From positions 2,478,162 to 2,542,161 of the forward strand of contig CP064976.1 in assembly GCA_016699445.1 (NCBI GenBank): a DNA stretch of 64,000 bases, read 5' to 3'. Shown here piece by piece: positions 1 through 64,000 of this stretch. Within the stretch, counting starts at the first letter, position 1, and every line of letters starts with the position of its first letter. This DNA comes from Deltaproteobacteria bacterium. Its GTDB lineage: Bacteria > UBA10199 > JACPAL01 > GCA-016699445. The position numbers were made by a program, and so were the translations under genes. The notes under the pieces are model-generated. The model did not search any database. It was given only the letters and a program-made list of their open reading frames with translations, and was not told the DNA's origin.

Positions 1-38
1 TATCTTGTATGTATATGATAATAACAGTCTATTTTAAT

Positions 39-77
39 TATGTGCTAATTCAAAATTGGATTTTGAATTAGCACATA
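39..77. repeat. Perfect 18-bp inverted repeat (TATGTGCTAATTCAAAAT-tgg-ATTTTGAATTAGCACATA)
   Basis: Arms 39-56 and 60-77 are exact reverse complements; it lies 30 bp downstream of the Aer-like gene stop. There is no clear U-tract, so it is not called a classical terminator. Confidence 0.85.
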
Positions 78-107
78 TCATGTTCTGTTGAGTGTATTGA
101 TCCAAAG

Positions 108-1624
108 CTAATCCTGTTCTTGAAGGACACCGCTATTGGCCGCAACCATTTCTGGTATGGGGAGATGGCCGCTTTGTTGATCGATGAATGATTTGAATTC
201 ATCGGCCAAACGTTTACCCACTTTGAGTTCGTTGGAGATGTTGATGCTAGAGTTTTCAGTCTCTTTGATGAGCTGAGAATTTTGCATAGCCGTAGATGAG
301 ATGATGGCAATATTGCGTGACATTTCGTTTGTGACAGAACTTTGCTCTTCAACAGCTGTCGCAATCGAGCTTTGGTAGTGATTAATATCCTGTACCACTT
401 CAAAAATCTTCTTGATGCGTGACATCGATTCTTGAGTTGATGTTTGAATGGCTTTGATCTTCGAGCTGACTTCATCAGTCGCTTTCGAGGTTTGACCGGC
501 GAGTTCCTTAACCTCATTGGCAACCACAGCAAAACCTTTACCCGCTTCACCTGCGCGAGCGGCTTCGATTGTCGCATTAAGAGCCAAAAGATTGGTTTGC
601 TCAGCAATGGAGGTGATCATTTGGATAATATTATCAATTGAGAGGCTTAGTGTATTGAGCTCTGTGACTGCTTGATCTGCTGATTGTGCCATCGTGGCGG
701 CATTAGAGGCTACCTGAGAAGCGTCTTGAGCATTTTTAGAAATTTCTTTCATGCTAGCACTCATCTCTTCGATACAAGTAGCAATGCTGTTAGCTTCCTG
801 AGTTTGCTGGTTGGCTGCTTTACTGGAGCTTTCCATATTCTGAAGAGTTTTTCAGCATTTACGATCTGGTTTTTGCTCATATCCTGCATACGTCCGACCA
901 TGGCTCTCATCTCAGAGGTGAGAAGTTTCATAGCTACTTGAACCTGTCCAATATCGTCAGTTCTTCCCGTATAAATATACTGCATGAGTTTGTTGGAGAC
1001 GATAGTTTGGGATTGTTTGACGAGTTTTCGAAAGGGCGCGATGAAAAAAGCCGTGAGCCCTAATCCTGCGGTTAAGCCAACAACACTGCTCCATAAAATA
1101 GTCTCTGAGGGTTTTCCTAGGGCAATACTGATAATCCCTGGAAGGGCACAGACGGCATTAGCAAAAACAGATTTAGCAATAAGCGGAATGGTTGGCCAGC
1201 TAGCACCAATCCATTTTCCTTCATTGATACGTCGGTAGGTTTTATCCGCACGTTCGACCAATTCACGGCTAGGTTTACTGCATACGGACTGACATTCAAC
1301 GATTTTTCCATTTTGAGTAATCGGTGTAACAAAAGCATCAACCCAATAATGATTTCCATTTTTACAACGATTTTTAACAATACCCATCCACGGACGTTTT
1401 GAATGAAGATGCATCCAAAGATCTTTAAAAGCTGCTGTGGGAACATCCGGATGTCTCACGATATTGTGACTCTTCCCTTGAAGTTCTTCCATGGTAAATC
1501 CGCTCAACTTGATAAAATCCTCATTACAATAGGTGACAAGCCCTCTAATATCCGTTGTAGAAAGGAGGTTTGTGGTTTCGGGATAATCGACTTCCATTTG
1601 AGTGACGGGCAGATTTTTTTTCAT
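108..1624 (-). CDS. aer: Aer-like PAS(FAD)-TM-HAMP methyl-accepting chemotaxis protein (one apparent frameshift near 843)
   Basis: ORF 761-1624 has the Aer PAS motifs ([20 protein letters not shown]) and hydrophobic segments; ORF 108-836 has the MCP tip [37 protein letters not shown]. Adding one base in CTCTTCAG joins them (506 codons). Confidence 0.85.
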
Positions 1625-1796
1625 AATCTCTCCAAAATATATTTTTTATTTTAAAAATTCTTTTCAAAATCCTGAACGGAGATTGTCTGAAAAAATAAGA
1701 ATTATTTTAATAAAAAAATATTAATCTTTTTCCCCCCTTCATCCGTCTAGGTCTATGATCCGAATTACCATATGTTTTTAGAGGGAGGGTTGAAGT

Positions 1797-4283
1797 ATGG
1801 ATGATATCGTCAAAGAGTTTTTGGTCGAAAGTAATGAAAACCTTGATCAGATGGACAGAAACTTTGTCGAGCTGGAAAAGGATCCCACCAACAAAGAGCT
1901 TCTTTCAGCTATTTTTAGAACCATACATACCATTAAGGGTACCTGCGGGTTTTTAGGATTTGGAAAGTTAGAATCCGTAGCTCATGTGGGCGAAAGTCTT
2001 TTGAGTAAACTTCGTGATGGGTCTCTCACTCTCAATCCCGATTTTACGACGATCTTGCTGACCATGGTTGATGCTGTCCGTCAGATGCTTTCATCTATAG
2101 AATCCAGTGGAGCTGAAGGCGATGTAGATTATTCACTCTTGGTTGAAAATTTGAATAAAGCTCAGCGAGGTGAACCTCTTAATCTCTCGGACTCTGCAAA
2201 ACCAGAAGCTAAACCTGAAGTAAAACCTGAGGTTAAAGTAACACCTCAAGAATCTGCCCCAGAAGTTAAAGCTGAGGTTAAGCCCGAAATTAAACCTGAA
2301 GTGATTGAGGCTAAAGTTGAAGTAAAAACTGAAATAGTACCTGAAGTACCGCCTCCGGTAGTAAAGATGGAAGAAGTTAAAATAGAGGTACCTAAAGCTC
2401 CCGAAAAACCAGCAGAACCCGTGAAGGCTCCAGAGCCTGTTAAAGCTGCCGAACCAGTTAAGGCTGCCGAACCGGTGAAAACTCCGGAGCCAGCCAAAGC
2501 TTCAGGGCCGGCGCCAACACCATCACCATCACCATCTCGAGGAGAAGCGAAAGCTGGAAGTTCTGTGGCGGATACAGCAATTCGTGTGGATGTGGGTCTT
2601 TTAGATAAGCTCATGAATCTTGTGGGTGAACTTGTTCTGGCTCGAAATCAGATTTTACAATTTACAGCCAAACAAGAAGACTCGACATTTGTCGCCGCCT
2701 CTCAACGACTCAATCTGATTACAAGTGAGTTGCAAGAAGGCGTCATGAAGACGCGCATGCAGCCTATTGGAAATATTTGGAGTAAATTTCCCCGCGTTGT
2801 TCGAGATCTAGCTACTATTTGTAAGAAAAAAATCCGTCTTCAAATGGAAGGCCAGGAAACTGAACTGGATAAAACCATCATCGAAGCTATCAAGGATCCT
2901 TTAACTCATTTGGTTAGAAATTCTGTCGATCATGGAATTGAAATGCCCGAAGAGCGGGCCGCTAAAGGAAAATCCGAAGAAGGTGTCATCTTGCTTCGAG
3001 CCTATCATGAGGGTGGTCAGGTCAATATTGAAATCTCTGATAACGGTGGTGGTATCAGCCCTGAAAAAGTAAAACAAAAAGCTCTTCAAAAAGGTCTCAT
3101 CACCGCAGAAGATGCAGCGCGTATGAGTGACCGTCTATTGGTAAATTTGATTTTCCTTCCCGGATTTTCCACTGCAGAAAAAGTCAGCAATATCTCAGGT
3201 CGCGGTGTGGGTATGGACGTGGTGAAAACCAATATCGAAAAAATTGGTGGTATGGTCGATATTCAAAGTAATCCCGGTGAAGGTACTACGATTAAAGTTA
3301 AAATTCCTCTTACGTTGGCAATTATTCCTGCTTTGATTGTCACCAGTGGTGGATGGAAATATGCGATTCCACAAGCCAGCTTGTTGGAACTGGTGCGTGT
3401 TGAAAATGAGCCAGGAAAAAAGAAAATCGAAAACATTCAAGGAGCTCCTGTTTATCGTTTGAGAGGTAAATTATTACCACTGGTCTATCTGCGTGAACAG
3501 TTGGGTGATTTTACAAAACCAAACGAAGAAAATGTGAATATCGTCGTCTTGCAAGCCGATGATCGTCATTTTGGTTTAGTGGTAGATGAAATTAACGACA
3601 CTCAGGAAATCGTTGTCAAACCTGTCGGTAAACAACTCAAAGGTGTTCCTACATTTGCGGGTGCTACAATTATGGGTGATGGGCATGTGGCGTTGATTTT
3701 GGACATTATGGGTATTGCACAGAGAGCTAATCTTGTTTCTGAGCTGCATGATCATGCTATTCAGGACATGAATAGTACTCAGGTGAAAAGTTCAGATGTT
3801 AAATCGATGTTACTTTTTGCCAGTCGTGACAACGGTCGTATGGCCGTTAATCTTTCCGAAGTCGCTCGATTGGAAAAGTTTGATAACAAAGAAATTGAAC
3901 GTGCTGGTGATCAGGAAGTTATCCAGTATCGTGGTGAAATCATGTCGCTGATTCGGGTGTCTTCTGTGATTCCTGAAAGACGACGTGTCCCTCGTGATGC
4001 CGAAGCTATTATTAAAAATGTCGGTGATTCTATTCAGGTCGTTGTCTATTCGCAAAATGGAAAAAATGTCGGGATCGTGATTGATAAGGTTTTGGATATT
4101 GTCGAAACCGATGAAGCTATTCAAGAAAGTGGCTCTCGCAAAGGTATTGCGGGTACTGTTGTGATTCAGGAGCGCATTACAGAAATTTTAGACATTCCGC
4201 GCGCGATCGATCTCTATCATCAAAAAATTCATCTGAATAAAACAGAAGAGCCTTTAGCTAAGGAGGAATCCTATGTCTCATGA
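1797..4283 (+). CDS. cheA: Chemotaxis histidine kinase CheA (P1, long low-complexity linker, P3-P4, two CheW-like domains)
   Basis: HTIKG phospho-His motif, IRVDVGLLDKLMNLVGELV dimerisation domain, HLVRNSVDHG and SGRGVGMDVV ATPase boxes, C-terminal CheW-like domains. Confidence 0.97.
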   Translation: MDDIVKEFLVESNENLDQMDRNFVELEKDPTNKELLSAIFRTIHTIKGTCGFLGFGKLESVAHVGESLLSKLRDGSLTLNPDFTTILLTMVDAVRQMLSSIESSGAEGDVDYSLLVENLNKAQRGEPLNLSDSAKPEAKPEVKPEVKVTPQESAPEVKAEVKPEIKPEVIEAKVEVKTEIVPEVPPPVVKMEEVKIEVPKAPEKPAEPVKAPEPVKAAEPVKAAEPVKTPEPAKASGPAPTPSPSPSRGEAKAGSSVADTAIRVDVGLLDKLMNLVGELVLARNQILQFTAKQEDSTFVAASQRLNLITSELQEGVMKTRMQPIGNIWSKFPRVVRDLATICKKKIRLQMEGQETELDKTIIEAIKDPLTHLVRNSVDHGIEMPEERAAKGKSEEGVILLRAYHEGGQVNIEISDNGGGISPEKVKQKALQKGLITAEDAARMSDRLLVNLIFLPGFSTAEKVSNISGRGVGMDVVKTNIEKIGGMVDIQSNPGEGTTIKVKIPLTLAIIPALIVTSGGWKYAIPQASLLELVRVENEPGKKKIENIQGAPVYRLRGKLLPLVYLREQLGDFTKPNEENVNIVVLQADDRHFGLVVDEINDTQEIVVKPVGKQLKGVPTFAGATIMGDGHVALILDIMGIAQRANLVSELHDHAIQDMNSTQVKSSDVKSMLLFASRDNGRMAVNLSEVARLEKFDNKEIERAGDQEVIQYRGEIMSLIRVSSVIPERRRVPRDAEAIIKNVGDSIQVVVYSQNGKNVGIVIDKVLDIVETDEAIQESGSRKGIAGTVVIQERITEILDIPRAIDLYHQKIHLNKTEEPLAKEESYVS
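2409..2498 (+). repeat. Five imperfect 18-bp tandem repeats in the CheA linker (xxEPVK)
   Basis: PAEPVK-APEPVK-AAEPVK-AAEPVK-TPEPAK encoded by units starting at 2409, 2427, 2445, 2463 and 2481. Confidence 0.85.
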
Positions 4284-4710
4284 GCAACTCTACAGCACTT
4301 TTGCACTGGGTGAACATTACTTCGGTGTGGATGTGAACAAGGTTCAGGAAATTATCCGTTATCAAAATATGACCCCCGTACCCTTGGCAGAGCATGTCAT
4401 CCGTGGATTGATAAATCTCAGAGGTCAGATTGTGACGGCCATGGATTTGAGACGTCGCATGGAAATGGACGATCTGCCTGAAGGTAAAAAGTCCATGAAT
4501 GTCGTGATTCGCACCGATGATGGAGCCATTAGTCTTTTGGTAGATGAAATCGGAGACGTGATCAGTGTGGATGATCAGACCTTTGAGGAATGTCCTGAAA
4601 CTCTTAAAGGTGTGGCTCGTGATTTGATCAAAGGGGCCTACAAATTAGAAAATAAATTATTGCTGATTTTAGACACACAAAAAGTCTGTCAGCTAAATAC
4701 AGTACAATAA
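4273..4710 (+). CDS. cheW: Chemotaxis adaptor CheW
   Basis: VQEII..Q.MTPVP..E.VIRGLINLRGQIV..DLR motif; overlaps the cheA stop. Confidence 0.95.
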   Translation: MSHEQLYSTFALGEHYFGVDVNKVQEIIRYQNMTPVPLAEHVIRGLINLRGQIVTAMDLRRRMEMDDLPEGKKSMNVVIRTDDGAISLLVDEIGDVISVDDQTFEECPETLKGVARDLIKGAYKLENKLLLILDTQKVCQLNTVQ

Positions 4711-4721
4711 AAGGGGATTTT

Positions 4722-6148
4722 ATGAATACGAGCTCATGGTCAATTAAGAAAAAAATGGGATCCACAATGACTGTGGTTATTTCTGTGATGGTTTTGATGG
4801 GTGCAATGATAGGCCTGTCTTTTTTCAAGTTTAATTCAGGAGTTTCAAGATTGGAAAAAGGTGTGGACGAGATGAATGCTGTCAAAGATCTCCAGCTGCA
4901 AGTGTCGAATATATGGCAATATCTCACTGATGCTTCATTGGTTCAAGATGGGGAAGGTCTCAAAGAAGCCAAAAAGTCATGGAAGAAGCTAATAAAAATA
5001 TTGCCGTTCTGATCGAGTTTAATCGTGATGATGCTCAGGGTTTAGAAAAAGTGAAGGCGATAGAAGCCTCATTGCCTAAAATGTTTCATATCGGAGAAGA
5101 GATGAGCAAGGCCTATGAAGTTTCCAAGTCTGAAGGGGATAAGGTCATGGGTGAGTTTGATGCGGCTGGATCTAAAGTCATCGAATCTCTTGAGCCATTA
5201 GCACAAAAAGAAGATCAGGATTCTGTTCAGGTAAAAAATGATATGCATCATGTGATTGTCGGTTTTGGAACTGCTTTGGGCCTTCTTTCTTTAGGAGCTA
5301 TTACTTTCTTATCGATAGTTTTAAAAGCACTCTCCAATCAGATTTCACAACCTTTGGATGAAGCCTGGAATTATTTAGCCACAGCCTCTCATGATCTTGT
5401 GTCTGTGAGTGGAACTCTCAATGTGAATGCTGAAGACACGGCGAATCGAGCGAATATGGTCTCAGCGGCTTCTGAGCAAATCAGTAAAAATATTCAGACT
5501 ATATCGACGAGTCTGGATCAGATGAATCAGGCTGTTCACGAAATTTCACAAAGCACAGCACAAGGAAACCAAGTAGTGAATGAAGCTGTACGGTCTGTTC
5601 AGGAAACTAATCAGAAAATTTCAAAATTAGGAGAAAGCAGTGAAGAAATTGGCAATGTCGTCAAAGTGATCACATCGATTGCTGAACAAACTAATCTTTT
5701 AGCTCTCAATGCGACCATTGAAGCGGCTCGTGCAGGTGAAGCAGGAAAAGGCTTTGCGGTTGTGGCCAATGAAGTGAAAGAACTCGCTAAACAAACAGCT
5801 AAAGCCACTGAAGAAATTAGCCAAAAAATTAATTTAATACAGACGGATTCCCAAGTGGCTGTCAAATCCATGGAAGATATCAGTCGTGTGATCAATCAGG
5901 TCCATGACCTGCAAAATACTATTGCCAGTGCTATTGAAGAACAAAGTGCCACCACCAGTGAAATGACTCGCAATGTGAGCGAAGCGGCAACAGGTAGCAA
6001 TGAAATCGCTCAAAATATCGTGAGTGTTGCTGTCTCGGCTCAAAAGACTTCTCAAGGAGCTGGTGAAACCAAGAGAGTGTCTGATTCATTACCCCGAATA
6101 TCTGATAAGATTCGGTCTTTAGTACAGGGTGCAGCTGTAAACATTTAA
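4722..6148 (+). CDS. Methyl-accepting chemotaxis protein 1 (one apparent frameshift near 4982)
   Basis: TM1 in ORF 4722-5012; periplasmic domain, TM2 and signalling domain in ORF 4979-6148. TCATGGAAG read as TCA TGG GAA restores a single frame. Confidence 0.88.
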
Positions 6149-6160
6149 ACAGGAGACGTC

Positions 6161-7621
6161 ATGCTCAGTTTTTTAAGCAATATGCCTATTAAAAAGAAGT
6201 TGATGCTGCAGCTGAGCATTTTGTTGATGGGAGTGCTTGTCATTGGTGGCGTCACAGCAAAAACTTTCAATCATGTCAAAGTGACAGGTCCTGTTTACAC
6301 ACAAATTATTTTGGGAAAAGATCTTTTGGCTGATATTTTGCCACCTCCTGAATACATTATTGAAAGTTATCTCACAGCACATCTCATGCAGAATGAGACA
6401 AATAATGATAAGTTGAATCAACTCAAAGACAAGATGGATCAGCTTCAAAAAGACTATGAATCGCGTCATCAGTATTGGGCTGAAAATCCTACCAGTGAGA
6501 AAATTAACGAATTAATTCTTGAAAAGTCCTATAAGCCCGCTGAAGCTTTTTTTAAAAACTATCATGCTGATTTTCTTCCAGCACTTCTTGAAAATGACAG
6601 AGTGAAATCACGAGAAATTTTAAATGGAGAAATGACATTAAACTACGAAGAGCATCGAGCTCGTGTAGATGAATTGGTTAAAGTCTCGACCGATTGGGTG
6701 AGTGGGGTGGAACAGGGGGCTAAAGATACGATTAAAGGGGATCTGTGGATACTATTTACAACAGCTGCCATTTTGTTATCGGTTATCATCGCCTTTGCCT
6801 TCATGATCAGAGGTCAAGTATCACAGAATATCGATAAAATCTTTGCTGTGGTAAACACTGTTTTTGGATCTTCTCAAACTTTAAACAATATCAGTCAGCA
6901 GATGAGCTCCAATTCAGAAGAAACGTCAACTCAAGCCAATGTCGTCTCGGCAGCAGCTGAAGAAGTGAGTAAAAATGTCAACACCGTCGCTACAGGTGTT
7001 GAACAAATGAACCAGGCTGTCCGTGAAATTTCTCAAAGCACCAGTCAGGGAAATCAAGTGGTCACCATGGCTGTGAATACGGTTCAAGAAACGAATCAAA
7101 CAATTTTGAAATTGGGAAGTAGTAGTGAGGAAATTGGGAATGTTTTAAAAGTGATTACTTCGATTGCTGAACAAACCAATTTGCTAGCCCTTAATGCCAC
7201 CATTGAAGCCGCTCGTGCAGGTGAAGCTGGTAAGGGTTTTGCGGTAGTGGCAAACGAAGTCAAAGAGCTCGCCAAACAAACAGCTAAAGCTACAGAAGAA
7301 ATTGGTCACAAAATAATGGTGATTCAGACAGACTCGCAAGCTGCCGTTAAAGCTATGGAAGAGATCAGCAAAGTGATTAATCAAATTCATGATCTGCAAA
7401 ATACTGTGGCCAGTGCTATTGAAGAACAAAGTGCCACTACCAATGAAATGGCTCGCAATGTTCAGGAGGCCGCTCAAGGTAGTAAAGATATTGCTCAAAA
7501 TATTACCGGTGTGGCTCAGGCTGCACAAAATACAACTATTGGAGCGGATGAAACTCAACGATCAGCCTCTGAACTCTCTCATATGGCCGATCAACTCAAA
7601 GTCGCCTTAGCGACATTTTGA
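6161..7621 (+). CDS. Methyl-accepting chemotaxis protein 2
   Basis: Intact ORF with two TM segments, a helical periplasmic domain containing [20 protein letters not shown], and the conserved MCP tip. Confidence 0.95.
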
Positions 7622-7632
7622 TAGGGGAAATT

Positions 7633-9079
7633 ATGGATCTCAACAGAATGACAATTCAGAAAAAATAAATCTTCTGAATGCCTTTCTTTTTATCTCCTGT
7701 TTGCTGGTGGGAGGGATTGGGTACAAAGGGCTCCATGACCTCAATAATGACATTCGCCACTTAGGACAAGTGGACATGCAAGCTGTGCGCAACATGACTT
7801 TAGTGGATATGATGCATGATGGGTTGAGGGCTGTTGTTTATAAGTCAATCATCGCTTCTCAGACTGGCAATCAAGAGATGAAGACGGAAGCTCGAGATGA
7901 AATTAAAGAGTTTTCAGAAAATATGAATGTGTATTTGAAAACCTTGAATGATCTTCCTTTGGATCAAAAAATTAAAAAAGAGATTCAAGAATCCAAGCCC
8001 GTCGTCGATAATTATACACAAAATGCCACAAAGCTGGTCGCACTTGCTTTGGATGAAGGGTCTTCGCAGGCTTTGGCCAATATTGAACCTTTTGATAAAG
8101 CTTTTGGCGAATTAGAAGTAAAATTGGGTCAGCTCGGAGAAGAGATTGAAAAGGGTGCTGAGGAATCTTCGCTAACTTCTATTGAAGAAGGTAGCAATTA
8201 CAACCTCGTCTCCATAGCTCTTCTCTCCATTGTCTCTATCTTAAGTGCAGGTCTGTGGTTTTTTATCAATCGTGATATCAAATCGCCCATCGATGCCATG
8301 ATAAAAATTTCTCAGGATGTCGCAAATGCTTCCCAACAACTGACATCGGTGAGCCATCAAATGAGTAGCAGTTCGGAAGAAACATCATCTCAAGCCCGTG
8401 TGGTCTCTTCAGCAGCCGAACTGGTGAATAAGAATATTCAAACAGTGGCTACAGGATGGAACAAATGAATATGGCTGTTCAGGAGATCTCAAAGAGTACC
8501 AGCCAAGGAAATGCGGTTGTCAGTAATGCTGTGCAAACGGTTCAAGAAACAAACAAAGCCATCGCTAAATTAGGTGATAGCAGTGAACAAATTGGAAACG
8601 TTGTAAAAGTCATCACGTCAATTGCAGAACAGACAAACTTGCTTGCACTCAATGCCACCATTGAAGCGGCCCGTGCAGGTGAAGCCGGTAAAGGTTTTGC
8701 TGTCGTGGCCAATGAAGTGAAAGAGCTAGCGAAACAAACTTCTAAATCGACTGAAGAAATTAGTCAGAAGATTTCAATGATCCAAAATGACACCCAAGTG
8801 GCGATCAAGTCGATTGAAGAAATCAGTCAGATTATTTCTCAAATTAATGATCTTCAACACACAGTAGCCAGTGCCATTGAAGAACAAAGTGCGACTACAA
8901 GCGAAATTAGCCGCAGTGTCAGTGAAGCGGCCAAAGGTAGTGATGAAATTACGCAAAATATTACGGGTGTGGCCCAGGCTGCACAAAATACAAATACGGG
9001 TGCTAATGAAACCCAAAATTCAGCCTCTGAACTTTCCAAGATGGCTATTGAATTGAGATTGTCTGTAAGTCACTTTTAA
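7633..9079 (+). CDS. Methyl-accepting chemotaxis protein 3 (apparent frameshifts near 7665 and 8457)
   Basis: ATG 7633 with GGGGA RBS; one extra A in the A6 run gives [30 protein letters not shown]; GGA[A]TGGAACAA joins ORFs 7701-8468 and 8456-9079. Confidence 0.85.
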
Positions 9080-9091
9080 AAAGGAGTTTTT

Positions 9092-9460
9092 ATGAGAGCT
9101 CTTGCCATTGATGATAACCCTGGAATCCTGATGCTTCTATCAGACATTCTTGCCGATATGAATGTGGAGGTTACTGAAGCCACTGATTGTCAAATGGGTT
9201 GGGAGATTATTGAAACAGAAACTCCCTTTGATGTCGTACTCATTGACTGGATGACACCACGCATGTCTGGATTAGAGCTTCTCAAACTCATCCGGAGCAA
9301 TGCGCGTTATAAAGATGTCGTTCTTTTGATGGTGACTGGTTTGACAGAAGTCGATGAAGTTTCACAAGCTCTTCAGTCTGGAGCCAATGAATATCTAATG
9401 AAACCTTTCACGAAAGAAATGCTCGAAGATAAATTAAAATTATGTGGGGTACCCTTATGA
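9092..9460 (+). CDS. cheY: CheY-like single-domain response regulator
   Basis: IDD, LIDW phospho-Asp, MVT and MKPF receiver motifs; 122 aa. Confidence 0.88.
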   Translation: MRALAIDDNPGILMLLSDILADMNVEVTEATDCQMGWEIIETETPFDVVLIDWMTPRMSGLELLKLIRSNARYKDVVLLMVTGLTEVDEVSQALQSGANEYLMKPFTKEMLEDKLKLCGVPL

Positions 9461-9855
9461 GTCTACATGCCATAATCATCGATGATGCACGTTCTGTACG
9501 CATGATTTTAAAAAAAATGATGGTGGAGCTGGGTTTTACCGTTGAAGAAGCTGAAGACGGTAAAAAGGCTCTTGAAATTCTTGTCCAGAATGGTCCGGCG
9601 GATGTGGCACTTGTAGATTGGAATATGCCTGTCATGAATGGTTTTGAGTTTATCCAGGAAGTCAGAAAACAATCCATCTATGATGAAATGAAAATCATGA
9701 TGGTCACTACTGAATCAGAGCTGGTCCGTATGATTGCAGCTCTGGAAGCCGGAGCCAATGAGTATGTGATGAAGCCCTTCACCAAGGACATCATCGTCGA
9801 AAAACTGACAATCATGGGGTTGATTAACAATGAAAACGCGAGTGCTGCTCATTGA
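9457..9855 (+). CDS. cheY: CheY-like single-domain response regulator (tandem paralog)
   Basis: ATGA overlap with the upstream stop; IDD, LVDWNMP, MVTT and GANEYVMKPF motifs. Confidence 0.9.
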   Translation: MSLHAIIIDDARSVRMILKKMMVELGFTVEEAEDGKKALEILVQNGPADVALVDWNMPVMNGFEFIQEVRKQSIYDEMKIMMVTTESELVRMIAALEAGANEYVMKPFTKDIIVEKLTIMGLINNENASAAH

Positions 9856-10909
9856 TGATTCAGTCGTTGTCCGAAAAATCGTGGGAGATGCTGTCTCATC
9901 GCATCCTGATTTAGAAGTTGTCGGAAAAGCGGCTAATGGAAAACTAGGTCTCGAGATGATTCCTCAGGTGAATCCTGATGTGATTGTTCTCGATGTCGAG
10001 ATGCCTGAGATGGATGGCATTACCACTCTTAGAGAAATCAGAAAAATTTATAAAAATCCAAAAGTGATTATGTTTAGCACTCTGACTCAACGAGGAGCTG
10101 ATATCACCTTGGAAGCTTTGTCTATTGGTGCTGTTGACTATTTTGCTAAACCGACCAATCTGAGCAATGTTGAAGAAGTCACAAAATATTTAAAAGATGG
10201 TCTGGTTCAAAAAATAAAATTTTTAGGACCTACTGGAAAAAATGAATTGCTCACAGCTTTTCACCATCCTCCACAAACCAGTAATGCTCTGAAATCAGCT
10301 CCTGTTGTCAGCAGTACCACAGCACAAAAAGTAGAAATTGTTGCTATTGGTACGTCTACGGGGGGGCCTAATGCTTTGGGAAGTATTTTCCCCAATATTC
10401 CAGAAAAATTTCCAGTGCCGATTGTGATTGTTCAACACATGCCACCGGTTTTTACGAAACATTTAGCGGATCGTCTGAATTCAAAATCAAAAGTACGTGT
10501 TTATGAAGGAACAGAAGGCGCTATTTTGAAACCAGGTGAAGCTTGGATTGCCCCGGGCGATTTTCACATGACAGTCAAAAAAGAAGGGCTGAACTATGTT
10601 CTTCATCTCAATCAGCAGCCCCCTGAAAATTCATGCCGACCAGCCGTGGATGTGTTGTTTCGTTCAGTGGCTGAAGCTTATGGCCAATCAGCCTTGGGTA
10701 TTGTTTTAACGGGGATGGGACAGGATGGATTTAGAGGTTGTGAAAATCTCACTCATGTGGGTTCACGTGCTATTGTTCAAGATGAAGCTTCAAGTGTCGT
10801 GTGGGGAATGCCTGGGTTTGTCGCTAAAGCAGGATTAGCCGAAAAGGTGTTGCCCCTAGATCAGATTATTCCAGAAGTCGTAAGACGTGTCTCTTATGGG
10901 AGACTATAA
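9830..10909 (+). CDS. cheB: Chemotaxis methylesterase CheB (receiver + esterase)
   Basis: N-terminal receiver (LDVEMP); catalytic GTSTGG, VQHMP and LTGMGQDG motifs. Confidence 0.97.
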   Translation: MKTRVLLIDDSVVVRKIVGDAVSSHPDLEVVGKAANGKLGLEMIPQVNPDVIVLDVEMPEMDGITTLREIRKIYKNPKVIMFSTLTQRGADITLEALSIGAVDYFAKPTNLSNVEEVTKYLKDGLVQKIKFLGPTGKNELLTAFHHPPQTSNALKSAPVVSSTTAQKVEIVAIGTSTGGPNALGSIFPNIPEKFPVPIVIVQHMPPVFTKHLADRLNSKSKVRVYEGTEGAILKPGEAWIAPGDFHMTVKKEGLNYVLHLNQQPPENSCRPAVDVLFRSVAEAYGQSALGIVLTGMGQDGFRGCENLTHVGSRAIVQDEASSVVWGMPGFVAKAGLAEKVLPLDQIIPEVVRRVSYGRL

Positions 10910-10918
10910 GGTAACTCT

Positions 10919-11749
10919 ATGACTATTAGTTCTACAGATTTTGATTTTGTTCGAAATTATGTGAAGAGTAAATCGGCTATTACTCTGGAAGCAGGTAAGG
11001 AGTATCTTGTCGAAACTCGTTTGAGTTCTATTATTGTTTCAGAAGGTCTCAAAGATATTTCAGATCTTGTCATAAAGATGAAAGAAAGGGCTGACAGTCC
11101 TTTGCATGCCAGAGTGTTGGATGCGATGACGACTAATGAAACTTTCTTCTTCAGAGACATCACTCCTTTTGAAGTTTTGAAAAAAGAAGTCATTCCCGAT
11201 TTGCTCTCCCGTCGTTCTCCCAATGGTCCCTTAAATATCTGGTGTGCGGCTTCTTCTAGTGGTCAGGAGCCATATACGATTTCAATGGTGATTGCCGACA
11301 ATTTCCCATCACTTAAGACACCGGGCTGCCTGACATTTATTGCCAGTGATATTTCTCAGCAGATGTTAGCCAAAGCCAAGTCAGGACTTTATACTCAGCT
11401 AGAAGTTAACCGAGGTCTTCCCGCGGCTTTGTTAGTGAAACATTTTACAAAAGTAGGTCTGGACTGGCAGATTAAAGACGAAATCAAACGTATGGTGGAC
11501 TACCGCATGATTAACCTCTCCACGACGTTTCCTTCTTTGCCCCAGATGGATATTATTTTTATCAGAAATGTTCTGATTTATTTTGAAGTCGAAGTTAAAA
11601 AGAAAATTCTGGAACAAATTCGAAAAGTTATGAAGCCAGACGCCTACCTCTTTTTGGGAGGCTCTGAGACGACTTTTAATCTGGATGATAATTTTGAACG
11701 TTGTGACTTGAATAAAACAGTCGCGTATCGACTAAAGAAACCAAAATAG
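10919..11749 (+). CDS. cheR: Chemotaxis methyltransferase CheR
   Basis: TTNETFFFRD, IWCAASSSGQEPYT, ASDIS and IFIRNVLIYF motifs. Confidence 0.97.
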   Translation: MTISSTDFDFVRNYVKSKSAITLEAGKEYLVETRLSSIIVSEGLKDISDLVIKMKERADSPLHARVLDAMTTNETFFFRDITPFEVLKKEVIPDLLSRRSPNGPLNIWCAASSSGQEPYTISMVIADNFPSLKTPGCLTFIASDISQQMLAKAKSGLYTQLEVNRGLPAALLVKHFTKVGLDWQIKDEIKRMVDYRMINLSTTFPSLPQMDIIFIRNVLIYFEVEVKKKILEQIRKVMKPDAYLFLGGSETTFNLDDNFERCDLNKTVAYRLKKPK

Positions 11750-11831
11750 AGGGAAAAAGAAAACGGGATCTCAAGTAATGACGGTTAGTTGACGTTGAGA
11801 AGGGTGTGATCCCTTAATTCAAGGAGTTATT

Positions 11832-12284
11832 ATGGCTTACGAAGAACAGATTGCTCAAATAGTCAGCAGTATTTTGAACACCATGGTGGGTTGGCAAGTA
11901 ACTCCCTTGAGCCAGTCGGAAATAGTCCCTGAAGATCCTGAAAAAATTTCAGTCAGTGGCTGTGTCACCATAGGCGGGGATTGGGAAGGTTGTGTTATCC
12001 TGACCATGCCTCAAAACATTGCTCATGAATCTGCTGATACCATGTTTGCCCTCGATCCCGGAGCTGCTTCCAAAGAAGAAGTGAGGGATTGTGTGGGAGA
12101 ATTGACCAACATGATTGGTGGAAATTTTAAATCTCAATTGGAAGGCAAAAATATGCTTTCGATTCCATCGGTGGTGGAAGGAAAAGAATATACAGTATCA
12201 TCACCGGGTCTGCACCGGGTCTGTAGTCAGCTTTTTGAATATGACGGTAAAAATTTTGAAGTGAGTGTACTTCAACGTATTTAA
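11832..12284 (+). CDS. cheX: CheX-type CheY-P phosphatase
   Basis: D-x3-E-x2-N motif (DCVGELTNMIGGN) followed by LSIP; 150 aa; AAGGAG RBS. Confidence 0.9.
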   Translation: MAYEEQIAQIVSSILNTMVGWQVTPLSQSEIVPEDPEKISVSGCVTIGGDWEGCVILTMPQNIAHESADTMFALDPGAASKEEVRDCVGELTNMIGGNFKSQLEGKNMLSIPSVVEGKEYTVSSPGLHRVCSQLFEYDGKNFEVSVLQRI

Positions 12285-12296
12285 GGGGGGGGAGAT

Positions 12297-12665
12297 ATGC
12301 CAAAAAATGTGCTCGTCGTTGACGATTCAGGTGTTATGAGAAAAATGATTGGTCGCAGTTTAAGACAGGCTGGTCTTGATTGCGGTGAAATTTTTGAGGG
12401 TGGGGATGGTGTCGAAGGCTTAAGCCTTCTGAGTAGCCATCCAGAAGTCGCCTTGATTTTATCTGATTGGAATATGCCCAATATGGATGGGATCACTTTT
12501 GTGAAAGAGGTGAGGGCCAAGGGTATCAATACTCCCATTGTGATGATCACTACAGAAGCCACAGATTCTAGAGTCGCTGATGTCAAAGCCGCAGGGGCCA
12601 ATGGTTATGTCTGTAAACCTTTTACCCCTGAAGCACTTCAAAAAGAATTAGGTGGGTTCTTTTAA
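12297..12665 (+). CDS. cheY: CheY-like response regulator
   Basis: VDDS, LSDWNMP, MITTE and GANGYVCKPF motifs. Confidence 0.9.
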   Translation: MPKNVLVVDDSGVMRKMIGRSLRQAGLDCGEIFEGGDGVEGLSLLSSHPEVALILSDWNMPNMDGITFVKEVRAKGINTPIVMITTEATDSRVADVKAAGANGYVCKPFTPEALQKELGGFF

Positions 12666-12698
12666 TAAAGGAAACGTCGAAAACTTTTCGACTCGCAT

Positions 12699-13757
12699 AT
12701 GATCCCGTTAGTCACCATCGCCGGTGCCAATTTTAACAAATTAAATCCTCAGGCCAGGTCTTATTTTGAAGAGATCGCCACCAAGCTTGGCATTTTGGTG
12801 AATCAGCCAACCAAGATCGATCAGATCGAAGTTTTTTCGGGTTCTTTTGAATCCTTCTTTAAATCCTATCCTAAGGATTTCATGCTCACCAAAATGGCAT
12901 GGGATGGAAAAGAAGGTCTGATTTTATTTTTAACATCCATGGGGCTGGCCATTGAAGCTTCAGGATTTATGATGGGATTTCCGGCCAATACTGTTAAGGA
13001 AAAAGTCGCCAAGGTTCAATTTGATGGTGAAGTGGAAGAAGCTTTTGGAGAAGTGTCCAATCAATTGTGGGGAAATATCAATCAATGTCTGATTGGTAAA
13101 ATCGATAAAAATATCCGACTGTCTCTTAAGACAACCTGCAAACTACCTCAGGATGGTTCTAAAAATTCTGAAGTCGATGATTTGTTTTATGTGATTCTGA
13201 AGTGTCAGGTGCACATGTCGGATGTTGATCCGCAGCCTCTTTATCTTTTGATTAGTCATCTTTTAGCCAAAGATATTTTTGATGTGTTACTAGAGCCTCC
13301 ACAAATCGACAAAGAAACTGTGTTTAACAAGCTCACACAGGATTTGGATGCCGTGACAGCTGAGCAGGTGATGATGAAGGATTATCCAACTATCGATATC
13401 AATAAATCCTTAAGTGATGCTTATCAATGTATGATAGATCATAAAGTGGACGCGCTCCCTTTGATACAAGCTGGTAAAGTCATTCGAGTGATTACCAAAA
13501 ATAATCTGGAAATCATAAAATCTGTTTTTTTCGATGCCCCTGGACAAGAGGAAAGAAATCGAAAAATTCTTCAGTTTCCCCTGATGCGAGTGAGTGCAAA
13601 TCAAAAGCTGATTTCCGTAGGCCCTCAGGATCTGGTGGGATCCATTGTTAAAAAAATGTATGAAACACACATCCACACAATGCCTGTAGTGAATGCAGAT
13701 TCCCAACTTCTAGGAATGATATTTTCTCTCGATCTTTTAAGAAAAATTTTAGGGTGA
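12699..13757 (+). CDS. CheC/CheX-fold domain fused to a tandem CBS pair
   Basis: EAFGEVSNQLWGN matches the acidic-x3-E-x2-N phosphatase motif; the C-terminal ~140 aa has two CBS repeats (VMMKDYPTID...DALPLIQAGKVIRVIT; ISVGPQD...HTMPVVNADSQLLGMIF). Confidence 0.7.
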   Translation: MIPLVTIAGANFNKLNPQARSYFEEIATKLGILVNQPTKIDQIEVFSGSFESFFKSYPKDFMLTKMAWDGKEGLILFLTSMGLAIEASGFMMGFPANTVKEKVAKVQFDGEVEEAFGEVSNQLWGNINQCLIGKIDKNIRLSLKTTCKLPQDGSKNSEVDDLFYVILKCQVHMSDVDPQPLYLLISHLLAKDIFDVLLEPPQIDKETVFNKLTQDLDAVTAEQVMMKDYPTIDINKSLSDAYQCMIDHKVDALPLIQAGKVIRVITKNNLEIIKSVFFDAPGQEERNRKILQFPLMRVSANQKLISVGPQDLVGSIVKKMYETHIHTMPVVNADSQLLGMIFSLDLLRKILG

Positions 13758-13830
13758 TTTTATTCACCTCAGGTCAACTCCTCATAATGACATGTTGAAA
13801 AATTGGCTTTCCTGATCTACCCCCACAAGC

Positions 13831-15402
13831 GTGAAAAATAAAAACAAGTCGGGGGCTTTTTTTGTAGGTCTTGGAATCTTATTAAGCCGCATCTTTGGTT
13901 TGGTTCGTGAACGTGTCTTTGCTCATTATTTTGGAAATTCAGATGCCGGCGATGCCTTTAAAGCAGCTCTTAAAATTCCCAATTTTCTTCAAAATCTTTT
14001 TGGGGAAGGGGCTCTATCCGCCTCTTTTATTCCCGTTTATTCCCAACTGGTTGAAAAAGATAAGACTCAAGCAGATCAACTAGCCAAAACCATTTTTGCT
14101 TTTCTGGCTTTGGCTGTTTCAGTACTCGTCTTGTTGGGTGTTTTATTTACAGCATCATTGATAGATTTGATTGCTCCAGGATTTTCGGGTGAAAAAAAAG
14201 AACTGACCATTGAGCTCGTACGTATTTTTTTCCCCGGGATTGGGTTGCTCGTATTGTCAGCTTGGTGTTTGGGAATTCTCAATAGCCATCGAAAGTTTTT
14301 TATCCCCTATGCAGCTCCTGTGATTTGGAATGTCGCTATCATCGGCTCATTGCTTTGGGGAGGACGTTTTCAGAGCCAATCGGATTTGGCTGTGACTGCC
14401 GCTTGGGGATTAGTGTTGGGAAGTTTTCTGCAGTTTTTTATCCAGCTACCAACGACTTTAAAATTAGTTCCTCTTTTACGCACAAACCTTCAACATAAGG
14501 CGACTTCAGTAAAAACTGTGATTAAAAATTTTGGTCCAGCTGTCGTGTCACGAGGGATTGTACAAATCAGCGCCTATATCGACAATGTATTGGCAAGCTG
14601 GCTACCCACGGGAGCTGTTTCAGCCTTGGCCTATGCTCAGACGATTTATCTTTTGCCCATTGGTTTGTTTGGGATGTCGATTTCAGCATCCGAACTTCCC
14701 GAACTCTCCCGTACTCAGGTGACTTCTTCGGATAATCAAGAAGATGCCAATCGGAAGCTGCAAGAGCGTCTTGAGTCTGGGCTTGAAAAAGTTTCTTTTT
14801 ATATCATTCCTACCGTTGTTGCGTTTTTTGTTTTTGGTGATTTGATTGTGAAAACTCTCTTTAAAACAGGACAGTTTGATGAAGAAGCTTCTCAATTAGT
14901 CTGGAAAGTTTTGATGGGATCAACAGTAGGGCTTTTGGCAACGACTTTGGGAAGACTTTATTCCTCTTCTTTTTATGCTCTTCAAGATACTCGGACACCT
15001 CTGAAGTTTTCGCTGATTCGTATCCTTTCAACGACCCTTTTAGGGGTCTTGTTTGCTTTCTATCTTCCTAAAGCCCTGAATATTTCTCCCTTATGGGGAA
15101 CAGCAGGGCTTACTTCTTCTGCAGGAATTTCAGGATGGATTGAATACATGATGCTCAAGCAGGCCTTGCAAAAAAAAATAGGATTAAAAATTCGAGAAAG
15201 ACACATCCAAAAGCTTTGGATCAGTGCTATTTTTGCAGGGATTTGTGTTTTTTTGATCAAAAAAATCCTTGTTTTGGGAGCCGTTTCCATCTTACTGGCC
15301 CTTCATGCAGGGGTTTTTGGGATTTTATACATGTTGATCGCTTCTTTTTTTCATATTCCTTCAGCTGAAGTGTTTATGAAAAAAATTAAGCAACATCTGT
15401 AG
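13831..15402 (+). CDS. murJ: Lipid II flippase MurJ/MviN
   Basis: SRIFGLVRE, IPNFLQNLFGEGALSASFIP and QLP motifs; many TM segments; GTG start. Confidence 0.95.
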   Translation: MKNKNKSGAFFVGLGILLSRIFGLVRERVFAHYFGNSDAGDAFKAALKIPNFLQNLFGEGALSASFIPVYSQLVEKDKTQADQLAKTIFAFLALAVSVLVLLGVLFTASLIDLIAPGFSGEKKELTIELVRIFFPGIGLLVLSAWCLGILNSHRKFFIPYAAPVIWNVAIIGSLLWGGRFQSQSDLAVTAAWGLVLGSFLQFFIQLPTTLKLVPLLRTNLQHKATSVKTVIKNFGPAVVSRGIVQISAYIDNVLASWLPTGAVSALAYAQTIYLLPIGLFGMSISASELPELSRTQVTSSDNQEDANRKLQERLESGLEKVSFYIIPTVVAFFVFGDLIVKTLFKTGQFDEEASQLVWKVLMGSTVGLLATTLGRLYSSSFYALQDTRTPLKFSLIRILSTTLLGVLFAFYLPKALNISPLWGTAGLTSSAGISGWIEYMMLKQALQKKIGLKIRERHIQKLWISAIFAGICVFLIKKILVLGAVSILLALHAGVFGILYMLIASFFHIPSAEVFMKKIKQHL

Positions 15403-15417
15403 GATAGACGCCGATAA
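15390..15417 (+). promoter_or_regulatory. Candidate sigma-28 (FliA) promoter
   Basis: Perfect GCCGATAA at 15410-15417, 22 nt before ATG 15440; the -35 is only partial (GCAA, 16-nt spacer). Confidence 0.4.
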
Positions 15418-15439
15418 CATCCCTAATACATTAATAAAA

Positions 15440-17451
15440 ATGAAAAAATTACTCCTCACTTTGAGTTTCGGTGTTTTTCTATTGTCTTTGCTCAAGCGGC
15501 AAAGGCTTTTACAATTTCTTGTGATCCATCTTTTCAATGTCGTGATGCCATGGGGCGCGACGTCTATGTCGCCTGTCAAAGAGTGGTGTGTGATCGTACG
15601 GTGGGGCCCTTCGTCCTGATGGGATGTTAAGTGGCTTGTGTCGTGTGAGCACGAGTCCTGCCGATCGTAATCACACTTGTTGTACCTCCTATGCTGAATG
15701 TGATGATAGAAATGCCTGTACCAAAGACGAATGTAACCTCACGACCAATACATGTGTTCACACCATGTCTTTGCCTCCTTCAACGCCTCCTGATGAATGT
15801 AAACAGTGGGATTGCAGGCTTTCTGATGGTGTGTGGAATCTTGTGCCAACCTCGGACGGGATGGCCTGTAGAGATGATGGAAATAGCTGCACACTGGATC
15901 GCTGTCAGATGGGTGCTTGCGCGCATCCAGCATTACCAAGTCCAACAACCCCTCCGATGCCTTGTTACCAATGGTCTTGTTTAGGAGGATCCACAGGTTG
16001 GATTCAAACCCCTAATGATACTTTATCTTGTGATGATGGAAATCCATGTACCAACACCGCCTGTCGTTCGGGGCATTGCCAGGATATAACCACTCCAGCC
16101 GAAGCTTCACTTTTGTGTCCACGTCCTCGATGCACAGCTTTGGATGCTGCTACAACATGTGATGACAGAGATCCTTGCACTGTGGATACGTGTTCATCCG
16201 GATTTTGCCGTAATTCACCAGTCACAGCAGCTTCTATTGATGATAGTAATTTGTGCACTCAAGACATGTGTTCTCCAGATAGGGGTATTACCCATACGCC
16301 TCTTGTTTTTAATGATAACAATGTTTGTACGACTGATTCCTGTGATGCACGCACTGGACTTCCATTGTTTGTCCCTCGTCCTGTTGAGGATGATGGGAAT
16401 CCTTGTACAAAAGACGTTTGTGATCCTGTTTTTGGAATGTTGCATAGTCTGGATATCAGTCGGGGTTATGAATGTTTTGAAGGCAGTGATTGTGACATGA
16501 GTACTTGTCGAAGACGAATTGTATCGATTCCAACCTGTACGGTAGATTGTCGCCAGACGTTTATGAGTCTGATAGGTATTCGAGTTGTTCCTCAAAATGA
16601 ATCCAATGTTCAATGTGCTTTTAGTCTCAATACTCAAGGAGTGACAGGGATTAGTTGTCGTGGTGAGAGTGGAGATTTTACAACATCAGGAAGCCTTCCT
16701 GTGGAGACGGGTACGACTGGGCTCAAAACCATTCGGGCTTTTTGTAAAACACCCAGTGATTATCGTTTTTCCTGCGAAGATAATTTGAGTGTGATCGCAC
16801 GTGTGGGAAGTGGTGGATCTGGAGGCCAAGTTGGAAGTGGGGGAATGAATGGTGCTGCTGGAAGTGGAGGTATCTCTTTACAAGCTTCGGGAGGTGGTTC
16901 GGGACGTGGCAGCGCCGGAAGTGGTGGTATTTCTCCTCCCATTCCAACAGTGGTTGGTTTTTCAAATTATGATGTTTATTTTTGTGTCGCCAATGAAACG
17001 ACAGCTTTTAATTTAAGAGGAGAGAGAATTGAGTTGGCCACACCTTGTCCTGAACTTCCTGTGGCTCAAGCTGTTGAAGATGATCAGAGATTGATTGCCG
17101 AAACATTGTTGGATGTGGATCCTGCCAGTGATCATTTTGCCCAAAATGTCCGGCCTTGATTGCTTTGACAGTTCAAAATGGATGTCTTCTGAAATGGATC
17201 GTAGTCTTTATGCCTTACAAACAGGTTCGGCATCGACGTCTTCGATGTCTTTTCGTCAAATTCTTCCAGCTGAAAAACCAATTGTACGGAGTAATTTTAA
17301 TCGTTATTTTCGTGTGACGGCCTATGGTATTGAAAATCAAATGTCCAATTCCACAGATGCACATCCTTTGTTTTCAGAAAATGCTTCTACTCCTCAAGCT
17401 ATCTTACTTAACTTTGAACGTATTTATGCCGAAGGCGGGGTTGTTCCCTGA
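15440..17451 (+). CDS. Secreted Cys-rich repeat protein (Dictyostelium-type C-DD-x-N-x-CT-x-D-x-C repeats), ~670 aa after three apparent frameshifts
   Basis: Signal peptide MKKLLLTLSFGVFLLS[F]AQAAKA from 15440; seven DD.N.CT.D.C-like repeats and a G/S-rich linker in ORF 15624-17159; the plausible C-terminus continues in ORF 17095-17451. Confidence 0.65.
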
Positions 17452-17457
17452 TTTTAC

Positions 17458-19486
<2,029 letters not shown>

Positions 19487-19490
<4 letters not shown>

Positions 19491-20435
19491 AAACTCTCCC
19501 AATCCTTCCAAACAGGCTCGTAGCCTTTTTGTTGGATGACGTGAGCCACTTCTTCAGGGCTACGATCATCTTCGATTTCAAATTGTTTCAAACTTTTTCA
19601 GGTTGTTGATAACCACCAGGTTCTAGGCGTGAACCCGCACTCATGCGTGTGATACCTAAACCTATCAATTGATCACGCAGAGCAGGTGATTCGCGTGTGG
19701 ATAAAACAATGCCCACTTCTGGAAGTTCACAACGAAGCATCGCAATCAATTCAATAAACTCCTCATCAGAAACAGGGTGGGGAATTTCAAATGATGAAGC
19801 GCACGGACGCAAGCGTGGTAGGCTGATGGTAATTTCTGTTTGCCAATATTTTTTCTGAATGTGTCGGACATGTTTGATGAGAGCTGCCGCATCTTTTTGA
19901 TGATCGGCAAGCCCCAGAAGAATACCCATTCCCAATTGACGGACTCCGGCTTTAGCAACTTCTTCAGGTGCTAGGATGCGTTGTTGGTAATCTTTCTTAG
20001 GACCGCCTTTGTGCATTTTGGCGTAAATCTCAGGATCGTAAGTCTCTTGATACATGACGACTCCGTCCAATCCAGCTTGAGTCAAACGTCGGTAAACAGC
20101 AGCCTCAAAAGGTGCGACTTCAATCGAGAGTGCAGACACAAATGGCTTTAGCTTCAACAGACAAGCTTCCAAGTAATCCGGCGATACGTGTTTGGGATGT
20201 TCGCCTGCGACAAGCAAAATATGCTGAAAATTTTGATGTATGAGAAACTGAGCTTCACTTAAAACCTCATCAGGAGTGAGTGTTTTGCGTTCAATTCTAT
20301 TTTCACGACTAAAGCCGCAATAGGTACAGGTATCGACACATTCATTTGAAAGATAAAGTGGTGCGTAGAGTTGGATGGTTTTTCCAAAACGTTGAAGGTG
20401 AGATCGCGGGCTTTTTTTAATAATTGTATATTCAT
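19487..20435 (-). CDS. thiH: 2-iminoacetate synthase ThiH (radical SAM; apparent frameshifts near 20399 and 19603)
   Basis: [19 protein letters not shown] (CxxxCxxC), [18 protein letters not shown] motifs. The corrected N-terminus reads [13 protein letters not shown][L]QRFG and the corrected C-terminus [13 protein letters not shown]...[12 protein letters not shown]. Confidence 0.88.
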
Positions 20436-20438
20436 ATC

Positions 20439-20513
20439 GTAGGGGCGCCATTCATGGCGCCCGATTAATTAAGGCGTGATAATAAATCAGGGCGTGATAA
20501 ATCACGCCCCTAC
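20439..20513. repeat. GTAG-family REP doublet (REPIN-like) between thiG and thiH
   Basis: Left arm GTAGGGGCGCCATTCATGGCGCCC, spacer, right arm GGGCGTGATAAATCACGCCCCTAC; the right arm is identical to 38379-38402. Confidence 0.9.
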
Positions 20514-21289
20514 GGCCTAATCATTCCTTCCAATGCGCTTGAGGCCTGGGCGGTCATTTTTTCTTCAGATCGTCCCGCCAAAAATCCACGGCGCCCCGCA
20601 ATTACCGCATGTTTAAACGCTCCTGCCATGCTGACAGGATCTTGAGCTGTGGCAATAGCGGTATTGACCAACACCGCATCGGCTCCCATTTCCATGGCTT
20701 CACAGGCATGAGAGGGTACGCCGAGTCCGGCATCGATCACGATGGGGACATTGGATTGCTCAATAATTATCCTCAACGTCTCTCGCAGTTGAAGGCCACG
20801 ATTGGAGCCAATCGGTGACGCCATCGGCATGACGACAGGACAGCCGACATCTTCTAAGCGTTTGGCCAAAGTTGGATCGGCCTGAATGTAGGGGAAAATG
20901 GCAAAGCCTTCTTGAGTGAGTGTGCGTGCGGCTTCTAGTGTCTCCAAAGGATCTGGCATGAGGTAACGTGGATCAGGAATCACTTCGAGCTTCACCCAAT
21001 CTCCAAGTCCCGCTTCACGCGCCAGACGTGCTAAGAAAATAGCTTCTTTGGCTGTGCGCGCTCCGGAAGTATTGGGTAATAGGGTAAAACGTTTACGATC
21101 AATAAAATGAAGAATATCTTCATCTGGTTTTTTAAAATCAACCCGACGTAGAGCCACAGTGACAAGACTGGCATCACTGGCTTCCAAGGCTTCTTTCATG
21201 ACTTGATGAGAAGAAAATTTTCCAGTGCCGACAAAAAGGCGAGAAGTGATTTCTTTTCCGCCTCCGCCAATGATGAATGAGTTTGTCAT
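20510..21289 (-). CDS. thiG: Thiazole synthase ThiG
   Basis: SRLFVGTGKF, LLPNTSGA, WVKLEV, VMPMASPIGS and DAVLVNTAIA motifs; the stop TAG lies inside the REP element. Confidence 0.96.
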   Translation of the reverse strand: MTNSFIIGGGGKEITSRLFVGTGKFSSHQVMKEALEASDASLVTVALRRVDFKKPDEDILHFIDRKRFTLLPNTSGARTAKEAIFLARLAREAGLGDWVKLEVIPDPRYLMPDPLETLEAARTLTQEGFAIFPYIQADPTLAKRLEDVGCPVVMPMASPIGSNRGLQLRETLRIIIEQSNVPIVIDAGLGVPSHACEAMEMGADAVLVNTAIATAQDPVSMAGAFKHAVIAGRRGFLAGRSEEKMTAQASSALEGMIRP

Positions 21290-21290
21290 A

Positions 21291-21494
21291 TTAACCCCCT
21301 CCAACTGCACGGATGAGTTCGATGACGTCATTGTGCCGGATTGTGTGTGTTTCAAACTGTGAATGGGAAATAATTTCCGCATTGATGGCAATCGCCAGAG
21401 CTTTGTTTTCTATTTTGAGCTGTGAAAGTAGGGTGGAAAGAGAAATTTCCGAATCAAAAGTCTGAATCTGTCCATTGACAGTAATCGTAATCAT
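21291..21494 (-). CDS. thiS: Sulfur carrier ThiS
   Basis: 67 aa, ITVNGQ start, C-terminal VGGG. Confidence 0.93.
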   Translation of the reverse strand: MITITVNGQIQTFDSEISLSTLLSQLKIENKALAIAINAEIISHSQFETHTIRHNDVIELIRAVGGG

Positions 21495-21582
21495 GTTTCC
21501 CTCCGCCCGCATTATCGGGATCAGGTTTTAAGGGTTTCTCTGTCTCAACAGAGATCTCAGCTGACCATCAGCACCCCTGATT
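21495..21582 (-). ncRNA. TPP riboswitch
   Basis: Minus strand reads AGGGGTGC...GCTGAGA...ACCCTT AAAACCTGATCCCGATAATGCGGGCGGAGGGA, the canonical TPP aptamer core, directly upstream of thiS. Confidence 0.95.
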
Positions 21583-21583
21583 T

Positions 21584-22177
21584 TTAGTGAGTCTTTATTC
21601 CATTAATAGACTGCAGTTCGATAATAGCTTCGTCATGCTGTTGTACTTTATGTGCAACATAATCCATTTTCTCATTAAGCTCAGAAATTCCCTGTGTGTT
21701 TTGATCAACTTTAAGACTTAATGAAGCAATATCACCTTTAAGTTCAGTCCTAAGATCCTGCATATCACCTTTAAGTTCAGTCCTAAGATCCTGCATATCA
21801 CCTTTAAGTTCAGTTCTAAGATCCTGAATATCACCTTTAAGTTCGGTTCTAAGATCCTGAATATCACCTTTGAGTTCGGTTCTAAGATCCTGAATATCAC
21901 CTTTAAGTTCGGTTCTGAACGTTTCAATTTTGTCTACAAGTGATCTTCTTGTAAAATCTAATTCGTCTCTAATATCTTTGATATCGAGTTTGATGGTTTG
22001 AATCTCTTCTTTCATGCTTGCTTGAAATCCAAGCAAACCTTCAGCAACAGCTCTAAACTCACTTTTCAGATCCTCAACCAAAACTGCAGTGTAATGGGAA
22101 ACTGATTCTGACTTATTGGAAATATCAGAAACTTTTTTGGTGCTTTTAAGGGCTTTTTTAGACGTGCTTTTTTTCAT
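21584..22177 (-). CDS. Coiled-coil protein with 11-aa (hendecad) repeats; resembles DUF1640/BDR-type proteins
   Basis: Likely start MKKSTSKK at 22177; basic N-terminus, then VLVEDLKSEFRAVAEG, then TELKGD(I/M)QDLR repeats. Confidence 0.7.
   Translation of the reverse strand: MKKSTSKKALKSTKKVSDISNKSESVSHYTAVLVEDLKSEFRAVAEGLLGFQASMKEEIQTIKLDIKDIRDELDFTRRSLVDKIETFRTELKGDIQDLRTELKGDIQDLRTELKGDIQDLRTELKGDMQDLRTELKGDMQDLRTELKGDIASLSLKVDQNTQGISELNEKMDYVAHKVQQHDEAIIELQSINGIKTH
21729..21916 (-). repeat. 5.7 tandem copies of a 33-bp unit (coding VNTR)
   Basis: Plus-strand unit ATATCACCTTT(A/G)AGTTC(A/G)GT(C/T)CTAAGATCCTG(C/A) starting at 21729, 21762, 21795, 21828, 21861 and 21894 (partial); no spacers. 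Confidence 0.95.
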
Positions 22178-22267
22178 CGCGAAGGGCGAACTTACAGAAC
22201 GAAAAAGAAAAAGCAAAGCCTTTGAAGTCCTGCATGAAATATTCTTAAAATTATCAATCTGAAAAAA

Positions 22268-22294
22268 TTATCGGAATGATAAGTCCGTTTTTTC
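22268..22294 (-). promoter_or_regulatory. Candidate sigma-28-like promoter for the coiled-coil gene
   Basis: Minus strand GAAA-N15-TCCGATAA (7/8 match to GCCGATAA). Confidence 0.3.
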
Positions 22295-22417
22295 CCAAAA
22301 AAAATTATAAGAAGTGTAACAAGAGTCACTTGTCACTGGCATGAGAAGTGCTTGAGTGATAAGCTTTGGGAAAATTTTCACCTATGAGGGGTATTATCTG
22401 CATTTTTAAGAGGGATT

Positions 22418-25400
22418 ATGAAGAAAATAAAATCTGTATTAATTGTTATCGTAATAAGTCTGATTCTTTCATCACGAGTCATGGCGGTGTCGAATAATCC
22501 GATGCAGTCAGCTGACTCAGCTCCAGTGCCTTACGGAACAGTTTATGCGACAGCTATAGATGCAACGGGTAGAACCTATATTGGTGGTAATTTTTCACAT
22601 GTGGGATCTTATACGGGTAACGGCATCATTGCGGATGCTTCAACAGGTGCTTTGGCGTCAGTATATCCAAAAGTAAATGGACCTGTCATGGCTGCTGCTT
22701 CTGATGGAGCGGGAGGGTGGTATATTGGTGGTGCCTTTACCCGAGTGGGAGATGTCTCGAGGACACGGTTAGCTCACATACTCAGTGATGGATCTGTGGA
22801 TCCTGATTGGACTCCTGCTGCCAGTGCTTCGGTTAATTCCATTGTAGTCAGTGGTACAGGTGCCAGTGCAATTATTTATTTAGGTGGAGATTTTGTTACA
22901 GTCACCCCTCAGGGATCAACCACGCCCTCTACAACCAATCGTATTGCAGCTCTTACAAGTACTGGTAGTCTTCTGAGTGGATTTACTTATCCTTGTAATA
23001 TCAACGATACTGTCAAAACGTTATTTCTCCAAGGATCTACGCTTTATGTTGGTGGAAAATTTTCTAATGTCAGCTGTTCATCGACGACGTTTAATAGGAT
23101 TATTTCTTTTAATGCGACTAGTGGATCTGTGATAACAAGTTTTGCTCCTAATTTAGAAGCTGAGGTTAATGATATCGTTTCCGACGGAACCTATGTTTAT
23201 GTAGCGGGGCTTTTTGCTAGTAAATTGGCTCGTTTCAATCCTGCTACCGGTATTGTTGATAGTGCATGGATACCAGCACCTGATCAACCACCTACGTCTC
23301 TGGCTCTTAGTGGAGGGAATCTTTATGTGGGTGGATTTTTTAATCGTATTGGTGGTCAGTCCCGTACATGTCTGGCTTCCCTCAGCACTTCCTCAGGTGC
23401 AGTGACTGTTTCTTCATGGGCTCCCTATCTTGGCAGTAGAAATGGCTCACTTAGTGTTTATAATATATCAATTTCGGGTACCCGTATTTTTGTTACAGGG
23501 AATTTTAGTGCAGCTAATTCTAGCGGTAGAAGCTATGTGGGCGCCTTGCTTCGTCACTCAGCAGCTTCTTTTGAACTGAGTGGAGGAGCTCTTACATCAT
23601 GGAATCCAAACTTGAGCAGCTTCACTAATCATTTTGCGCTCACTTCTGATGGTACTCATATTTATATGGGCGGTACTTTTAATTCAGCGGGGGCTGGATC
23701 ATCTCAAGCTCGAAGTGGTTTTGCTTTAATCAATTCTGATGGGAGTCTTGATGAGAGCTGTAAACCTTCTTTTACAGCTTCCCTTGATCTTTCAGTATAC
23801 GATATCGCCCTAGATGGAGCTTACATTTATGTGGGTGGTAGTTTTGACTCTGTGACTATTGGAAGTGTCACAACAAGTCGTCAGAAAATTGCCCGACTGA
23901 ATGCCTCTGATTGTAGTTTGGATGCGTGGTATCCAGGGAATCTCAATGATAGTGTGGAGTCGATCCTTGTGAGAGCCCCCTATGTTTATTTTTCGGGTTC
24001 ATTTTCTCGTGTTGGAACAGATTCAACATATGGTGGTGCTGCAAGAATGACGATTGCGGGTAGTTTAGATACAACTTGGAAACCTCTTTTTGAGAGTGGC
24101 TATGATGTAAAAACTATGAGTCTCTCTGAAGACGGTTCTCTTCTTTTTGCTGGAGGAAATTTTACTACAGTTAATAGTAGTGCTCAGCCAAACTTTGCGG
24201 TTATCGATTCGACTCCCACAAGTACTGGTGTCTTGTCTCCAGTGTGGATTGATGTTCCTAAACCTAATAATCTTGTATATTCCATCGTTCATGATGACAC
24301 TGAACTCTATATAGGGGGGGGCTTGACAGCGATAGGTGCAGGGCCTGCTCTTATAGCGCGTTCCTATCTTGCGGCCTACACTCTTTCTACGGCGAGCTTG
24401 GATACTGTATGGGTTCCTAGTCTGGTAGGTTCTCAAGTTTCTGATATGACATTATCCGCAGATGGAGATCGCCTCTTAGTTGTGGGACAATTTTCAGCTT
24501 TAGGAGGTGCTCCTCATTTCAATTTTGGAGCTATTTCTACAACAGATACAGGTACTGTAAAAAATTGGTCACCCAACTTTTCTGTAGCAATGGGAGGTTC
24601 TGTCGCTACCGATGGTAGTATTGTGACTTTAGGTGGGAATGGTATTTCGGATGTATCACGTTATTCTGCGAATGAATCTTTTGCCCGTTTTGCCATTCCT
24701 TCAGTCTCTTTTGCTTCAGCCGCATCATCAACACCAGAAAGTGCTTCAGCTCTTATCCCTTTGACACTTTCTGTAGCGGATCCGGATCCGATTACAGTCA
24801 GTTATATGATTGCCGATGGCACCACCACATCCGCTGATTATACGGCGAGTTCGTCGGTTGTTATTCCATCAGGGAGTACGACGGCAAATATCAATATTAG
24901 GATTAATGATGATTATTACTACGAGCCTTCAGAAACCATGACTTTAAGTTTTTCAGATGTAGGTGGGGCTGCTTTTGGCAGTATTTTAAGTCATACATTG
25001 ACAATAAATGATAACGACCCCCCTCCCACGATCTCTTTTAATATTACAGGTATGGAGAATTTTAATGAAAATGCTGGGGTGGTGGATATTAAAGTCAGAG
25101 CAAGCTCTGAGCCTCATCAAAATCCAATTACAGTTCTTTGTGAAACTACAACTTCCGGAACAGCTACGGTGGGATCAGATTTTCTCGCTACGTCTACGAC
25201 ACTGACGTTTACCTCTGACATAAACCTTCTAAACTGTTCTATTCCTATTATTGATGATACCCTTCAAGAAGGGAATGAAACGGTGAACCTTAGACTCTCA
25301 GGAGTCACTGGTGGAGCCAGTTTGGGGACAAGTGAGAAAACATTTATCATTAATGCCAATGACTCCCCTCAAGTCAGTAGGGGATCTGGTGGCTCAAGTG

Positions 25401-25579
25401 AGAGTGGTGGGGCTTCAGAGACTGGCTCTGGAGGATCTATGGCATCAGGTGGAGCTACCGTTGAAGGCTCTGGTGGTATTTCATCAGGAACAGCCGGTGA
25501 TACGGGAGCTCCTACAGGGACTGAGCCCTCGACGTCTTCATCAAATTCCGGTGGGGGATGTTCTTTGATCCTTCGATAA
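22418..25579 (+). CDS. Large secreted beta-propeller + two Calx-beta-like domains, S/G/T-rich linker, C-terminal GGGCSLILR
   Basis: Signal peptide ending ...RVMA; about 14 Y(I/V)GGxF-type blades; Calx-beta-like motifs (INIRINDDYYYEPSETMTL, IPIIDDTLQEGNETVNL). Confidence 0.75.
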   Translation: MKKIKSVLIVIVISLILSSRVMAVSNNPMQSADSAPVPYGTVYATAIDATGRTYIGGNFSHVGSYTGNGIIADASTGALASVYPKVNGPVMAAASDGAGGWYIGGAFTRVGDVSRTRLAHILSDGSVDPDWTPAASASVNSIVVSGTGASAIIYLGGDFVTVTPQGSTTPSTTNRIAALTSTGSLLSGFTYPCNINDTVKTLFLQGSTLYVGGKFSNVSCSSTTFNRIISFNATSGSVITSFAPNLEAEVNDIVSDGTYVYVAGLFASKLARFNPATGIVDSAWIPAPDQPPTSLALSGGNLYVGGFFNRIGGQSRTCLASLSTSSGAVTVSSWAPYLGSRNGSLSVYNISISGTRIFVTGNFSAANSSGRSYVGALLRHSAASFELSGGALTSWNPNLSSFTNHFALTSDGTHIYMGGTFNSAGAGSSQARSGFALINSDGSLDESCKPSFTASLDLSVYDIALDGAYIYVGGSFDSVTIGSVTTSRQKIARLNASDCSLDAWYPGNLNDSVESILVRAPYVYFSGSFSRVGTDSTYGGAARMTIAGSLDTTWKPLFESGYDVKTMSLSEDGSLLFAGGNFTTVNSSAQPNFAVIDSTPTSTGVLSPVWIDVPKPNNLVYSIVHDDTELYIGGGLTAIGAGPALIARSYLAAYTLSTASLDTVWVPSLVGSQVSDMTLSADGDRLLVVGQFSALGGAPHFNFGAISTTDTGTVKNWSPNFSVAMGGSVATDGSIVTLGGNGISDVSRYSANESFARFAIPSVSFASAASSTPESASALIPLTLSVADPDPITVSYMIADGTTTSADYTASSSVVIPSGSTTANINIRINDDYYYEPSETMTLSFSDVGGAAFGSILSHTLTINDNDPPPTISFNITGMENFNENAGVVDIKVRASSEPHQNPITVLCETTTSGTATVGSDFLATSTTLTFTSDINLLNCSIPIIDDTLQEGNETVNLRLSGVTGGASLGTSEKTFIINANDSPQVSRGSGGSSESGGASETGSGGSMASGGATVEGSGGISSGTAGDTGAPTGTEPSTSSSNSGGGCSLILR

Positions 25580-25660
25580 CCTGATCATCGTCATATTTTT
25601 TTCTCAAAATCGAAAAAAACGCGTGAAATTTTAAAAATACTATTGTAGGCACGCCGACCT

Positions 25661-26782
25661 ATGAAAAGAGTCTCCCCTACAGTTATCGAAGTCGATCTGG
25701 AAGCTATTCGACATAATTACAAACAATTACGCAAACGTTACCCAGCGTCCGCGAAGACATTATGTGTTGTAAAATCAAATGCTTATGGTCATGGAGCCGG
25801 TCGTGTGGCCAAGGTGCTGCAGGAAGAAGGGTCTGATTGGTTTGGGACCGGTACGGTGGATGAAGGGCTGGAATTGCGTGAGTCGGGAGTTAAAAAGCCC
25901 ATCCTCCTTTTGATGGGAATGATCGAAGGTCACCCCAGCTGTACACTACGCTACCAGCTGACTCCTGTTGTTTATGAAATTTCAGAAGCTGAAAAATTGC
26001 ATGAATTTTTAGCTCATTCGAAGCGTAAGCTGCCGATTCATATTAAAGTAGATACGGGAATGAGTCGGTTAGGTGTTTTGCCTCGTGAGTTTGGGGCTTT
26101 TTGTGATCGTTTGAAGCCTTTGAGTTCTTTGGATCCTGTGGGTTTGATGACTCATTTTTCTGATGTGGCCAATGCTGAATGGACCACCAAACAAACCAAA
26201 CTTTTTGATGCCGCCAAGACGATCTTTTTGGAAAAATTTCCTGGGCCCAAAGTTTTTCACATGGCCAATACGCAAGCAGCTATTGAGGGTAAAGTCGGGA
26301 TGGGAGATTCAGACTGGATGGTGCGTTTGGGAATTTCTCTTTATGGGGCTTATCCGCTTGAAAAAGATAAGAAGTTGGTGGACCTCCAGCCCGCTTTGAC
26401 TCTTAAGAGTAAAGTCATCAGTGTGAAGAAGATTCCAGCAAAAACTCCGGTGAGTTATCTGCGTTCTTATGTGACTAAAAAGGACAGTGTGATTGGGGTG
26501 ATTCCTGTGGGTTATGCTGATGGTTACCCTCGTTGTTTGTCCAATGAAGCTCATGTTTTGATCCGTGGTAAGAGAGTTCCTGTGATTGGGATTGTGACGA
26601 TGGATATGATCATGGTGGATTTGACCTCATTACCCAATGCTAAGGTTGGAGAAGAAGTGGTCTTGATTGGAACGCAAGCTAAAGAAGAAATTCGTGTGGA
26701 AGAAGTGGCGAAATGGGCTGATACGATTTCTTACGAAATCTTGAGTCGTCTTTCACCACGTATCCCACGTGTTTACATCTAA
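25661..26782 (+). CDS. alr: Alanine racemase
   Basis: VVKSNAYGHG PLP-lysine motif, HIKVDTGMSRLG, VGYADG, TISYEIL. Confidence 0.97.
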   Translation: MKRVSPTVIEVDLEAIRHNYKQLRKRYPASAKTLCVVKSNAYGHGAGRVAKVLQEEGSDWFGTGTVDEGLELRESGVKKPILLLMGMIEGHPSCTLRYQLTPVVYEISEAEKLHEFLAHSKRKLPIHIKVDTGMSRLGVLPREFGAFCDRLKPLSSLDPVGLMTHFSDVANAEWTTKQTKLFDAAKTIFLEKFPGPKVFHMANTQAAIEGKVGMGDSDWMVRLGISLYGAYPLEKDKKLVDLQPALTLKSKVISVKKIPAKTPVSYLRSYVTKKDSVIGVIPVGYADGYPRCLSNEAHVLIRGKRVPVIGIVTMDMIMVDLTSLPNAKVGEEVVLIGTQAKEEIRVEEVAKWADTISYEILSRLSPRIPRVYI

Positions 26783-27590
26783 TGTCCCTTCAACAAACAG
26801 TCCAAAAACCAGTAGAGATTTTGGAAAAATCATTCTCTCGTTTATTCATGAGTTGGGTGAGTTTTTGTTTTTTACCCGTGAGTTTTTTCATTGGCTTTTT
26901 CAAAGGCCCTATCGATCCTCTTTGATTGTTCAACAAATGGAATTTATTGGAGTGCGTTCGCTACCGATCATTCTTTTGACTGGTGGTTTTACAGGAATGG
27001 TCTTTGGTCTGCAGACAGGTTATGCCTTTCGTCTTTTTAATGCTGGAAGTTTTGTGGGCTCGACTGTGGGCCTTGCGTTGACTCGTGAAATTGCTCCTGT
27101 GTTTACAGCTTTGATGGTAGTGGCGCGGTGTGGTTCGGCTATGGCAGCTTCCATTGGAACCATGAAAGTGACCGAACAAGTCGATGCTTTGACCACGATG
27201 GCTGTGAGTCCTATTCACTATCTGGTTGTGCCACGCGTGGTGGCGTCGGTGTTGATGATGCCATTGTTGACGGGTGTGTTTATTGGGGTGGGCACTTTTG
27301 GTGCTTATATCGTCGCTACGGGACTTTTGAATATTGATCCCAATGCTTTCATGCAAAAGCTTACCTATTATGTGGATTTTGATGATGTGTTTGGTGGCAT
27401 GATCAAAGCCGCTGTCTTTGGATTTTTTCTTTCGATCATCAGCTGTGAGCGTGGTTATAAAACAACCAAAGGCGCTGAAGGTGTCGGTCTCTCAACAACT
27501 CAAGCAGTTGTGATTTCTTCTGTGTCCATTCTCATTGTTGATTATTTTCTCACTTCCTGGATCCTCGAATTTTTTTCGGGGGATATGTGA
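26782..27590 (+). CDS. mlaE: MlaE-family ABC permease (apparent frameshift near 26821)
   Basis: GVRSLPIILLTG.F.GMV, REIAPVFTALMVVARCGSAMAASIGTMKVTEQVDAL motifs; probable ATG overlaps the alr stop. Confidence 0.92.
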
Positions 27591-27618
27591 TGATGGGCGC
27601 TTCTAAAAAATATGTGGG

Positions 27619-27705
27619 TGTCATCACGAGGAGGCCGAAGGCCGACGTGGTGATCTCATACAAACATTTGATTAGGGAGATCGCCACGCTACGCTCGCGA
27701 TGACA
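27619..27705. repeat. 87-bp branched palindromic element (family 2), intergenic copy
   Basis: Outer arms TGTCATCACGAG/CTCGCGATGACA, inner arms CGTGGTGATCTC/GAGATCGCCACG, small GGCC-GAA-GGCC hairpin; homologous to 58166-58255. Confidence 0.88.
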
Positions 27706-27709
27706 GACA

Positions 27710-28474
27710 ATGCAGCCTATGATACAGTTTCAAAATGTGACCAAATCTTTCGGCACTCAAGTTGTGTTGAATCATATTTCATTTGAAATCCCCGCAGGAA
27801 AATTGACAGTAATTTTAGGCCCTAGTGGTGAAGGTAAATCAGTACTTTTGAAACATATTATTGGATTGATGAAGCCAGACGAAGGCAAAGTCATTGTCGA
27901 TGGTGTGGATCTCTGGTCCTTATCTGACAAAGAGAGGACTGAATTTCGGAAAAAATTTGGAATGCTTTTTCAAAGTGCTGCGTTGTTTGATTCGATGACA
28001 GTTTTTGAAAATGTGGCTTTTCCTATAAGAGAACATACGTCGTTGTCGGAAGAAGAGATTAAATCAAAAGTTTTGGAAAAATTAAAAATGGTAGGATTAG
28101 AAAAGGCCATTGATAAAATTCCTTCAGAACTTTCCGGTGGTATGCGTAAACGTGTGGGATTAGCGCGAGCGATTGCTCTGGAGCCTAAGATTCTTTTGTA
28201 TGATGAGCCGACGACTGGTTTGGATCCTTTGATGACAGAGTCGATTAATCAGCTCATTTATGAAACCCAAAAGAAACTTAATGGTCAAAATTCTGTGACT
28301 TCAGTGGTGATCAGTCATGATGTGGAATCGACATTTCGGGTTGCTGACTTGGTTGTGCTTTTGTATCGCGGACAGATTATTGCCGAAGGACGTCCGGACG
28401 ATTTTAAAAACGGTAAGTTTACACATCCTTTTGTGAAAGAATTCTTAAGGGGGCATTTTGAAAAAAACATCTGA
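27710..28474 (+). CDS. mlaF: MlaF-family ABC ATPase
   Basis: Walker A GPSGEGKS, signature LSGGMRKRVGLARA, Walker B LLYDEPTTGLDP, SHD. Confidence 0.95.
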   Translation: MQPMIQFQNVTKSFGTQVVLNHISFEIPAGKLTVILGPSGEGKSVLLKHIIGLMKPDEGKVIVDGVDLWSLSDKERTEFRKKFGMLFQSAALFDSMTVFENVAFPIREHTSLSEEEIKSKVLEKLKMVGLEKAIDKIPSELSGGMRKRVGLARAIALEPKILLYDEPTTGLDPLMTESINQLIYETQKKLNGQNSVTSVVISHDVESTFRVADLVVLLYRGQIIAEGRPDDFKNGKFTHPFVKEFLRGHFEKNI

Positions 28475-29794
28475 ATTTCAAGTCGGACTCTTTGCCCTGA
28501 TTGCCATTCTTCTTATTGCGTACATGAGTTTTCGCGTGAGTGAAGGTGGGCTTTTTAAGGGAGGGGATTATCAAGTCAAAGTCTTGATCGATTCTGCTGA
28601 AGGTTTGACCAAAAAAACACCCGTAGAGATTGCGGGTATTCAAGTGGGCTACATTGATCATTTAGAGCTTCATGACGGCTCGCGAGCTTTGGCGATCTTA
28701 CGTGTGAATAAGCAAGTGCAGTTGGGACAAAATGCTAAAGCTCAAATTCGCACTAAAGGATTTTAGGTGAGACTTATGTGGATCTTTTGCCTGGAGATTT
28801 TTCAACGGGTTTGATTGGTCCTGGTGGAGAAATTCGTGCGACCAATCCTTATGTGGATTTAGGTCAAATAGCTTCTGATGTGCGTGAGGTTACTTCAGCG
28901 ATTAAAAAGATGATTGCCGATGATGGGCAAGGTCCGGTGACGCGTATTTTGAAAAACATGGAGACGTTTACCGAAAAGCTTTCTCAAATGACGGTTCAAA
29001 ATCAGCAAAACGTCAATGAGATCGTTGAAAATTTGAGACAATTTTCCGGCAATCTCAATGGTTTGATGGCGGAAAAACGTGAAACTTTAAGCGAAACGAT
29101 GGATCGGATTAATTCAGTGTCTCGAAAAATCGACGAGGGCCGCGGTACTGTTGGACGTTTGATTAATGATGGAGAACTGGCTCAAAATTTAAGCGAAACT
29201 TCGCGTGGATTAAACGATACTTTGGGTGGCATCAGTCGTTATCAAATCGAAATGGCTTACCATCTGGAATATCTTGGCCGTTCGAAAGATTATAAAAATT
29301 ATGCGGGCCTGATTTTTAAACCACGTCCGGATAAGTATTTTATGGCAGAAGTTATTGTGGATCCCGATCCGTCGCCGATTATTACACACCGCACGACAAC
29401 CATTACCACGGGAGGCTCGAGTACGACGGTTGAAGCTAATCAGTCTGCAGTTGAGCGCAATGCCTTTTTGTTTTCTATCCAAATGGCTAAACAGTTTTAT
29501 GATTTTACATTTCGTGGTGGTTTGATTGAATCTCGTGGTGGAGTCGGTATTGATTATGATTTAGGACCGGCTCAGGTTCAATTTTCTGCTTTTGATTTTG
29601 GCACTAAAGAAGGCCGCAAGCCTCATTTGAAAACCTTGGGTAAGCTTAATGTCACCAATAATTTTTTCCTCGTCGGTGGGTATGACGACTGGATAAATGT
29701 TGATCATGATCAAAGAAATTGGTTTATGGGCGCCGGTTTTCAATTGGTGGATAATGACATCAAGAGTTTGTTGGGGGCAGCAAGTTTTAGATAA
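28458..29794 (+). CDS. mlaD: Long MlaD/MCE protein (TM-MCE-helical-beta-rich C-terminus; apparent frameshift near 28763)
   Basis: FQVGLF TM anchor and MCE domain (GL...TPVEIAGIQVG.I) in ORF 28458-28766; GGA TTT [T]TA GGT GAG joins ORF 28778-29794. Confidence 0.88.
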
Positions 29795-31365
29795 TGGAGA
29801 ATAAAATGAAACGCGCTTTAATCAGTCTTTCCGATAAAACAGGCATCGTCCCTTTTGCCAAAGGTCTTCATGAGTTGGGAATTGAGATTTTATCAACAGG
29901 TGGAACCGCAAAACTTTTAAAAGAAAATCTCATTCCTGTTGTGGAAGTGGGGGATTACACAGGTCAGCCTGAAATTTTGGATGGTCGTTTAAAAACTCTT
30001 CACCCTAAAATTCATGGTGGCATTTTGGGTATGCGCTCCAATGTACAGCATGTGGAAGACATGAAAAAATCTCAGATTCAGCCCATCGATCTGATCGTGG
30101 TCAATCTTTATCCTTTTGAACAAACCATTGCTCAAGCCGGTGTGACTCTCGAACATGCGATTGAAAATATTGATATTGGTGGTCCGACAATGATTCGTGC
30201 AGCGGCTAAAAACTGGCAGGATGTGGCTGTCGTTGTGGATCATCAGGATTACGCGAAAATTTTAGAAGAATTACGTAGGGGCGATATTCATGACGCCCCA
30301 AACGTAACCAAAGAAACCAAATTTGAATTAGCAAAAAAAGTTTTTGTCCTGACCTCCCGTTATGATGGAGCGATTGCCAATTATTTAACAGGTGGAAAAG
30401 ACAATCAATTTCCCGAAACATTCAATTTTCAATTTCAAAAAGTTCAAGAGCTTCGCTATGGCGAAAACCCTCATCAGAAGGCTGCATTTTATAAAGATGG
30501 GGCCAGTGGTGTTTCGAGTGCTAAACAACTCCATGGTAAAGAACTCTCGTTTAATAATATTTTGGATCTGGATGCGGCGTTTGGATTGGTATTGGATTTT
30601 TCCGAAACTGCGTGCGTGATTGTGAAACATACCACGCCTTGTGGTGTGGCCGTAGGGGCGATTCATGAATCACCCCTACATGATATTTTTGTCGCGGCTC
30701 GTGATTGTGATCCCTTATCGGCTTTTGGTGGTATCATTGCTTTCAATCGTCCTGTCGATGTGGCCACAGCTCAGGAAATTTCAAAAGATTTTTATGAATG
30801 TGTGATTGCTCCATCGTTTGCGCCTGAGGCTTTTCAAATTATCGCTGGTAAGAAAAATATCCGTATCATGGAGTTGCCTTCTGCTATTTCTAAGAAACAA
30901 TTGGATCTCAAGAGAGTCTCTGGTGGTTTGTTGGTTCAGGAAAAAGATGAACAGATTGAAAATGTTCGTGAGTCTAAAGTGGTTTCTGCACGTCAGCCTT
31001 CTGATACCGAGTGGAATGTTCTGCAGTTTGCCTGGAAAGTGTGTCGTGGGGTGAAATCCAACGCCATTGTCTATGCCGGTGCTGAAGGAAATATTATTAA
31101 AACGTTGGGAATTGGTGGTGGTCAAGTGAGTCGTGTTGATGCGACCAAGATTGGTATTTCAAAAGCCCGCACATCTCTTAAAGGAGCTGTTATGGCTTCC
31201 GATGCCTTCTTTCCATTCCGCGATAATATTGACGAAGCGGCTAAAGCAGGGATTGCAGTTGTCGTCCAACCCGGTGGCTCGATGAGAGACGATGAGACGA
31301 TCCAAGCCGTCAATGAACATCAAATGGTCATGCTCTTTACGGGAGCTCGGCATTTTAGACATTAA
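29794..31365 (+). CDS. purH: Bifunctional AICAR transformylase/IMP cyclohydrolase
   Basis: RALISLSDKTG, GRLKTLHP, IDIGGPTMIRAAAKN, LRYGENPHQ and ASDAFFPFRD motifs (start may be 29806). Confidence 0.97.
   Translation: MENKMKRALISLSDKTGIVPFAKGLHELGIEILSTGGTAKLLKENLIPVVEVGDYTGQPEILDGRLKTLHPKIHGGILGMRSNVQHVEDMKKSQIQPIDLIVVNLYPFEQTIAQAGVTLEHAIENIDIGGPTMIRAAAKNWQDVAVVVDHQDYAKILEELRRGDIHDAPNVTKETKFELAKKVFVLTSRYDGAIANYLTGGKDNQFPETFNFQFQKVQELRYGENPHQKAAFYKDGASGVSSAKQLHGKELSFNNILDLDAAFGLVLDFSETACVIVKHTTPCGVAVGAIHESPLHDIFVAARDCDPLSAFGGIIAFNRPVDVATAQEISKDFYECVIAPSFAPEAFQIIAGKKNIRIMELPSAISKKQLDLKRVSGGLLVQEKDEQIENVRESKVVSARQPSDTEWNVLQFAWKVCRGVKSNAIVYAGAEGNIIKTLGIGGGQVSRVDATKIGISKARTSLKGAVMASDAFFPFRDNIDEAAKAGIAVVVQPGGSMRDDETIQAVNEHQMVMLFTGARHFRH
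30275..30303. repeat. Degenerate GTAG-REP inside purH (encodes RRGDIHDAPN)
   Basis: GTAGGGGCGATATTCATGACGCCCCAAAC; stem GGGGCG/CGCCCC retained, terminal CTAC eroded. Confidence 0.7.
30652..30679. repeat. GTAG-REP inside purH (encodes VGAIHESPL)
   Basis: GTAGGGGCGATTCATGAATCACCCCTAC; one mismatch from a perfect 28-bp palindrome. Confidence 0.9.
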
Positions 31366-31368
31366 AAT

Positions 31369-32478
31369 ATGAAAAAAAAAATAACAAAATCTCAGGTGAT
31401 TGATTCATTAAAACCACATCGTGAAGAGGTGGATGCGATTGATCAAAAGATTTTAAATCTATTAAATCAACGAGCACAGGTTGTATTAAAAATTGGAGAT
31501 CTGAAAAAACAATCCAGTCAGGAAGTTTTTGCTCCTGTGCGTGAGAAGAGTCTGATTGATAATCTCACACAAAAAAATCCAGGTCCTTTTCCCACGCATG
31601 CGTTAAGAGCGGTTTTTGGAGAAATCCTTTCAGCCTCACGTGTACTTCAATCCCCGATAAAAGTCGCTTATTTAGGCCCTGAAGCGACGTTTACGCACTT
31701 GGCCGCTTTGAAATCTTTTGGTCGATCCACCGAACTCATTCCAGAATCATCGATCTCAAAAGTTTTCGATGCTGTGGAGCATAAGCGCGCTCAGTTGGGT
31801 GTTGTGCCGATTGAAAATTCCACTGAGGGAGTTGTGGGAGCCACTTTGGATTGTTTTTTGGATTCTCCTTTGAAGATCACGAGCGAGACGACGTTACCTA
31901 TCAGTCATCATCTTTTGTCGCGTGCTAAAAACATTAAGAATATTCAGCGCATTTATTCTCATGTGCAGGCATTGTCCCAATGTCGCTCATGGCTTGAGCG
32001 CAATCTTCCACATATTCCTTTGATTGAGGCGGACAGTACAGCTCGTGCTGCTGAAAAAGCGGCGGGAGATCCTCATGCCGCGGGGATTGCTGGCGAACAT
32101 GCCGCTGAGATTTATGGACTCAATGTTTTGAAGAAAAATATTGAAGATAATTCCAACAACATGACCCGATTTTTGATTATCTCTCAGTTAAAGTCAGGTC
32201 AGGGGACGCGCACAGGCAGTGACAAAACTTCGATTTTATTTTCAGTCAAAGATCAGGTGGGTGTGCTTTATAAAATGCTCAAACCTTTTTATGAAAAGAA
32301 AATTAATCTGACCAAGATCGAATCACGCCCTCTTAAAAAGAAAGCGTGGGAGTATATTTTCTTCATCGATATGGATGGTCATATTGAAGATAAAAAAATT
32401 GCGGAAGCTATTCGCGAGCTTGAAAAACAGTGTTTGTTTTTAAAAGTGTTGGGTTCCTACCCGAAAGCGACCGTTTAA
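31369..32478 (+). CDS. pheA: Chorismate mutase/prephenate dehydratase (P-protein)
   Basis: IDAIDQKILNLLNQR CM domain; YLGPEATFT, VPIENSTEG, NMTRF and ACT-domain NLTKIESRP. Confidence 0.96.
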   Translation: MKKKITKSQVIDSLKPHREEVDAIDQKILNLLNQRAQVVLKIGDLKKQSSQEVFAPVREKSLIDNLTQKNPGPFPTHALRAVFGEILSASRVLQSPIKVAYLGPEATFTHLAALKSFGRSTELIPESSISKVFDAVEHKRAQLGVVPIENSTEGVVGATLDCFLDSPLKITSETTLPISHHLLSRAKNIKNIQRIYSHVQALSQCRSWLERNLPHIPLIEADSTARAAEKAAGDPHAAGIAGEHAAEIYGLNVLKKNIEDNSNNMTRFLIISQLKSGQGTRTGSDKTSILFSVKDQVGVLYKMLKPFYEKKINLTKIESRPLKKKAWEYIFFIDMDGHIEDKKIAEAIRELEKQCLFLKVLGSYPKATV

Positions 32479-33314
32479 TGTTTAATAAAACAGTTATTAT
32501 CGGTGTGGGTTTATTAGGTTCATCGATCGGGATGAATCTGATTTCAAAAAAATTGTCCCAAGAAGTCATTGGTGTGGGTCGTGATATTCGAAATTTGAAA
32601 ACCGCCCAACGTCGAAAGGCGATCCATCGATATTTAAATGTAGGGGCAATTCATGAATTGCCCCTACGGGATTTGACCTACAACGATCTCGTTATTTTGG
32701 CAGCGCCTGTGTCTGCGATTAAAAATTACCTTAAAGAAATTCCAAACGATGTTTTGATCACGGATGTGGGGAGTGTCAAAGAGTCGATTCTCAAAGAAGC
32801 AGAACGTTTAAAGAAACGATTTGTAGGATCTCATCCGATTAGTGGTACTGAAAAAACAGGGGCTCAATCAGGGGATGTGGACTTGTTTCAAGACCGCTCA
32901 TGTATTGTCACACCTTCGAAATATTCAAAATCTTCCGATGTGGCCAAGATTAAAAAACTCTGGGCTCAGTTGGGAAGTCGGGTATCTGTGATGTCTGCTT
33001 CCGAGCATGATCGTCTCTTTGCCTACACGAGTCATCTGCCTCATGCTGTAGCCTATTCATTGATCCAATCGACTATTTTAAAAACGTCACAGAAACATTT
33101 TGTTTTTAGTAGTTTTCGGGATGCTACGCGTGTGGCGGCAAGCTCGCCTGAGATGTGGCGTGATATTTTTCTGGAAAATTCTGGGGAAATCACCCATGCG
33201 ATCGCGGCTTTTCAAAAACAATTGGATCATCTGATATCTTTGATGAAGAAAAAAGATACAACCTCTCTCATGAAATTTTTAAAAAAGGGACAGGAGATAC
33301 GACAAAAGCTATGA
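32478..33314 (+). CDS. tyrA: Prephenate dehydrogenase
   Basis: GVGLLGSS Rossmann motif, TDVGSVK, FVGSHPISGTE, HD...AYTSHLPH, TRVAASSPEMW. Confidence 0.93.
   Translation: MFNKTVIIGVGLLGSSIGMNLISKKLSQEVIGVGRDIRNLKTAQRRKAIHRYLNVGAIHELPLRDLTYNDLVILAAPVSAIKNYLKEIPNDVLITDVGSVKESILKEAERLKKRFVGSHPISGTEKTGAQSGDVDLFQDRSCIVTPSKYSKSSDVAKIKKLWAQLGSRVSVMSASEHDRLFAYTSHLPHAVAYSLIQSTILKTSQKHFVFSSFRDATRVAASSPEMWRDIFLENSGEITHAIAAFQKQLDHLISLMKKKDTTSLMKFLKKGQEIRQKL
32640..32667. repeat. Perfect 28-bp GTAG-REP palindrome inside tyrA (encodes VGAIHELPL)
   Basis: GTAGGGGCAATTCATGAATTGCCCCTAC is its own reverse complement. Confidence 0.93.
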
Positions 33315-34629
33315 AATCTTATACCGTCACACCGACAACAAAAGTATTGCGAGGCATTATTGAAGTGGCTGGGGACAAGTCTATTTCACATCGGGCATTG
33401 ATTTTTGGTGCTTTAGCGACAGGATCCACCACGATTCAAAACATGCTCGAAGGTGAGGATGTTTTGTGTACGGCTGAAATTTTAAAAAATTTAGGTGTCA
33501 CAGTCGTTAAAATCAAAAACTCCTGGAAGGTTGTCAGTCCTGGGCTTGAAGGTTTTCAGCCTTTTAAAGGTGTTCATTATTGTGGAAATTCGGGCACGAC
33601 ACTTCGCTTGATGACAGGCTTTTTTTCAGGACTTCCTTTTTCTTCAACTCTGACGGGAGATGCCTCTCTCAATAAACGTCCTATGGGCCGTGTGATTGAG
33701 CCTCTGACCAGTTTGGGTGCCAAAATCACAGAGGATAAAAATGAGAAGGGGAGATTCATCACGGTGACAGGCGGTCATCTTCACAAGGGAAATTTTTCTC
33801 TGAAAATTCCTTCAGCACAGCTTAAGACAGCGCTTCTCTTGGCAGGCTTGACAGGGAATGTGGATATCAAAGTCAAAGAGCCTCTTAAGAGTCGAGATCA
33901 TAGTGAACGAATGTTGAAAGCTTTTGGAGCTAAAATCAAAGTGAAGGGGTTGGAAGTTTTACTTGCGAGCAACTCAAAGCTCAAAGCTCAAAAACTGATT
34001 GTGCCGGGTGATATTTCTTCAGCAGCATTTTTTATTGTGGCGGCTCTCATCAATCGTCAGGAAAAGACGACTCTGACTTTGGAAAATATTGGGATCAATC
34101 CGACCCGTGTGGGTATTTTGGAAGTTTTGAAGAAAATGGGAGCTAAAATTCAGCTGAAGAATAAGCGGTTGGTTTGTGGTGAGCCTGTGGCGGACTTGGT
34201 GGTGAAGCCATCCAAACTCAAAGGTGTGACTGTTTCTCAAAAGCTCATTCCAAGCTTGATTGATGAGATTCCCATTATCAGTGTGGCAGCTTCTGTCGCT
34301 AAAGGCGTGACTAAAATCCGTGGTGCTGAAGAATTGCGCGTGAAAGAAACCGATCGTATCAAAGCTTTGATCAACGAACTTCCCAAGTTTGGAGTTAAAG
34401 TGAAGGAATATCCAGATGGTTTGGATATTATCGGATTGGGAGATTCTCAGCCGACGGGAAGTCCTGAGGTCGTTAGCTACGGCGATCACCGGATTGCCAT
34501 GTCGATGGCCGTCTTGGCCAGCATTTCGCAAAACCCTTCTAAAATCCAAAACACCGAATGCGTCGCGACATCCTTCCCCAATTTCCGCGATCTGATGGAA
34601 AAGTGGGACTTTCGATTCGGGAAATTTAA
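33311..34629 (+). CDS. aroA: EPSP synthase (apparent frameshift near 34600)
   Basis: GDKSISHRA, GNSGTTLR, LNKRPM, RDHSERM, LRVKETDRI, DHRIAM. One extra A in the A4 run at 34599-34602 gives the C-terminus FRDLMEKVGLSIREI* ending at 34629. Confidence 0.93.
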
Positions 34630-35042
34630 TGTAAATTTTTGTATGGAAGAGCTTGTTGAATCAGATTTGATTTGATGGGTTCAAATTCGGGATCTTTGTG
34701 TATTAAAACGGCTTTCTTCTGAATAGCGAGGGCTGCGACAAAAGCGTCTCCCAATGAAATCGAAAAATGACTTTTAAGATCTCCAGCCGTCAAGGTTTGC
34801 TCTTCATCGGATTCGATGCGCTTGATAGGAAGACATTTCATTTGGACGAGGGTTTCTAAAGCGCGATTCTGTCCCAATCGTTGTGAAGTAATGTAATAAA
34901 CTTCAGTCCATGTAATAAAACTGGTGTAGACGTGAGCCTTTTTCCTTTTTGCTAAAAGCAATATCTCTTCGACAACATCACTTCCGGATTCATTTAATTG
35001 AAATGTCAAAAGAGCGGATGTGTCTAAAACATAAGACTTCAT
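34626..35042 (-). CDS. vapC: PIN-domain toxin (VapC)
   Basis: VLDTSALL...TEVYY...SLGDAFVAALA...HKDPEF carries the four acidic PIN residues. Confidence 0.9.
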   Translation of the reverse strand: MKSYVLDTSALLTFQLNESGSDVVEEILLLAKRKKAHVYTSFITWTEVYYITSQRLGQNRALETLVQMKCLPIKRIESDEEQTLTAGDLKSHFSISLGDAFVAALAIQKKAVLIHKDPEFEPIKSNLIQQALPYKNLH

Positions 35043-35290
35043 TTTTTTTCCTTCTCGCGAGACCGTTCTTTTTGACGTTCTTTCATTAACTCATCAAAGA
35101 GGTTGGGACCTTTTCCTTCAGTATTCAAAGAACCACGAAAAGATTGAATAGGGTCAGCTGGAATAGGGTAGAGGTAGATACCTCTCTCTGTCACTACCCA
35201 TTCCATTCCCATTCCAGCTTTTAGATTAAGTTTTTTACGAACATCCGAAGGGATGGAAATTTGTCCCCGTTCCGTAATCACTGTTTGCAT
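35039..35290 (-). CDS. vapB: AbrB/MazE/SpoVT-family antitoxin (VapB)
   Basis: VITERGQISIPSDVRKKLNL AbrB motif; ATGA-type overlap with vapC. Confidence 0.9.
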   Translation of the reverse strand: MQTVITERGQISIPSDVRKKLNLKAGMGMEWVVTERGIYLYPIPADPIQSFRGSLNTEGKGPNLFDELMKERQKERSREKEKK

Positions 35291-35304
35291 GATAAATATT
35301 CCTT

Positions 35305-35341
35305 ATACATGATATCTATATTACTTTATCATGTATGTCAA
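35305..35341 (-). promoter_or_regulatory. vapBC promoter/operator
   Basis: Perfect 10-bp inverted repeat ATACATGATA (35305-14) / TATCATGTAT (35327-36) with 12-bp spacer, abutting TTGACA on the minus strand (35336-41). Confidence 0.7.
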
Positions 35342-35380
35342 TGAGTGTGAGTGTGAAGTAAATCTGTAAATAATTTAATC

Positions 35381-35456
35381 CCCTCCGGGGACAAGCGGAG
35401 GCGGGTCTAATTTCCATCGGCTTGCCGAGCCTTTGAGTCCAGGGCTTGCCCTGGGG
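35381..35456. repeat. Cluster of three short GC hairpins
   Basis: CCTCCG-gggacaag-CGGAGG, TCGGC-tt-GCCGA and CCAGGGC-tt-GCCCTGG. Confidence 0.6.
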
Positions 35457-35558
35457 TTTCATACCGGTGATAAACAAGTTTTCATCCAGTGCTTGACAAG
35501 AAATGAAAATCCTTTAGAGAGCCCCGCCAATGCCTGCACACAAGAAAAAACTGAACAC

Positions 35559-35591
35559 AAACCCTCCGTCACAAGCGGAGGGTTTTTTTTT
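35559..35591 (+). terminator. Intrinsic terminator/attenuator at the 5' end of pyrB
   Basis: AAACCCTCCG-tcacaag-CGGAGGGTTT stem whose 3' arm runs into a T9 tract (35583-91). Confidence 0.7.
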
Positions 35592-36546
35592 GGCTCTGAA
35601 AGAAAAATTTACGGGGAAACTTCCCAAAGACTGTTTGGAGATTAAATCTCTCTCTCGGAATCAAATTGAGACGATTCTAGATCTGGCTCAGGAGTTTAAA
35701 GAGAAGGAAGCTCGAGGCCAGAAAAAGCATGAAGATCTCAAAGGCAAAGCCCTGATTAATATTTTCTTCGAGCCTTCTACACGCACACGCACTTCTTTTG
35801 AGCTCGCGGGCCGTAGGCTCTCAGCTGATATGATGACCATTGCACCTCAAGCCTCCAGCCTCTCTAAAGGTGAGAGCTTGAAGGATATGATTGAAAATCT
35901 TGAAGCTATGGGGCCGGATTTGATGGTGGTTCGTCATGCAGCCAGTGGAGCTCCTGGTTTGATAGCTTCGTATACAAAAGCGGCAGTGGTGAACGCAGGT
36001 GATGGTTCTCACGAACATCCCACTCAAGCCCTCTTGGATGCTTTTACTGTTAAAGAAAAGTTGGGAGAGATTCAGGGTAAGCATCTGGTGATTGTGGGAG
36101 ATATTTCTTATAGCCGTGTGGCCAGGTCCAATATTTATGCGTTTTGCAAATTAGGTGGCAAAGTGACGTGTGTGGGTCCTGCGACGTTGATTCCTCCAGG
36201 TATCGAAAAGATGGGGGCTAAGGTTGAGACTGATCTTGATAAAATTTTGCCTCATGCCGACGCTGTGATGTTTCTTCGGATTCAGAAAGAACGTCAGGAA
36301 AAAATGAATTTTCCGTCCATTGCTGAATACACACGCTTTTATGGAATGAATCGAACCAGATGGGCTGCTTTGAAAAAAGAAGCTCTCATTATGCATCCTG
36401 GTCCTATCAATCGAGGTGTTGAGATTGAGCCTGAGATTGCCGATGGTCGCTTAGAAGGTGGGGCCCAAACAGTGATTTTGGATCAGGTAAAAAATGGCAC
36501 CGCTGTCCGTATGGCGGTTCTCTCCTTGTGGGGGCGATCAAAATGA
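35590..36546 (+). CDS. pyrB: Aspartate carbamoyltransferase catalytic subunit
   Basis: FFEPSTRTRTSF, NAGDGSHEHPTQALLD, GDISYSRVARSN, MHPGPINRGVEI. Start is uncertain: TTG 35590 (GGAGG 8 nt upstream) or ATG 35530. Confidence 0.95.
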   Translation: MALKEKFTGKLPKDCLEIKSLSRNQIETILDLAQEFKEKEARGQKKHEDLKGKALINIFFEPSTRTRTSFELAGRRLSADMMTIAPQASSLSKGESLKDMIENLEAMGPDLMVVRHAASGAPGLIASYTKAAVVNAGDGSHEHPTQALLDAFTVKEKLGEIQGKHLVIVGDISYSRVARSNIYAFCKLGGKVTCVGPATLIPPGIEKMGAKVETDLDKILPHADAVMFLRIQKERQEKMNFPSIAEYTRFYGMNRTRWAALKKEALIMHPGPINRGVEIEPEIADGRLEGGAQTVILDQVKNGTAVRMAVLSLWGRSK

Positions 36547-37823
36547 AAATGCTCATTAAAAATGGTCATGTTGTAGACCCTGTAGCGAAAAAAGATGGCT
36601 TGTTTGATCTTTTGATCGAAGATGGAAAAATTAAAAAGTGGGAGAAAAGACTACGTGTGGACACTGTCGATACGATCATCGATGCCAAAGGATTGGTAGT
36701 GACTCCAGGATTGATTGATCTTCATACTCATCTTCGTGAACCGGGTTATGAATATAAAGAAACCATCAAAACCGGAAGTATGGCTGCAGCGGCGGGTGGG
36801 TTTACGACGATTGTCTGCATGGCTAATACAAATCCTGTAAACGATAATGCGGTCATCACCGAGTTTATTACTAAGCGTGCTCAAGAAGAGGCGATTGTGA
36901 ATGTCTTGCCCATTGGAGCCATTTCGAAAAATCTCGAAGGGAAAGCGATGGCGGATATTGGTCAGATGGCCGAAGCGGGTATTGTGGGTATTTCCGATGA
37001 TGGTCGCTGTGTGATGGATACAGCACTCATGAGAAAATCCATGCAGTATGCGAGAGGTTTTGGATTGATGGTTGTCTCGCATGCAGAAGATGAATGTTTG
37101 TCGGGCCATGGTTCGATGAATGAAGGCCCTGTAGCTACTGAGCTAGGATTGTCAGGCTCGCCCAATGCCGCTGAAGAGTTGATTGTCGCTCGTGATATTG
37201 CCTTAGCTGAATTAACCAAAGCCAAGTTGCATATTGCTCACATGTCATCTCGAGGAAGCTTGGAATTGGTAAAAGCTGCTAAGAAGCGTGGTGTCTCAGT
37301 GACCTGCGAAGTGACACCTCATCATCTATTTCTCACAGATGAAGCTGTGCGTGGTTATAATACCAATGCTTCAGTGCGACCTCCATTGCGTTCACGTGAA
37401 GATGCTCTGGCTCTGAGACGCGGGATTGAAGATGGGTTTGTCGATACTATTGCGACCGATCACGCCCCTCATGCGTCTTTTGAAAAAGAAGTCGAATTTG
37501 CCCAAGCGGCTCATGGGATGGTGGGATTGGAAACGTCTTTAGCTCTTTGTCTCAAGCTTGTTCAGGATCGCTCAATCAAGCTTTCACAATTGATCAAGCT
37601 GATGTCAGCAAATCCAGCTCATATCTTAGGTTTGAAATCGAAGGGTACTCTTAAGCCGGGCGCCGATGCAGATATTGCTATCTTTGATCCAAACGAAAAA
37701 TGGAATGTCGACCCGACAAAATTTTATTCCAAAAGTCGCAATACACCTTTTGGAGGATGGAGTCTGAAGGGTAAAATTAAATACACTGTCGTGAATGGGA
37801 AAATTGTTTATGAAAACATCTAA
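36543..37823 (+). CDS. pyrC: Dihydroorotase (class I)
   Basis: DLHTHLREPG, AAAAGGFTTIVCMANT, EVTPHHL, IATDHAPH, SKSRNTPF. Confidence 0.96.
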   Translation: MKMLIKNGHVVDPVAKKDGLFDLLIEDGKIKKWEKRLRVDTVDTIIDAKGLVVTPGLIDLHTHLREPGYEYKETIKTGSMAAAAGGFTTIVCMANTNPVNDNAVITEFITKRAQEEAIVNVLPIGAISKNLEGKAMADIGQMAEAGIVGISDDGRCVMDTALMRKSMQYARGFGLMVVSHAEDECLSGHGSMNEGPVATELGLSGSPNAAEELIVARDIALAELTKAKLHIAHMSSRGSLELVKAAKKRGVSVTCEVTPHHLFLTDEAVRGYNTNASVRPPLRSREDALALRRGIEDGFVDTIATDHAPHASFEKEVEFAQAAHGMVGLETSLALCLKLVQDRSIKLSQLIKLMSANPAHILGLKSKGTLKPGADADIAIFDPNEKWNVDPTKFYSKSRNTPFGGWSLKGKIKYTVVNGKIVYENI

Positions 37824-38954
37824 GTGTTTATTGGTCTTAGAAGACGGAAGCGTCTTTGAAGGAAAATCCTTTGGATATGTCGGTGAATCCATCGGCGAAA
37901 TTGTCTTTAATACCAGCATGACAGGATATCAGGAAATTCTTACCGATCCTTCGTATAAAGGCCAGATGGTTGTGATGACGTATCCTGAAATTGGAAATTA
38001 CGGAATCAATCTTGAAGATATCGAATCTCGAAAACTTTTTTTAGAAGGGTTTATTGTCAGACAATACAATCCGATGCCGTCTAATTTTCGATCGACTCAA
38101 ACTCTGGATCAATACCTGAAAAAAAATAAAGTCGTCGGAATCGAAGGTGTGGATACGCGAGCTCTTACACGCCATCTGCGCGATCATGGTTCGAAGATGG
38201 GAATTATCTCTAATGTCGATGGGGATGTGAAACGCCTTTTGAAAAAGTAAAAGCTGCACCCAAGATGGTGGGACGTGATTTGGCCAAGGAAGTGACTTGT
38301 GAAAAGCCTTATCATTGGACGGAAAAATTGTGGGAATTGGACGTAGGGGCGCAATTAATTGCGCCCAGGCAAGATGCAGGGCGTGATAAATCACGCCCCT
38401 ACAAAGTAGTCGCCTATGATTTTGGAATCAAATACAACATTCTTCGAGGTTTGGTGAGTGCCGGTTGTGATGTGACGGTTGTACCTGCAATGACTTCAGC
38501 ATCAGATGTTTTAGCCATGAATCCAGACGGCATTTTTCTTTCCAATGGTCCGGGTGATCCTGAGCCTGTGACGTACGCTATTGAAAATATTCAAAAGCTG
38601 TTGGGGAAAAAACCACTTTTTGGAATTTGCCTAGGCCATCAACTTCTAGGACTGGCTTTGGGTGGAAAGACGTACAAGTTAAAATTTGGTCATCATGGGG
38701 GCAATCAACCTGTGATGGATATGAGTACACGAAAAGTCGAAATCACCTCTCAAAATCACAATTTTGCTGTGGATACCGACTCGCTGAAAGGTTTGGCTGA
38801 ACTTTCTCATGTGAATCTCAATGACAAGACTGTTGAAGGAATGAGTGTGATTGGGAAGCCTGCGTTTTCAGTTCAATACCATCCGGAAGCCTCACCGGGT
38901 CCGCATGATTCTCAGTATTTATTTAATCGATTTGTGGAAATGATGAAGGGTTAG
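37810..38954 (+). CDS. carA: Carbamoyl-phosphate synthase small subunit (apparent frameshift near 38245)
   Basis: [48 protein letters not shown]; one extra A in the A5 run joins the two ORFs. Confidence 0.95.
38343..38402. repeat. 60-bp GTAG-REP doublet inside carA (20 codons, [20 protein letters not shown])
   Basis: Left arm GTAGGGGCGCAATTAATTGCGCCC, 12-bp spacer, right arm GGGCGTGATAAATCACGCCCCTAC. Confidence 0.93.
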
Positions 38955-38956
38955 TT

Positions 38957-41900
38957 ATGCCAAAACGTACAGACATTAAGAAAATTATGATTATTGGTTC
39001 CGGTCCTATCGTGATCGGACAAGCGTGTGAGTTTGATTATTCAGGGACTCAAGGTTGCCGAGCTCTCAAAGAAGAAGGCTACGAAGTCATTCTGGTAAAT
39101 TCAAATCCTGCGACGATCATGACAGATCCTGAACTTGCGGATCGCACCTATTTTGAGTCCATCACTCCAGATGTTGTCGCGAAGATCGTCGAGCGCGAAC
39201 GTCCGGATGCGATCCTGCCCACACTTGGCGGTCAGACAGGTCTTAATACTGCCGTGGCTTTAGCCGAATCAGGACTTCTGGCTCGCCTGGGTATTGAACT
39301 CATCGGAGCCAAACTTCCCGCCATTAAAAAAGCAGAGGATCGCGAACTTTTTAAAGAAGCGATGCTGAAAATTGGTCTCGATATTCCCAAAGGTGGATTT
39401 GCGACCAATATGGACGAAGCGATGAAGGTTGTGAAGGAAGTTGGATTTCCAGCGATTATTCGACCTTCATTCACACTGGGTGGCACAGGTGGTAGTGTTG
39501 CAAAAATGAAAAAGAATATCGTGAGCTCGTACGTATCGGTATGGAAGCCAGCCCGACCAGTCAGGTGTTGGTAGAAGAATCTATTTTAGGTTGGAAAGAA
39601 TACGAACTCGAAGTGATGCGTGACACCAAGGACAATGTCGTCATCATTTGTTCGATAGAAAATTTTGACCCGATGGGTGTGCATACAGGAGATTCCATCA
39701 CCGTTGCACCCGCTCAAACATTGACGGATAAAGAATATCAAATCATGCGCGATGCTTCTCTCAAAGTCATTCGAGAGATTGGTGTGGATACCGGCGGATC
39801 CAATATTCAGTTTGGTTTAAATCCTAAAAATGGCCGCATGGTGGTCATCGAAATGAATCCTCGTGTGTCGCGCAGCTCGGCTCTGGCTTCGAAGGCTACA
39901 GGTTTTCCGATTGCGAAGATCGCGACGAAGTTGGCGGTTGGTTATACATTAGATGAAATCCTCAATGATATTACCAAAACAACACCAGCGAGTTTTGAGC
40001 CTACGATTGATTACGTGGTGACAAAAATTCCACGATTTACGTTTGAAAAATTTCCACAAGCGAAGGCTGTGCTCACCACTCAAATGAAATCAGTGGGAGA
40101 GGCGATGGCCATTGGTCGAACTTTTCGTGAATCCATGCAGAAGGCCATCCGTTCTTTGGAAACAGGGCATTATGCTTTAGGCTTGGGTAAGCTTGAAAAA
40201 GATTTTCCCAAAGATAAGGCAAAGGCGACAAAAGTTTTAAAAGAGAAGCTGTCGGTTCCTAATCCTGAGCGGATGTACTATGTGGCTGAAGCCTTGCGAC
40301 GTGGTTGGACGATTGCTCAAGTCCATAAATATTCCTACATCGATCCTTGGTTTTTGTATCACATGAATGAATGTCTTCAGTTTGAAAAAGTTTTACAGAA
40401 AAAGAAGCCTGAAGATTTGTATCAAGCAAAACAAATGGGTTTTTCGGACAAACGCATTGCAGAGCTTTGGAAGTTGGATTCAAAAACGGGTGAATTGAAA
40501 ATTCGAAAAATCCGAAAACAGAAAAAAGTTCTTCCTGTTTATAAACGTGTGGATACCTGCGGTGCTGAGTTTGTCGCTCATACACCATATCAATATTCTA
40601 CTTACGAACAAGAAGACGAATCCGCGGTTACCAAGAAAAAGAAAATCATGATTTTGGGTGGTGGGCCTAATCGTATCGGGCAAGGTATTGAATTTGATTA
40701 TTGCTGCGTCCATGCCAGCCTGGCTTTGCGTGATGCTGGTTTTGAAACCATCATGGTCAATTGTAATCCCGAGACCGTGAGTACGGACTATGATGTGTCC
40801 AGCCGACTTTATTTTGAGCCACTCACCTACGAAGATGTTTTGAATATTGTCGAAAAAGAAAAACCTTTTGGAGTGATTGTGCAGTTTGGTGGGCAGACTC
40901 CTCTGAAATTAGCTGTACCCTTGATGAAGGCTGGGGTTCCGATCATTGGGACGTCTCCTATGGATATCAATCGAGCTGAAGATCGAAAACTTTTTGCGAC
41001 CATGCTCAACAAACTCAAGATTCGCCAAACTCAAAATGGGACAGCCAATACGGATAAAGAAGCTATCAAGATCGCCAATAAGATTGGCTATCCGGTGGTC
41101 GTGCGACCTTCGTATGTGCTCGGTGGTCGTGCGATGGAAATTGTTTATAATGATGCTGGCTTGAAGGATTATCTCAAACGAGAATCTTGGGTGAAGCCTA
41201 TTTTAATTGATCATTTTCTGGAAGCGGCTGTTGAAGTCGACGTGGATGCTTTGTGTGATGGCAAGAATGTTTTTGTGGCCGGTATCTTGGAGCATATTGA
41301 AGAAGCGGGGATTCATTCGGGTGATAGTGCGATGAGTTTGCCGACACGTTCATTATCGGAAAAAATGCTGGATCAGATTAAGGATTGGACGATCCGCATG
41401 GCCAAGGAGCTTAAAGTCATTGGTTTGATGAATGTTCAATATGCGATCAAAGACGATCAACTCTATGTCCTTGAAGTCAATCCAAGAGCTTCACGTACAG
41501 TGCCGTTTATTTCAAAAGCTACAGGACGTCCTTTGGCTAAAATTGCTTCATTGATTATGAGTGGTAAAAAGCTCAAAGATTTTGATCTCAAGCCTGAGAG
41601 AGTTTTTGATCATATAGCGATTAAAGAGTCGGTGTTTCCATTTAGTAAATTTCCAGGTGTGGATACGTTGTTAGGGCCTGAAATGAAATCGACTGGTGAA
41701 GTCATGGGAATTGCCAGCACGTTTGGTGAAGCTTTTGCCAAATCCCAAATTGCAGCTGGAAATCATTTGCCCCTTCAGGGCACAGTTTTTGTGAGTGTGC
41801 GTGATTCTGACAAACCGATTGTTTTACCTGCCATTCAAAAACTTCATGACTTGGGTTTTAAATTGATTGCTACAGATGGTACCGCCAAATTTTTAAATCA

Positions 41901-42174
41901 TGCCGGATTACCTGTTTCCCCTGTCAATAAAGTCGCTCAAGGTGGTTTCAATATTGTCGATATGATGGACAAAGGTGAAGTGTCCATGGTGATCAATACT
42001 CCGGAAGGTTCTTCTTCAGCCAAAGATTCGGCTTACATCCGTCGAAAATCTGTTCAAAAAGGCATTCCATACTTTACGACAGCGGCAGCAGCTGTCGCAG
42101 CGGCTGAAGGCATCAAAGCCTTGAAACATCATGGTTTGTCGGTGCAGTCGATGCAGGAATATTTGACTCCTTAG
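38957..42174 (+). CDS. carB: Carbamoyl-phosphate synthase large subunit (apparent frameshift near 39503)
   Basis: [63 protein letters not shown] domain; one extra A in the A5 run joins the ORFs. Confidence 0.96.
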
Positions 42175-45100
42175 CGGAGGGTTGCTTTCCAAGAATTTAG
42201 AAGGCCAGGATTTTGCTTCATAAATGAAATCCAGTTCTCAAAAAAAATCTTTTTACTAATAACGCCTGAAATCAGATTTTTTAATAGTTGGGATGATTCG
42301 CTTATTTTTTTAATAATAGCAGGGCTCTGATGATGAGCGATGATGAAAGCAAAAAGAGCCTTAAAATCAGGATCTGCTTCGGATTGTGTGGTCAGACCTA
42401 AAATATAAATACTAAAAACAGGATCATTTCTTCTTGGGCATGTCTTCCAGAGCATTCTGGCAGAGTCATAATCTTGAAAATTCATCTCCTGCATTCCTTC
42501 AACTCTAGAAGTCCAGGAGAAGCGAGGCTTTGACGGAGACTGAATATGCAATCCTCTTTGCAGTTCTGGATTTTCACAGATTCTCCACAAAATCTCATGA
42601 CGATATTTTAAATAAAGCCCTAACATCGCATTATAAAATATCCTCATGGCTTCGTTTTTTCTTTCAGTAAAACGATGCATATCTCTATCATCAAAAACCA
42701 TAAATCTTTCGATTTCTTTGAGTACTTCCTTATCATTAAAAGACCAGATACTCCCAAGAGCATAATAATAATAGCCGAAACCTTAAACAGGGGTTGTTTG
42801 AAGTGATCAGAAAAATATCTTTTCCAAATCTGATCAATTTCGTCTCTAATTTTTTGAGTCGTGACTACTGGAGATTGAAAAGTTTCAATAAAATAATGAA
42901 GATCTCGATCCAGTAAACTTAATTCTGGCATATCTTTAATTGAAATATCAGTGCCAATTTCTTCAAACCATCTTTGATTTAAATCTCTTTTTCTAGATGC
43001 AAAAGTTTCTCCTGCAATTCGAAGGGTCGTGGAAAGTTTTTCATAAATTTCATCAGGTAAAACTTTTTCAGGATGAGAGTAAAAATGATTAAAATACTCT
43101 CGAACGTTACCGTATTCAGCTGATTCCAAAGAAACATCTTGAATGTGATCTAGGCCTAGAGGGATTAAATCATTATCATCACTATATACTTCCACACTAT
43201 TTGGTTCGGTTTTGACAAGTCTCCGAGCAAAGAAATGAGCTCCAGTTAATCTAAATCTTGTGGTGATACCTTTCATGATAGATGTCAGATTTTTAATATA
43301 AGGAAGAATATCATCATTCATTGGGGTTCTGTTAATAGGGTCACGTTCTTTGTGATCAAGATATTGATCGCACATATCTGTTACACATTTAAAAATATTG
43401 GCTCCATATTCAGGACGCAAAGTTGCCCACAGAGACCAACATACAGCGATATCCAACACAGGGTCTCTCTGTAGTTGAGTATGATGAGGCTGCAGATTGA
43501 TATAGTCATCAAAAACACGAATCAAGGGATGGCCACGACTTATAATGAGTGTTTGTGGGTATTTAGTATCTAGATGAGCTGAGATGAGGACTCTATGATC
43601 AGGATCCATATCATTTAGCCGAGTCATTCCAATAGCCCCTTTCCATTCTTCAGGCATTACAGGCTCTAATGTGATAATATTTTTTCCTACAATACGCAGT
43701 CTGATGCCATTAGCATCATTCTTATCCAAAGACTGTTTAATCTCTGCCCAGTGCTGACAGGGCTGTGTGAGATCATACTCTTCAGGTCCTGCATAAGTAT
43801 CTTCTAAATGAACAAACCCAAAATAATAACCTGATGGAATTTCCTCTGATTTTTCCTCATGAGGATTCCTTTTATCTAATCCCTCTTTGAGATTGTATTT
43901 CAGAAGTGTTGGAATGATCTTGTCTTGATGCTTTTTGTAAATAGCATCTACAGATTGACACATAGATTCCGGCTTGTCTGATTTCTTATTGGCTAAAGCC
44001 AAATCTCGAATGGGTGACTTATCTCCTGTTAGACGAATATAATCGATAATATCATTAATAGCTGGCCAAGCTGCGATGGCTTCACGTGTGACTAAAATTC
44101 TTCGGATAAATGAATGGGCAACATGATCCTCAATGCCCAATTCTCCCGGGGAAAAAGGACTCAAGAAACTAAGCATGCGTAATTCATCATAAGTATGAAA
44201 ATCTTTAGGAGAATTAGGGTTATCTGTGAACTCTTCAAAGGGATTTGCTGCCGGTGGAATCATGCCATCAGAAAGCACTTTTTTTTGTATAAGCATTCGT
44301 GTTCAAACGATTTCTTATTTCATCACGATAGCGAAAATAGTAGCGAGAGAGGGCATCCAAAAGAGCTACTGAATTAATAGAGACTTTGGATAGTTGTGAA
44401 TCAAGTATCTGAGAAACATTTCTTAAATGATTGGCATCATAAAAAAAGCCTCCCATAAACATGAGTGAAAGTATGGATTTTGATGGAGCAAGATTTAAAT
44501 CATTAGAAATAGTTTTATAACCATCCAAAACTTTTGCGTAGAGGTGCTTTCCCGAAGCATCTCTCATATCGCTTCTTTGTGACATGACATAGAGGAGCAG
44601 ATTCTTTTCAAGAGCTTGAGAAACACCTGGCTCTGTTACAATATTTGAGTAGTCGTTAATTGTGGAGGAAAGCTTTTCCCAATTAGCTTCAATAAGCATA
44701 GCCAGTGGGCCAACACAATGAGTGGTAAAGGCAAAAATTTCAGGACATTGGATCAGTCGAACCTTGAGGGCCTCATTTTTTCCAGACCATTGTTTGGCCC
44801 AAAAAACGACAATGTCATCATAAAGTTTTAATGATTCTTTTTGTAACTCTAAAATATTAGTTTCAACAGGATGAGCCGTAGCGTTAAAAGTGCAGCTCTA
44901 AGTGAGTTGCGCTTAACTCTTATCTCTTCTTCTGTGCCTTCAATACAAAAATCAGCTCCTGTGCGCCTGAGCCATAAATACGCCATCATATCTTTTTCAA
45001 TCGTAACACTTTCTTTGTGGGATCTAACAGGATCTGGCCAAAATTGTGTCATGGCTAAATTACCTATCAAGAAGCGTGTTGGATCAGACGCTGTATTTTG

Positions 45101-48100
45101 CAGTAAATTGTTTAAATGATTTCTTAATTCAAGGGGAGTCAGATTCCCACGCAGAGCACTCTTCAAAATATCTAGAGATGAAGTATTTGGAAGTGAACGA
45201 AAATAATAACTAAAAAGAACAGCTAAATCATCAGCGGATGTTTTAAAAAGTCTTTTTTGGTTTTCAGTATCAGCAGTTGTAATATCCTCATGCATAAAAT
45301 GAATTTGATTAGGGGCAATGGTTTGGCCATCAATCATGACCAACTCATCAAGTCTGTCTATTTGAATGATTTCCATTTCCCCAACAGCACCACCAGCAGC
45401 AGATTCCGCAATGAATATATACTTTTTGCTAGAACCCTTTTGATAGAGGGTTTCTAGTTTTTTTACTAGAGAGGTAGCTTCAGGTAGTATCCATTCCAAA
45501 CTCTTAAACTTTCTCTCAGGAAGCTCTGCTTTTTTCTCTTTAGGATGTTGTTCAATAATTTTCAAAACTTCAGCCCAACGCTGAGTCGCTTCACTTTCAG
45601 AGCCTTCATAAAAAATAGATTCAGCAAGCGCTGACAGTGGTGGTGTTGTCTCTATGTGTTCTGAATTTTGAGGTGTGTAAGATTGAGTGAGTAATGATTC
45701 TTTTATTAATTCTGAAACCACATCTTTTTGAAGACATTCCGGATTTTCATCATTCCATATTCCAAGATATTCTGAAAAGCCTCCGAATTTATCGCGATAT
45801 GTTTTTGATTGTTCTGCATGACATCTTTCATAATGCCTGGCCAAATCTTCTAAGGCAATAATGGGCGCTGTTTCTCCAAGCACTTGTCGTGCACAAAGGA
45901 TGAGGTCAACAGGCTCATCTTGTCGGAGTGATCGAGCTAAAGTCAGATCGATCATTTGTTGAATATTGACGGATGCTGGTTTGTCTTTTTGAAATGTCCG
46001 ATAAGAATTTCTTAAAAAGTTTATGTAATTTTCCAAAATTTTTTGTGCTTTCGGACGAGAGGTATCTGTAAAAATGGGAACCCCTAAAAACTGGAATCTT
46101 TGCCGAATGCGTTCGTTCATGAAAAGATCTCGAGTGCTGGCTTCAGGAATTTTTTTTGATGTGATCCACTCAATTGGGATGGCACGGCATAATTCCTTAA
46201 TTGATTCTTCCGAAATCTCTCCCGCTTCTCTTGCGGCAAAAGCTGAAAGAAGTTTTTGAGAAAGACTGTCCTGAAGTCGTGTAGGGAGTTCTTGTTTAGG
46301 AGGGCAGACAAAGTCTTCTACGGTTTCAGCTTTTGTTTGTTTTTGAGATTCTCCTGAATCCTTATCCTCATGCTTTTTCCCTTTTTGAGAATCACTCTGT
46401 CGGCGTCTTTTGTCTAAAGCTTCCTGATTGTCTTTTGATTTAAGTGAATAGCGTACACTAGCTGGTTGAGATTTTAGCTCCAGACGTAAAGCGCGATAAC
46501 GTTCTGCCAAACTTTGACGCTTATCTGCACTCATGCTTGGAAAAAGTTGTTCGATTAATTTTTCAATATCATTTTCGGTAACGGCTTCTTTGGCTAAAAG
46601 GTAGGTGATATGAAGTCTCAAAAGATCTTGAGCTTGGATATTTTTTTGTTGGTGCAAAGCTTTTAAGAGACGTGTGGGGAGATAAAAATTAAATCCTTCA
46701 AAACGAGCTTCAAGTGGGGTTGTGTCATCGGGCCAATCATCCACAAAGTGAACCGTATACTTATTTGTCTTTTGTCCAGATTCGGAAGGAAGTGATTCGT
46801 AGAGAGTGGTGACTTCAGAAGCCCTCAAATCCCAAGCAAACATAATGATATGACGGGCGGCTTTAGCTGCTTTATCTAAAGTATTAAGCGGCATTGCTTT
46901 TCTAACTTCTGGATCAAGGTAAGCTGTTACTTTTCCTGTCTCATTTTTGAGCGCTACTCTCATGCGAGACACACGCTTGAGAGCGGTTTCTAGTGTAAGA
47001 TCTTCGGAGAGAAGTGAAACTATATCGTGTGGAGATTGCCCAAATGTTATTAAGGCCTGAAGTCGACCCTCAACTTCGTCCAACAACTCATCCAGAGGCT
47101 GGCCAGGATCAAGCAAATCTTTAATAGGAAACTCATGAATATCGGCAGCCTTCCGATCGACTGTGGTTTCTTGGAGTCTGCTGATGTCTTTATTATGAAT
47201 AAAAATACATGTAGGAGAGTTTTTAAAATAGGGTCTGTTATGGAAGTCAGTCTTGTCGACCTTTATCTCTAATAAAGGTAAGAGCGGGGCTAATTCCAAA
47301 AGAGCTAATCCTAATGGACTTAGCATGGTGGCGACCGTGCTACGGGTTTTGGGTGCGGCTCGAGTGAGATTACGTTTCCCTTGAGCATGAGCTTTGAGAG
47401 TATCAGCAGTAATTTTATCCTGAATCTGCTGCATTCCATCGTCTGTTGTGATGATCCATTCCTCAGCACTGCGTTTGTTAAAAGCATTTAAAAGTTCTTC
47501 TTGAGTTAGATGAAGAAGGTTTGTTGGAGCAAGGTCGTAAAACTCAGAAGGCATATAGGCTAATGCAGTTGTTTCAATGATAACTTCTCTAAGTGGAGCC
47601 AAAGTTTTGGGAAGGGCTAAAAAAAGCCAAAGCCAAAAGATCAGGACGTGGACCGTAAGATTGTTGTTCAGGTGTCTGTCGACTGAGAATATAGTCACAG
47701 ACTTTAGTCAGAATCATGAGGTCACTAGGTTTATGTTCTTTTCCATATCCACCCAGGCCGTATTGAAGAACTGTCTCCACGTTTACTTCAACTCTTGCCC
47801 TGAAATCAGATTTCTCATCTGCAGTCATCGAACCATGGATGCCAAATCTTTTGAGATAAGTGCGTAATGTGTCGGAGTCTTGTAGTTTTTCAAAAACGAT
47901 GGGGCGGGGAGGGGGGAGCGTGTCAATTTTAGCTGCAATGCCAGCAAGTGCCTCAAATGTGGTCTCTAAGTTAGAAAATACAGTTGTCGAAGCTTGAGGC
48001 TCTACAGGTTGAACGAGCCTGCAGATGAGTTCAAATGCCGTTTTTGCAGCATCTATTCTGTCATTGTGTAATCTGTCTGGGTCGAGGACAATAGATAATG

Positions 48101-48182
48101 CTAGGGCAATTTGAGGGTATTGCTCCACTTTAGGCATAAACTGACGTAAGGCCGCAGTTTTGATATCGTATCCAAATGACAT
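42171..48182 (-). CDS. Probable single ~2,003-aa orphan protein split by four apparent frameshifts
   Basis: Five consecutive same-strand ORFs rejoin at short runs near 47619-25 (A7), 44886-89 (A4), 44279-86 (T8) and ~42783; the span is 6012 nt = 2004 codons and the first and last ORFs share a frame. No domain recognised. Confidence 0.65.
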
Positions 48183-48307
48183 AAAACCATCTTCGCCTAA
48201 TCAGCTCAAAAGTTTCGGAGTTTTTCAAAAAAGTCCCTCGACAATTGAAAAAGACTTAGGCTAGGAGGGCCCACTTTCAAATTTTAAGCATTATATAAGG
48301 AGCATTT

Positions 48308-50410
48308 ATGGCTAGCGCCGCTATGGAAAAAGTAAGAAATATCGGTATTTCCGCACACATCGACTCAGGAAAGACCACACTCACAGAACGTATTTTGTTC
48401 TACACCAATAAAATTCACAAAATTGAAGAAGTGCGTGGAAAGTCAGGCGTGGGCGCGACGATGGATTTTATGGATCTCGAAAGAGAAAAGGGAATCACCA
48501 TCCAGTCCGCTGCGACTTATTGCGAATGGAAAGATACTGTTATCAATATCATCGATACTCCCGGTCACGTGGATTTTACGATTGAAGTGGAACGCGCTCT
48601 TCGCGTGCTCGATGGTGCGATTTTGGTTCTGTGTTCTGTTTCCGGTGTTCAAAGTCAGTCGATCACTGTGGATCGTCAGATGACTCGTTATCATGTTCCT
48701 CGTATTGCCTTCGTCAATAAGATGGACCGTGCAGGCGCGGATCCGATTCGTGTCATGCATCAATTGCGTGATAAGTTGGGTCACAATGCTCACATGATTG
48801 CACTTCCTATTGGAGCTGAAGATCAGTTTAAAGGAATCGTCGATCTCGTTGAAATGAAAGCTTATTATTTTGATGGAGACAACGGCGAAAATATCCGTAT
48901 CGAAGAAATTCCTGCCGATCTTTTAGAATCAGCCAAAGAGCGTCGTGCTGAATTGGTAGCTGCAATGGGCGATTTTGATGATGAAGTCATCAGCCTCTTT
49001 TTAGAGGATAAACCTGTTCCCGCAGATCTTTTAAGAAGAGCTATTCGTAAAGCTACTTTGAGTTTGAAATTTATTCCTGTGATGTGCGGATCTGCCTATA
49101 AAAATAAAGGTGTTCAGGTTCTTTTGGATGCTGTTGGACATTATCTGCCCAATCCTGCTGAAGTTGAAAACAAAGCTCTCGATCAGGACAATAACGAAGC
49201 CGAAGTTATCTTGGAATCCAATCCTGAAAAGTCTTTTGTCGGATTGGCTTTCAAATTGGAAGACGGCCGCTTTGGTCAATTGACCTACATGAGAATTTAT
49301 CAGGGTAAAGTCTCCAAAGGTGATTTTATTGTAAACTCCAGCAATGGAAAAAAAGTAAAGATTCCACGTCTGGTGCGTATGCATGCTGATGAAATGCATG
49401 ATATCGAAGTTGCTCAAGCAGGTGATATTGTGGCGATGTTTGGTGTGGAATGCGCTTCTGGTGATACATTCACCGATGGTGAAAACCGTTTAACGATGAC
49501 ATCGATGCACGTGTTTAATGTTGTTATTTCCTTGGCCGTAGCTCCTAAAGACAAAGCAGGTCAGTCTAACTTTTCAAAAGCTTTGAATCGATTTACTAAA
49601 GAAGATCCGACTTTCCGAGTGCACCGTGATGAAGAAAGTGCTCAGACAATTATTTCTGGAATGGGTGAGTTGCACTTAGAAATCTACATTGAACGTATGA
49701 AGCGTGAATATGCCTGCGAAGTTATTTCCGGAAAACCTCAAGTGGCTTACCGTGAAGCGATCACTAAGCAGACAGATTTTATGTACCAGCATAAAAAACA
49801 GACGGGTGGTTCTGGTCAATATGCTAAAATCGCAGGTACTTTCGAGCCTCTCCCAGCTGATGCTGTTCAAAACTATGAATTCGTCGATGAAATTGTTGGT
49901 GGTAAAATTCCTCGTGAATTTATCCCTTCTTGCGACAAAGGCTTTCAAGAGCAGCTTAAAAAGGGTCTTCTTATTGGAGCTCCCGTGGTTGGTTTCCGTG
50001 CCATCATCAACGACGGTGCTTACCATGACGTCGACTCATCCGATATGGCTTTCCGTATCTGCGCTATGACAGCCATTCGTGAGTTCTACAATGCTTGTGG
50101 TCCAATCATCCTCGAGCCCATCATGAGATTACAGACTCAAGCTCCTGAAGAATTTCAAGGAGCCACTGTGGGTCAAATCAATCAACGCCGCGGAGTCATC
50201 GTCAGCACAGGTACGAGCAACAAGTATGCTCAGATCGACGCTGAAGTGCCACTTTCTGAAATGTTTGGTTATTCCACCGACCTTCGAAGTGCGACACAAG
50301 GTAAGGGCGAGTTCCAAATGGAATTTCTCAAATACGCTCCCGTACCTCGTAACGTCCAAGACGTTCTCGTCAAACAATACCAAGAAAAACGCGCAGCTGA
50401 GAATAAGTAG
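48308..50410 (+). CDS. fusA: Elongation factor G, stand-alone paralog
   Basis: [52 protein letters not shown]; 700 aa; no rpsL/rpsG/tuf neighbours. Confidence 0.96.
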
Positions 50411-50432
50411 GATGAGTCGTTAGCTATTTCCT

Positions 50433-50756
50433 ATGCTCATCAATTCATCTGATTTGGATAAAGTAAAACAGGTTGTTGAAAAATATTTTATCTCAATTGA
50501 CGGTGATCTCTTTTTGTTTGGTTCTCAAGCGACAGGCCAGCAAACACGTATATCAGATTATGATATTGGCTATTTTGCCGATGAAAATCTAAATCCTACC
50601 CAAAGAGAAAATCTTCGTGAGGAATTGGAAAATCTCGACATCCCTGTAAAGGTTGACCTAATCAATTTTAAGGAAGTTACGGACGATTTCAAAGAGATTG
50701 CCCTTAAAAAAGTGATTTTATGGAAGAAGAAATCAAAAAACTCTCTCTTCAATTAG
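50433..50756 (+). CDS. Minimal nucleotidyltransferase (MNT) antitoxin
   Basis: GS-x10-DYD motif (GSQATGQQTRISDYD), KVDLI; 107 aa. Confidence 0.88.
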   Translation: MLINSSDLDKVKQVVEKYFISIDGDLFLFGSQATGQQTRISDYDIGYFADENLNPTQRENLREELENLDIPVKVDLINFKEVTDDFKEIALKKVILWKKKSKNSLFN

Positions 50757-51136
50757 AGATGCTTAAAAAAGCGCTGTCTACTCTCAATGAGGCCCTGAGA
50801 GAGCCTTATGTCACGCTGATACGTGATGCTTCTATTCAGCGTTTTGAATATACCTTTGAATTAGCCTGGAAAATCTTCCGACGTGTTTCAAAGATTGAAG
50901 GCTTAGAAACGAATTCTCCACGTCAAGCCATTCGAAATACCTTTCAGCTGGGTTTGATTTCAGAGACGAATGCCTGGTTTCAATTTTTGGAAGATCGAAA
51001 TCTGACCTCTCATACCTATAATGAAGATAGAGCCGAGGCTGTTTATCAAAGCGCTAAAAAATTTCCTGCCGCCTTGCAGCCTGTGATTGATCTGATTGAA
51101 TCTAAATATATTCAACAATCAGACACTCAAAAATAA
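50720..51136 (+). CDS. HEPN-domain (HI0074-family) toxin
   Basis: DASIQRFEYTFELAWK and R-x4-H-x-Y (RNLTSHTY); overlaps the MNT gene. Confidence 0.88.
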   Translation: MEEEIKKLSLQLEMLKKALSTLNEALREPYVTLIRDASIQRFEYTFELAWKIFRRVSKIEGLETNSPRQAIRNTFQLGLISETNAWFQFLEDRNLTSHTYNEDRAEAVYQSAKKFPAALQPVIDLIESKYIQQSDTQK

Positions 51137-51244
51137 AATATCTGACTTGTGATTAGTTGAATGGTTTTAATCTCGGTTACTGCCTTGTTTCCAAGATTGG
51201 TGTTTACAGGCAATAACATATCGAATTGTAATCCCTACAATGTT

Positions 51245-51718
51245 TTATGCTGATAAAACCATTATTGTTTGAGTTAGAAATAAGAGTATTAAGATAGCAG
51301 GCAGTAGTGACCATGGTGCTAGCAAAATAATGAGTCTATTCTTTATAGGCATTTCACGATGAGTGAAGAATATGCAGAGCATCTGAAATAAAACTGCCGA
51401 GCAAAATAGAAACACTTCAATTTTAGATAGTGTAAAGTAGGAAACGTGCCTGGATTGATCAAGAAGGATTTGCGCATAGCTGAATGAAGCAAACAAAAGG
51501 CAAGCAACTAGAAATATGGCTCCTGTGATATTAAATAATTTCTCATCTATATCAGCATAGGTTTTAGAATCACTAGTTTTATGATAAAAAAGATACCAGT
51601 AGGCTATAGCTGCTATCATTACAAAAGGTGCTAGTAATCCAAACATTGTTTGAGGAAACAGCCATAGACTTAACAAAGTAAACATACATGCGAGATAAAA
51701 GTATTGATTAAATATCAT
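51245..51718 (-). CDS. Hypothetical multi-pass membrane protein
   Basis: 157-aa ORF with four to five hydrophobic segments; no family recognised. Confidence 0.55.
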   Translation of the reverse strand: MIFNQYFYLACMFTLLSLWLFPQTMFGLLAPFVMIAAIAYWYLFYHKTSDSKTYADIDEKLFNITGAIFLVACLLFASFSYAQILLDQSRHVSYFTLSKIEVFLFCSAVLFQMLCIFFTHREMPIKNRLIILLAPWSLLPAILILLFLTQTIMVLSA

Positions 51719-51737
51719 AGACTCAGTGCACTTGTTA

Positions 51738-52178
51738 TTAATGCACCATCGGGTTGGAAGAAACTCCCATGAGGCGGGACATTTGTTCGAAGACGAAATT
51801 CATGAAACGTTGTTTGTCGTTGTCGTTGACATACTTAATGATCGTGCCTGTTTCGTAACTTGTATCGGTAATCTTGTTTTGCCAAACCACTTCACCGTTG
51901 GCGCGGATAGGAGTGTCTTCACTTCCACAAATGCTAATTTCAAGATCGAGAAGGTCTCCGGGTAGAAGAGGGCCAGGTGTCATGAGTCTGAGGCCGCCGG
52001 CACTGATGTCGCTACTCATAGCTTCTGCTAGCTCACTGACTTCGCCGCCAGGACTCTTGAGTGCATAACTAACACTTAAAGCGATATCGAGTCGCGCATA
52101 ACGTCGTTTGTTCTCTTTGGCTTCTAAGACATAATCTGTACGATTCACTTGCAGATTCTTTTCGTGTTGTTGCGACAT
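51738..52178 (-). CDS. Single-domain PilZ protein (c-di-GMP receptor)
   Basis: RRYAR (RxxxR) and DISAGG (DxSxxG) motifs; GGAGG RBS. Confidence 0.9.
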   Translation of the reverse strand: MSQQHEKNLQVNRTDYVLEAKENKRRYARLDIALSVSYALKSPGGEVSELAEAMSSDISAGGLRLMTPGPLLPGDLLDLEISICGSEDTPIRANGEVVWQNKITDTSYETGTIIKYVNDNDKQRFMNFVFEQMSRLMGVSSNPMVH

Positions 52179-52260
52179 AAAATACCTCCCCAGGTATTGT
52201 GAAATTAGAGTATTTTAATTACTGCGCGTCAAGGAAGTTGCACTTTTAAATGCATTTTGT

Positions 52261-54227
52261 ATGACGCGACGCATGCTTAAAAGAGCTTTCAAAATAGTCA
52301 TGGGTCTAGTGGTTCTTCTGATGGCCGCTATCATTGTTATACCATTCTTGATTGATGTGAATAAATTCAAAGAACCTCTGATTCATCAAGTGGAAGATCA
52401 TCTGAAAGTTAAAGTCAGTCTTGATAGGATTGAGCTTCATCTTTTGCCACTTCCGTCTCTAGTGTTAAAAGATCTGGCTCTAACCTCTAAAGAAGGTGTT
52501 TTTGCGGAAAAACCCATTTTCAAAATGGCTTCATCTAGTTTGAGTCTTGATCTGAAAAATATTCTTTCTAGAAAAATTTCAATGGCTCTTAATTTGAGCC
52601 AACCCATTATTTATTACCGAACCTCCCAGTCTGGAGAGGATTCCAAAACCAATTTTGAATCTTTAGTCGTTGAAGATGAAAAAGGTGCGAAAAGTGAAAG
52701 CTCATTTTTGGAAAAAATGGAAGTCACCTCGATAGCTGTAGAGAGAGGTGTGCTCTATCAACTGGAAGGTCATCATTCAGAAGAATCTACACAACCCCTT
52801 CTGCGAGATCTGGATATGGATATTGATCATTTTCCTTATCCCCACATGAAATTCAAACCATAGGACTAAAATTAAAAGCGCGCGTTCATGAGTCGTCACA
52901 GCCACTTACTTTGGCTGGACATCTGGTCTCAGACCCAGTTCAAAAACAATATCGAACAGATGATTTAAATTTGAAGATTGGACCCACAACGTTTGTGTTA
53001 AAAATGGCTTTTAAACAAGAAAAGCTCGACTATCATTATGATGTTCAACTTCATGCAGAATCTCTCGATTTTAGTACTCTCTCAGCTTTAAATCCTGAAT
53101 TTGAAAAAAACTTGCCTCCTGAAGCTCAAATCAAAGGTTCGAGTATTTTGACAGCCAATTTAAGCGGAAATAAAACTCAAATACAGACCACAGGTTTTTT
53201 AGATTTTGAAAAAGCTAAGATTATCTATGGAAATTATTTTAAAAAAGGAGACCAAGTCCCTGCGCGTATTGAGTGGAGCTATTATGGTCCCCTGGATACA
53301 ATTTTAACTTCAGGTACTTTTAAAGGAAAAATGAAGTGGCAGGATTTTTTTGTTTTAGAAAAGTATGAACCTGAAAATTTTCAGGCTGATTTTCACTTGT
53401 CAGGTAAAAAAATGGTTTTGGATGAGATGTCATTTAAACTTTTTGACGGTTCTCTCTTGGGAAAAGGTTTTGTTGATTTTGAAAACAAGTCACCCAGCTG
53501 GCAGTTTGATTTTAAAGCTGCTCAGATTGATTTTAATAGTTTGATGACAGTCACAGGTGGATTTCGAGATATTGTTTCTGGAAAAGGAGACATGGCATTG
53601 GCTCTTTCAGGAATAGGCTCTGAGATGAAAGAAATAAAACAATCTGCTTCAGGTGATGGAAATCTGTCTGTCTCAGCTGGAAAAATTAGTATTGTGAACA
53701 TTGCTAAAGAAGTTTTGGGACAAAGTTTGGTAGATGCATTAAACCTGGCTTTGACATCTTCAGCTGGTATGGGTGGAGCGCCTAAAATAGCTGTTCCTCG
53801 CTTTGCCATGCAAACGCAGGAGACCAACTTCAATTCTTTTGCAGGAGGATTTCGGGTGGAAAATGGTTTTATCCAGCTTCCGGATACGAAGATTATTTCA
53901 GAGTCTGCAGTGATAGGATTGACAGGAAAAACATCTTTAGATGGAGATTTGGATCTCAAAGGAAATTTCCTTTTGTCTCGTCAGGAGACAGATCAGTGGT
54001 TGGGTGATTTTCAGGGGAAATCTTCTTTGGTAGATAGTGAGGGGAAGTTGATGGTTCCTTTTACAGTCTCTGGTGCCTTGACGACACCATTGATCAAGCC
54101 TGATGTTTCTCAATGGACAGAAAAATTAAAAGGCTCTGTGATTCAAAATTTACAGCCTAAAATTGAAGAGAAACTGCCTGCAGGGATTCAAAAATCAACA
54201 GATAAGCTTAAAGAGATTTTTCACTAA
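52261..54227 (+). CDS. AsmA-family protein (apparent frameshift near 52843)
   Basis: N-terminal TM then FLIDVNKFKEPL..QVE; AsmA-like C-terminus (VPFTVSGALTTPLIKPD); one extra C in the C4 run joins the ORFs. Confidence 0.85.
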
Positions 54228-55344
54228 TATCTTTTTTGTAAATATCCTGACGAAATTGGATGGTTCCATCTTCATCCACCCAAGCTGTATAATAATCAAT
54301 GAAGACATCGACGGGTTCTTGAAGCGTTAAAAAATAAGTTTCTTTTTTATCTATCAAATCTTTGATTTTCTGCTCGTTCCATTTTGAGCCTTCAATCAAA
54401 AATTTTGCCAATTCCATCGGTTTTTGAACACGAACGCAGCCATGGCTGGCAGATCGCATTTGGTTAGCGAAAAATGATTTTTGAGATGTGTCGTGCATGT
54501 AAATATCATAAGGGTTGGGAAATAAAAATTTCATTTTGCCTAAGGCATTTCCATCTCCAGAATCCTGTACAATTTCCAAATTTCCAGGCTTAGCATTAGC
54601 CCAGTCATAGGTGGTTGGATCTATTTCAACACTTTCTCCATCTTTACGTTCATAAACTTTCATATTTTCTTTTGTAAGATAGTCTGGTTCTTTTCGAATC
54701 TTTTTTAAAAGTTCTTTTTTAATAATATTGGTAGGCACATGCCATTTGGGGTTTAAAACAATCTGCTTGATCTGGCTTTGCACTTCAGGCGTGTTCCAGT
54801 TTTTCTTTAAACCAACGACAATTCTCATTTGTAAGGCTGTGTTTAGATCTTTGACTGCATACAGTTGATAATCAGGAATATTGGCATGAACGTATTTTGA
54901 TGGAGGCCATGAGGTGTTTCTGAACCTTTCCCGATTGACCATGAGTTGATTTAGCCGATCTTCTGCTGAGACATTCATAGCATCAATACTACCAACACCA
55001 ATGACACCATCAGCTTCCAATCCATGACTAGCTTGAAAAGCAATCACAGCATTTTGAAGTGTCTCATCATACAAGGGTTCATCTGATTTTTTCTTTAATT
55101 CACCTGTAATCCAAAGCCTTTTGCGAATTGCAGGAATGCGAGGATTGTTTTCCCCAGGAATAATTTTCGGGCCTGATTCTACTTTTTCCCAACCACCTTT
55201 TTTGACGTATTTTTGATAAAGTTCGATGGCTTTATCTAAACGTTTCACTCCGTCTGAGCCATATTGAAGGATGTCCTTGGCCAAAAGTGACTTGTGACTC
55301 ATTACTAGAAGTAGAAATAGGAAAAGAAGTCTTTTTTTAATCAT
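54208..55344 (-). CDS. L,D-transpeptidase (YcbB/LdtD-like) with peptidoglycan-binding domain
   Basis: Signal peptide, AVIAFQASHGLEADGVIG PG-binding motif, NALGKMKFLFPN, IYMHDT and SHGCVRV catalytic motif. Confidence 0.9.
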   Translation of the reverse strand: MIKKRLLFLFLLLVMSHKSLLAKDILQYGSDGVKRLDKAIELYQKYVKKGGWEKVESGPKIIPGENNPRIPAIRKRLWITGELKKKSDEPLYDETLQNAVIAFQASHGLEADGVIGVGSIDAMNVSAEDRLNQLMVNRERFRNTSWPPSKYVHANIPDYQLYAVKDLNTALQMRIVVGLKKNWNTPEVQSQIKQIVLNPKWHVPTNIIKKELLKKIRKEPDYLTKENMKVYERKDGESVEIDPTTYDWANAKPGNLEIVQDSGDGNALGKMKFLFPNPYDIYMHDTSQKSFFANQMRSASHGCVRVQKPMELAKFLIEGSKWNEQKIKDLIDKKETYFLTLQEPVDVFIDYYTAWVDEDGTIQFRQDIYKKDISEKSL

Positions 55345-55427
55345 AAACAGTCTTTAAATTAATAACGGTATCCAAAGTCGAAAACTTTAGCGAGTTGAAA
55401 AATAAATGAGTAAAAAAATGGATCGGG

Positions 55428-57929
55428 ATGAGTAAGACTAAATCCTGGACACTCACTTTCTCTTTAGATACCCATTCATTCCTTATGAAAAACTATATTA
55501 AGTTTTTGCATTTTGCCCGAATCCCTTTGGCAATTTTGTTTATTTTATTTTTTGCTTTCTGTCTGACGCAGATTCGACTCCTGAAACTCAAGAGTGATTT
55601 TAAAGAACTGCTACCCGAAACCTTTCAAAGCGTGATTGATCTGGATCGTATTGCTGCCCGCGTACCGGGGACAGGATCTCTTATGGTCGCTGTGGAAGGA
55701 AAAAATCCGGAACAGATGATGCGTTTTGCTGATGACTTGGTAAAAAAAGTCAAAGAGCTTCCTGCAGGTTATGTAGATAATGTGGAATATAATGTTTCTG
55801 ATGTGAGGAAGTTTTATGAAAATAATAAATACCTCTACATGTCATTGGCAGACTTGAAAGAACTCAAAGAACGACTCGATCGCCGTATTCAAAAAGAGAA
55901 GCTTAAGACAACTGGGATTTTTATCGATCTGGATGAAAGTAATTCTGGTTTTGAAACCAAAGATCTTGAAAATAAATACCGCGAAAAAGCCGGAAATTAT
56001 GACAATTACACCAAAGGCTACTTCTTTAATAAAGAACAAGACATGTTGGTAGTTGTTTTGCGTCCTCCAGGATCAGCAACTGGCATAGAGTTTTCCAAAG
56101 ATTTGGTAACACGTATTCAAACCTTGATTGATGAGATGAAGCCCACTTCCTATGATCCATCCATTAAGGTTGGGCTGACTGGAAAATTTCGTCGTGTACT
56201 TTTTGAATACTCGGCATTGATTGAAGATATTGTTTCAACAACAGGTTTGTGTGTGGCTCTCGTTGGTTTGGCAGTTTTGATTTATTATCGACGGGCCCGC
56301 ATGGTTTTGTTGATGGCTTGGGCTGTCTTCAATGGAGCGGCATGGACCTTTGCTTTGGCTAAATGGCATATTGGTTATTTGACCACTCAAACGGCATTTT
56401 TGGCGTCTATTATTGTTGGTAATGGGATTAACTATAGTTTGATTCTCATGGCTCGCTATTTGGAAGAAAGAAAAGCAGGGAAGAATGTTCTCGATTCTCT
56501 TCAAATTTCAATTCCAGCGACCATCTCAGGGACATTGGCTTCAGGAATGACGACCAGTTTAGCTTTTGCGACTCTTTTGATTACAGAGATTAAAGGATTT
56601 TCCCATTTTGGTTTTATCGGTGGATTGGGAATGTTTTTGTGTTGGGTGGCTACATACACTGTGCTTCCAGTATTTATGAGTTTGACTGAATCTATTTGGC
56701 CCTTGGTCAAAGAAAATGAAAATCGACTGACCAAGATAGATGTTTCCATCATGCCTTTTTTTGCCAACAATCTAGTCCGATGGGCACGTCCATTGACAGG
56801 CTTTGGGATCGCTTTAAGTTTGGCGGCTGTTCCGTTAATTGTTTGGTTTGTTCCACGATCTTTGGAATATGATTTTTCAAAATTAAGAATGAAAAATAAG
56901 GGAGCTGCTGTTTCTGAAGAAGCTTATTGGAGTAATAAAGTCGACGATGTCTTTGGACGATCCAGCACACCAGCTGTATTGGCCACTGATCGTATTGAAC
57001 AAGTGAAACCACTTTGTGATGAAATCATGAGGAAAAATTTACAAGATCCTTATGAAAAGCAAGTCGTGGATAGCTGTAAGTCGATCTATTCTTACTTACC
57101 CGAAGATCAGGATGAGAAGTTGGTTGTTCTAGGTGATTTGAGAAAACTTTTGGAAGATAAAACTCTCAAATTTTTATCTGCAGACCAGAAAAAAGAGCTC
57201 AATGATTTCAAAAAGAATTTTGTGAATAAAAAACTCGAGCTTAAAGATTTGCCTGAGATGATAGTAAAAAATTTCAGGGAAAAAAATGGAGCTGTGGGAA
57301 ATTTAGTTTTTGTCTACTCAAGTTTTCGTGTGCCTTTGTGGGATGGGAAGAATCTCATTCGATTTGCTGAGCTCATCCGTTACAACAAACTGGCCAATGG
57401 TGATGTGATTACCGGTTCGGGTGATTCAGCCATATTTGCCGACATGCTTAAAGCGGTGACTCATGATGGCCCGCGAGCGACTGTTTTAGCTTTTGTGGTT
57501 GTGTGTTTGGCTGTTGCCGTTATCTTTAGGGAAAAGCGGGGAATTTATTTTATTATTGGTACGTTGACGATGGGTGTTTTGTGGATGTTTGGTGCGATTG
57601 CTTTGTTTAATATTAAGATCAACTTCTTCAACTTTATCGCGATCCCAACGACGTTTGGGATTGGCGTTGATTATGGGTGTAACATTTATCAACGTTACAA
57701 AGAAGAAGGTAAGGGATCGTTGCCAAAAGTATTGATGACGACAGGTGGAGCTGTTTTATTGTGTTCTATCACAACGATTATTGGTTATATGACTCTCATT
57801 ATCGCCAAAAATCAGGCTTTGGTTTCTTTTGGTTGGATTGGAATTATTGGTGAAGTGACTTGTTTGGTTGCGGCTTTGTTGGTGGTGCCAGCTTTAGTGA
57901 TTCGTTTTGAAAATCGTAAGAAGGTTTAA
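55428..57929 (+). CDS. MMPL/RND-family transporter
   Basis: Two repeats of TM1-periplasmic loop-5TM; GNGINYSLILMARY and GIGVDYGCNIYQRY TM4/TM10 motifs (start may be ~55486). Confidence 0.88.
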   Translation: MSKTKSWTLTFSLDTHSFLMKNYIKFLHFARIPLAILFILFFAFCLTQIRLLKLKSDFKELLPETFQSVIDLDRIAARVPGTGSLMVAVEGKNPEQMMRFADDLVKKVKELPAGYVDNVEYNVSDVRKFYENNKYLYMSLADLKELKERLDRRIQKEKLKTTGIFIDLDESNSGFETKDLENKYREKAGNYDNYTKGYFFNKEQDMLVVVLRPPGSATGIEFSKDLVTRIQTLIDEMKPTSYDPSIKVGLTGKFRRVLFEYSALIEDIVSTTGLCVALVGLAVLIYYRRARMVLLMAWAVFNGAAWTFALAKWHIGYLTTQTAFLASIIVGNGINYSLILMARYLEERKAGKNVLDSLQISIPATISGTLASGMTTSLAFATLLITEIKGFSHFGFIGGLGMFLCWVATYTVLPVFMSLTESIWPLVKENENRLTKIDVSIMPFFANNLVRWARPLTGFGIALSLAAVPLIVWFVPRSLEYDFSKLRMKNKGAAVSEEAYWSNKVDDVFGRSSTPAVLATDRIEQVKPLCDEIMRKNLQDPYEKQVVDSCKSIYSYLPEDQDEKLVVLGDLRKLLEDKTLKFLSADQKKELNDFKKNFVNKKLELKDLPEMIVKNFREKNGAVGNLVFVYSSFRVPLWDGKNLIRFAELIRYNKLANGDVITGSGDSAIFADMLKAVTHDGPRATVLAFVVVCLAVAVIFREKRGIYFIIGTLTMGVLWMFGAIALFNIKINFFNFIAIPTTFGIGVDYGCNIYQRYKEEGKGSLPKVLMTTGGAVLLCSITTIIGYMTLIIAKNQALVSFGWIGIIGEVTCLVAALLVVPALVIRFENRKKV

Positions 57930-57931
57930 AG

Positions 57932-58150
57932 ATGGTTAAAACAATAGATCTCAAATCCACCATACACTGTCGTCAGTGCGGCAAGAAGATTGATCTAGAT
58001 CCTAATCCTTACCGTCCTTTTTGCTCCGATCGCTGTCGGAAGATAGATTTGGGAAAATGGTTTGGAGAATCTTACCGGGTCCCTGATAAAGAAATTCCTA
58101 GTGAGAATTTTCAGGAAAATAATTTAGATGATGAGGAGAGAGAAGAATGA
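57932..58150 (+). CDS. yacG: DNA gyrase inhibitor YacG (zinc finger)
   Basis: CRQC...YRPFCSDRCRKIDLGKW...Y.VP. Confidence 0.92.
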   Translation: MVKTIDLKSTIHCRQCGKKIDLDPNPYRPFCSDRCRKIDLGKWFGESYRVPDKEIPSENFQENNLDDEEREE

Positions 58151-59466
58151 AAAAAACAAAGACCATGTCCTTGCGAGGAGTCCGCCAAAGCGGACGACGT
58201 GGCAATCTTATGAAGTTATCGGGAGATCGCCGCGCCCTTCGGGCTCGCGATGACAGCCGATCTCCCAGTGCGCATCTGCGTTTTTTGACTCAAAATTTTG
58301 TCATGAACACCTACAACCGTCTGCCTTTGGTATTGACCAAAGGGAAGGGGGCTTATGTGTGGGATGCAGATGGAAAAAAGTATCTCGATTTTTTCTCCGG
58401 ATTGGCTGTGAACAACTTAGGCCACTGCCATCCCAAGATTGTCGCGGCAATTCGGAAACAAGCCTCAGAACTGTTACATGTGAGTAATGTTTTTCATATT
58501 CCAACACAATCCATGCTTGCTGAAGAATTGGTTAGGCATAGTTTTGGTGATAAGGTTTTCTTTTGCAATAGTGGTGCTGAAGCCAACGAAGGTGCAATCA
58601 AGCTTGCTCGAAAGTATTCGTATAAGAAATTTGGGATGGGTCGTCATGAAGTGATCACGATGAAAAATTCGTTTCATGGACGTACGCTCGCGATGATCAC
58701 GGCGACAGGTCAGGAAAAATATCAAAAAGGTTTTGATCCTCTGATGCCGGGTTTTCAATATGCAGTTTTTGGAGATTTGGAATCGATAAAAAATACGATT
58801 ACAGAAAAAACCTGTGCGATTTTGATTGAACCCATTCAGGGTGAAGGTGGTGTGAAGATGGCACCTCCTGAATATTTTCAAGCATTGAGAAAATTGTGCG
58901 ATGAAAAAGATATTCTTCTCATTTTTGATGAAGTGCAAACAGGTGTAGGGCGTACGGGAAAACTTTTTGCCTATGAATATTTAGGTATCGAACCCGACAT
59001 CATGACCTTGGCCAAAGGTTTAGCTTCCGGTGTCCCTATTGGAGCCTTGGTCGCTACAGATAAGATAGCTCAAGCTTTTGAACCTGGTGATCACGCCTCC
59101 ACTTTTGGGGGAAATCCTCTATCAACAGCCACAGCCTTGGCGACTCTCAAGACGATCTATCAGGATGACCTACTGGAAAATGCTCAAAAGATGGGAAAAT
59201 ATTTGTGTGATCAGGTTCGTAAACTTTCTCAAAAATTACCCAGCATGATTTTAGAAGTGCGCAACAGAGGCTTGATGATCGCCATTGAGTTATCGATTGA
59301 TGCTAAACAAGTAGCTCTGAAAGCAATTGAGATGGGTCTTCTCATCAATGCGGTTCAAGAGAAGACTTTGCGCATTCTCCCTCCATTGACAGTCACGAAG
59401 AAGCAGGTGGATGAGTTTATCGGAAAGTTAGCGAAGAGTATTAGGGAGAGTAAACAAAGCTCTTAA
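58147..59466 (+). CDS. argD: Acetylornithine aminotransferase with repeat-derived N-terminal insert
   Basis: YLDFFSGLAVNNLGHCHP, NSGAEANEGAIKLARK, SFHGRT, EPIQGEGG, DEVQTG, LAKGL; ATGA overlap with the yacG stop. Confidence 0.93.
   Translation: MKKTKTMSLRGVRQSGRRGNLMKLSGDRRALRARDDSRSPSAHLRFLTQNFVMNTYNRLPLVLTKGKGAYVWDADGKKYLDFFSGLAVNNLGHCHPKIVAAIRKQASELLHVSNVFHIPTQSMLAEELVRHSFGDKVFFCNSGAEANEGAIKLARKYSYKKFGMGRHEVITMKNSFHGRTLAMITATGQEKYQKGFDPLMPGFQYAVFGDLESIKNTITEKTCAILIEPIQGEGGVKMAPPEYFQALRKLCDEKDILLIFDEVQTGVGRTGKLFAYEYLGIEPDIMTLAKGLASGVPIGALVATDKIAQAFEPGDHASTFGGNPLSTATALATLKTIYQDDLLENAQKMGKYLCDQVRKLSQKLPSMILEVRNRGLMIAIELSIDAKQVALKAIEMGLLINAVQEKTLRILPPLTVTKKQVDEFIGKLAKSIRESKQSS
58166..58255. 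repeat. 90-bp branched palindromic element (family 2) in the argD frame
   Basis: TGTCCTTGCGAG...CGACGTGGCAATCT...AGATCGCCGCG...CTCGCGATGACA; homologous to 27619-27705; length is a multiple of 3 with no stop in the argD frame. Confidence 0.88.
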
Positions 59467-60051
59467 TGTTTCTTTGTTATCAATCCAGTAGCTGCCAAAG
59501 AAGTTTCTTAAACGATCCCGAATGGCTGGAGAATCAGAACAAGCAATGGTATCCAATTTAAAAGCAATCAACTGATCATCTTTTTTAACAAAACTGGCAA
59601 AGCCGATTCCTGCCCATAAATTTCTTTTTTCTTCTTCCGATAAATTATTGCTGTAAGGGGGTCTTTTTCTTGGATCAATAAATTCAAGACCAATACGTTC
59701 ATGACTTGTTTCATGAGCATTGGATAAAAGTAATCGACCTGAGTTGATATCGTAGGCAGCGCTTAAAATATGATTATGAGCTGAGTTACCTATTTGTTCC
59801 ATCGCATGACGTATTAAATTGATGGTTCTTTCCAGATGCGCTGGATCAAGATCGCATGGTATCTCAATGATATCGGAAAGTGATGTTGGCGATCTGAAAA
59901 AATTAAGGACAGGCCTGCAGGCAGAAGGATCGGTTGTTGACGCTGAAGGGTCATTTTCAGGCTTGGGGAAAAATCCTTCATGATGTCTCAGAGAGCCAGA
60001 AACTTCATTGGATGGTGCAAAAAAAACACCTGTTATTGAGCCGATTCTCAT
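59428..60051 (-). CDS. Hypothetical protein
   Basis: 207-aa ORF with AAGGA upstream and a P/S-rich N-terminus; no family recognised. Confidence 0.5.
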   Translation of the reverse strand: MRIGSITGVFFAPSNEVSGSLRHHEGFFPKPENDPSASTTDPSACRPVLNFFRSPTSLSDIIEIPCDLDPAHLERTINLIRHAMEQIGNSAHNHILSAAYDINSGRLLLSNAHETSHERIGLEFIDPRKRPPYSNNLSEEEKRNLWAGIGFASFVKKDDQLIAFKLDTIACSDSPAIRDRLRNFFGSYWIDNKETLRALFTLPNTLR

Positions 60052-60139
60052 AAAGTATATTTTTGAATTTCCTTGTTATCTGAAATATCGTGACTTTCTA
60101 AAATATGTTTCTGAAATAAAGATGGGATGGCGCGTCATA

Positions 60140-61165
60140 ATGAAAAATAAAGAGAAGAAGGTTTTAAATATTTCCGATCCTTCCTGGATTTCATCCAATA
60201 AAAAAGGAGAAATCTCTCCAGGTCAGCAGTTTCTTTTTGATGAGATGTTGGGCTTAGGGAATTTTTTCACCTATCTCAGTATGGTGATTTTTCCATTTTT
60301 GATTCTTCTTCCTACGGCCATTGTTTTAAAACGTCAGTATGCAGAAAAGCCTATTGATAGTTTTTTCTTTTGGATCGTGGGTATTTTTGCCCTCTCTACC
60401 GTCATTGCCTATGGGGGATGGTTGACGGGGATTTTGTCAGGCCGCAAGATCAAGCAAGATCTTGCTTCTCAGTGTATCGTCGAAGCTTTGGGCCAGATTA
60501 AAATGACATGGAGGGGTTTGAAAATTTTTGCAGATCACCAAGAGGGTTCTATTCCATGTGTGACGGGATATTATACGATCGACCAACCTCCAGGTGCTTA
60601 TCGTCTCTATTTTTTGAAAAACTCTCGATACATTCTCTCTGCTGAAGCTTTGGATTCTCCTCAATCATCCAAAAACAACCTGCTTGAGGCTTTTCAGAAA
60701 GTTCATCATTTTACTGCGGACGATTTGATTCAAAATCAGCGAGGTTTTTTGACTGAATTTCAGAAAAAATTCTTTTTAAAACAATTCCGAAAAGAATTGG
60801 CAGCCGCTGTGCTTTGGACGGGTTTTATTATCTTTCTAATCTTTTCTATTTTTACTCAAGATTGGACTCTGTTTCAGAGTCTCATGGTTCTTTTTATTTT
60901 GGCTTCATTCTATTATGTTTATGATTTAGCCAAAGGTGCTTTTCTCATCCGCTCGGACCTTGAGGCAGGACATGTAGAAATTCTGGAAGGGAATGTAGAA
61001 AAAGTCTGGAAAGTGAGGCTGCGCCATTCTGATTACTATTACCGTATCGAAAATCATGAATTTAAAGTCCCAAGCCAAGCCTATAATATTATGGTTCCTC
61101 AAAACCAGTACCGCATCTATTTTTTACCTAAAAGTAAACGATTACTCTCTATTGAGCCTTTATGA
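60140..61165 (+). CDS. Hypothetical membrane protein made of two similar modules
   Basis: Each module has a TM hairpin then a beta-rich domain ending YRLYFLKNSRYILSAEAL or YRIYFLPKSKRLLSIEPL; the start position is uncertain. Confidence 0.65.
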   Translation: MKNKEKKVLNISDPSWISSNKKGEISPGQQFLFDEMLGLGNFFTYLSMVIFPFLILLPTAIVLKRQYAEKPIDSFFFWIVGIFALSTVIAYGGWLTGILSGRKIKQDLASQCIVEALGQIKMTWRGLKIFADHQEGSIPCVTGYYTIDQPPGAYRLYFLKNSRYILSAEALDSPQSSKNNLLEAFQKVHHFTADDLIQNQRGFLTEFQKKFFLKQFRKELAAAVLWTGFIIFLIFSIFTQDWTLFQSLMVLFILASFYYVYDLAKGAFLIRSDLEAGHVEILEGNVEKVWKVRLRHSDYYYRIENHEFKVPSQAYNIMVPQNQYRIYFLPKSKRLLSIEPL

Positions 61166-61166
61166 G

Positions 61167-61194
61167 GAAACTCTTTAAGGGTCTTAGCCGATAA
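61167..61194 (+). promoter_or_regulatory. Candidate sigma-28 (FliA) promoter
   Basis: GAAA-N16-GCCGATAA, with the perfect -10 ending 7 nt before ATG 61201. Confidence 0.45.
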
Positions 61195-61200
61195 TAAAGC

Positions 61201-63502
61201 ATGTCAGAAATACGTACGACTCCATTGCCAGGAACTGTGCCAAATCCCACAGTCACACAAACGCCTGCTCAACTTACATCTTTACCTCAAACCCCCCGTG
61301 TAGATGGGTATCAAAATCCTGTATCTGCTACTGTTGATATAGCGAATGGAAATGCCGGAGGTGGGATGTCTGTTTTTGCGCCAACAGGTCCTGGAGTCCC
61401 AAAAATAGCTCCGAGCACTGATTTATTCAGTCAGATCGCTAGAGCTAAGGTCTTAACAGAAATCATATTAAAGAATGAGACTCGTATGGAGACGAGGGAT
61501 AATGCTCTCGTATCCTTGGAAGGGGATAAGTTTCAGGCTCAAAGAGATTATGAAGCATTAGTACGTCAGTGGACTCTAAGTTCTCCTGAAGTTTGCCATG
61601 AGGCTGAACGGGTGAGGGGTTTGTTTGTGAGAGATAAGGTTGAACTAGCTGACTGCCTTAGCGCTGCTGTTCATGCCTATATCGCCTATGCTGCTTATAA
61701 GACAATTATCACTCGATTTGATAAAAATTCTCCTGAAGCTTATCAGGAAATGACGGACTTAGGCAATATGTTGGCTGATCCAACTGTGGGATGGAAGGTT
61801 GTTCAGGTTTTATCCTATTTTTTCTTTTTGATCATTTCTCATGTAACGGATGAAGTGGTGGGCATTGTTAATCAGCTTTTTCAAATTATTGAAAATCCCA
61901 AGACGAATTCAGGCTTTCGTCATTATGCAGGTTTTGCCTATCATAAAATATTTAATCTTCTTTCTGAGCCTCAAAAAAAGCATGAATTAGAAAGAGTGAA
62001 AAAACTTTTAGTACATTCTGATCCAGCCTTGAGAAAGCAAGCCCACGACATGCTAAGACACTTTTACTATGACAAAGCGACTCTGTCTGAGATGGCTGAT
62101 TATTTACTCTCAAAAATAAAAGAAGGTATTCATGAAAATTTTCCGTGGACTTATAGTCGTTTGATAGAGAGTTTTGAAGTGGGTTCTCAAGAAGTCTTGG
62201 CTGGTATTGAATTTTTTCGCTCTGGGCCAGACATCGGAAAACCTATCTATCTACAACTCGTGAAAAAACTTCCTGATGCCCATGAGGAGTTATCAAATGC
62301 TGCTGAGATTGGTAGAGGTGAGATCGCTTCGACTGGAAATAGCAGTCTTTACGAAGTTGTTATTCCAAAACTATCCCCAGAGTTGAGGGATAGAGAACTT
62401 GTCTCTTTGAGAAATATTTGGGCTACTCCATTTCCATCCAATCCGCTCACTGTTGATGCTTATCGACCATCTCTGGAAATTTATGGAAGACAACTTGCAA
62501 AGTGTAAAGACCCTGTCGTCATCGCTCGTGAAGCACAGGCCCTGCGGAAAATCATGGAAGAGCAGAAATGCAGTAGAGTGGATGCTGCTTATTTCATGTA
62601 TCAACACATGATTGCACTATTCCCGGAAGAAATTTTCTTTGAAGAACTTAAAAAGCTCAAAGCTATTTTGAAGAAATATCGATCCGACCAATTTGTGAAA
62701 GAGTCTTTTGATAATTCTTTACGCAATAGATTGAGAGAAATCATTCATCGTCGTCGTTATGGAGAAGGTGATGATCGATTGTTTGCACGGTATGCTGAAA
62801 GCTTTCCTGTCGATGAAAATAATAAAGATAATCTGACTTCAGCTCTTGAAGCCAAACTCGTCAAAGCGCGTAAAGATAAAGAAGAAAGATTCGATGTGCA
62901 TATTAATCTGGAAACAGGAGAAGTCACTTATGGAATTCTTTCGGGATCGATAAAAATATCTTTGTGAAAGAGCAGGGTTTTTATCACTTATCATTAGAAT
63001 CAGCAAGTGAGGTTAAAAGCTTTTAGCAGATGCTGCCAATACATCGGCGCCATTGCCTCCTGGAGCTTATCGGAACATGCCTCAAGAAGTTCAGGGGAAG
63101 AAGCTGGGAAGTCTTTTGGGGATTTTAAAAGCGATTAGAGAGGATGCTGGTAAGAATAAAGAGTCAATTTTGGATTCTGTTCCTGAGGAAGTTGAAGCTG
63201 AAGTTGATGTTGATGTAGCTCTTGCAACCCCTGCAACCCAAGAATCCACATCACGCTTCTCTATGGCTTTTGTTTTGCCTTTTATCGCATGGTTTTTGAC
63301 ATTTGGTCGAAAAGGAAAGTCTCCATTCTCAAAACCTGAAGTTCGGGTTGTTGTTGAGCCTGAATCTCCACGTGTACGTGTAGACAATCGACCTGCTTCT
63401 GCTCCTGCTCCTGCTAATGATGCCAATGATGCCAATGATGCTCATGATGTTGTTGAAGTGGAGCTCGGTAGAGGGGAAGAAAAAGATAAACGTCGAGGTT
63501 AA
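61201..63502 (+). CDS. Orphan helical protein with disordered termini; probably one ~767-aa gene (apparent frameshifts near 62945 and 63022)
   Basis: ORF 61201-62967 can be joined through an open stretch (IDKNIFVKEQGFYHLSLESASEVKSF) to ORF 63053-63502 by adding one base in each of a G3 and a T4 run; otherwise two genes. Confidence 0.55.
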
Positions 63503-64000
63503 ACAACTTTCTTCCACAGACTGACACAGGCTGCTGAGTCGCATGAGCTGAGAGGGCTGTGTTCGGTAAAATTGCCTACAGGTTGCAGTTTTGTTTGTGC
63601 TAAAATCTTTTGAGCGGCTTCCCATTCTTCTTCACCGTGATTGAGCATCCAAAACAGTCCATTATTCTTTAAAAGAGATTCTATTTTTAAGAAAAACTTT
63701 TCCGGATTAAAAAAGGATAAGGGCAAGGACCAGTTGATAGCTGTTTCTGAAAAGACAAAAGGGTAGAAGCAGGTGATGATATCGAAAGAGCCTGTATAAT
63801 CAAAAATATTCTCGATGACGTAGCAAGCTTCTGGGTATGGTTTTAGATAGTAAGAGGCATAATCTTTCCGACTATGTAAATCGTGATAAATGGTGTGACC
63901 ATCCACCTCAAGCCCGACCAATCTCTTGGGTTTGAAAAAAGCATGTAGTGTGTCTACGTAATAAAAGTTTTTGGAACCTACATCTAAAACCTCAGGTAAA
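63499..64000 (-). CDS. Class I SAM-dependent methyltransferase (5' end beyond window)
   Basis: The frame stays open to the window edge and reads LPEVLDVGSKNFYY (motif I), then LVGLEVD (motif II) and FDIITCFYP. Confidence 0.75.
   Translation of the reverse strand, partial: LPEVLDVGSKNFYYVDTLHAFFKPKRLVGLEVDGHTIYHDLHSRKDYASYYLKPYPEACYVIENIFDYTGSFDIITCFYPFVFSETAINWSLPLSFFNPEKFFLKIESLLKNNGLFWMLNHGEEEWEAAQKILAQTKLQPVGNFTEHSPLSSCDSAACVSLWKKVV

What the first reader, a model, noticed from the sequence alone, without database searches (positions are those of the whole stretch)
12699..13757. CheC/CheX-type phosphatase domain fused to a CBS pair closes the chemotaxis operon
Seen in sequence: the last gene of the che operon has an E-x3-E-x2-N motif (EAFGEVSN..GN) like the CheX two genes upstream (DCVGELTN..GN), followed by two CBS repeats. 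The proline that usually follows ~22 residues later is replaced (LSLK). Established: CheC/CheX/FliY domains dephosphorylate CheY-P, and CBS pairs bind AMP/ADP/ATP, SAM or c-di-AMP. Inference: an adenylate-gated CheY phosphatase that couples energy charge to motility at the output stage, alongside the Aer-like receptor at the input stage. I know of no characterised example of this fusion.
Basis: partly seen in the sequence, partly recalled or inferred. Interest (0 to 1): 0.7.

Follow-up and report, generated by a model that had tools for sequence, protein, structure and literature searches.

The report
CheC-type CheY phosphatase fused to CBS sensor
The last chemotaxis gene of this operon encodes a previously unannotated CheC/FliY-type domain that keeps the catalytic Glu/Asn pair of CheY-P phosphatases, fused to a CBS (small-molecule-sensing) pair and always encoded next to one dedicated CheY, so it is probably a ligand-regulated brake on the chemotaxis signal, which no one has yet tested.

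Summary
ORF 12699-13757 (+, 352 aa) is intact and confirmed by independent metagenome contigs.

- **C-terminal part:** residues ~215-350 are a clear CBS pair (Pfam E 1.4e-15).
- **N-terminal part:** residues 1-202 fold as a full-length CheC/FliY-type domain. The AF2 model has pLDDT 94, and all 37 significant PDB fold matches are CheC/CheX/FliY/FliM. The best is the T. maritima FliY middle domain. It resembles CheC/FliY more than CheX.
- **Motif:** EAFGE118VSN121 aligns with the second active site of FliY and CheC. Across 200 related domain instances, E118 is kept in 199 and N121 in 186. The first active site and the motif proline are absent.
- **Family:** the fusion defines at least 21 clusters (50% identity), annotated only as "CBS domain-containing protein".
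- **Gene context:** in every locus with upstream sequence the gene directly follows one orthologous CheY. A CheX usually precedes that CheY.

Phosphatase activity is a strong inference. Ligand gating is plausible: one canonical ribose-binding signature is conserved in all 21 members. The ligand is unknown, and "energy charge" is speculation. I rate it a new variant of a known kind, of moderate to high interest.

The parts
12699..13757 (+). Whole gene: 352-aa CheC/FliY-like domain fused to a CBS pair (P0001)
   Evidence: ORF list. Homologues are collinear over the full length. No indels in independent contigs. Metatranscriptome contig fragments lie at 12974-13124 and 13143-13293.
12699..13304 (+). 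N-terminal CheC/FliY-type domain, residues 1-202 (two alpha-beta3-alpha halves)
   Evidence: AF2 pLDDT 94.4, pTM 0.89. By Foldseek, all 37 hits with E<=1e-3 are CheC/CheX/FliY/FliM; best is 4hyn FliY at TMq 0.74. The family profile matches the FliY sequence at E 4e-15 to 5.7e-23 and CheC at 2e-7 to 2e-5.
13038..13061 (+). Active-site motif E114-A-F-G-E118-V-S-N121 on the long helix 110-134 (second-site position of CheC/FliY)
   Evidence: Aligned to GEAMN of FliY and REIGN of CheC, and to GELTN of the operon's CheX. E118 is kept in 199/200 and N121 in 186/200 domain instances. These are the only near-invariant columns in A3/A4.
13341..13523 (+). CBS motif 1 (about residues 215-275) with the conserved R263-V-I-T266-K-N-N269 ribose-type signature
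   Evidence: Pfam CBS best stretch 222-269. T/S266 is kept in 20/21 and D/N269 in 21/21 fusion proteins (read from the alignment).
13521..13556 (+). Invariant inter-CBS linker S275-VFFDAPGQEE-R286
   Evidence: Invariant in the five close homologues. F277 and R286 are invariant in all 21 fusion proteins. Low pLDDT at 277-281. Function unknown.
13575..13748 (+). CBS motif 2 (about residues 293-350); G339 invariant, ribose-binding Asp position not conserved
   Evidence: Second Pfam CBS stretch. NCBIfam local hits at 298-351. Alignment A5. Fold matches to CBS pairs MJ0922, AcuB and AMPK gamma.
12297..12665 (+). Adjacent cheY (122 aa, canonical DD / D57 / T / K, SDWNMPNMDG): the conserved partner and likely substrate
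   Evidence: Pfam Response_reg E 3e-24. It lies immediately upstream of the fusion gene in every locus with upstream sequence. These CheYs are 54-93% identical to each other and 26-39% to other CheYs of the same operons. An RNA contig at 12447-12701 spans the junction.
11832..12284 (+). Canonical cheX (150 aa), first gene of the cheX-cheY-cheC/CBS triad
   Evidence: Pfam CheX E 1.6e-23. Present upstream of the CheY in 6 of the 7 distinct relatives with upstream sequence; the P0004 loci have only cheY plus the target.

Best explanation
**Proposed function.** The gene encodes a cytoplasmic, two-domain CheY-P phosphatase of the CheC/FliY lineage whose activity is set by a C-terminal CBS pair (Bateman module).

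**What is shown.**
- Residues 1-202 have the full pseudo-twofold CheC/FliY fold.
- The first active site is lost. The second (E118-x2-N121 on helix 110-134) is under very strong conservation.
- The gene forms a conserved module with one particular CheY, usually preceded by a CheX.

**What follows from the established mechanism of the family.** This rests on the B. burgdorferi CheX-CheY3-BeF3 structure and on the summary in PMC12887009. The helix docks on phosphorylated CheY. The Glu contributes to binding, and the Asn positions the water that attacks the aspartyl phosphate. This shortens the lifetime of the adjacent CheY-P.

**What is inferred only.**
- The CBS pair retains one canonical T/S-x-x-D/N ribose-binding signature, an unusual conserved Arg263 and an invariant FF...R linker. 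I infer that it binds an adenosyl-type ligand (identity unknown), dimerises, or both, and thereby switches or tunes the phosphatase.
- A metabolic or second-messenger signal would then enter the pathway at the CheY-P level.
- CheX would provide constitutive dephosphorylation and the CBS fusion conditional dephosphorylation of the same CheY.
For: **Fold.**
- Full-length model: pLDDT 78.
- N-domain model: pLDDT 94.4, pTM 0.89.
- Foldseek against the PDB: all 37 hits with E<=1e-3 are CheC/CheX/FliY/FliM, then a sharp drop. FliY 4hyn TMq 0.74/TMt 0.77; CheC 0.61-0.66; CheX 0.47-0.54.

**Sequence.**
- A 30-sequence family profile hits T. maritima FliY at E 5.7e-23 and CheC at 1.8e-7.
- After removing the one bona fide FliY-like row, it still hits FliY at 4e-15 and CheC at 2.3e-5.
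- 41 of 99 relatives hit Pfam CheX, best 2e-15.

**Active site.**
- E118/N121 align with the second active site of FliY and CheC and with the site of the operon's CheX.
- They are the only columns at least 90% conserved in 150- and 99-sequence alignments.
- E is kept in 199/200 and N in 186/200 domain instances.

**Link to receiver domains.**
- The same N-domain type is fused to REC domains in about 21 clusters.
- The fusion gene directly follows a 118-122-aa CheY in every locus that has upstream sequence. This includes relatives only 21-24% identical, and one locus where the pair sits apart from the che core.
- Those CheYs form one orthologous group.

**CBS pair.**
- Pfam E 1.4e-15, with fold matches to nucleotide-binding CBS pairs.
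- The CBS1 T/S-x-x-D/N signature is kept in 20-21 of 21 members.

**Expression.** Metatranscriptome contigs cover parts of the gene and the cheY-gene junction.
Against: - No biochemical data exist for any member.
- The protein on its own is below the Pfam CheX gathering score (18.1 versus 27 bits).
- The five-sequence profile does not reach CheC or CheX in the PDB. hhalign against CheX gives only 17% probability.
- The motif proline is missing, and position -4 is Glu rather than Asp/Ser.
- Three of 21 fusion proteins have lost the Asn, and one of them the Glu too (P0010, P0012, P0117). Catalysis is therefore not indispensable in every lineage.
- CheC itself is a weak phosphatase whose main role in B. 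subtilis is regulatory (own knowledge).
- The second CBS motif lacks the conserved ribose-binding Asp.
- The ligand cannot be read from sequence. CBS pairs can act purely as dimerisation or protein-binding modules.
- The inter-domain arrangement is uncertain (pTM 0.53).
- The RNA evidence is a few low-depth contigs and could include DNA carry-over.
Confidence: 0.6

Rival explanations
1. It is a constitutive CheY-P phosphatase, and the CBS pair serves only as a dimerisation or scaffolding module. It would replace the beta-sheet dimer interface of CheX, with no physiological ligand control.
For: CBS pairs commonly dimerise (own knowledge). CheX works as a dimer (PMC12887009). The second CBS motif has lost the ribose-binding Asp in most members. 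No ligand can be assigned from sequence.
Against: The CBS1 T/S-x-x-D/N signature is conserved in 20-21 of 21 members. So are Arg263, Phe277 and Arg286, across two subclades that otherwise share about 20% identity. That pattern is more than a dimer interface usually requires. A canonical CheX is already encoded two genes upstream, so a second unregulated phosphatase for the same CheY would be redundant.
Confidence: 0.2
2. It is a non-catalytic or weakly catalytic CheY-P-binding adaptor, like FliM or B. subtilis CheC. It would sense CheY-P through the CheC-like domain and pass the signal to another partner through the CBS pair. Stand-alone CBS proteins regulate enzymes by binding them in this way.
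For: FliM middle domains are among the best fold matches. Three family members lack the Asn. The motif proline is absent. CBS proteins such as ribosome-associated archaeal CBS proteins and AcuB are the nearest solved relatives of the C-terminal half.
Against: FliM-type proteins do not keep E-x2-N. Here these are the two best conserved residues of the whole superfamily sample. There is no GGXG FliG-binding motif, no N-terminal CheY-binding peptide and no FliN domain (sequence). No conserved third partner gene lies next to it: the downstream genes differ among loci.
Confidence: 0.12
3. It is a generic CBS-domain protein whose N-terminal region resembles CheX only by chance and has nothing to do with chemotaxis.
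For: Public annotation is only 'CBS domain-containing protein'. Pfam CheX is sub-threshold. A [DSE]x3Ex2N match is expected 0.16 times per protein of this composition.
Against: High-confidence fold match restricted to the CheC superfamily. Profile-level sequence homology at E 4e-15. Motif conservation. Invariant adjacency to a CheY and frequent adjacency to CheX and che genes.
Confidence: 0.02

Closest known systems
Thermotoga maritima FliY middle domain (PDB 4HYN), a CheC-family CheY-P phosphatase domain of the flagellar switch
   Same: Best structural match (TMq 0.74, TMt 0.77 over about 197 columns) and best sequence-profile match over the full domain (E 4e-15 to 5.7e-23). It has the same two-half topology. 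The second active site GEAMNQ aligns with GEVSNQ of the target.
   Different: FliY has two active sites, a GGSG (GGXG) loop, an N-terminal CheY-binding peptide and a C-terminal FliN domain, and it sits in the rotor. The target has only the second site, FMMGFP in place of the GGXG loop, no FliN domain and a CBS pair instead (sequence).
CheC (T. maritima 1XKR/2F9Z; B. subtilis CheC)
   Same: Stand-alone cytoplasmic domain of about 200 aa with the same fold (TMq 0.61-0.66; profile E about 2e-7). The E-x2-N of its second site (REIGN) aligns with E118/N121.
   Different: CheC has two active sites and is activated in trans by CheD. Here the first site is absent and no CheD is encoded in the operon or in the related loci. 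A covalently attached CBS pair is the candidate regulator.
CheX (B. burgdorferi 3HZH with CheY3-BeF3; T. maritima 1XKO; the operon's own CheX at 11832-12284)
   Same: A single active site at the equivalent helix. The motif aligns. It is encoded in the same module next to the same CheY.
   Different: CheX is about 150 aa, lacks the first helix/half arrangement and dimerises through its beta-sheet. Structural similarity is lower (TMq 0.47-0.54), the Pfam CheX score is sub-threshold, and the proline that is invariant in the CheX set (P112) has no counterpart in the target.
CBS-pair-regulated enzymes and stand-alone CBS proteins (IMPDH, CBS-pyrophosphatase, AMPK gamma, AcuB, MJ0100, CbpB/DarB)
   Same: A tandem CBS pair attached to or acting on a catalytic unit. 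The fold matches AMP/ADP/ATP/SAM-bound structures. One canonical ribose-binding signature is retained.
   Different: None of these regulates a response-regulator phosphatase. Sequence similarity is generic (best PDB E 3e-12; NCBIfam only local sub-threshold hits). The FF...R linker and Arg263 are family-specific.
Vibrio cholerae PlzC-CheX and B. subtilis CheD-CheC: regulation of CheC-family phosphatases in trans
   Same: A conceptual precedent. The activity of a CheC-family phosphatase is modulated by a separate signalling input to tune CheY-P. For PlzC acting on CheX, see the abstract of PMC12799141. For CheD-CheC, see the complex 2F9Z among the hits and my own knowledge.
   Different: Those regulators are separate proteins (a PilZ protein and a deamidase). 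Here the putative sensor is fused in cis and is a CBS pair.

Membership tests
CheC/CheX/FliY phosphatase superfamily | Alpha/beta fold with two alpha-beta3-alpha halves (pseudo-twofold) | tested here: met
   AF2 pLDDT 94.4. Secondary structure runs H9-34, E38-49, E61-68, E75-80, H81-91 / H110-134, E141-149, E163-173, E179-186, H187-194. All 37 Foldseek hits with E<=1e-3 belong to the superfamily.
CheC/CheX/FliY phosphatase superfamily | Significant match of the protein itself to the curated Pfam models (CheX PF13690 / CheC PF04509) | tested here: not met
   CheX E 0.0028, 18.1 bits against a cut-off of 27; no CheC hit.
CheC/CheX/FliY phosphatase superfamily | Profile-level sequence homology to members with solved structure | tested here: met
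   Family profile against T. maritima FliY: E 5.7e-23. CheC: 1.8e-7. Haloarcula CheC-like 3qta: 3e-4. Without the FliY-like row: 4e-15 and 2.3e-5. 41/99 relatives hit Pfam CheX.
CheC/CheX/FliY phosphatase superfamily | Catalytic E-x2-N on the long helix | tested here: met
   E118-V-S-N121 lies in helix 110-134 and aligns to the active sites of FliY, CheC and CheX. Conserved in 199/200 and 186/200 domain instances.
CheC/CheX/FliY phosphatase superfamily | D/S four residues before the Glu (D/S-x3-E-x2-N) | tested here: inconclusive
   The target has Glu114. In the family sample this column is D 155, E 40, S 3 of 200, so an acidic residue is kept but not the consensus letter.
CheC/CheX/FliY phosphatase superfamily | Proline 21-22 residues after the Asn | tested here: not met
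   L143/K144 occupy that position. The column is not Pro in the family sample. The first Pro after the motif is P150.
CheC/CheX/FliY phosphatase superfamily | Accelerates CheY-P dephosphorylation | not testable with these tools
   Needs a biochemical assay.
CheC/CheX/FliY phosphatase superfamily | Encoded with che genes / a CheY substrate | tested here: met
   It is the last gene of cheA-W-mcp-Y-Y-B-R-X-Y. A CheY lies immediately upstream in every locus with upstream sequence.
CheX subfamily | About 150-aa single-site protein with CheX topology, matching PF13690 above threshold | tested here: not met
   The domain is about 200 aa with both halves. TMq to CheX is 0.47-0.54 against 0.74 to FliY. 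Pfam is sub-threshold. The PDB profile search gives CheX E 0.34-0.46.
CheC (class I, CheD-dependent) | Two active sites and a CheD partner | tested here: not met
   There are only two ExxN in the whole protein (118 and 284), and none in the first helix. No CheD gene is among the operon genes here or in L001.
FliY / FliM flagellar switch proteins | N-terminal CheY-binding peptide, GGXG loop, C-terminal FliN domain | tested here: not met
   No FliMN_C hit. FMMGFPANT stands where FliY has LMMGGSGE. The N-terminus starts directly with helix 1.
CBS pair (Bateman module) | Two tandem CBS motifs folding as beta-alpha-beta-beta-alpha units | tested here: met
   Pfam CBS E 1.4e-15, two stretches. Fold matches to MJ0922, MJ0100, AcuB and AMPK gamma with TMt about 0.8. 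PDB sequence hits.
CBS pair (Bateman module) | Adenosyl-ligand signature G-h-h-(T/S)-x-x-(D/N) in each motif (signature from own knowledge) | tested here: inconclusive
   CBS1: R-V-I-T266-K-N-N269, with T/S in 20/21 and D/N in 21/21. CBS2: G339 is invariant but the final D/N is not conserved. Binding itself is not testable here.

The most novel reading that the evidence does not exclude
CheC-CBS proteins would be an unrecognised class of sensor phosphatases. A small-molecule signal (an adenine nucleotide, SAM or a cyclic dinucleotide) would be read by the CBS pair and converted directly into the lifetime of one dedicated CheY-P. Together with CheX this would form a three-gene 'regulated phosphate drain' (cheX-cheY-cheC/CBS). 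The module would inject metabolic state into chemotaxis downstream of the receptors, in Magnetococcales and in uncultured wastewater and freshwater bacteria.
Probability: 0.4. Interest if true: 0.7.

Novelty: new variant of a known kind. Interest (0 to 1): 0.55.

Why it matters
**Known regulation versus this fusion.** CheY-P phosphatases set the time constant of bacterial chemotaxis. Regulation of the CheC family is known only in trans: CheD on CheC, and PlzC on CheX. A CheC-type domain covalently joined to a ligand-sensing CBS pair would be the first built-in sensor on this enzyme class. It would be a direct route for metabolic or second-messenger information to enter the pathway at the output stage.

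**A testable system.** The work defines the following:
- a family of at least 21 clusters at 50% identity;
- a fixed CheY partner;
- two point mutations, E118A and N121A;
- a short list of candidate ligands.

**Annotation gap.** Pfam and NCBI annotation miss the N-terminal domain entirely. A wider set of CheC-like proteins is also only partly recognised. It includes tandem two- and three-domain forms and REC fusions, about 164 clusters in all.

Tried and rejected
- **Five-homologue profile against PDB sequences.** It gave no CheC/CheX hit, only chance matches at E 0.18-1.7. A broader 30-sequence profile was needed.
- **hhalign of the five-sequence N-domain profile against seven CheX sequences.** It aligned the motif correctly but with only 17% probability, so it is not used as evidence of homology.
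- **Scan of 185,579 species genomes.** It found only one relative, the same MAG as P0002.
- **Word-indexed protein search.** It found only four homologues. The exhaustive HMMER search was needed to see the family.
- **First-site guess.** I first read S21-x3-E25-x2-T28 as a degenerate first active site. The profile alignment instead puts the FliY first site opposite L15/Q18. Either way there is no E-x2-N there.
- **Intergenic palindrome GTCGAAAACTTTTCGAC (12676-12692).** Its RNA fold is no better than shuffles (z -0.36). It is flagged as terminator-like only on the minus strand. I rejected it as a regulatory element.
- **Terminator after the gene.** None was found on the plus strand.
- **Literature.** Three full-text searches gave no paper on a CheC/CheX-CBS fusion.
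- **Ligand assignment.** NCBIfam and PDB sequence searches gave only generic CBS similarity.
- **Taxonomy.** I did not resolve the window's taxonomy. The nearest relative is labelled only 'uncultured Pseudomonadota'.
Full report
**1. What is at the coordinates**

The ORF at 12699-13757 (+) runs from ATG to TGA and encodes 352 aa. It is the last che-related gene of a plus-strand cluster:
- cheA at 1797-4283
- cheW
- three MCP genes
- two cheY genes
- cheB at 9830-10909
- cheR at 10919-11749
- cheX at 11832-12284
- a third cheY at 12297-12665
- the target, 33 nt after that cheY

murJ starts 73 nt after the target's stop codon. No terminator-like site on the plus strand lies between them, so 'closes the operon' is true only for che genes.

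The window carries single-base deletions that artificially split several neighbouring genes. Independent metagenome contigs show no indel in the target and only one SNP. Four close homologues (44-66% identity) start and end at the same positions.

**2. The two halves**

Pfam finds a CBS pair (E 1.4e-15, two stretches). It also finds a sub-threshold CheX match at residues 72-147 (E 0.0028; 18.1 bits against a 27-bit cut-off).

BLASTP against the operon's own CheX aligns EVEEAFGEVSNQLWGN with EVRDCVGELTNMIGGN (E 5e-4 for that single comparison).

The motif as a bare pattern is not remarkable. [DSE]x3Ex2N is expected 0.16 times in a protein of this composition, and E-x2-N occurs twice, at 118 and 284. 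The question was therefore whether the N-terminal part is really homologous to CheC/CheX.

**3. Fold**

An AF2 model of the full protein (five-sequence alignment, pLDDT 78) matched two groups of structures. The N-terminal part matched the T. maritima FliY middle domain, FliM middle domains, CheX and CheC. The C-terminal part matched CBS pairs.

A model of residues 1-207 built on a 30-sequence alignment is confident (pLDDT 94.4, pTM 0.89). It has two alpha-beta3-alpha halves.

In a PDB-wide Foldseek search, all 37 hits with E<=1e-3 are CheC/CheX/FliY/FliM structures. The next hit has E 0.14.

| Structure | TM-score (query-normalised) |
|---|---|
| FliY 4hyn | 0.74 (0.77 target-normalised) |
| CheC | 0.61-0.66 |
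| CheX | 0.47-0.54 |

So it is a full-length CheC/FliY-type domain rather than a CheX.

**4. Sequence homology and the wider family**

An exhaustive HMMER search with the N-domain profile against 1.84 billion cluster representatives gave 164 proteins at E<=1e-3. My own domain scan of the 153 proteins in hand gave these architectures:

| Architecture | Proteins |
|---|---|
| N-domain alone | 58 |
| Two tandem copies | 43 |
| Three tandem copies | 8 |
| N-domain + REC | 18 (plus 3 tandem + REC) |
| N-domain + CBS pair | 21 |

- Of 99 of these proteins, 41 hit Pfam CheX (best 2e-15), 4 hit CheC and 2 carry a FliN domain.
- A 30-sequence profile hits the T. maritima FliY sequence over its full length at E 5.7e-23. 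It hits CheC at 1.8e-7 and CheX only at 0.34.
- After I removed the one bona fide FliY-like row, the values are 4e-15 and 2.3e-5.

Homology to the CheC family is therefore established at profile level, although the single protein fails the curated Pfam threshold.

**5. The active site**

In both the 150- and the 99-sequence alignments, the only columns conserved at 90% or more are E118 and N121 of the target.

Over 200 individual domain instances:
- E118 is Glu in 199.
- N121 is Asn in 186.
- Position 114 is D 155, E 40, S 3.
- G125 is Gly in 177.

The profile alignments place E118-V-S-N121 opposite GEAMN of FliY and REIGN of CheC. That is the second active site of those proteins.

The first helix has no E-x2-N, so the first site is gone. 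The consensus proline 21-22 residues after the Asn is absent (L143/K144), and it is not a conserved Pro in this family.

According to the family consensus and mechanism summarised in PMC12887009, the Glu takes part in binding CheY-P and the Asn positions the attacking water. The proline is part of the consensus but not of the chemistry.

Three of the 21 CBS fusions have lost the Asn (P0010, P0012, P0117), and P0010 has lost the Glu as well.

**6. Gene context**

Every locus with upstream sequence has a 118-122-aa CheY immediately upstream of the fusion gene:
- L001-L003 and L007
- L004 and L005
- L009, for P0029 at 21% identity
- L010 and L011
- L012, next to flagellar genes
- L014 and L015

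A CheX, or two, precedes that CheY in all of these except L004/L005. There the CheY-fusion pair sits 4 kb away from a cheA-cheW-mcp cluster. Genes downstream of the fusion differ from locus to locus.

The adjacent CheYs form one orthologous group. They are 54-93% identical to each other and 26-39% identical to the other CheYs of the same operons. They carry the canonical SDWNMPNMDG segment and all phospho-acceptor residues.

The same N-domain type is also found fused to REC domains, which independently ties it to receiver domains.

**7. The CBS pair**

The 21 fusion proteins fall into two subclades. One has a short linker and the motif SVFFDAPGQEER. The other has a long low-complexity linker and MGPFFGTKAMSARDKA; it includes Magnetococcales MAGs.

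- Invariant across both subclades: F277, R286, Q302, P329 and G339. R263 is nearly invariant.
- The first CBS motif keeps the T/S-x-x-D/N signature that binds the ribose in adenosyl-ligand CBS sites (signature from my own knowledge): T/S in 20/21 and D/N in 21/21.
- The second motif keeps the Gly but not the acid.

This argues for one functional ligand site, but it does not identify the ligand. NCBIfam and PDB sequence searches give only generic CBS similarity.

**8. Expression**

Wastewater metatranscriptome assemblies contain short contigs identical to 12974-13124 and 13143-13293, inside the gene. One contig at 12447-12701 crosses from cheY into the gene's first codon. This is consistent with transcription and co-transcription. 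Depth is low and DNA carry-over cannot be excluded.

**9. Interpretation**

- **Shown:** a CheC/FliY-type domain with a single, strongly conserved second active site, a CBS pair, and a fixed CheY neighbour.
- **Inferred from the established mechanism of the family:** it dephosphorylates that CheY-P.
- **Inferred more weakly:** the CBS pair gates or tunes this through a bound ligand, dimerisation, or both. A canonical CheX in the same module makes a second, conditional phosphatase a sensible division of labour.

I put about 0.95 on family membership at superfamily level, about 0.7 on phosphatase activity towards the adjacent CheY, and about 0.45-0.5 on ligand gating. The composite statement is given 0.6.

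Rivals:
- A constitutive phosphatase with a structural CBS pair: 0.2.
- A FliM-like CheY-P-binding adaptor: 0.12.
- Chance resemblance: 0.02.

**10. Comparison with what is known, and novelty**

- It works like CheC/FliY/CheX, and at superfamily level it is a member.
- It is not a CheX (size, topology, score).
- It is not a class I CheC (one site, no CheD).
- It is not a FliY or FliM (no GGXG loop, no FliN domain, no N-terminal CheY-binding peptide).

Public names for members are only 'CBS domain-containing protein'. Three full-text searches found no paper that describes a CheC/CheX-CBS fusion.

Known regulation of this enzyme family is in trans: PlzC on CheX in V. cholerae (PMC12799141), and CheD on CheC.

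I therefore rate it a new variant of a known kind. It is interesting mainly because it offers a concrete, testable case of metabolic or second-messenger input at the CheY-P level. The reading 'energy charge' remains speculation.

Noticed in passing
window 847, 8453, 15486, 15606, 17155, 17174, 19481: Independent metagenome contigs carry one extra base at each of these places. The window therefore has single-base deletions, probably assembly errors. Several genes in this stretch are split or truncated: the PAS-MCP (108-836 / 761-1624), an MCP (7701-8468 / 8456-9079), thiC (three ORFs, 18000-19581) and the start of the Cys-rich Dicty_CTDC-like gene (15624-17159). The extra bases at 847 and 8453 fall at or beside the PAS-MCP and MCP split points. 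19481 lies inside the thiC stretch but not at either ORF junction. The MCP at 4722-5012 / 4979-6148 looks split in the same way, but no contig covered it.
   Followed up: partly
window 38957-39574 and 39541-42174 (+): carB (carbamoyl-phosphate synthase large chain) appears truncated at its N-terminus: the 877-aa ORF starts in the middle of the first ATP-grasp domain. A 205-aa ORF overlaps just upstream. This is probably another frameshift artefact.
   Followed up: no
window 21481-21588 (-): TPP riboswitch (Rfam RF00059, 72.6 bits, E 2.3e-12) upstream of the minus-strand thiamine biosynthesis genes (thiS/thiG/thiH-like/thiC).
   Followed up: no
window 12676-12692: Perfect palindrome GTCGAAAACTTTTCGAC between the cheY stop and the target ATG. 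The predicted RNA hairpin is no more stable than shuffled sequence, and no T-run follows on the plus strand. No Shine-Dalgarno-like sequence lies within 10 nt of the ATG.
   Followed up: yes
P0013-P0025 and others; e.g. P0013 635 aa, P0014 826 aa: A sizeable group of proteins has two or three tandem CheC-like domains, each keeping D-x3-E-x2-N (DAFGEVAN, DSYGEIAN). Those inspected (P0013, P0014, P0016) end in a C-terminal receiver-like domain, though REC was detected in only a few. Pfam recognises them only partly. They look like multi-site CheY-P phosphatases and seem undescribed.
   Followed up: partly
window 13521-13556 (residues 275-286): The linker between the two CBS motifs, SVFFDAPGQEER, is invariant in close homologues. 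F277 and R286 are invariant in all 21 fusion proteins, yet the segment is modelled with low confidence (pLDDT below 50 at 277-281). It is a candidate ligand-phosphate or partner-binding loop. It remains unexplained.
   Followed up: partly
P0010, P0012, P0117 (alignment A5): Three members of the CheC-CBS family have replaced the catalytic Asn (by S, S and T). P0010 has also replaced the Glu (by K), while keeping the CBS pair and its signature. They may be pseudo-phosphatases that still bind CheY-P.
   Followed up: no
window 15624-17159 (+); L001 12691-14706: A large Cys-rich secreted-type protein with Dictyostelium CTDC repeats (Pfam E 4.5e-28) lies two genes downstream of the target and is conserved in the closest relatives. 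This is unusual for bacteria and unrelated to the finding.
   Followed up: no
runs X1-X20: Near-identical sequence is found almost only in wastewater, activated-sludge and riverine metagenomes, including metatranscriptomes. The organism is an uncultured wastewater bacterium (window GC 41.6%). The nearest genome record is labelled only 'uncultured Pseudomonadota'.
   Followed up: partly

Follow-up and report, generated by a model that had tools for sequence, protein, structure and literature searches.

REPs and REPINs of the GTAG type are short, G+C-rich hairpins that occur singly or as inverted doublets, and they are the non-autonomous partners of RayT/RAYT, a single-strand transposase of the Y1 HuH class. 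In-frame palindromes have also been encountered in Rickettsia, where Ogata and co-workers are said to have described, in 2000, the Rickettsia palindromic elements (RPEs), reportedly selfish sequences residing in essential proteins at surface-exposed, function-compatible positions. RPE-1 measures ~100–150 bp and is restricted to Rickettsia, and we know of no RAYT partner for RPEs.

The REPINs described to date are extragenic and lineage-specific, with an inheritance regarded as vertical (Bertels and Rainey 2011, PMC3116915; Nunvar et al. 2010, PMC2817692; Corneloup et al. 2021, PMC8266576). RAYT has been shown to carry out cleavage and strand transfer in vitro, and the biochemistry points to CT/CA cleavage sites selected via the GTAG guide (PMC8266576). 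For GTAG REPs, extragenic placement is a tendency rather than a strict criterion; Di Nocera, De Gregorio and Rocco (2013, BMC Genomics 14:522; PMC3733652) catalogued intragenic copies, richest in Opitutus terrae, including dimers that encode 20–30 aa inside known proteins. Further examples in that work are GTAG-1 of Pseudomonas putida and SMAG of Stenotrophomonas, and RPE-4 and RPE-6 were recognized there as CGTC-type REPs. Another small, non-autonomous element that can add peptide segments in frame is the bacterial MITE, which derives from DDE insertion sequences and carries terminal inverted repeats flanked by target-site duplications (reviewed in PMC10969869).

Repeat Elements in the 64-kb Window

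The stretch of DNA analysed here (the window) comprises 64 kb of a 2.75-Mb contig and contains five GTAG palindrome elements (Table 1). Its two strands together yielded eight matches to GTAGGGGC, compared with 0.49 expected, and none of 100 shuffles reached eight. The matches pair into three single hairpins of 25–28 nt (two in purH and one in tyrA) and two doublets in inverted orientation, one of 60 nt in carA and one of 75 nt where thiG meets thiH. A fuzzy search found no more copies in the remaining 46 kb, and five random points would fall within 18 of 64 kb with P ~0.024.

GTAGGGG[CT] opens all eight units, which are 24–28 nt long with stems of at least 9 nt, as in the G+C-rich, imperfect palindromes of ~20–40 nt that typify GTAG-type REPs; the elements are 50–60% G+C, compared with 41.6% for the window. 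Single units folded as RNA reach −11.8 to −20 kcal/mol (z −3.3 to −5.2), and the 28-nt forms are single hairpins in which GTAG and CTAC are part of the stem. In both doublets the left REP pairs with the right REP in the minimum free energy structure (z ~−7), as expected of a REPIN, to form one long hairpin at carA (−37 kcal/mol, z −7.1) and another at thiG/thiH (−40.7 kcal/mol, z −7.6). Contrary to the extragenic location of typical REPs, four of the five copies lie within ORFs (P for at least four of five = 0.0005–0.004). Flanking direct repeats indicative of target-site duplication are absent at all five element junctions.

A preliminary description of this DNA had recognized the five copies, assigned them to purH, tyrA, carA, thiG and thiH, and read their frames, including RRGDIHDAP in purH and a thiG stop formed by the TAG of the right-hand GTAG. 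The counts and pairing above bear out the copies at the same positions, and the genes and frames prove correct. Its remark that all three frames of the repeat are used is accurate as a list but trivial: one of the three is bound to read TAG, and read-through is possible in two only. A fixed YR target, also proposed there, does not hold: although Y precedes five of five elements and R follows four of four in the window, the family as a whole displays a bias of 66–88% (Y occupies −1 in 140/160 units and, for the 28-mer, in 85/121 copies; R occupies +1 in 80/121).

Table 1. Positions of the elements and their host genes in the window
Feature	Position	Strand	Details
thiH	19588–20451	−	gene assignment confirmed
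thiG/thiH REPIN-like doublet	20439–20513	.	75 nt; left REP 20439–20462 (GTAGGGGCGCCATTCATGGCGCCC), right REP 20490–20513 (GGGCGTGATAAATCACGCCCCTAC)
thiG	20510–21391	−	gene assignment confirmed
purH	29794–31365	+	host of two elements; 523 aa, full length, NCBIfam PurH E=1.6e-217
purH site 1, degenerate single REP	30275–30299	+	GTAGGGGCGATATTCATGACGCCCC; 25 nt, read R-R-G-D-I-H-D-A-P (CGT AGG GGC ...)
purH site 2, REP	30652–30679	+	GTAGGGGCGATTCATGAATCACCCCTAC; 28 nt, one stem mismatch (ACCCCTAC), read VGAIHESPL
tyrA (prephenate dehydrogenase)	32430–33314	+	host gene; likely start near 32478 (278 aa)
tyrA element	32640–32667	+	GTAGGGGCAATTCATGAATTGCCCCTAC; perfect 28-nt palindrome, read VGAIHELPL, −20 kcal/mol
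carA	37795–38954	+	host gene; assembled as 37795–38250 + 38265–38954
carA element, REPIN-like doublet	38343–38402	+	60 nt; left REP GTAGGGGCGCAATTAATTGCGCCC, 12-nt spacer, right REP GGGCGTGATAAATCACGCCCCTAC

Elements within purH, tyrA and carA and between thiG and thiH

The closest genome available (the sister; PurH 86–88% identical, DNA ~80% identical) is without four of the five elements, and its tyrA site alone keeps a decayed hairpin. Judged by alignment, the elements are derived relative to this genome, as had been proposed, since it has no copy in purH, carA or thiG/thiH. No empty site of the kind anticipated in relatives exists at tyrA, where, besides the sister's decayed hairpin, VGA....PL-type blocks occur in more than ten TyrA orthologues with graded decay.

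The earlier view of these copies as insertions into reading frames stands in that the genic elements are in frame, but simple insertion does not describe them. Relative to the sister, the net gain is +18 nt for the 25-nt element of purH site 1 (the sister's PurH is six codons shorter), +9 nt for the 28-nt element of site 2 (where the sister has IGASDL), 0 for the 28-nt tyrA element, and +27 nt for the 60-nt carA element (12 residues in the sister's intact, 379-aa CarA and 21 in the window). The gain is always smaller than the element, and resident loop codons must therefore have been replaced, not merely pushed apart. We infer the exact junctions and the mechanism of replacement, because even the nearest genome is only ~80% identical in DNA.

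The host enzymes look intact, with all invariant residues kept. Alignments show that PurH retains every family-invariant residue, as does TyrA its invariant residues, and the AF2 models of the two are confident (mean pLDDT 91.5 and 93.5, respectively). Mapped on these models, as the preliminary description had suggested, the PurH and TyrA copies fall in surface loops between secondary-structure elements. Site 1 of purH, whose REP has lost its 3′ CTAC and ends in GCCCCAAAC rather than GCCCCTAC, lies at or near a domain linker, in a loop between helices 150–165 and 173–198 where pLDDT dips to 74, and site 2 begins eight residues past the invariant K278-H279, at the end of strand 281–288 and toward helix 295–305. 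The tyrA element is placed between strands 51–54 and 71–74 of the Rossmann fold (pLDDT 81–88). That of carA occupies the interdomain linker, in place of the variable loop around residues 177–190 of E. coli CarA; the split assembly of this gene traces to an A5 run, located 90 nt upstream of that copy, which is one base short, and adding one A restores the frame. From their frame, the loop and linker copies are predicted to be translated as segments of 9–21 aa in these housekeeping enzymes.

At the thiG/thiH junction, a degenerate partial copy (~20472–20489) lies between the left and right REPs of the doublet. The right REP provides the thiG stop (TAG, 20512–20510 on the minus strand), and the thiH ORF as assembled begins at an ATG in the loop of the left REP (20451–20449), the native ATG being at 20435–20433. 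The sister lacks an element here, its thiG and thiH sharing an ATGA overlap, and the window is ~92 nt longer; the copy sits between two genes that formerly overlapped.

Recurrence at the Same Loops

REPs recur at matching codon positions of distant orthologues, in the form of variants, decayed copies and half-copies. Equivalent in-frame REPs are found at the same loops in L125, L249, L250, L251 and L252, which are independent assemblies from other samples or sources. At purH site 1, an EE[LM]-CGT-AGG-GG junction is common to the window, L249 and L252: L249 has a different doublet there, GTAG..CTAC of 46 nt, L252 has the left half of the repeat alone at native length, and the PurH proteins of P0005 and P0018 have RRG without an insert. 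The site 2 loop contains some insert in 19 of 67 orthologues. Orthologue alignments further reveal that PurH inserts are patchy over six loops and restricted to the window's clade. A second, unrelated repeat family was also found in the loops used by the REPs. In L125 (TyrA 46% identical, 61% GC), tyrA carries the identical 28-mer three codons out of register, and the register differs among the window, P0132-type orthologues and L125. A high density of REPs in this lineage, as earlier suggested, is supported indirectly, through orthologues.

Distribution of the Family and Its Link to RAYT

More than 120 genome contigs, spread over more than 20 phylum-level groups, carry the 24-nt REP pattern, frequently as inverted doublets, and over 120 metagenome contigs (35–65% GC) contain the exact 28-mer. 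Elsewhere the family is mostly extragenic: long ORFs contain 10–17% of its copies (27/160 and 11/107), compared with 71% and 54% of random positions. Other genes that carry the 28-mer in frame encode an FGGY kinase, an SDR and a pseudouridine synthase.

A search for a RAYT gene with flanking REPs succeeded in other contigs: the repeats flank RAYT genes in L055 and L130, and they flank or sit inside RayT genes in L055, L130 and L228, with the 28-mer in frame inside many. The RAYT homologues are annotated “REP element-mobilizing transposase RayT” and are named from several phyla. By tblastn, RAYT (Y1 HuH, PF01797/COG1943) is absent from the window, as previously stated, and from ~150 kb of related loci, and the source-genome contig bears none of the best 120 RayT homologues. 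The identification as GTAG-type REPs and REPINs made at the outset is upheld by the 5′ GTAG of the palindromes, the family match and the RAYT-linked copies elsewhere; on their sequence, the copies in the window are assigned to the RAYT-linked GTAG REP family.

Comparison with Described Elements

The elements share with the REPs of PMC3733652 the 5′ GTAG tag, a short, G+C-rich stem-loop, single units alongside head-to-head dimers, coding dimers, overlap with ORF ends, an association with RAYT, and, in some genes, hits at nearly one position across related species. They differ in that they reside in enzymes of core biosynthesis (PurH, TyrA, CarA) and not chiefly in DNA repair genes, that four of five local copies are genic with a net gain smaller than the element, that occupancy of the same loops extends to orthologues of as little as 46% identity, and that the repeat sequence is common to several phyla. 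Like known REPIN–RAYT systems (PMC3116915, PMC2817692, PMC8266576), they combine two inverted REPs in one long hairpin, carry the GTAG guide tetranucleotide, and flank a single Y1 HuH transposase gene in L055 and L130 (a REPtron). Unlike described REPINs, this 28-mer is identical across contigs of 35–65% GC and in RayT genes from several phyla, inside many of which it is also in frame.

The likeness to RPEs, that of in-frame palindromes in proteins, is functional only; elements of 25–75 nt that are GTAG-tagged and RAYT-linked do not match an RPE consensus of ~100–150 bp or a CGTC tag. MITEs resemble them as small elements able to add protein segments, and this class was likewise rejected, no direct repeat flanking any of the five. 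The preliminary description had held that in-frame repeats are best known from Rickettsia, and it overrated the novelty of the locus, because intragenic GTAG REPs themselves were already catalogued (PMC3733652).

Origin and Persistence of the Elements

In all probability, the elements of the window are RAYT-linked copies of GTAG REPs and REPINs that persist, in this genome and in the uncultivated clade surrounding it, in a few structurally permissive loops and linkers of housekeeping enzymes, with the frame kept and loop codons replaced. They would arrive as single-stranded hairpins via RAYT cleavage and strand transfer, and the survivors would be those events that left the frame intact and the loop at nearly its former length, resident codons being swapped out and not just displaced. 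The tyrA and purH site 1 copies probably renewed sites that had been occupied since much earlier, through re-insertion or conversion, and those of purH site 2, carA and thiG/thiH are probably newer arrivals.

A possible, though clearly less probable, alternative extends such refreshment to all five copies: sites colonized once, deep in the clade, would since have been overwritten, again and again, by the REP variant active at the time, either in a REP-for-REP exchange catalysed by RAYT or by gene conversion, with excision leaving re-usable GTAGGGG scars. The tyrA site, as long as the sister's decayed one and with graded VGA....PL blocks in orthologues, fits this scheme, as do the shared 5′ junction of purH site 1 in the window, L249 and L252, the bare RRG of P0005 and P0018, and the deficit in net gain at every genic site. 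However, the sister has no trace of a hairpin at purH site 2, carA or thiG/thiH, most of the clade has a short native form at site 2, the tyrA register varies, and no biochemical precedent came to light for an in vivo exchange of one REP for another.

It is improbable that the hairpins were co-opted, that is, kept for a role in mRNA (ribosome pausing at domain boundaries, RNase protection or entry) or in DNA (protein binding), with the peptide loops as a by-product. Their stability (about −16 to −41 kcal/mol), the location of the carA and purH site 1 copies at or near domain linkers, the use of the same loops in many lineages, and a perfect 28-mer in two very distant tyrA genes would all agree with such a role. 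Yet the copies are patchy among close relatives, the sister manages without four of them, many orthologous copies are decayed, and elsewhere the family lies mostly outside genes; a conserved master copy, linked to RAYT genes, explains why the 28-mer is identical. The unrelated family in the same loops points to structural tolerance and therefore also counts against co-option.

Errors of assembly or polishing, or chimeras, are a highly improbable source, even though at least three one-base homopolymer frameshifts (carA, carB, thiH) suggest an unpolished, error-prone long-read consensus: the frame is kept in four of four genic copies, five independent assemblies have in-frame REPs at the same loops, and the sequences match a family present in hundreds of unrelated contigs. 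Equally hard to credit is that VGA...PL and RRG...AP are ordinary conserved residues with coincidental palindromy, a reading that can cite the native [IV]-G-A-S-x-L at PurH site 2 and the non-REP codons of VGASPL in P0011 (GTGGGGGCTTCGCCGCTG) but is contradicted by the alignments, in which outgroup orthologues miss these segments, and by how the repeat is distributed: the DNA is a palindrome, perfect or nearly so, of a G+C content foreign to the genome, and is identical to a repeat interspersed among unrelated genes and intergenic DNA.

Biological Significance

GTAG REPs in genes are already documented, but in this lineage their density is unusual and the same loops are used repeatedly. The elements are most likely near-neutral passengers and not adaptations, a reading that assumes neutrality; the repeated occupancy of the same loops could also reflect function.

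A more speculative and rather unlikely proposition is that loops of core enzymes serve compact genomes as long-lived landing pads or refuges for REPs, where old or scarred copies are swapped for a master REP, either by RAYT-catalysed cleavage and strand transfer or by conversion. The master 28-mer would ride in frame within the RayT gene itself, just after the HuH motif. Landing pads of this kind would account for the net-zero or small changes in length, the identical codon junctions in orthologues of 46–70% identity, and the GTAGGGG half-copies. Carriage of the 28-mer in RayT would mean, moreover, that transposase and repeat cross phyla as one unit, from which the identical 28-mer at 35–65% GC would follow.

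Palindromic Elements and Their Host Genes

All five palindromic elements that the preliminary description had placed in this stretch were found at exactly the positions it gave (see the table). The motif GTAGGGGC matches eight times on the two strands of the window against an expectation of 0.49, a count reached in none of 100 shuffles, and the eight matches resolve into three single hairpins and two inverted doublets. In RNA folds, the left and right units of each doublet pair with each other to form one long hairpin (-37 and -40.7 kcal/mol, z ~ -7), which is the architecture of a REPIN, and the right-hand unit GGGCGTGATAAATCACGCCCCTAC is common to both doublets. The elements have a G+C content of 50-60%, relative to 41.6% for the window. 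Fuzzy searches revealed no further copies in the other 46 kb of the window, and the chance probability of all five falling within 18 kb (20439-38402) is ~0.024. Since GC skew stays positive from one end of the window to the other, a replication-strand switch does not explain this clustering. No target-site duplications are visible at the five elements.

Features of the window and of related loci (window positions unless a locus is named)
Feature	Position	Strand	Description	Net gain over sister genome
thiG/thiH doublet	20439-20513		75 nt, inverted units	
purH site 1 REP	30275-30299		25 nt, single hairpin, degenerate, 3' CTAC lost	+18 nt
purH site 2 REP	30652-30679		28 nt, single hairpin, one stem mismatch	+9 nt
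tyrA REP	32640-32667		perfect 28-nt palindrome GTAGGGGCAATTCATGAATTGCCCCTAC, single hairpin	0 nt
carA doublet	38343-38402		60 nt, inverted units	+27 nt
thiH one-base deficit	~20396	-		
carA one-base deficit	~38236-38241			
carB one-base deficit	~39501-39506			
TPP riboswitch	21481-21588	-	Rfam RF00059, 72.6 bits, upstream of thiG	
alr inverted termini	25645-25680		GTAGG...CCCCTAC, 22 nt apart, around start codon (ATG 25661)	
alr termini, sister genome	L001 5952-5987		GTAGGGGCAGCCGCCTATGAAACGAGTCTCCCCTAC	
VapC (PIN) / AbrB-type antitoxin pair	34626-35290	-	between aroA and pyrB	
RayT gene	L130 8718-9408	-		
purH site 1 half-copy	L252 2686-2700		CGT AGG GGG GAT ATT, native length	
Second palindromic family	L251 ~6880-6915			
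Second palindromic family	L252 ~3140-3175			

It is highly probable that the elements are GTAG REPs and REPINs, as was originally proposed, given their GTAG units, their REPIN-type hairpins, and the occurrence of the same family on the flanks of RayT genes elsewhere. Transcriptional terminators were dismissed for want of a T-run and because elements lie inside ORFs, and CRISPR repeats because the spacing is not regular. No Rfam model matched the elements, the sole match in the window being a TPP riboswitch. The thiS gene of relatives has no evident separate ORF in the window.

The assignment of the host genes as purH, tyrA, carA, thiG, and thiH was borne out by NCBIfam and Pfam. In PurH, the site 1 element reads RRGDIHDAP and the site 2 element VGAIHESPL, while that of TyrA reads VGAIHELPL; the CarA doublet is read in frame as a 20-residue segment, and the stop codon of thiG is the TAG of the right-hand GTAG. 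The frames are thus as first described, but the accompanying point that all three are used adds nothing, since the third reads TAG and therefore only two are readable. Neither PurH nor TyrA is truncated, and no family-invariant residue is missing from either; K278-H279 of PurH is retained, and one PurH insert lies 8 residues from this catalytic Lys-His. The reading frame of carA breaks 90 nt upstream of the element it carries, and frameshifts also affect carB and thiH, the latter at its 5' end. One extra A in an A5 run is enough to recover the full frame of carA and of carB, thiH has one base fewer than its counterpart in the closest available comparator, the sister genome GCA_964555055.1, and carA (379 aa) and carB (1067 aa) are intact in that genome. 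The frameshifts are probably errors of a long-read consensus that have nothing to do with the repeats; otherwise, they would represent three pseudogenes in core pathways.

Probable Replacement of Loop Codons

The sister genome, whose PurH is 86-88% identical and whose local synteny is conserved, has no element at either purH site, in carA, or at the thiG/thiH junction, where its two genes overlap by ATGA; the copies at these places are therefore derived. The empty sites expected in the closest relative were thus seen at both purH sites and at carA; this expectation failed at tyrA, where the sister genome keeps a remnant hairpin of equal length. As side observations, the sister genome also carries a similar PIN/MazE-antitoxin pair at the equivalent aroA-pyrB place, and the inverted termini at its alr gene are conserved around a non-palindromic interior; the alr start region may descend from an ancient REP that has decayed and come to supply the start codon.

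At both purH sites, carA, and tyrA, the net gain in length over the sister genome is smaller than the element itself, and the 28-nt unit as such is not insertable in frame. From these alignments, resident loop codons appear to have been replaced, with 10-33 nt gone per genic copy, the junctions being approximate because the nearest comparator is ~80% identical in DNA. At purH site 2, the native loop DNA shows weak microhomology to the REP ends (~5/9 and 4/9 bases).

The idea that the inserts form peptide loops agrees with AlphaFold2 models built from 48-67 homologues (mean pLDDT of 93.5 for TyrA and 91.5 for PurH), on which they map to loops between secondary-structure elements. In TyrA, the segment occupies residues 55-63, between Rossmann-fold strands 51-54 and 71-74, where pLDDT falls to 81-88. 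Site 1 of PurH is in the loop joining helices 150-165 and 173-198 (pLDDT 74), and site 2 spans the stretch between the end of strand 281-288 and helix 295-305 (pLDDT 94). The CarA doublet takes the place of a variable interdomain loop (~residues 177-190 of E. coli CarA). A regulatory role for the mRNA hairpins is conceivable but unlikely; four of the five elements are missing from the nearest genome.

Recurrence at the Same Loops

The same loops are occupied in other lineages. In a tyrA gene from another locus (L125; protein 46% identical, 61% G+C), this loop contains the identical perfect 28-mer with its register shifted by three codons, and two further tyrA genes (L126, L127) carry decayed 28-nt variants. 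More than ten further TyrA orthologues have VGA....PL-like blocks, and Nitrospira-type outgroups are ~6 residues shorter; the nearest named matches were Nitrospira-type TyrA proteins (~41-43% identity) and a "Deltaproteobacteria bacterium" MAG. In one TyrA orthologue (P0147), residues ~52-70, VGAIHPKRGHYRGELPL, resemble the 28-mer REP split in the loop by another short insertion; if the split reading holds, this looks like a nested event within an intragenic REP.

For PurH, a 68% identical orthologue (L249) has a different 46-nt GTAG..CTAC doublet at site 1, and its codon junction, EE[LM]-CGT-AGG-GGC, is identical to that in the window. Another (L252) retains native length at this site and matches the left half of the window element, and this half-copy could be what an excision left behind, or else a GTAG half-site that was there beforehand and draws REPs to it. 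The VGASPL of P0011 was rejected as a REP scar, its codons not being REP-like. Elsewhere in PurH orthologues, other variants of the repeat occur as perfect 28-mers, in L250 at residue 114 and in L251 at residue 378, and L252 has a 58-nt doublet near residue 236. When 67 PurH sequences were ordered by neighbour-joining, the distant half had no inserts, and inserts were scattered patchily over six loops in the window's clade. Moreover, a second, non-GTAG palindromic family, CCCTCTCCC...GGGAGAGGG, read as PSP..GEG or (S)PSPxxGEG, is in frame at two of these PurH loops, site 2 and ~residue 431, in several lineages (P0005, P0014, P0017, P0018, P0024, P0025, and P0032).

RayT Genes and the Wider Family

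As previously noted, no RAYT gene is present in the window, nor was one found in ~150 kb of related loci. The link to RayT comes from elsewhere. In one locus (L055), a frameshifted gene for a Y1 transposase (PF01797) sits between two REP doublets of the window's family. In another (L130), one 28-mer lies directly upstream of a RayT gene and a second is in frame within that gene, ~10 residues past the HuH motif and just after four partial tandem copies (NVGAVQ/NVGAIQ). VGAIHE[LS]PL was found at that position in 85 of the best 120 homologues (P0242-P0361), a fraction biased upward because the query itself contained VGAIHELPL. Several of these 120 bear the name "REP element-mobilizing transposase RayT", with named sources in Calditrichaeota, Bacteroidota, Brocadiales, Spirochaetota, KSB1, and Planctomycetota. 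Some RayT homologues have slipped duplications (VGAIHELPLHELPL, VGAIHVGAIHELPL), and RayT ORF calls often begin inside the upstream REP (MNCPY...).

A scan of the genome collection with GTAGGGGCGNNATTNATNNCGCCC, a pattern that fits five of the eight window units, matched at least 120 contigs. Among the matches listed, contig titles include Chloroflexota, Acidobacteriota, Omnitrophota, Armatimonadota, Gallionella, Binatia, Bacteroidota, Firmicutes, Patescibacteria, and others. Inverted doublets of 28-110 nt are a frequent arrangement of these units, and the listed metagenome matches of the 28-mer and its G/C variant lie on contigs of 35-65% G+C. Long open frames contain 27 of 160 listed units, versus 71% of random positions, and 11 of 107 listed 28-mers, versus 54%. 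Elsewhere, then, the family behaves as ordinary, mostly extragenic REPs, and against that baseline the four genic copies out of five have a P of 0.0005-0.004, for a window that was picked after the fact. The same 28-mer is also in frame in an FGGY kinase, a short-chain dehydrogenase, and a RluA-type pseudouridine synthase on unrelated contigs. The fixed YR target suggested earlier proved to be a bias only: among the matches listed, a pyrimidine precedes GTAG in 140 of 160 units and 85 of 121 28-mers, and a purine follows CTAC in 80 of 121 28-mers. RAYTs are known to cut at CT or CA dinucleotides picked via the GTAG guide (PMC8266576).

Origin and Significance of the Intragenic Copies

The best explanation for an identical 28-mer in such dissimilar genomes is a conserved master copy linked to the RayT gene, rather than vertical conservation in tyrA. 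Two compatible processes could account for the re-use of the same loops. One is a structural filter, whereby few loops would accept 9-20 extra residues, and this is supported by the occupation of the same loops by an unrelated second repeat family. The other is turnover at old, occupied sites, for which the decay series, the half-copies, the identical junctions, and the zero net length change at tyrA all argue. The balance tips slightly toward a division in which tyrA and purH site 1 are old, refreshed sites, and purH site 2, carA, and thiG/thiH are newer arrivals, the latter because the sister genome has no trace of them.

Intragenic GTAG REPs are already known in kind, since Di Nocera et al. 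(2013; PMC3733652) described GTAG and CGTC REPs lying inside genes of several species, including dimers encoding 20-30 aa, copies at ORF ends, and genes of related species hit at about the same site; some Rickettsia RPEs are equivalent to CGTC REPs (PMC3733652). Less familiar, by comparison, are the replacement of loops rather than insertion into them, the deep recurrence at fixed codon positions of core biosynthetic enzymes, and a repeat that is identical across phyla and in frame inside RayT genes. A literature search found no mention of the peptide.

In practical terms, the repeat-derived VGAIHELPL and VGAIHESPL will create spurious homology between unrelated proteins, and gene callers begin ORFs in REP loops, as with thiH here and the N-terminal extensions of RayT genes elsewhere. 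The loop maps also point to insertion-tolerant sites in PurH, TyrA, and CarA. More broadly, RAYT-type REPs, usually seen as extragenic and lineage-bound, can persist in essential enzymes of an uncultivated lineage. Turnover at these sites, if true, would give an in vivo role to the cleavage and strand-transfer activity of RAYTs, and would call into question the strictly vertical inheritance of REPIN-RAYT systems.

Follow-up and report, generated by a model that had tools for sequence, protein, structure and literature searches.

How does a mobile palindromic repeat come to lie in the reading frame of an essential enzyme, and what has it done to the protein? This question is raised by 60 bp at positions 38343-38402 of the window (the whole 64-kb stretch of DNA analyzed here), within carA (37810..38954, plus strand), which encodes the glutamine-hydrolysing small subunit of carbamoyl-phosphate synthase. 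The sequence-only reading of this locus had described a REP doublet of exactly 60 bp and 20 stop-free codons, by which a mobile palindrome now encodes part of CarA, and had taken the identity of one arm to an intergenic copy as a sign of a recent event. We find that the size, frame, position and nature of the element are as described, whereas neither the recent date nor a simple addition of 20 amino acids is borne out. Very probably, these 60 bp are a REPIN-like dimer of GTAG-tagged REPs that became fixed in frame in the carA linker, overwrote the ancestral linker and now encodes a loop that is probably a disordered passenger.

The element, GTAGGGGCGCAATTAATTGCGCCC-AGGCAAGATGCA-GGGCGTGATAAATCACGCCCCTAC, is a head-to-head pair of GTAG-tagged REP hairpins. 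The left unit (38343..38366, plus strand; encoding VGAQLIAP) consists of the GTAG tag (38343-38346) and a perfect 10+10 palindrome, GGGCGCAATT/AATTGCGCCC, which forms a 10-bp stem with zero loop. A 12-nt spacer, AGGCAAGATGCA (38367..38378, plus strand; RQDA), separates it from the right unit (38379..38402, minus strand; GRDKSRPY), which reads GTAGGGGCGTGATTTATCACGCCC, carries its GTAG at 38399-38402 on the minus strand and pairs as GGGCGTGAT-AA-ATCACGCCC, with a 9-bp stem and a 2-nt loop. Because the tag is outermost on each hairpin, the ends of the doublet, GTAGGGGCG...CGCCCCTAC, also pair with each other, and the computed RNA fold of the 60-mer is a single long hairpin (−35.5 kcal/mol, z = −7.07; none of 200 shuffles was as stable). 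Position 38343 is in phase with the ORF 38265-38954 (offset 78), and the resulting 20 codons, free of stops, are flanked in the translation by W-E-L-D and KVVAYDFG; two of the six reading frames of the element are open, including the one used by carA. The GC content of the element is 57%, compared to 42% in the remainder of the gene. The right arm together with the preceding CA, CAGGGCGTGATAAATCACGCCCCTAC, is indeed identical to the intergenic copy: this 26-mer occurs exactly twice in the window, at 20488-20513 and 38377-38402, with none expected from shuffles, and GTAGGGGCG occurs six times against an expectation of 0.15. The complete 60-mer has no second copy within the 64-kb window, the intergenic doublet having the right arm alone in common with it, and at gathering thresholds no Rfam model matches the element, the sole match being a TPP riboswitch.

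The carA gene of the window is interrupted and reads as a pair of ORFs, 37795-38250 and 38265-38954, with the break about 100 nt upstream of the doublet, at a run of five A (38237..38241, plus strand). In an independent short-read contig (L001; Logan, SRR12404947) that is 98.85% identical to positions 35784-40581 of the window (4.8 kb, 53 substitutions), this run is A6, the same 60 bp are present unchanged, and carA is intact, with a 381-aa product (P0001) that contains PF00988 and PF00117. When one A is put back into the carA of the window, the protein becomes identical to P0001 at 381/381 residues, and the doublet encodes residues 179-198. The adjacent carB is split as well, by A5 against A6 in L001 at about 39501, and is intact in L001; further split genes in the window are the thiH-like gene (CC against CCC) and one gene for an MCP chemoreceptor. 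Given these similar splits and the 2.75-Mb source contig, the breaks, that of carA included, are probably homopolymer sequencing errors of a long-read assembly rather than gene decay. Programmed frameshifting or slippage at the A5 run was considered and rejected, the tract being short and L001 having A6. The carA genes of the two strains differ by eight substitutions, all eight synonymous, which would be very unlikely without purifying selection if about three quarters of random changes are non-synonymous; judging by this pattern, carA has been constrained ever since the strain of the window and the L001 strain split. Among the loci compared, none but L001 closely matches the window, both carry the element, and no polymorphism of the doublet was seen between them.

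The encoded residues fall, in agreement with the sequence-only reading, into the variable linker that precedes the glutaminase domain. Across the 29 best CarA homologs, both the length and the sequence of the region bounded by W-x-L and [KR]V[VI]AYDFG are hypervariable, and in the alignment of P0001 with the E. coli CarA chains (E = 7e-126) the sole sizeable gap, of 6 residues, falls in the REP-coded segment. P0001 was modeled with AlphaFold2 (mean pLDDT 76.8; TM 0.85 against 1cs0_B, an E. coli CarA chain). In this model, a coil with pLDDT <50 spans residues 178-193, and the first strand of the glutaminase domain begins at residue 198, a Tyr specified by the terminal TAC of the element; Tyr or Phe occupies this position in most CarA homologs. 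The REP-coded segment is thus the hypervariable inter-domain linker, predicted to form a disordered loop, and the low model confidence combined with the variability suggests that this loop is exposed on the protein surface, where the structure prediction had been expected to place it.

What the doublet replaced can be read from the relatives. The nearest CarAs, P0003 (85% identity) and P0004 (83%), have the linkers ESGYGKNKGKGF and AKGYGKNPEKGL, respectively, encoded by DNA without a hairpin; their common pattern, xxGYGKNxxKG[FL], is shorter than the linker of the window and non-palindromic, in line with the earlier expectation that related genes would show a short, unrelated linker. In a neighbor-joining tree built without the linker columns, P0001 clusters with P0002, P0003 and P0004, and the G-Y motif is the linker consensus of the wider family, present in 81 of 113 CarA homologs. 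From the linkers of P0003 and P0004, the linker-free tree and the G-Y consensus, we infer that the ancestral linker of this clade was xxGYGKNxxKG[FL]. From these approximately 12 ancestral residues only the first position (D) survives in the window, and about 11 have been overwritten, so that a 60-nt element has yielded a net gain of only nine residues (+27 nt), which amounts to replacement and not to the addition of 20 amino acids. The doublet is missing from the carA linkers of L002 and L006, and the megablast alignment of L006 with the window is interrupted exactly at 38325-38402. These orthologous sites without the element, along with its REP doublet anatomy, support the view of a mobile palindrome in an essential gene. 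A metagenome scan with CarA produced no match above 75% identity, and neither a high-identity empty site nor an intermediate was found. This was no clean insertion: to reconcile 60 nt of REP sequence with a net change of +27 nt, one has to assume an accompanying deletion or else a replacement mechanism, the latter undocumented for the RAYT transposases that mobilize REPs.

The carA doublet belongs to a family that is well represented nearby. The 64-kb window contains seven units at five loci, with GTAG in every copy, and four of the five loci are intragenic. The intergenic one is a 75-bp head-to-head doublet (20439..20513) between thiG and a radical-SAM/BATS gene (thiH-like), and its GTAG tag supplies the TAG stop codon of thiG; in the sister genome L209, thiG and thiH overlap, with no spacer and no REP. 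The right arm is common to this doublet and that of carA, whereas the left arm and the spacer differ. In purH, a single imperfect unit (site 1; 30275..30299, plus strand) encodes RRGDIHDAP, with a net gain of 6 aa compared to the sister genome, and a 28-nt GTAG...CTAC palindrome (site 2; 30652..30679) encodes VGAIHESPL, with a net gain of 3 aa; both REPs are missing from the purH of L209 (P0124, 88% identity). In tyrA, the gene for prephenate dehydrogenase, a perfect 28-nt GTAG...CTAC palindrome (32640..32667) encodes VGAIHELPL with no change in length relative to the sister ortholog. A pyrimidine precedes every unit examined (Y followed by GTAG), a regularity that we judged too weak to represent a target site.

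Beyond the window, the unit pattern of this family is widespread. The degenerate pattern GTAGGGGCGYNATTNATNRCGCCC, for which about one chance match was estimated, matches at least 120 stretches, spread over MAGs from many phyla, the matches listed including Chloroflexota, Armatimonadota, Thermoanaerobaculia, Longimicrobium, Binatia, Gallionella, Omnitrophota, Oscillospiraceae, Bacteroidales, Thermotogae and others. Among these matches, the stem positions of 160 units covary (CG/CG, CA/TG, TG/CA, CC/GG), head-to-head dimers (49-110 nt) outnumber tail-to-tail dimers by 21 to 5, and the 24-mer of the right arm has exact copies at nine loci in unrelated MAGs, the GC contents of which range from 0.40 to 0.66; the perfect tyrA 28-mer is found in three other loci. 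Because the same sequences recur in such unrelated genomes, an identical arm is no guide to the age of the insertion, contrary to what the sequence-only reading had supposed: identity among the copies of this family is a matter of sequence constraint or spread, not a clock. The presence of the doublet in both strains makes the insertion older than their divergence of about 1.1%, that is, it predates the split from L001, and on the evidence of the related linkers the insertion is apparently younger than the split from the lineage of P0002-P0004.

The genomic surroundings of the family offer one indication of how it moves. In a Chloroflexia MAG (L057), a gene for a PF01797 Y1_Tnp protein (IS200-like; 27 bits against a cutoff of 23) has REP dimers on both sides, the units of which are identical to the carA right arm at 23 of 24 positions; such a layout is classical for a RAYT gene and its REPs. 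A six-frame scan of the 64-kb window for the HUH motif ([VIL]MP[DNE]H.H) was negative, and the only matches elsewhere were in L057 and L083. All-against-all clustering of ORFs from the 120 REP-bearing loci listed revealed no recurrent neighbor gene. Units of the same family lie in frame in other genes as well, namely in the inter-domain linker of MutL (L067), in an NRPS (L042) and in a chorismate-binding enzyme (L014).

The loops invaded in carA, purH and tyrA are also occupied in distant lineages. The CarA linkers of L213 (P0017) and L214 (P0006) are filled by GTAG REP doublets of other sequence, and that of P0042 apparently contains one GTAG REP unit. These three proteins fall in different CarA clades, and REP-bearing CarAs in general are scattered over the tree. 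In all three the element extends as far as the R of RVIAYDFG, and in the window as far as the K of KVV, so that the right ends fall within 1 nt of the same codon. Palindromes of other kinds, 'PSPARGEG'-type and others, occupy the CarA linker in L005, L007, L129, L131 and several more homologs, and the pair P0002 and P0003, approximately 92% identical in DNA, has wholly different linkers, that of P0002 consisting of two hairpins. Perfect stems of at least 9 bp were detected in 6 of 78 CarA linkers compared to 1 of 1045 equal-length control windows of the same genes, a count that includes five hand-picked linker loci; in the unbiased set, the frequency was 2 of 71. At purH site 1, a perfect 46-nt doublet in L211 shares the left junction of the unit in the window, and a decayed remnant is left there in L212; at site 2, a PSPARGEG-type insert is found in P0127. 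In tyrA, the identical 28-mer occupies the same loop in L215, a genome of 61% GC compared to 42% for the source genome here, with 46% identity between the two TyrA proteins; a slightly decayed variant occupies the loop in L216, and a 9-residue VGAxxIxPL loop is common to many TyrA homologs.

At the ends of several of these elements, the encoded residues are similar to those of the ancestral protein: RRG at purH site 1, VGA...SPL at purH site 2 and the Tyr before KVV in carA. Such matches could reflect template switching guided by microhomology, or just selection; in the closest before/after pair, P0003 and P0002, no microhomology was seen at the junctions. The recurrence as a whole hints at independent hits filtered by selection and, equally well, at a preference for overwriting in place those loops that had already been colonized. 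We raise only tentatively, as a possibility that we do not favor, that a cross-phylum family of GTAG REPs and at least one other family of palindromes repeatedly overwrite the same loops of CarA, PurH and TyrA by site-directed exchange. If true, this exchange would be RAYT-mediated or would proceed by conversion from the genomic pool of REPs, and would amount to a cassette-like rewriting of protein linkers. To our knowledge, such rewriting has not been described for REPs.

Several other explanations have to be weighed against the fixation of a REP dimer in the linker. That the palindrome was created by mis-assembly or chimeric reads is hardly conceivable. Palindromes can trouble assemblers, and the window does have other errors, but the identical 60 bp stand in the independently assembled contig from a separate run, amid 53 substitutions in the surrounding sequence, so the doublet is not an artefact. 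We also consider it very improbable that carA is a decaying pseudogene, in which the REP insertion and the frameshift would both be symptoms of lost constraint. The 1-nt indels that break carA and carB in the window would fit such decay; however, each is an A5 that reads A6 in the short-read contig, where the two genes are intact, the thiH and MCP genes show splits of the same sort, typical of long-read homopolymer errors, and the carA substitutions between the strains are exclusively synonymous. A selected function, in which the hairpin or the loop serves as an inter-domain translational pause, affects the stability or processing of the pyrBC-carAB mRNA or has a role in the protein, has somewhat more in its favor and is still improbable. 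The strong fold, the enrichment of palindromes in CarA linkers (with the smaller figure of the unbiased set in mind) and the REPs of the same family in other inter-domain linkers, such as that of MutL, count in its favor. Against it, an ordinary GY-type linker free of hairpins is found in 81 of the 113 close CarA homologs, the palindromes that do sit in CarA linkers come from unrelated families and vary in where they lie and how long they are, the peptides they encode show no conservation, and part of the sequence is common to an intergenic copy.

The rival that deserves the most attention, although we regard it as unlikely, is turnover in place, whereby loops of CarA, PurH and TyrA that were colonized by REPs long ago are periodically overwritten by the current REP variant of the genome. 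The old hairpin would serve as the site of gene conversion or of strand exchange mediated by a RAYT, and the perfect palindrome and the identical arm would be products of homogenization. This explanation accounts for a gain in length that is smaller than the element at all four intragenic sites (carA, +27 of 60 nt; purH, +18 of 25 and +9 of 28; tyrA, 0 of 28). It also fits the differing GTAG REPs in the same CarA linker of L213, L214 and P0042, with a right end abutting the first conserved codon in all three, as well as the purH doublet of L211 at the left junction used in the window, the decayed remnant at that site in L212, and the tyrA 28-mer in the same loop of L215, with its decayed variant in L216 and the wide occurrence of VGAxxIxPL. 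However, the closest CarAs, P0003 and P0004, have the consensus GY-type linker, and the ancestral carA of the clade accordingly looks REP-free; the scattered REP-bearing CarAs are explained equally well by independent hits. Moreover, no such mechanism has been demonstrated for REPs, and selection on loop length after insertion could mimic the pattern.

We therefore retain, as by far the most probable explanation, the in-frame fixation of a REPIN-like dimer with loss of the resident linker. Under this model, the element would have arrived as single-stranded hairpin DNA through a transposase of the RAYT type (Y1/HUH), or by exchange or conversion with another REP copy, and the resident CarA linker would have been lost in the same event or soon afterwards. 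The element would then be translated as a 20-residue surface loop, residues 179-198, and the REP-coded peptide would act as a neutral, flexible tether, that is, a tolerated passenger rather than an adaptation. A passenger is the likely outcome because only events that keep the frame, introduce no stop and fall in unconstrained loops survive selection on an essential enzyme. The carA hairpin may also delay translating ribosomes or alter the fate of the mRNA.

Taken together, these results present an independently confirmed case of selfish palindromic DNA that supplies the entire inter-domain linker of CarA, part of an essential enzyme in the synthesis of pyrimidines and arginine. New peptide segments were proposed by Claverie and Ogata to arise by this very route. 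For annotation, the REP-coded peptides VGAxxIAP or GRDxSRPY flag such inserts, the local GC spike and hairpin of which could be mistaken for errors or for intergenic DNA. The part that could be new is the recurrence, or overwriting, in CarA, PurH and TyrA; a targeted mechanism, if true, would change views on both the movement of REPs and RAYTs and the turnover of protein linkers.

One precedent for the outcome comes from Rickettsia. The Rickettsia palindromic elements (RPEs) of Ogata et al. 2000 and Claverie & Ogata 2003, a class of selfish repeats, reportedly lie in frame in protein-coding genes, including essential ones. They are said to be tolerated on protein surfaces, and a part in the origin of new peptide segments has reportedly been proposed for them. 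The carA doublet resembles RPEs in this outcome only, the in-frame insertion: RPE-1 is about 100-150 bp long and specific to Rickettsia, the short RPE-4 and RPE-6 are of the CGTC type, and RPEs are described as additions rather than replacements. At 60 bp, GTAG-tagged and from a MAG of free-living type, the carA element is not an RPE. MITEs, which also occur in coding regions (Coxiella QMITEs, PMC5896051; reviews PMC3184786, PMC10969869), are likewise small, non-autonomous palindromic elements that at times extend or interrupt ORFs in frame. However, they have IS-derived TIRs and target-site duplications, whereas the carA element, which has neither TIR nor TSD, is a pair of REP hairpins.

The closest affinity is with GTAG-tagged REPs and REPINs, which are non-autonomous palindromes mobilized by RAYT (Y1, IS200-like) transposases (Nunvar 2010; Bertels & Rainey 2011, PMC3116915; Ton-Hoang 2012; PMC3733652). 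The carA doublet shares with them the 5' GTAG tag, the GC-rich stem of 9-10 bp, the short loop and the inverted pair with GTAG outermost, and its family is, like theirs, repeated within the genome, here at five loci of the window, with compensatory variants in the stem and, in L057, a Y1_Tnp gene amid near-identical dimers. It differs in that the carA element lies inside a coding sequence, as do four of the five loci in the window, whereas REPs are mostly extragenic, and in that the family is near-identical across many phyla. REPIN-RAYT systems, by contrast, are described as specific to their lineages and inherited vertically (bioRxiv 10.1101/2021.07.10.451892).

Intragenic members of this class have been reported before. 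The superfamily of GTAG-tagged REPs, with the head-to-head ('HH') dimer as its usual form, was defined by Di Nocera et al. 2013 (PMC3733652), who also described such REPs within genes, over half being dimers or groups that code for 20-30 aa; intragenic GTAG or CGTC REPs are known from Opitutus terrae, Thauera, Stenotrophomonas, Pseudomonas and others (PMC3733652). CarA, PurH and TyrA are missing from the gene table of that study (PMC3733652), which stressed replication and repair genes and reported neither replacement of a resident segment nor recurrence at the same site in distantly related lineages. The likeness is otherwise close: these, too, are in-frame monomers or dimers in known genes, several of which contain two inserts, as purH does here, and the carA doublet, in the manner of such inserts, preserves the reading frame, without a stop, of an ORF whose function is known. 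Because intragenic REP dimers have thus already been described (PMC3733652), the carA doublet is a fresh example rather than a new phenomenon.

Besides the doublet in carA, three REP units belonging to its family lie in frame within housekeeping genes of the window, two in purH (30275-30299 and 30652-30679) and one in tyrA (32640-32667). Compared with the sister genome, the purH loops are longer by only 6 and 3 residues, and the tyrA loop is unchanged in length; these small differences imply that the REP units overwrote resident loops rather than being added to the proteins. The unit in tyrA is a perfect 28-mer, GTAGGGGCAATTCATGAATTGCCCCTAC, and an identical copy occupies the same TyrA loop in a 61%-GC genome (L215:10154-10181) whose TyrA is 46% identical. 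The same 28-mer lies directly upstream of carA in two metagenome contigs (L167:2541-2568 and L182:89-116).

Palindromes unrelated to the GTAG REP also occur at two of the REP-bearing sites. In other lineages, the CarA linker and the second REP-bearing loop of PurH are occupied by a second palindrome family, CCCTCTCCC-GCGA-GGGAGAGGG, with the translation PSPARGEG (carriers: loci L005:228-1367 and L007:4515-5714, the proteins P0007, P0015, P0018, P0024 and P0035, and the PurH homolog P0127). Further, different palindromic repeats seem to be present at the same place in the proteins P0054, P0060 and P0065.

In the thiamine region, the REP doublet at 20439-20513 is intergenic, with thiG on one side and a thiH-like gene on the other. 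These two genes overlap by ATGA in the sister genome L209. In the window, the TAG stop of thiG falls within the GTAG tag of the doublet, and the ThiG C-terminus is extended by a few residues. A TPP riboswitch (21481-21588, minus strand; RF00059, 72.6 bits) sits upstream of the thiS/thiG/thiH-like cluster.

Four genes of the window, which comes from a contig of 2.75 Mb, are each interrupted by a one-base frame shift in a short homopolymer. The independently assembled contig L001 has A6 where the window has A5, both in carA (38237-38241) and in carB (about 39497-39501); in the thiH-like gene (about 20395-20399), the sister protein implies CCC in place of CC, and in the chemoreceptor (MCP) gene at 7701-9079, the sensor and signalling domains are on two overlapping ORFs. 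Taken together, the four breaks look like long-read homopolymer error.

Three chemoreceptor paralogs are arranged in tandem at 4979-9079, spaced by about 1485 nt and with DNA identity of 72-79%; a related stretch is found inverted at 441-639. Within ORF 1797-4283, the segment 2192-2350 is repetitive with a period of 12 nt and encodes a Pro/Glu/Lys/Val-rich stretch, and ORF 21584-22216 (minus strand) contains 6-7 tandem repeats of 33 nt, or 11 residues (21695-21949); its small protein gives weak Pfam matches to apolipoprotein-like and coiled-coil families. A nucleotidyltransferase (PF18765/PF01909) adjoining an NTase substrate-binding protein (PF08780) at 50433-51136 forms a toxin-antitoxin-type pair, MNT/HEPN-like.

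The REP unit itself recurs, near-identical and with compensatory variants of the stem, in MAGs of many phyla among the matches listed (loci L009-L128). In a Chloroflexia MAG, a Y1_Tnp gene (PF01797; L057:5209-5881), itself broken by a frame shift, lies between two REP dimers of the carA-element family, one tail-to-tail and one head-to-head, and in a Bacteroidales MAG (L083), an ORF with an HUH motif continues into the REP-coded peptide GRDKSRPY. The near-identity across phyla may reflect either horizontal spread or strong constraint, both of which fit. REPIN-RAYT systems are usually pictured as lineage-specific and vertically inherited (bioRxiv 10.1101/2021.07.10.451892), a picture with which the cross-phylum near-identity of the window's REP unit is at odds.

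Follow-up and report, generated by a model that had tools for sequence, protein, structure and literature searches.

Single-domain GIY-YIG enzymes of about 94 amino acids, the Ssn proteins, bind a hairpin repeat only as single-stranded DNA and cut beside it (Chenal et al. 2025, Nat Commun 16:2388, PMC11893778). The repeat is termed NTS in Neisseria, where its consensus is CGTCATTCCCGCGMAVGCGGGAATCYRG, and SRM in general. These repeats typically flank the ssn genes, and the authors describe this layout as identical to that of an insertion sequence; the SsnA/NTS pair of N. meningitidis modulates transformation (PMC11893778). Palindromic repeats inside genes have been described as well: the Rickettsia palindromic elements (RPEs) lie in frame in unrelated housekeeping genes, where they are translated and tolerated as additional peptide (Ogata et al. 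2000; PMC10969869; PMC1779305), and REP sequences, which form the inverted hairpin doublets known as REPINs and are mobilised by the IS200-like Y1 enzyme RAYT, also have known in-gene copies (PMC3116915; PMC3733652). Neither Ssn/SRM pairs, described in 2025, nor in-frame palindromes of the RPE or in-gene REP kind are new. The genome described here is small and unites a nuclease cassette, gene-less doublets and in-frame insertions. It thereby links the Ssn nuclease/hairpin literature with that on RPE-type palindromic repeats translated inside housekeeping proteins.

The window, a stretch of 64,000 nucleotides, spans positions 2478162-2542161 of a deltaproteobacterial genome of 2.75 Mb, which consists of a single contig with 41.8% G+C. 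Its yacG and argD genes overlap, and a repeat lies shortly behind the first ATG of argD (Table 1). A first-pass annotation had assigned the range 58147-58260 to this repeat. The repeat itself is confined to nt 20-109 of the 439-codon argD open reading frame, and the remainder of that range includes the upstream ATG. The homology to a second copy in the window, which had been noticed together with the shared ends and inner arms, was borne out by an alignment with 79% column identity, and the quoted ends and arms are correct, as is the peptide SLRGVRQSGRRGNLMKLSGDRRALRARDD given for the element in the frame of ATG 58147. The two in-window copies fold better than shuffled sequences, with z values of –3.0 and –5.2. 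The argD copy folds at –44 kcal/mol and is stable on either strand; a fold of this strength, beginning 19 nt past the start codon, could hinder translation. An Rfam scan of the window returned no family at the element, and its sole match was a TPP riboswitch elsewhere.

Table 1. Features at the yacG-argD junction and other copies of the repeat. Positions refer to the window unless marked as genome positions.
Feature	Position	Strand	Remarks
yacG	57932-58150	+	Pfam YacG; TGA stop overlaps the argD ATG as ATGA
Shine-Dalgarno-like GAGGAG	58133-58138	+	8 nt before ATG 58147; read from sequence
argD (acetylornithine aminotransferase) ORF	58147-59466	+	439 aa; Pfam Aminotran_3 at residues 55-431
ArgD N-terminus, first candidate start	58147		MKKTKTMSLRG
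ArgD N-terminus, second candidate start	58210		MKLSGDR
ArgD N-terminus, third candidate start	58303		MNTYNR
argD repeat element	58166-58255	+	90 bp; inverted doublet of two Ssn-type hairpins, gene-less cassette
Left hairpin unit	58166-58209	+	TGTCCTTGCGAG + GAGTCCGCCAAAGCGGACGA + CGTGGCAATCTT; TG/CA type
Outer-left arm	58166-58177		TGTCCTTGCGAG
Left small hairpin	58178-58197		20 nt
Inner-left arm	58198-58209		CGTGGCAATCTT
Central loop	58210-58222	+	13 nt; opens with an in-frame ATG, the NCBI ArgD start
Right hairpin unit	58223-58255	-	GAGATCGCCGCG + CCCTTCGGG + CTCGCGATGACA; inverted; CG/CG type
Inner-right arm	58223-58234		GAGATCGCCGCG
Right small hairpin	58235-58243		9 nt
Outer-right arm	58244-58255		CTCGCGATGACA
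Rest of N-terminal tail	58256-58302	+	SRSPSAHLRFLTQNFV; HLRFLTQNFV part conserved as protein, modelled as a helix
Second in-window copy	27619-27705	+	87 bp; mlaE stop 27588-27590 on one side, mlaF start 27710 or 27719 on the other
Intact long copy	genome 2477752-2478118		367 bp; lies 45 bp ahead of the window; 96-aa ORF at genome 2477797-2478084
Other long copy	genome 1912963		frameshift close to the 3′ end

The two copies in the window belong to a family, as had been supposed. An iterated nhmmer search of the genome revealed about 31 copies, 29 of them short (76-108 bp) and two long (361 and 367 bp), and the seven-part layout of Table 1 is common to all 31. A pattern that describes one half of the element matched the genome 56 times, compared with no match for the reversed control. 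In the long copies, the central loop is swapped for about 296 nt encoding a protein of about 96 amino acids, in which Pfam recognises a GIY-YIG domain (PF01541, residues 5-77, E 4e-15) and no other domain, and the hairpin repeats flank this gene on both sides. The first-pass annotation had recommended a search for a GIY-YIG or Y1 enzyme next to other copies; a GIY-YIG nuclease is indeed predicted, inside the family itself. An NCBIfam search with the 96-aa reading frame yielded no Ssn-specific model, and a PDB sequence search yielded no Ssn structure, the nearest entries being UPF0213 proteins (6e-6). Literature searches with the terminal sequences led to unrelated primers only, and those joining GIY-YIG with MITE to nothing relevant. 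When the published degenerate SRM motif was run against the genome, it gave seven matches, all away from the elements, and none of the 62 hairpins fitted it. Because the architecture of the long copies fits that of an ssn cassette and this motif matches none of the hairpins, we class the family as Ssn-type with a variant hairpin and its product as a predicted nuclease. Since the short copies share their termini with the long, GIY-YIG-encoding ones, they are gene-less, MITE-/REPIN-like derivatives of this cassette.

To define which structure is conserved, we aligned the arms alone of 21 distinct copies and counted base pairs. The two halves of the element are each one hairpin of the form GTCATxyCGAG-(small hairpin)-CGTGGy'x'ATC, in which positions 7-8 of the outer arm (xy) occur in four types, CG, CA, GG and TG. 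The xy dinucleotide always matches the inner arm of its own half, and the two halves vary independently. These local hairpins are 97.6% paired with 24 compensatory cells, a score reached by none of 500 shuffles. The long-range pairing of the whole element gave a different picture: it shows no compensatory change among the 21 copies and does not exceed the shuffles, and of its two variable pairs, one fails to form in 11 and the other in 16 of the 21 copies. The whole-element branched hairpin is thus ruled out as the selected structure by the pair counts, and the independent covariation of each half identifies the single hairpin as the selected unit, the kind of single-stranded DNA substrate known for Ssn enzymes. 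This does not agree with the initial proposal of a branched hairpin with mostly G-U-compatible arms as the conserved unit, since the long-range arms lack compensation and are often mismatched; the G-U compatibility noted in the argD copy arises from a TG-type left half opposite a CG-type right half and is not a family-wide property. Of the related suggestion, selection on RNA or single-stranded DNA structure, the second part is favored: covariation within half-elements points to a single-stranded DNA substrate of a nuclease rather than to a whole-element RNA.

The family is distributed unevenly. The hairpin pattern is found 56 times here, not at all in a genome of the same genus (G001), and zero or one time across the same family and order, but 25-122 times in four distant genomes of the same class. 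The latter encode Ssn homologues of 53-63% identity, which lie between outward-facing GTCAT...GAG hairpins. A scan of named genomes revealed homologues of 45-62% identity in Planctomycetota, Chloroflexota, Cyanobacteria, Bacteroidota, Bacillota, Patescibacteria and others; at 59 of 80 such loci GTCATNNNGAG occurs within 200 bp, and at about 32 of the 80 it is present on both sides in the cassette orientation. For comparison at the strain level, we used a 97% identical sister strain (L013, the Logan assembly of SRR12404947). All five sites checked there are occupied, and three contigs end inside a repeat. Based on congeners that lack the pattern and on the five occupied sites of the sister strain, the family entered the species after its split from the congeners, once the genus had diversified, probably by horizontal transfer, and expanded before the two strains separated.

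Footprints of insertion are less clear. The argD, tolB and mlaE/F sites are empty in congeners, with flanks too diverged to fix the exact junctions, and no strain-level empty site was found among the five loci checked in the SRR12404947 assembly. The flanks contain no short direct repeat that would represent a target-site duplication; the mla junction shows a partial repeat of junction sequence only. Likewise, no SRM-less copy of the composite 155-bp MITE, which would serve as an internal empty site, was found. Since neither a clean target-site duplication nor a strain-level empty site turned up, the mode of insertion proposed below is an inferred one. GIY-YIG enzymes cleave DNA, and no joining activity is known for them, which speaks against mobilisation by the nuclease.

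We then asked where translation of ArgD begins. The most upstream ATG, at 58147, is likely the true start and is the best supported one: no motif comparable to the GAGGAG in front of it precedes the ATG codons at 58165, 58210 or 58303. Of the three forward frames of the argD copy, a single one is open, and it links 58147 to LTQNFVMNTY. Both strains keep the argD frame uninterrupted over the 156 nt from 58147 to MNTY. Downstream of the element, the first ATG, GTG or TTG is a TTG at 58285, which is a CTG in the sister strain. Between the two strains argD carries 39 substitutions, three of them within the element. Read in the 58147 frame, all three are synonymous third-position changes, and all precede the loop ATG; under neutrality the chance of such an all-synonymous pattern, based on three sites, is about 0.02-0.04. 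Each of the three shifts one or the other strain off the hairpin consensus. Because the frame is open and the insert is a multiple of three bases, the element would be translated as extra residues. We assign a probability of roughly 0.7 to this reading, with ArgD starting at 58147 (or 58165) and the element translated. The in-frame reading from 58147 had already been put forward from the sequence; it holds as the best-supported, likely start, and NCBI places the start at 58210. ArgD as read from 58147 includes MKKTKTMSLRGVR.

The NCBI record for this genome has a product of 418 aa, in which ArgD begins at the loop ATG 58210; the left hairpin would then be an untranslated spacer, and only the right hairpin would be translated, as about 15 residues. 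This loop ATG is kept in the sister strain, and a closely related copy before a gene for a CsgG-like protein has an in-frame loop ATG, too. We nevertheless regard 58210 as an unlikely start, given that it has no upstream Shine-Dalgarno motif, in contrast to 58147 with its GAGGAG at 8 nt, and that all three strain substitutions fall into the left hairpin, untranslated on this view, and are synonymous in the 58147 frame. In addition, a different gene caller picked the 439-aa form for the sister strain, and the ATG at the yacG junction is conserved in three species.

This conservation became apparent from the yacG-argD region of the congeners. In G001, both genes are adjacent, the argD ATG overlaps the yacG stop (ATGGTTAA) with GAGGA 8 nt upstream, and the open ArgD tail reads MVKKTKKMKCKLVVKNTGKLVIPNDKSGHIRFLTANYV. 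In a third species (P0004, L014), the junction is TAA-a-ATG and the tail MKSKAALKSTALSSDHIRFLTQNFV. The junction ATG, followed by an open and variable tail ending in H(I/L)RFLT.N(F/Y)V, is present in all three species of the genus, and the element is absent from argD in both congeners (G001; P0004/L014). If the 30 codons are subtracted from the tail of the genome studied here, the remaining MKKTKTM-SRSPSAHLRFLTQNFV is similar in length to the congener tails. The tail of G001 contains a possible remnant hairpin, GGTGATCCCC, which may be due to chance. In more distant relatives, ArgD starts about 12-17 residues ahead of MNTY and contains ..IIELTQ.YV, indicating that LTQNFV is coding. An AF2 model showed a pLDDT of about 33 for ArgD residues 1-26 and of about 80 for the conserved helix at residues 40-51; the insert therefore lies within a floppy tail.

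The same data bear on a third possibility, an element located in an untranslated leader. Translation of ArgD would in this case begin with MNTY at ATG 58303, or slightly before it at a non-canonical codon, and the role of the element would be limited to that of an RNA or DNA hairpin separating yacG from argD, for instance one that modulates coupling or mRNA stability. ArgD proteins of the Thermotoga type begin just before MNTY, so that the N-terminal helix is not obligatory. The stable fold on either strand would also suit a leader, and other copies are truly intergenic, for instance before dapA and between mlaE and mlaF. We consider this arrangement quite improbable, because LTQNFV upstream of 58303 is conserved as protein and modelled as a helix with a pLDDT near 80, because 58303 is not preceded by a Shine-Dalgarno motif, and because neither strain interrupts the 156-nt stretch and two other species likewise have open tails. 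Moreover, a search of the + strand gave nothing resembling a promoter or terminator, and the whole-element structure has no covariation support. A translated element, read from 58147, thus remains the preferred reading for argD.

The argD copy is not the only one of its kind. It had been suspected from the window alone that repeats enter coding frames throughout the genome, and at least seven of the 29 short copies do lie in such frames: besides argD, there are at least six other hosts, namely NeuB, a GFO/IDH/MocA oxidoreductase, TolB, a CsgG-like protein and two lipoproteins. In NeuB the doublet is located inside the domain, and the Pfam match takes 268 residues for 241 profile positions. In the oxidoreductase, it lies between the two domains. 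The TolB doublet is in the n-region of the signal peptide; the start codon and an AAGGA motif are conserved in a congener, whose TolB is 25 residues shorter and has a signal peptide of 28 residues. In tolB, a net gain of 75 nt, not 76 nt, is required, and as the inserted length is ambiguous by 1 nt there, we down-weighted the length of TGTC...GACA modulo three as a test for coding. In the CsgG-like protein, the doublet precedes the hydrophobic core and is read in the SLRGVRQSGRRGNL frame, as in argD. The two lipoproteins are paralogous and have no start codon between element and lipobox. For four of these proteins (TolB, NeuB and both lipoproteins), the NCBI gene calls take in the element. The in-frame copies are read in no fewer than three different frames, arguing that no particular peptide is selected. 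The intergenic copies hug the ends of genes, one of them only 2 nt past the dapF stop, and the second in-window copy separates mlaE from mlaF, which overlap by GTGA in G001.

Taken together, we propose the following scenario, which is built on sequence comparisons. The 90-bp element would be a non-autonomous copy of an Ssn-type cassette consisting of two inverted hairpin units. The family was probably acquired horizontally and would then have spread inside the genome by a nuclease acting on the hairpins in single-stranded DNA, a mode of mobilisation we infer. One copy would have inserted 19 nt past the argD start, in a lineage-specific, Lys/Arg-rich and disordered N-terminal tail, which would have lengthened ArgD by 30 tolerated, Arg-rich residues. 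Alternatively, the hairpins could be host-domesticated sites for the control of recombination or transformation, as proposed for the Neisseria NTS, with the argD copy being kept for its function. The modulation of transformation by SsnA/NTS in N. meningitidis (PMC11893778) and the clustering of copies at gene boundaries would fit such a role. It is very improbable here, since the congeners lack the family altogether, the argD copy is drifting off the consensus (A5C and C12T in this genome, a C-to-T change in the sister strain), and the in-frame copies occupy at least three frames with no particular peptide selected. Beyond this genome, the proposed insertion of non-autonomous copies can be generalized only tentatively: it is possible, if rather doubtful, that such doublets are the general non-autonomous form of tiny elements with a GIY-YIG single-strand nuclease of about 95 aa as their sole protein, that they are moved in trans by this nuclease with a preference for operon junctions and first codons, and that they persist as translated Arg-rich inserts. 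If true, Ssn-type nucleases could account for protein-coding palindromes, among them the Rickettsia RPEs. There are practical consequences as well: genes bearing an insert receive inconsistent starts in annotation, as illustrated by ArgD with 418 versus 439 aa, and assemblies break at the hairpin repeats.

How does this family compare with the described systems? The short copies share termini with a longer, enzyme-coding copy, as do MITEs. Like the RPEs, the palindromic repeats described here lie in frame in protein-coding genes; this likeness is by description, RPEs being about 100-150 bp long with no mobilising enzyme named in PMC10969869 or PMC1779305, whereas a putative autonomous GIY-YIG cassette is present in the same genome here. 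With REPINs, the family has in common non-autonomous inverted doublets, copies inside genes, and an enzyme gene, single-copy in REP systems, flanked by the same hairpins. It differs from them in its enzyme, a predicted GIY-YIG nuclease instead of a Y1 transposase, and in its terminal motif, GTCAT...GAG as opposed to GTAG or CGTC. The closest match is provided by the Ssn systems. The resemblance of the element to a GTCATTGCGAG...CTCGCAATGAC type of repeat, which the first-pass annotation had raised, is real, this being the type of hairpin that flanks Ssn nucleases (PMC11893778). GTCAT, a stem and a closing ATC are found in the NTS and in each half of the element. Further shared features are a gene for a GIY-YIG protein of about 94-96 aa between inverted repeats, many orphan repeats and a patchy distribution among bacteria. 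In contrast to the Ssn systems, the hairpins of this family are longer (29-45 nt) and enclose an inner small hairpin, its orphan copies are almost solely inverted doublets in the exact layout of the cassette, and about a quarter of the copies lie in coding frames, compared with 2% of the NTS inside genes in N. meningitidis.

Besides the element in argD, gene-less pairs of inverted Ssn-type hairpins (doublets) lie within other coding frames of this genome. NeuB and a GFO/IDH/MocA oxidoreductase, whose genes belong to the same sugar-biosynthesis cluster, each carry an in-frame doublet in the middle of the gene. In five copies, the element starts 18-19 nt past the ATG at which the downstream gene (for TolB, a CsgG-like protein, two lipoproteins and ArgD) likely begins. 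This spacing could reflect target preference or survivorship.

Two longer copies (ssnA cassettes) contain a GIY-YIG nuclease ORF between the hairpins. The intact cassette is preceded, 44 bp upstream, by a short doublet. In the other long copy, an A-run close to the 3′ end of the ssnA ORF contains a frameshift, so this copy may be decaying.

We compared junctions and flanks in the window with those of a congener lacking the hairpin family. The mlaE-mlaF junction of the congener is a GTGA overlap; here it contains the 87-bp element and ∼40 additional nucleotides. Because the latter include partial repeats of the junction (ATATGTG...), we suggest that the junction may have been duplicated upon insertion of the element. 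The argD element is directly followed by GCCGATCTCCCAG. This flank looks like an inner-left arm and shows complementarity to the inner-right one; a similar sequence, GGTGATCCCC, is present in the congener despite its lack of hairpins of this family.

Outside the window, a doublet is embedded in a composite MITE with the terminal inverted repeats CCAAAATTCCGCAG...CTGCGGAATTT(T)GG. Five near-identical copies of this MITE were identified; a search for a doublet-free version found none.

At three of four loci, short-read contigs of a 97%-identical sister strain stop within the hairpins (L027, L029 and L030; Logan assembly of SRR12404947). The hairpin repeats break up assemblies.

Features in the window and elsewhere on the contig (C1, CP064976.1)
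Feature	Position	Strand	Details
neuB doublet	C1:568504-568582		
Oxidoreductase doublet	C1:565976-566069		
Copies 18-19 nt past likely ATG	C1:1653927-1654002, 1751023-1751121, 1089361-1089468, 1755699-1755800; window 58166		
Intact ssnA cassette	45 bp before window start		367 bp; 96-aa ORF
Doublet plus intact cassette	C1:2477627-2478118		82 bp + 367 bp; 535 to 44 bp before window start
Frameshifted ssnA copy	C1:1912963-1913323		
mlaE-mlaF junction	window 27588-27721		
argD-element flank	window 58256-58268		
TPP riboswitch	window 21481-21588	-	72.6 bits, over Rfam gathering threshold
Composite MITE	C1:715868-716022		∼155 bp; 76-bp doublet inside
MITE copies	C1:92173, 1676026, 2108674, 2139129, 2338101
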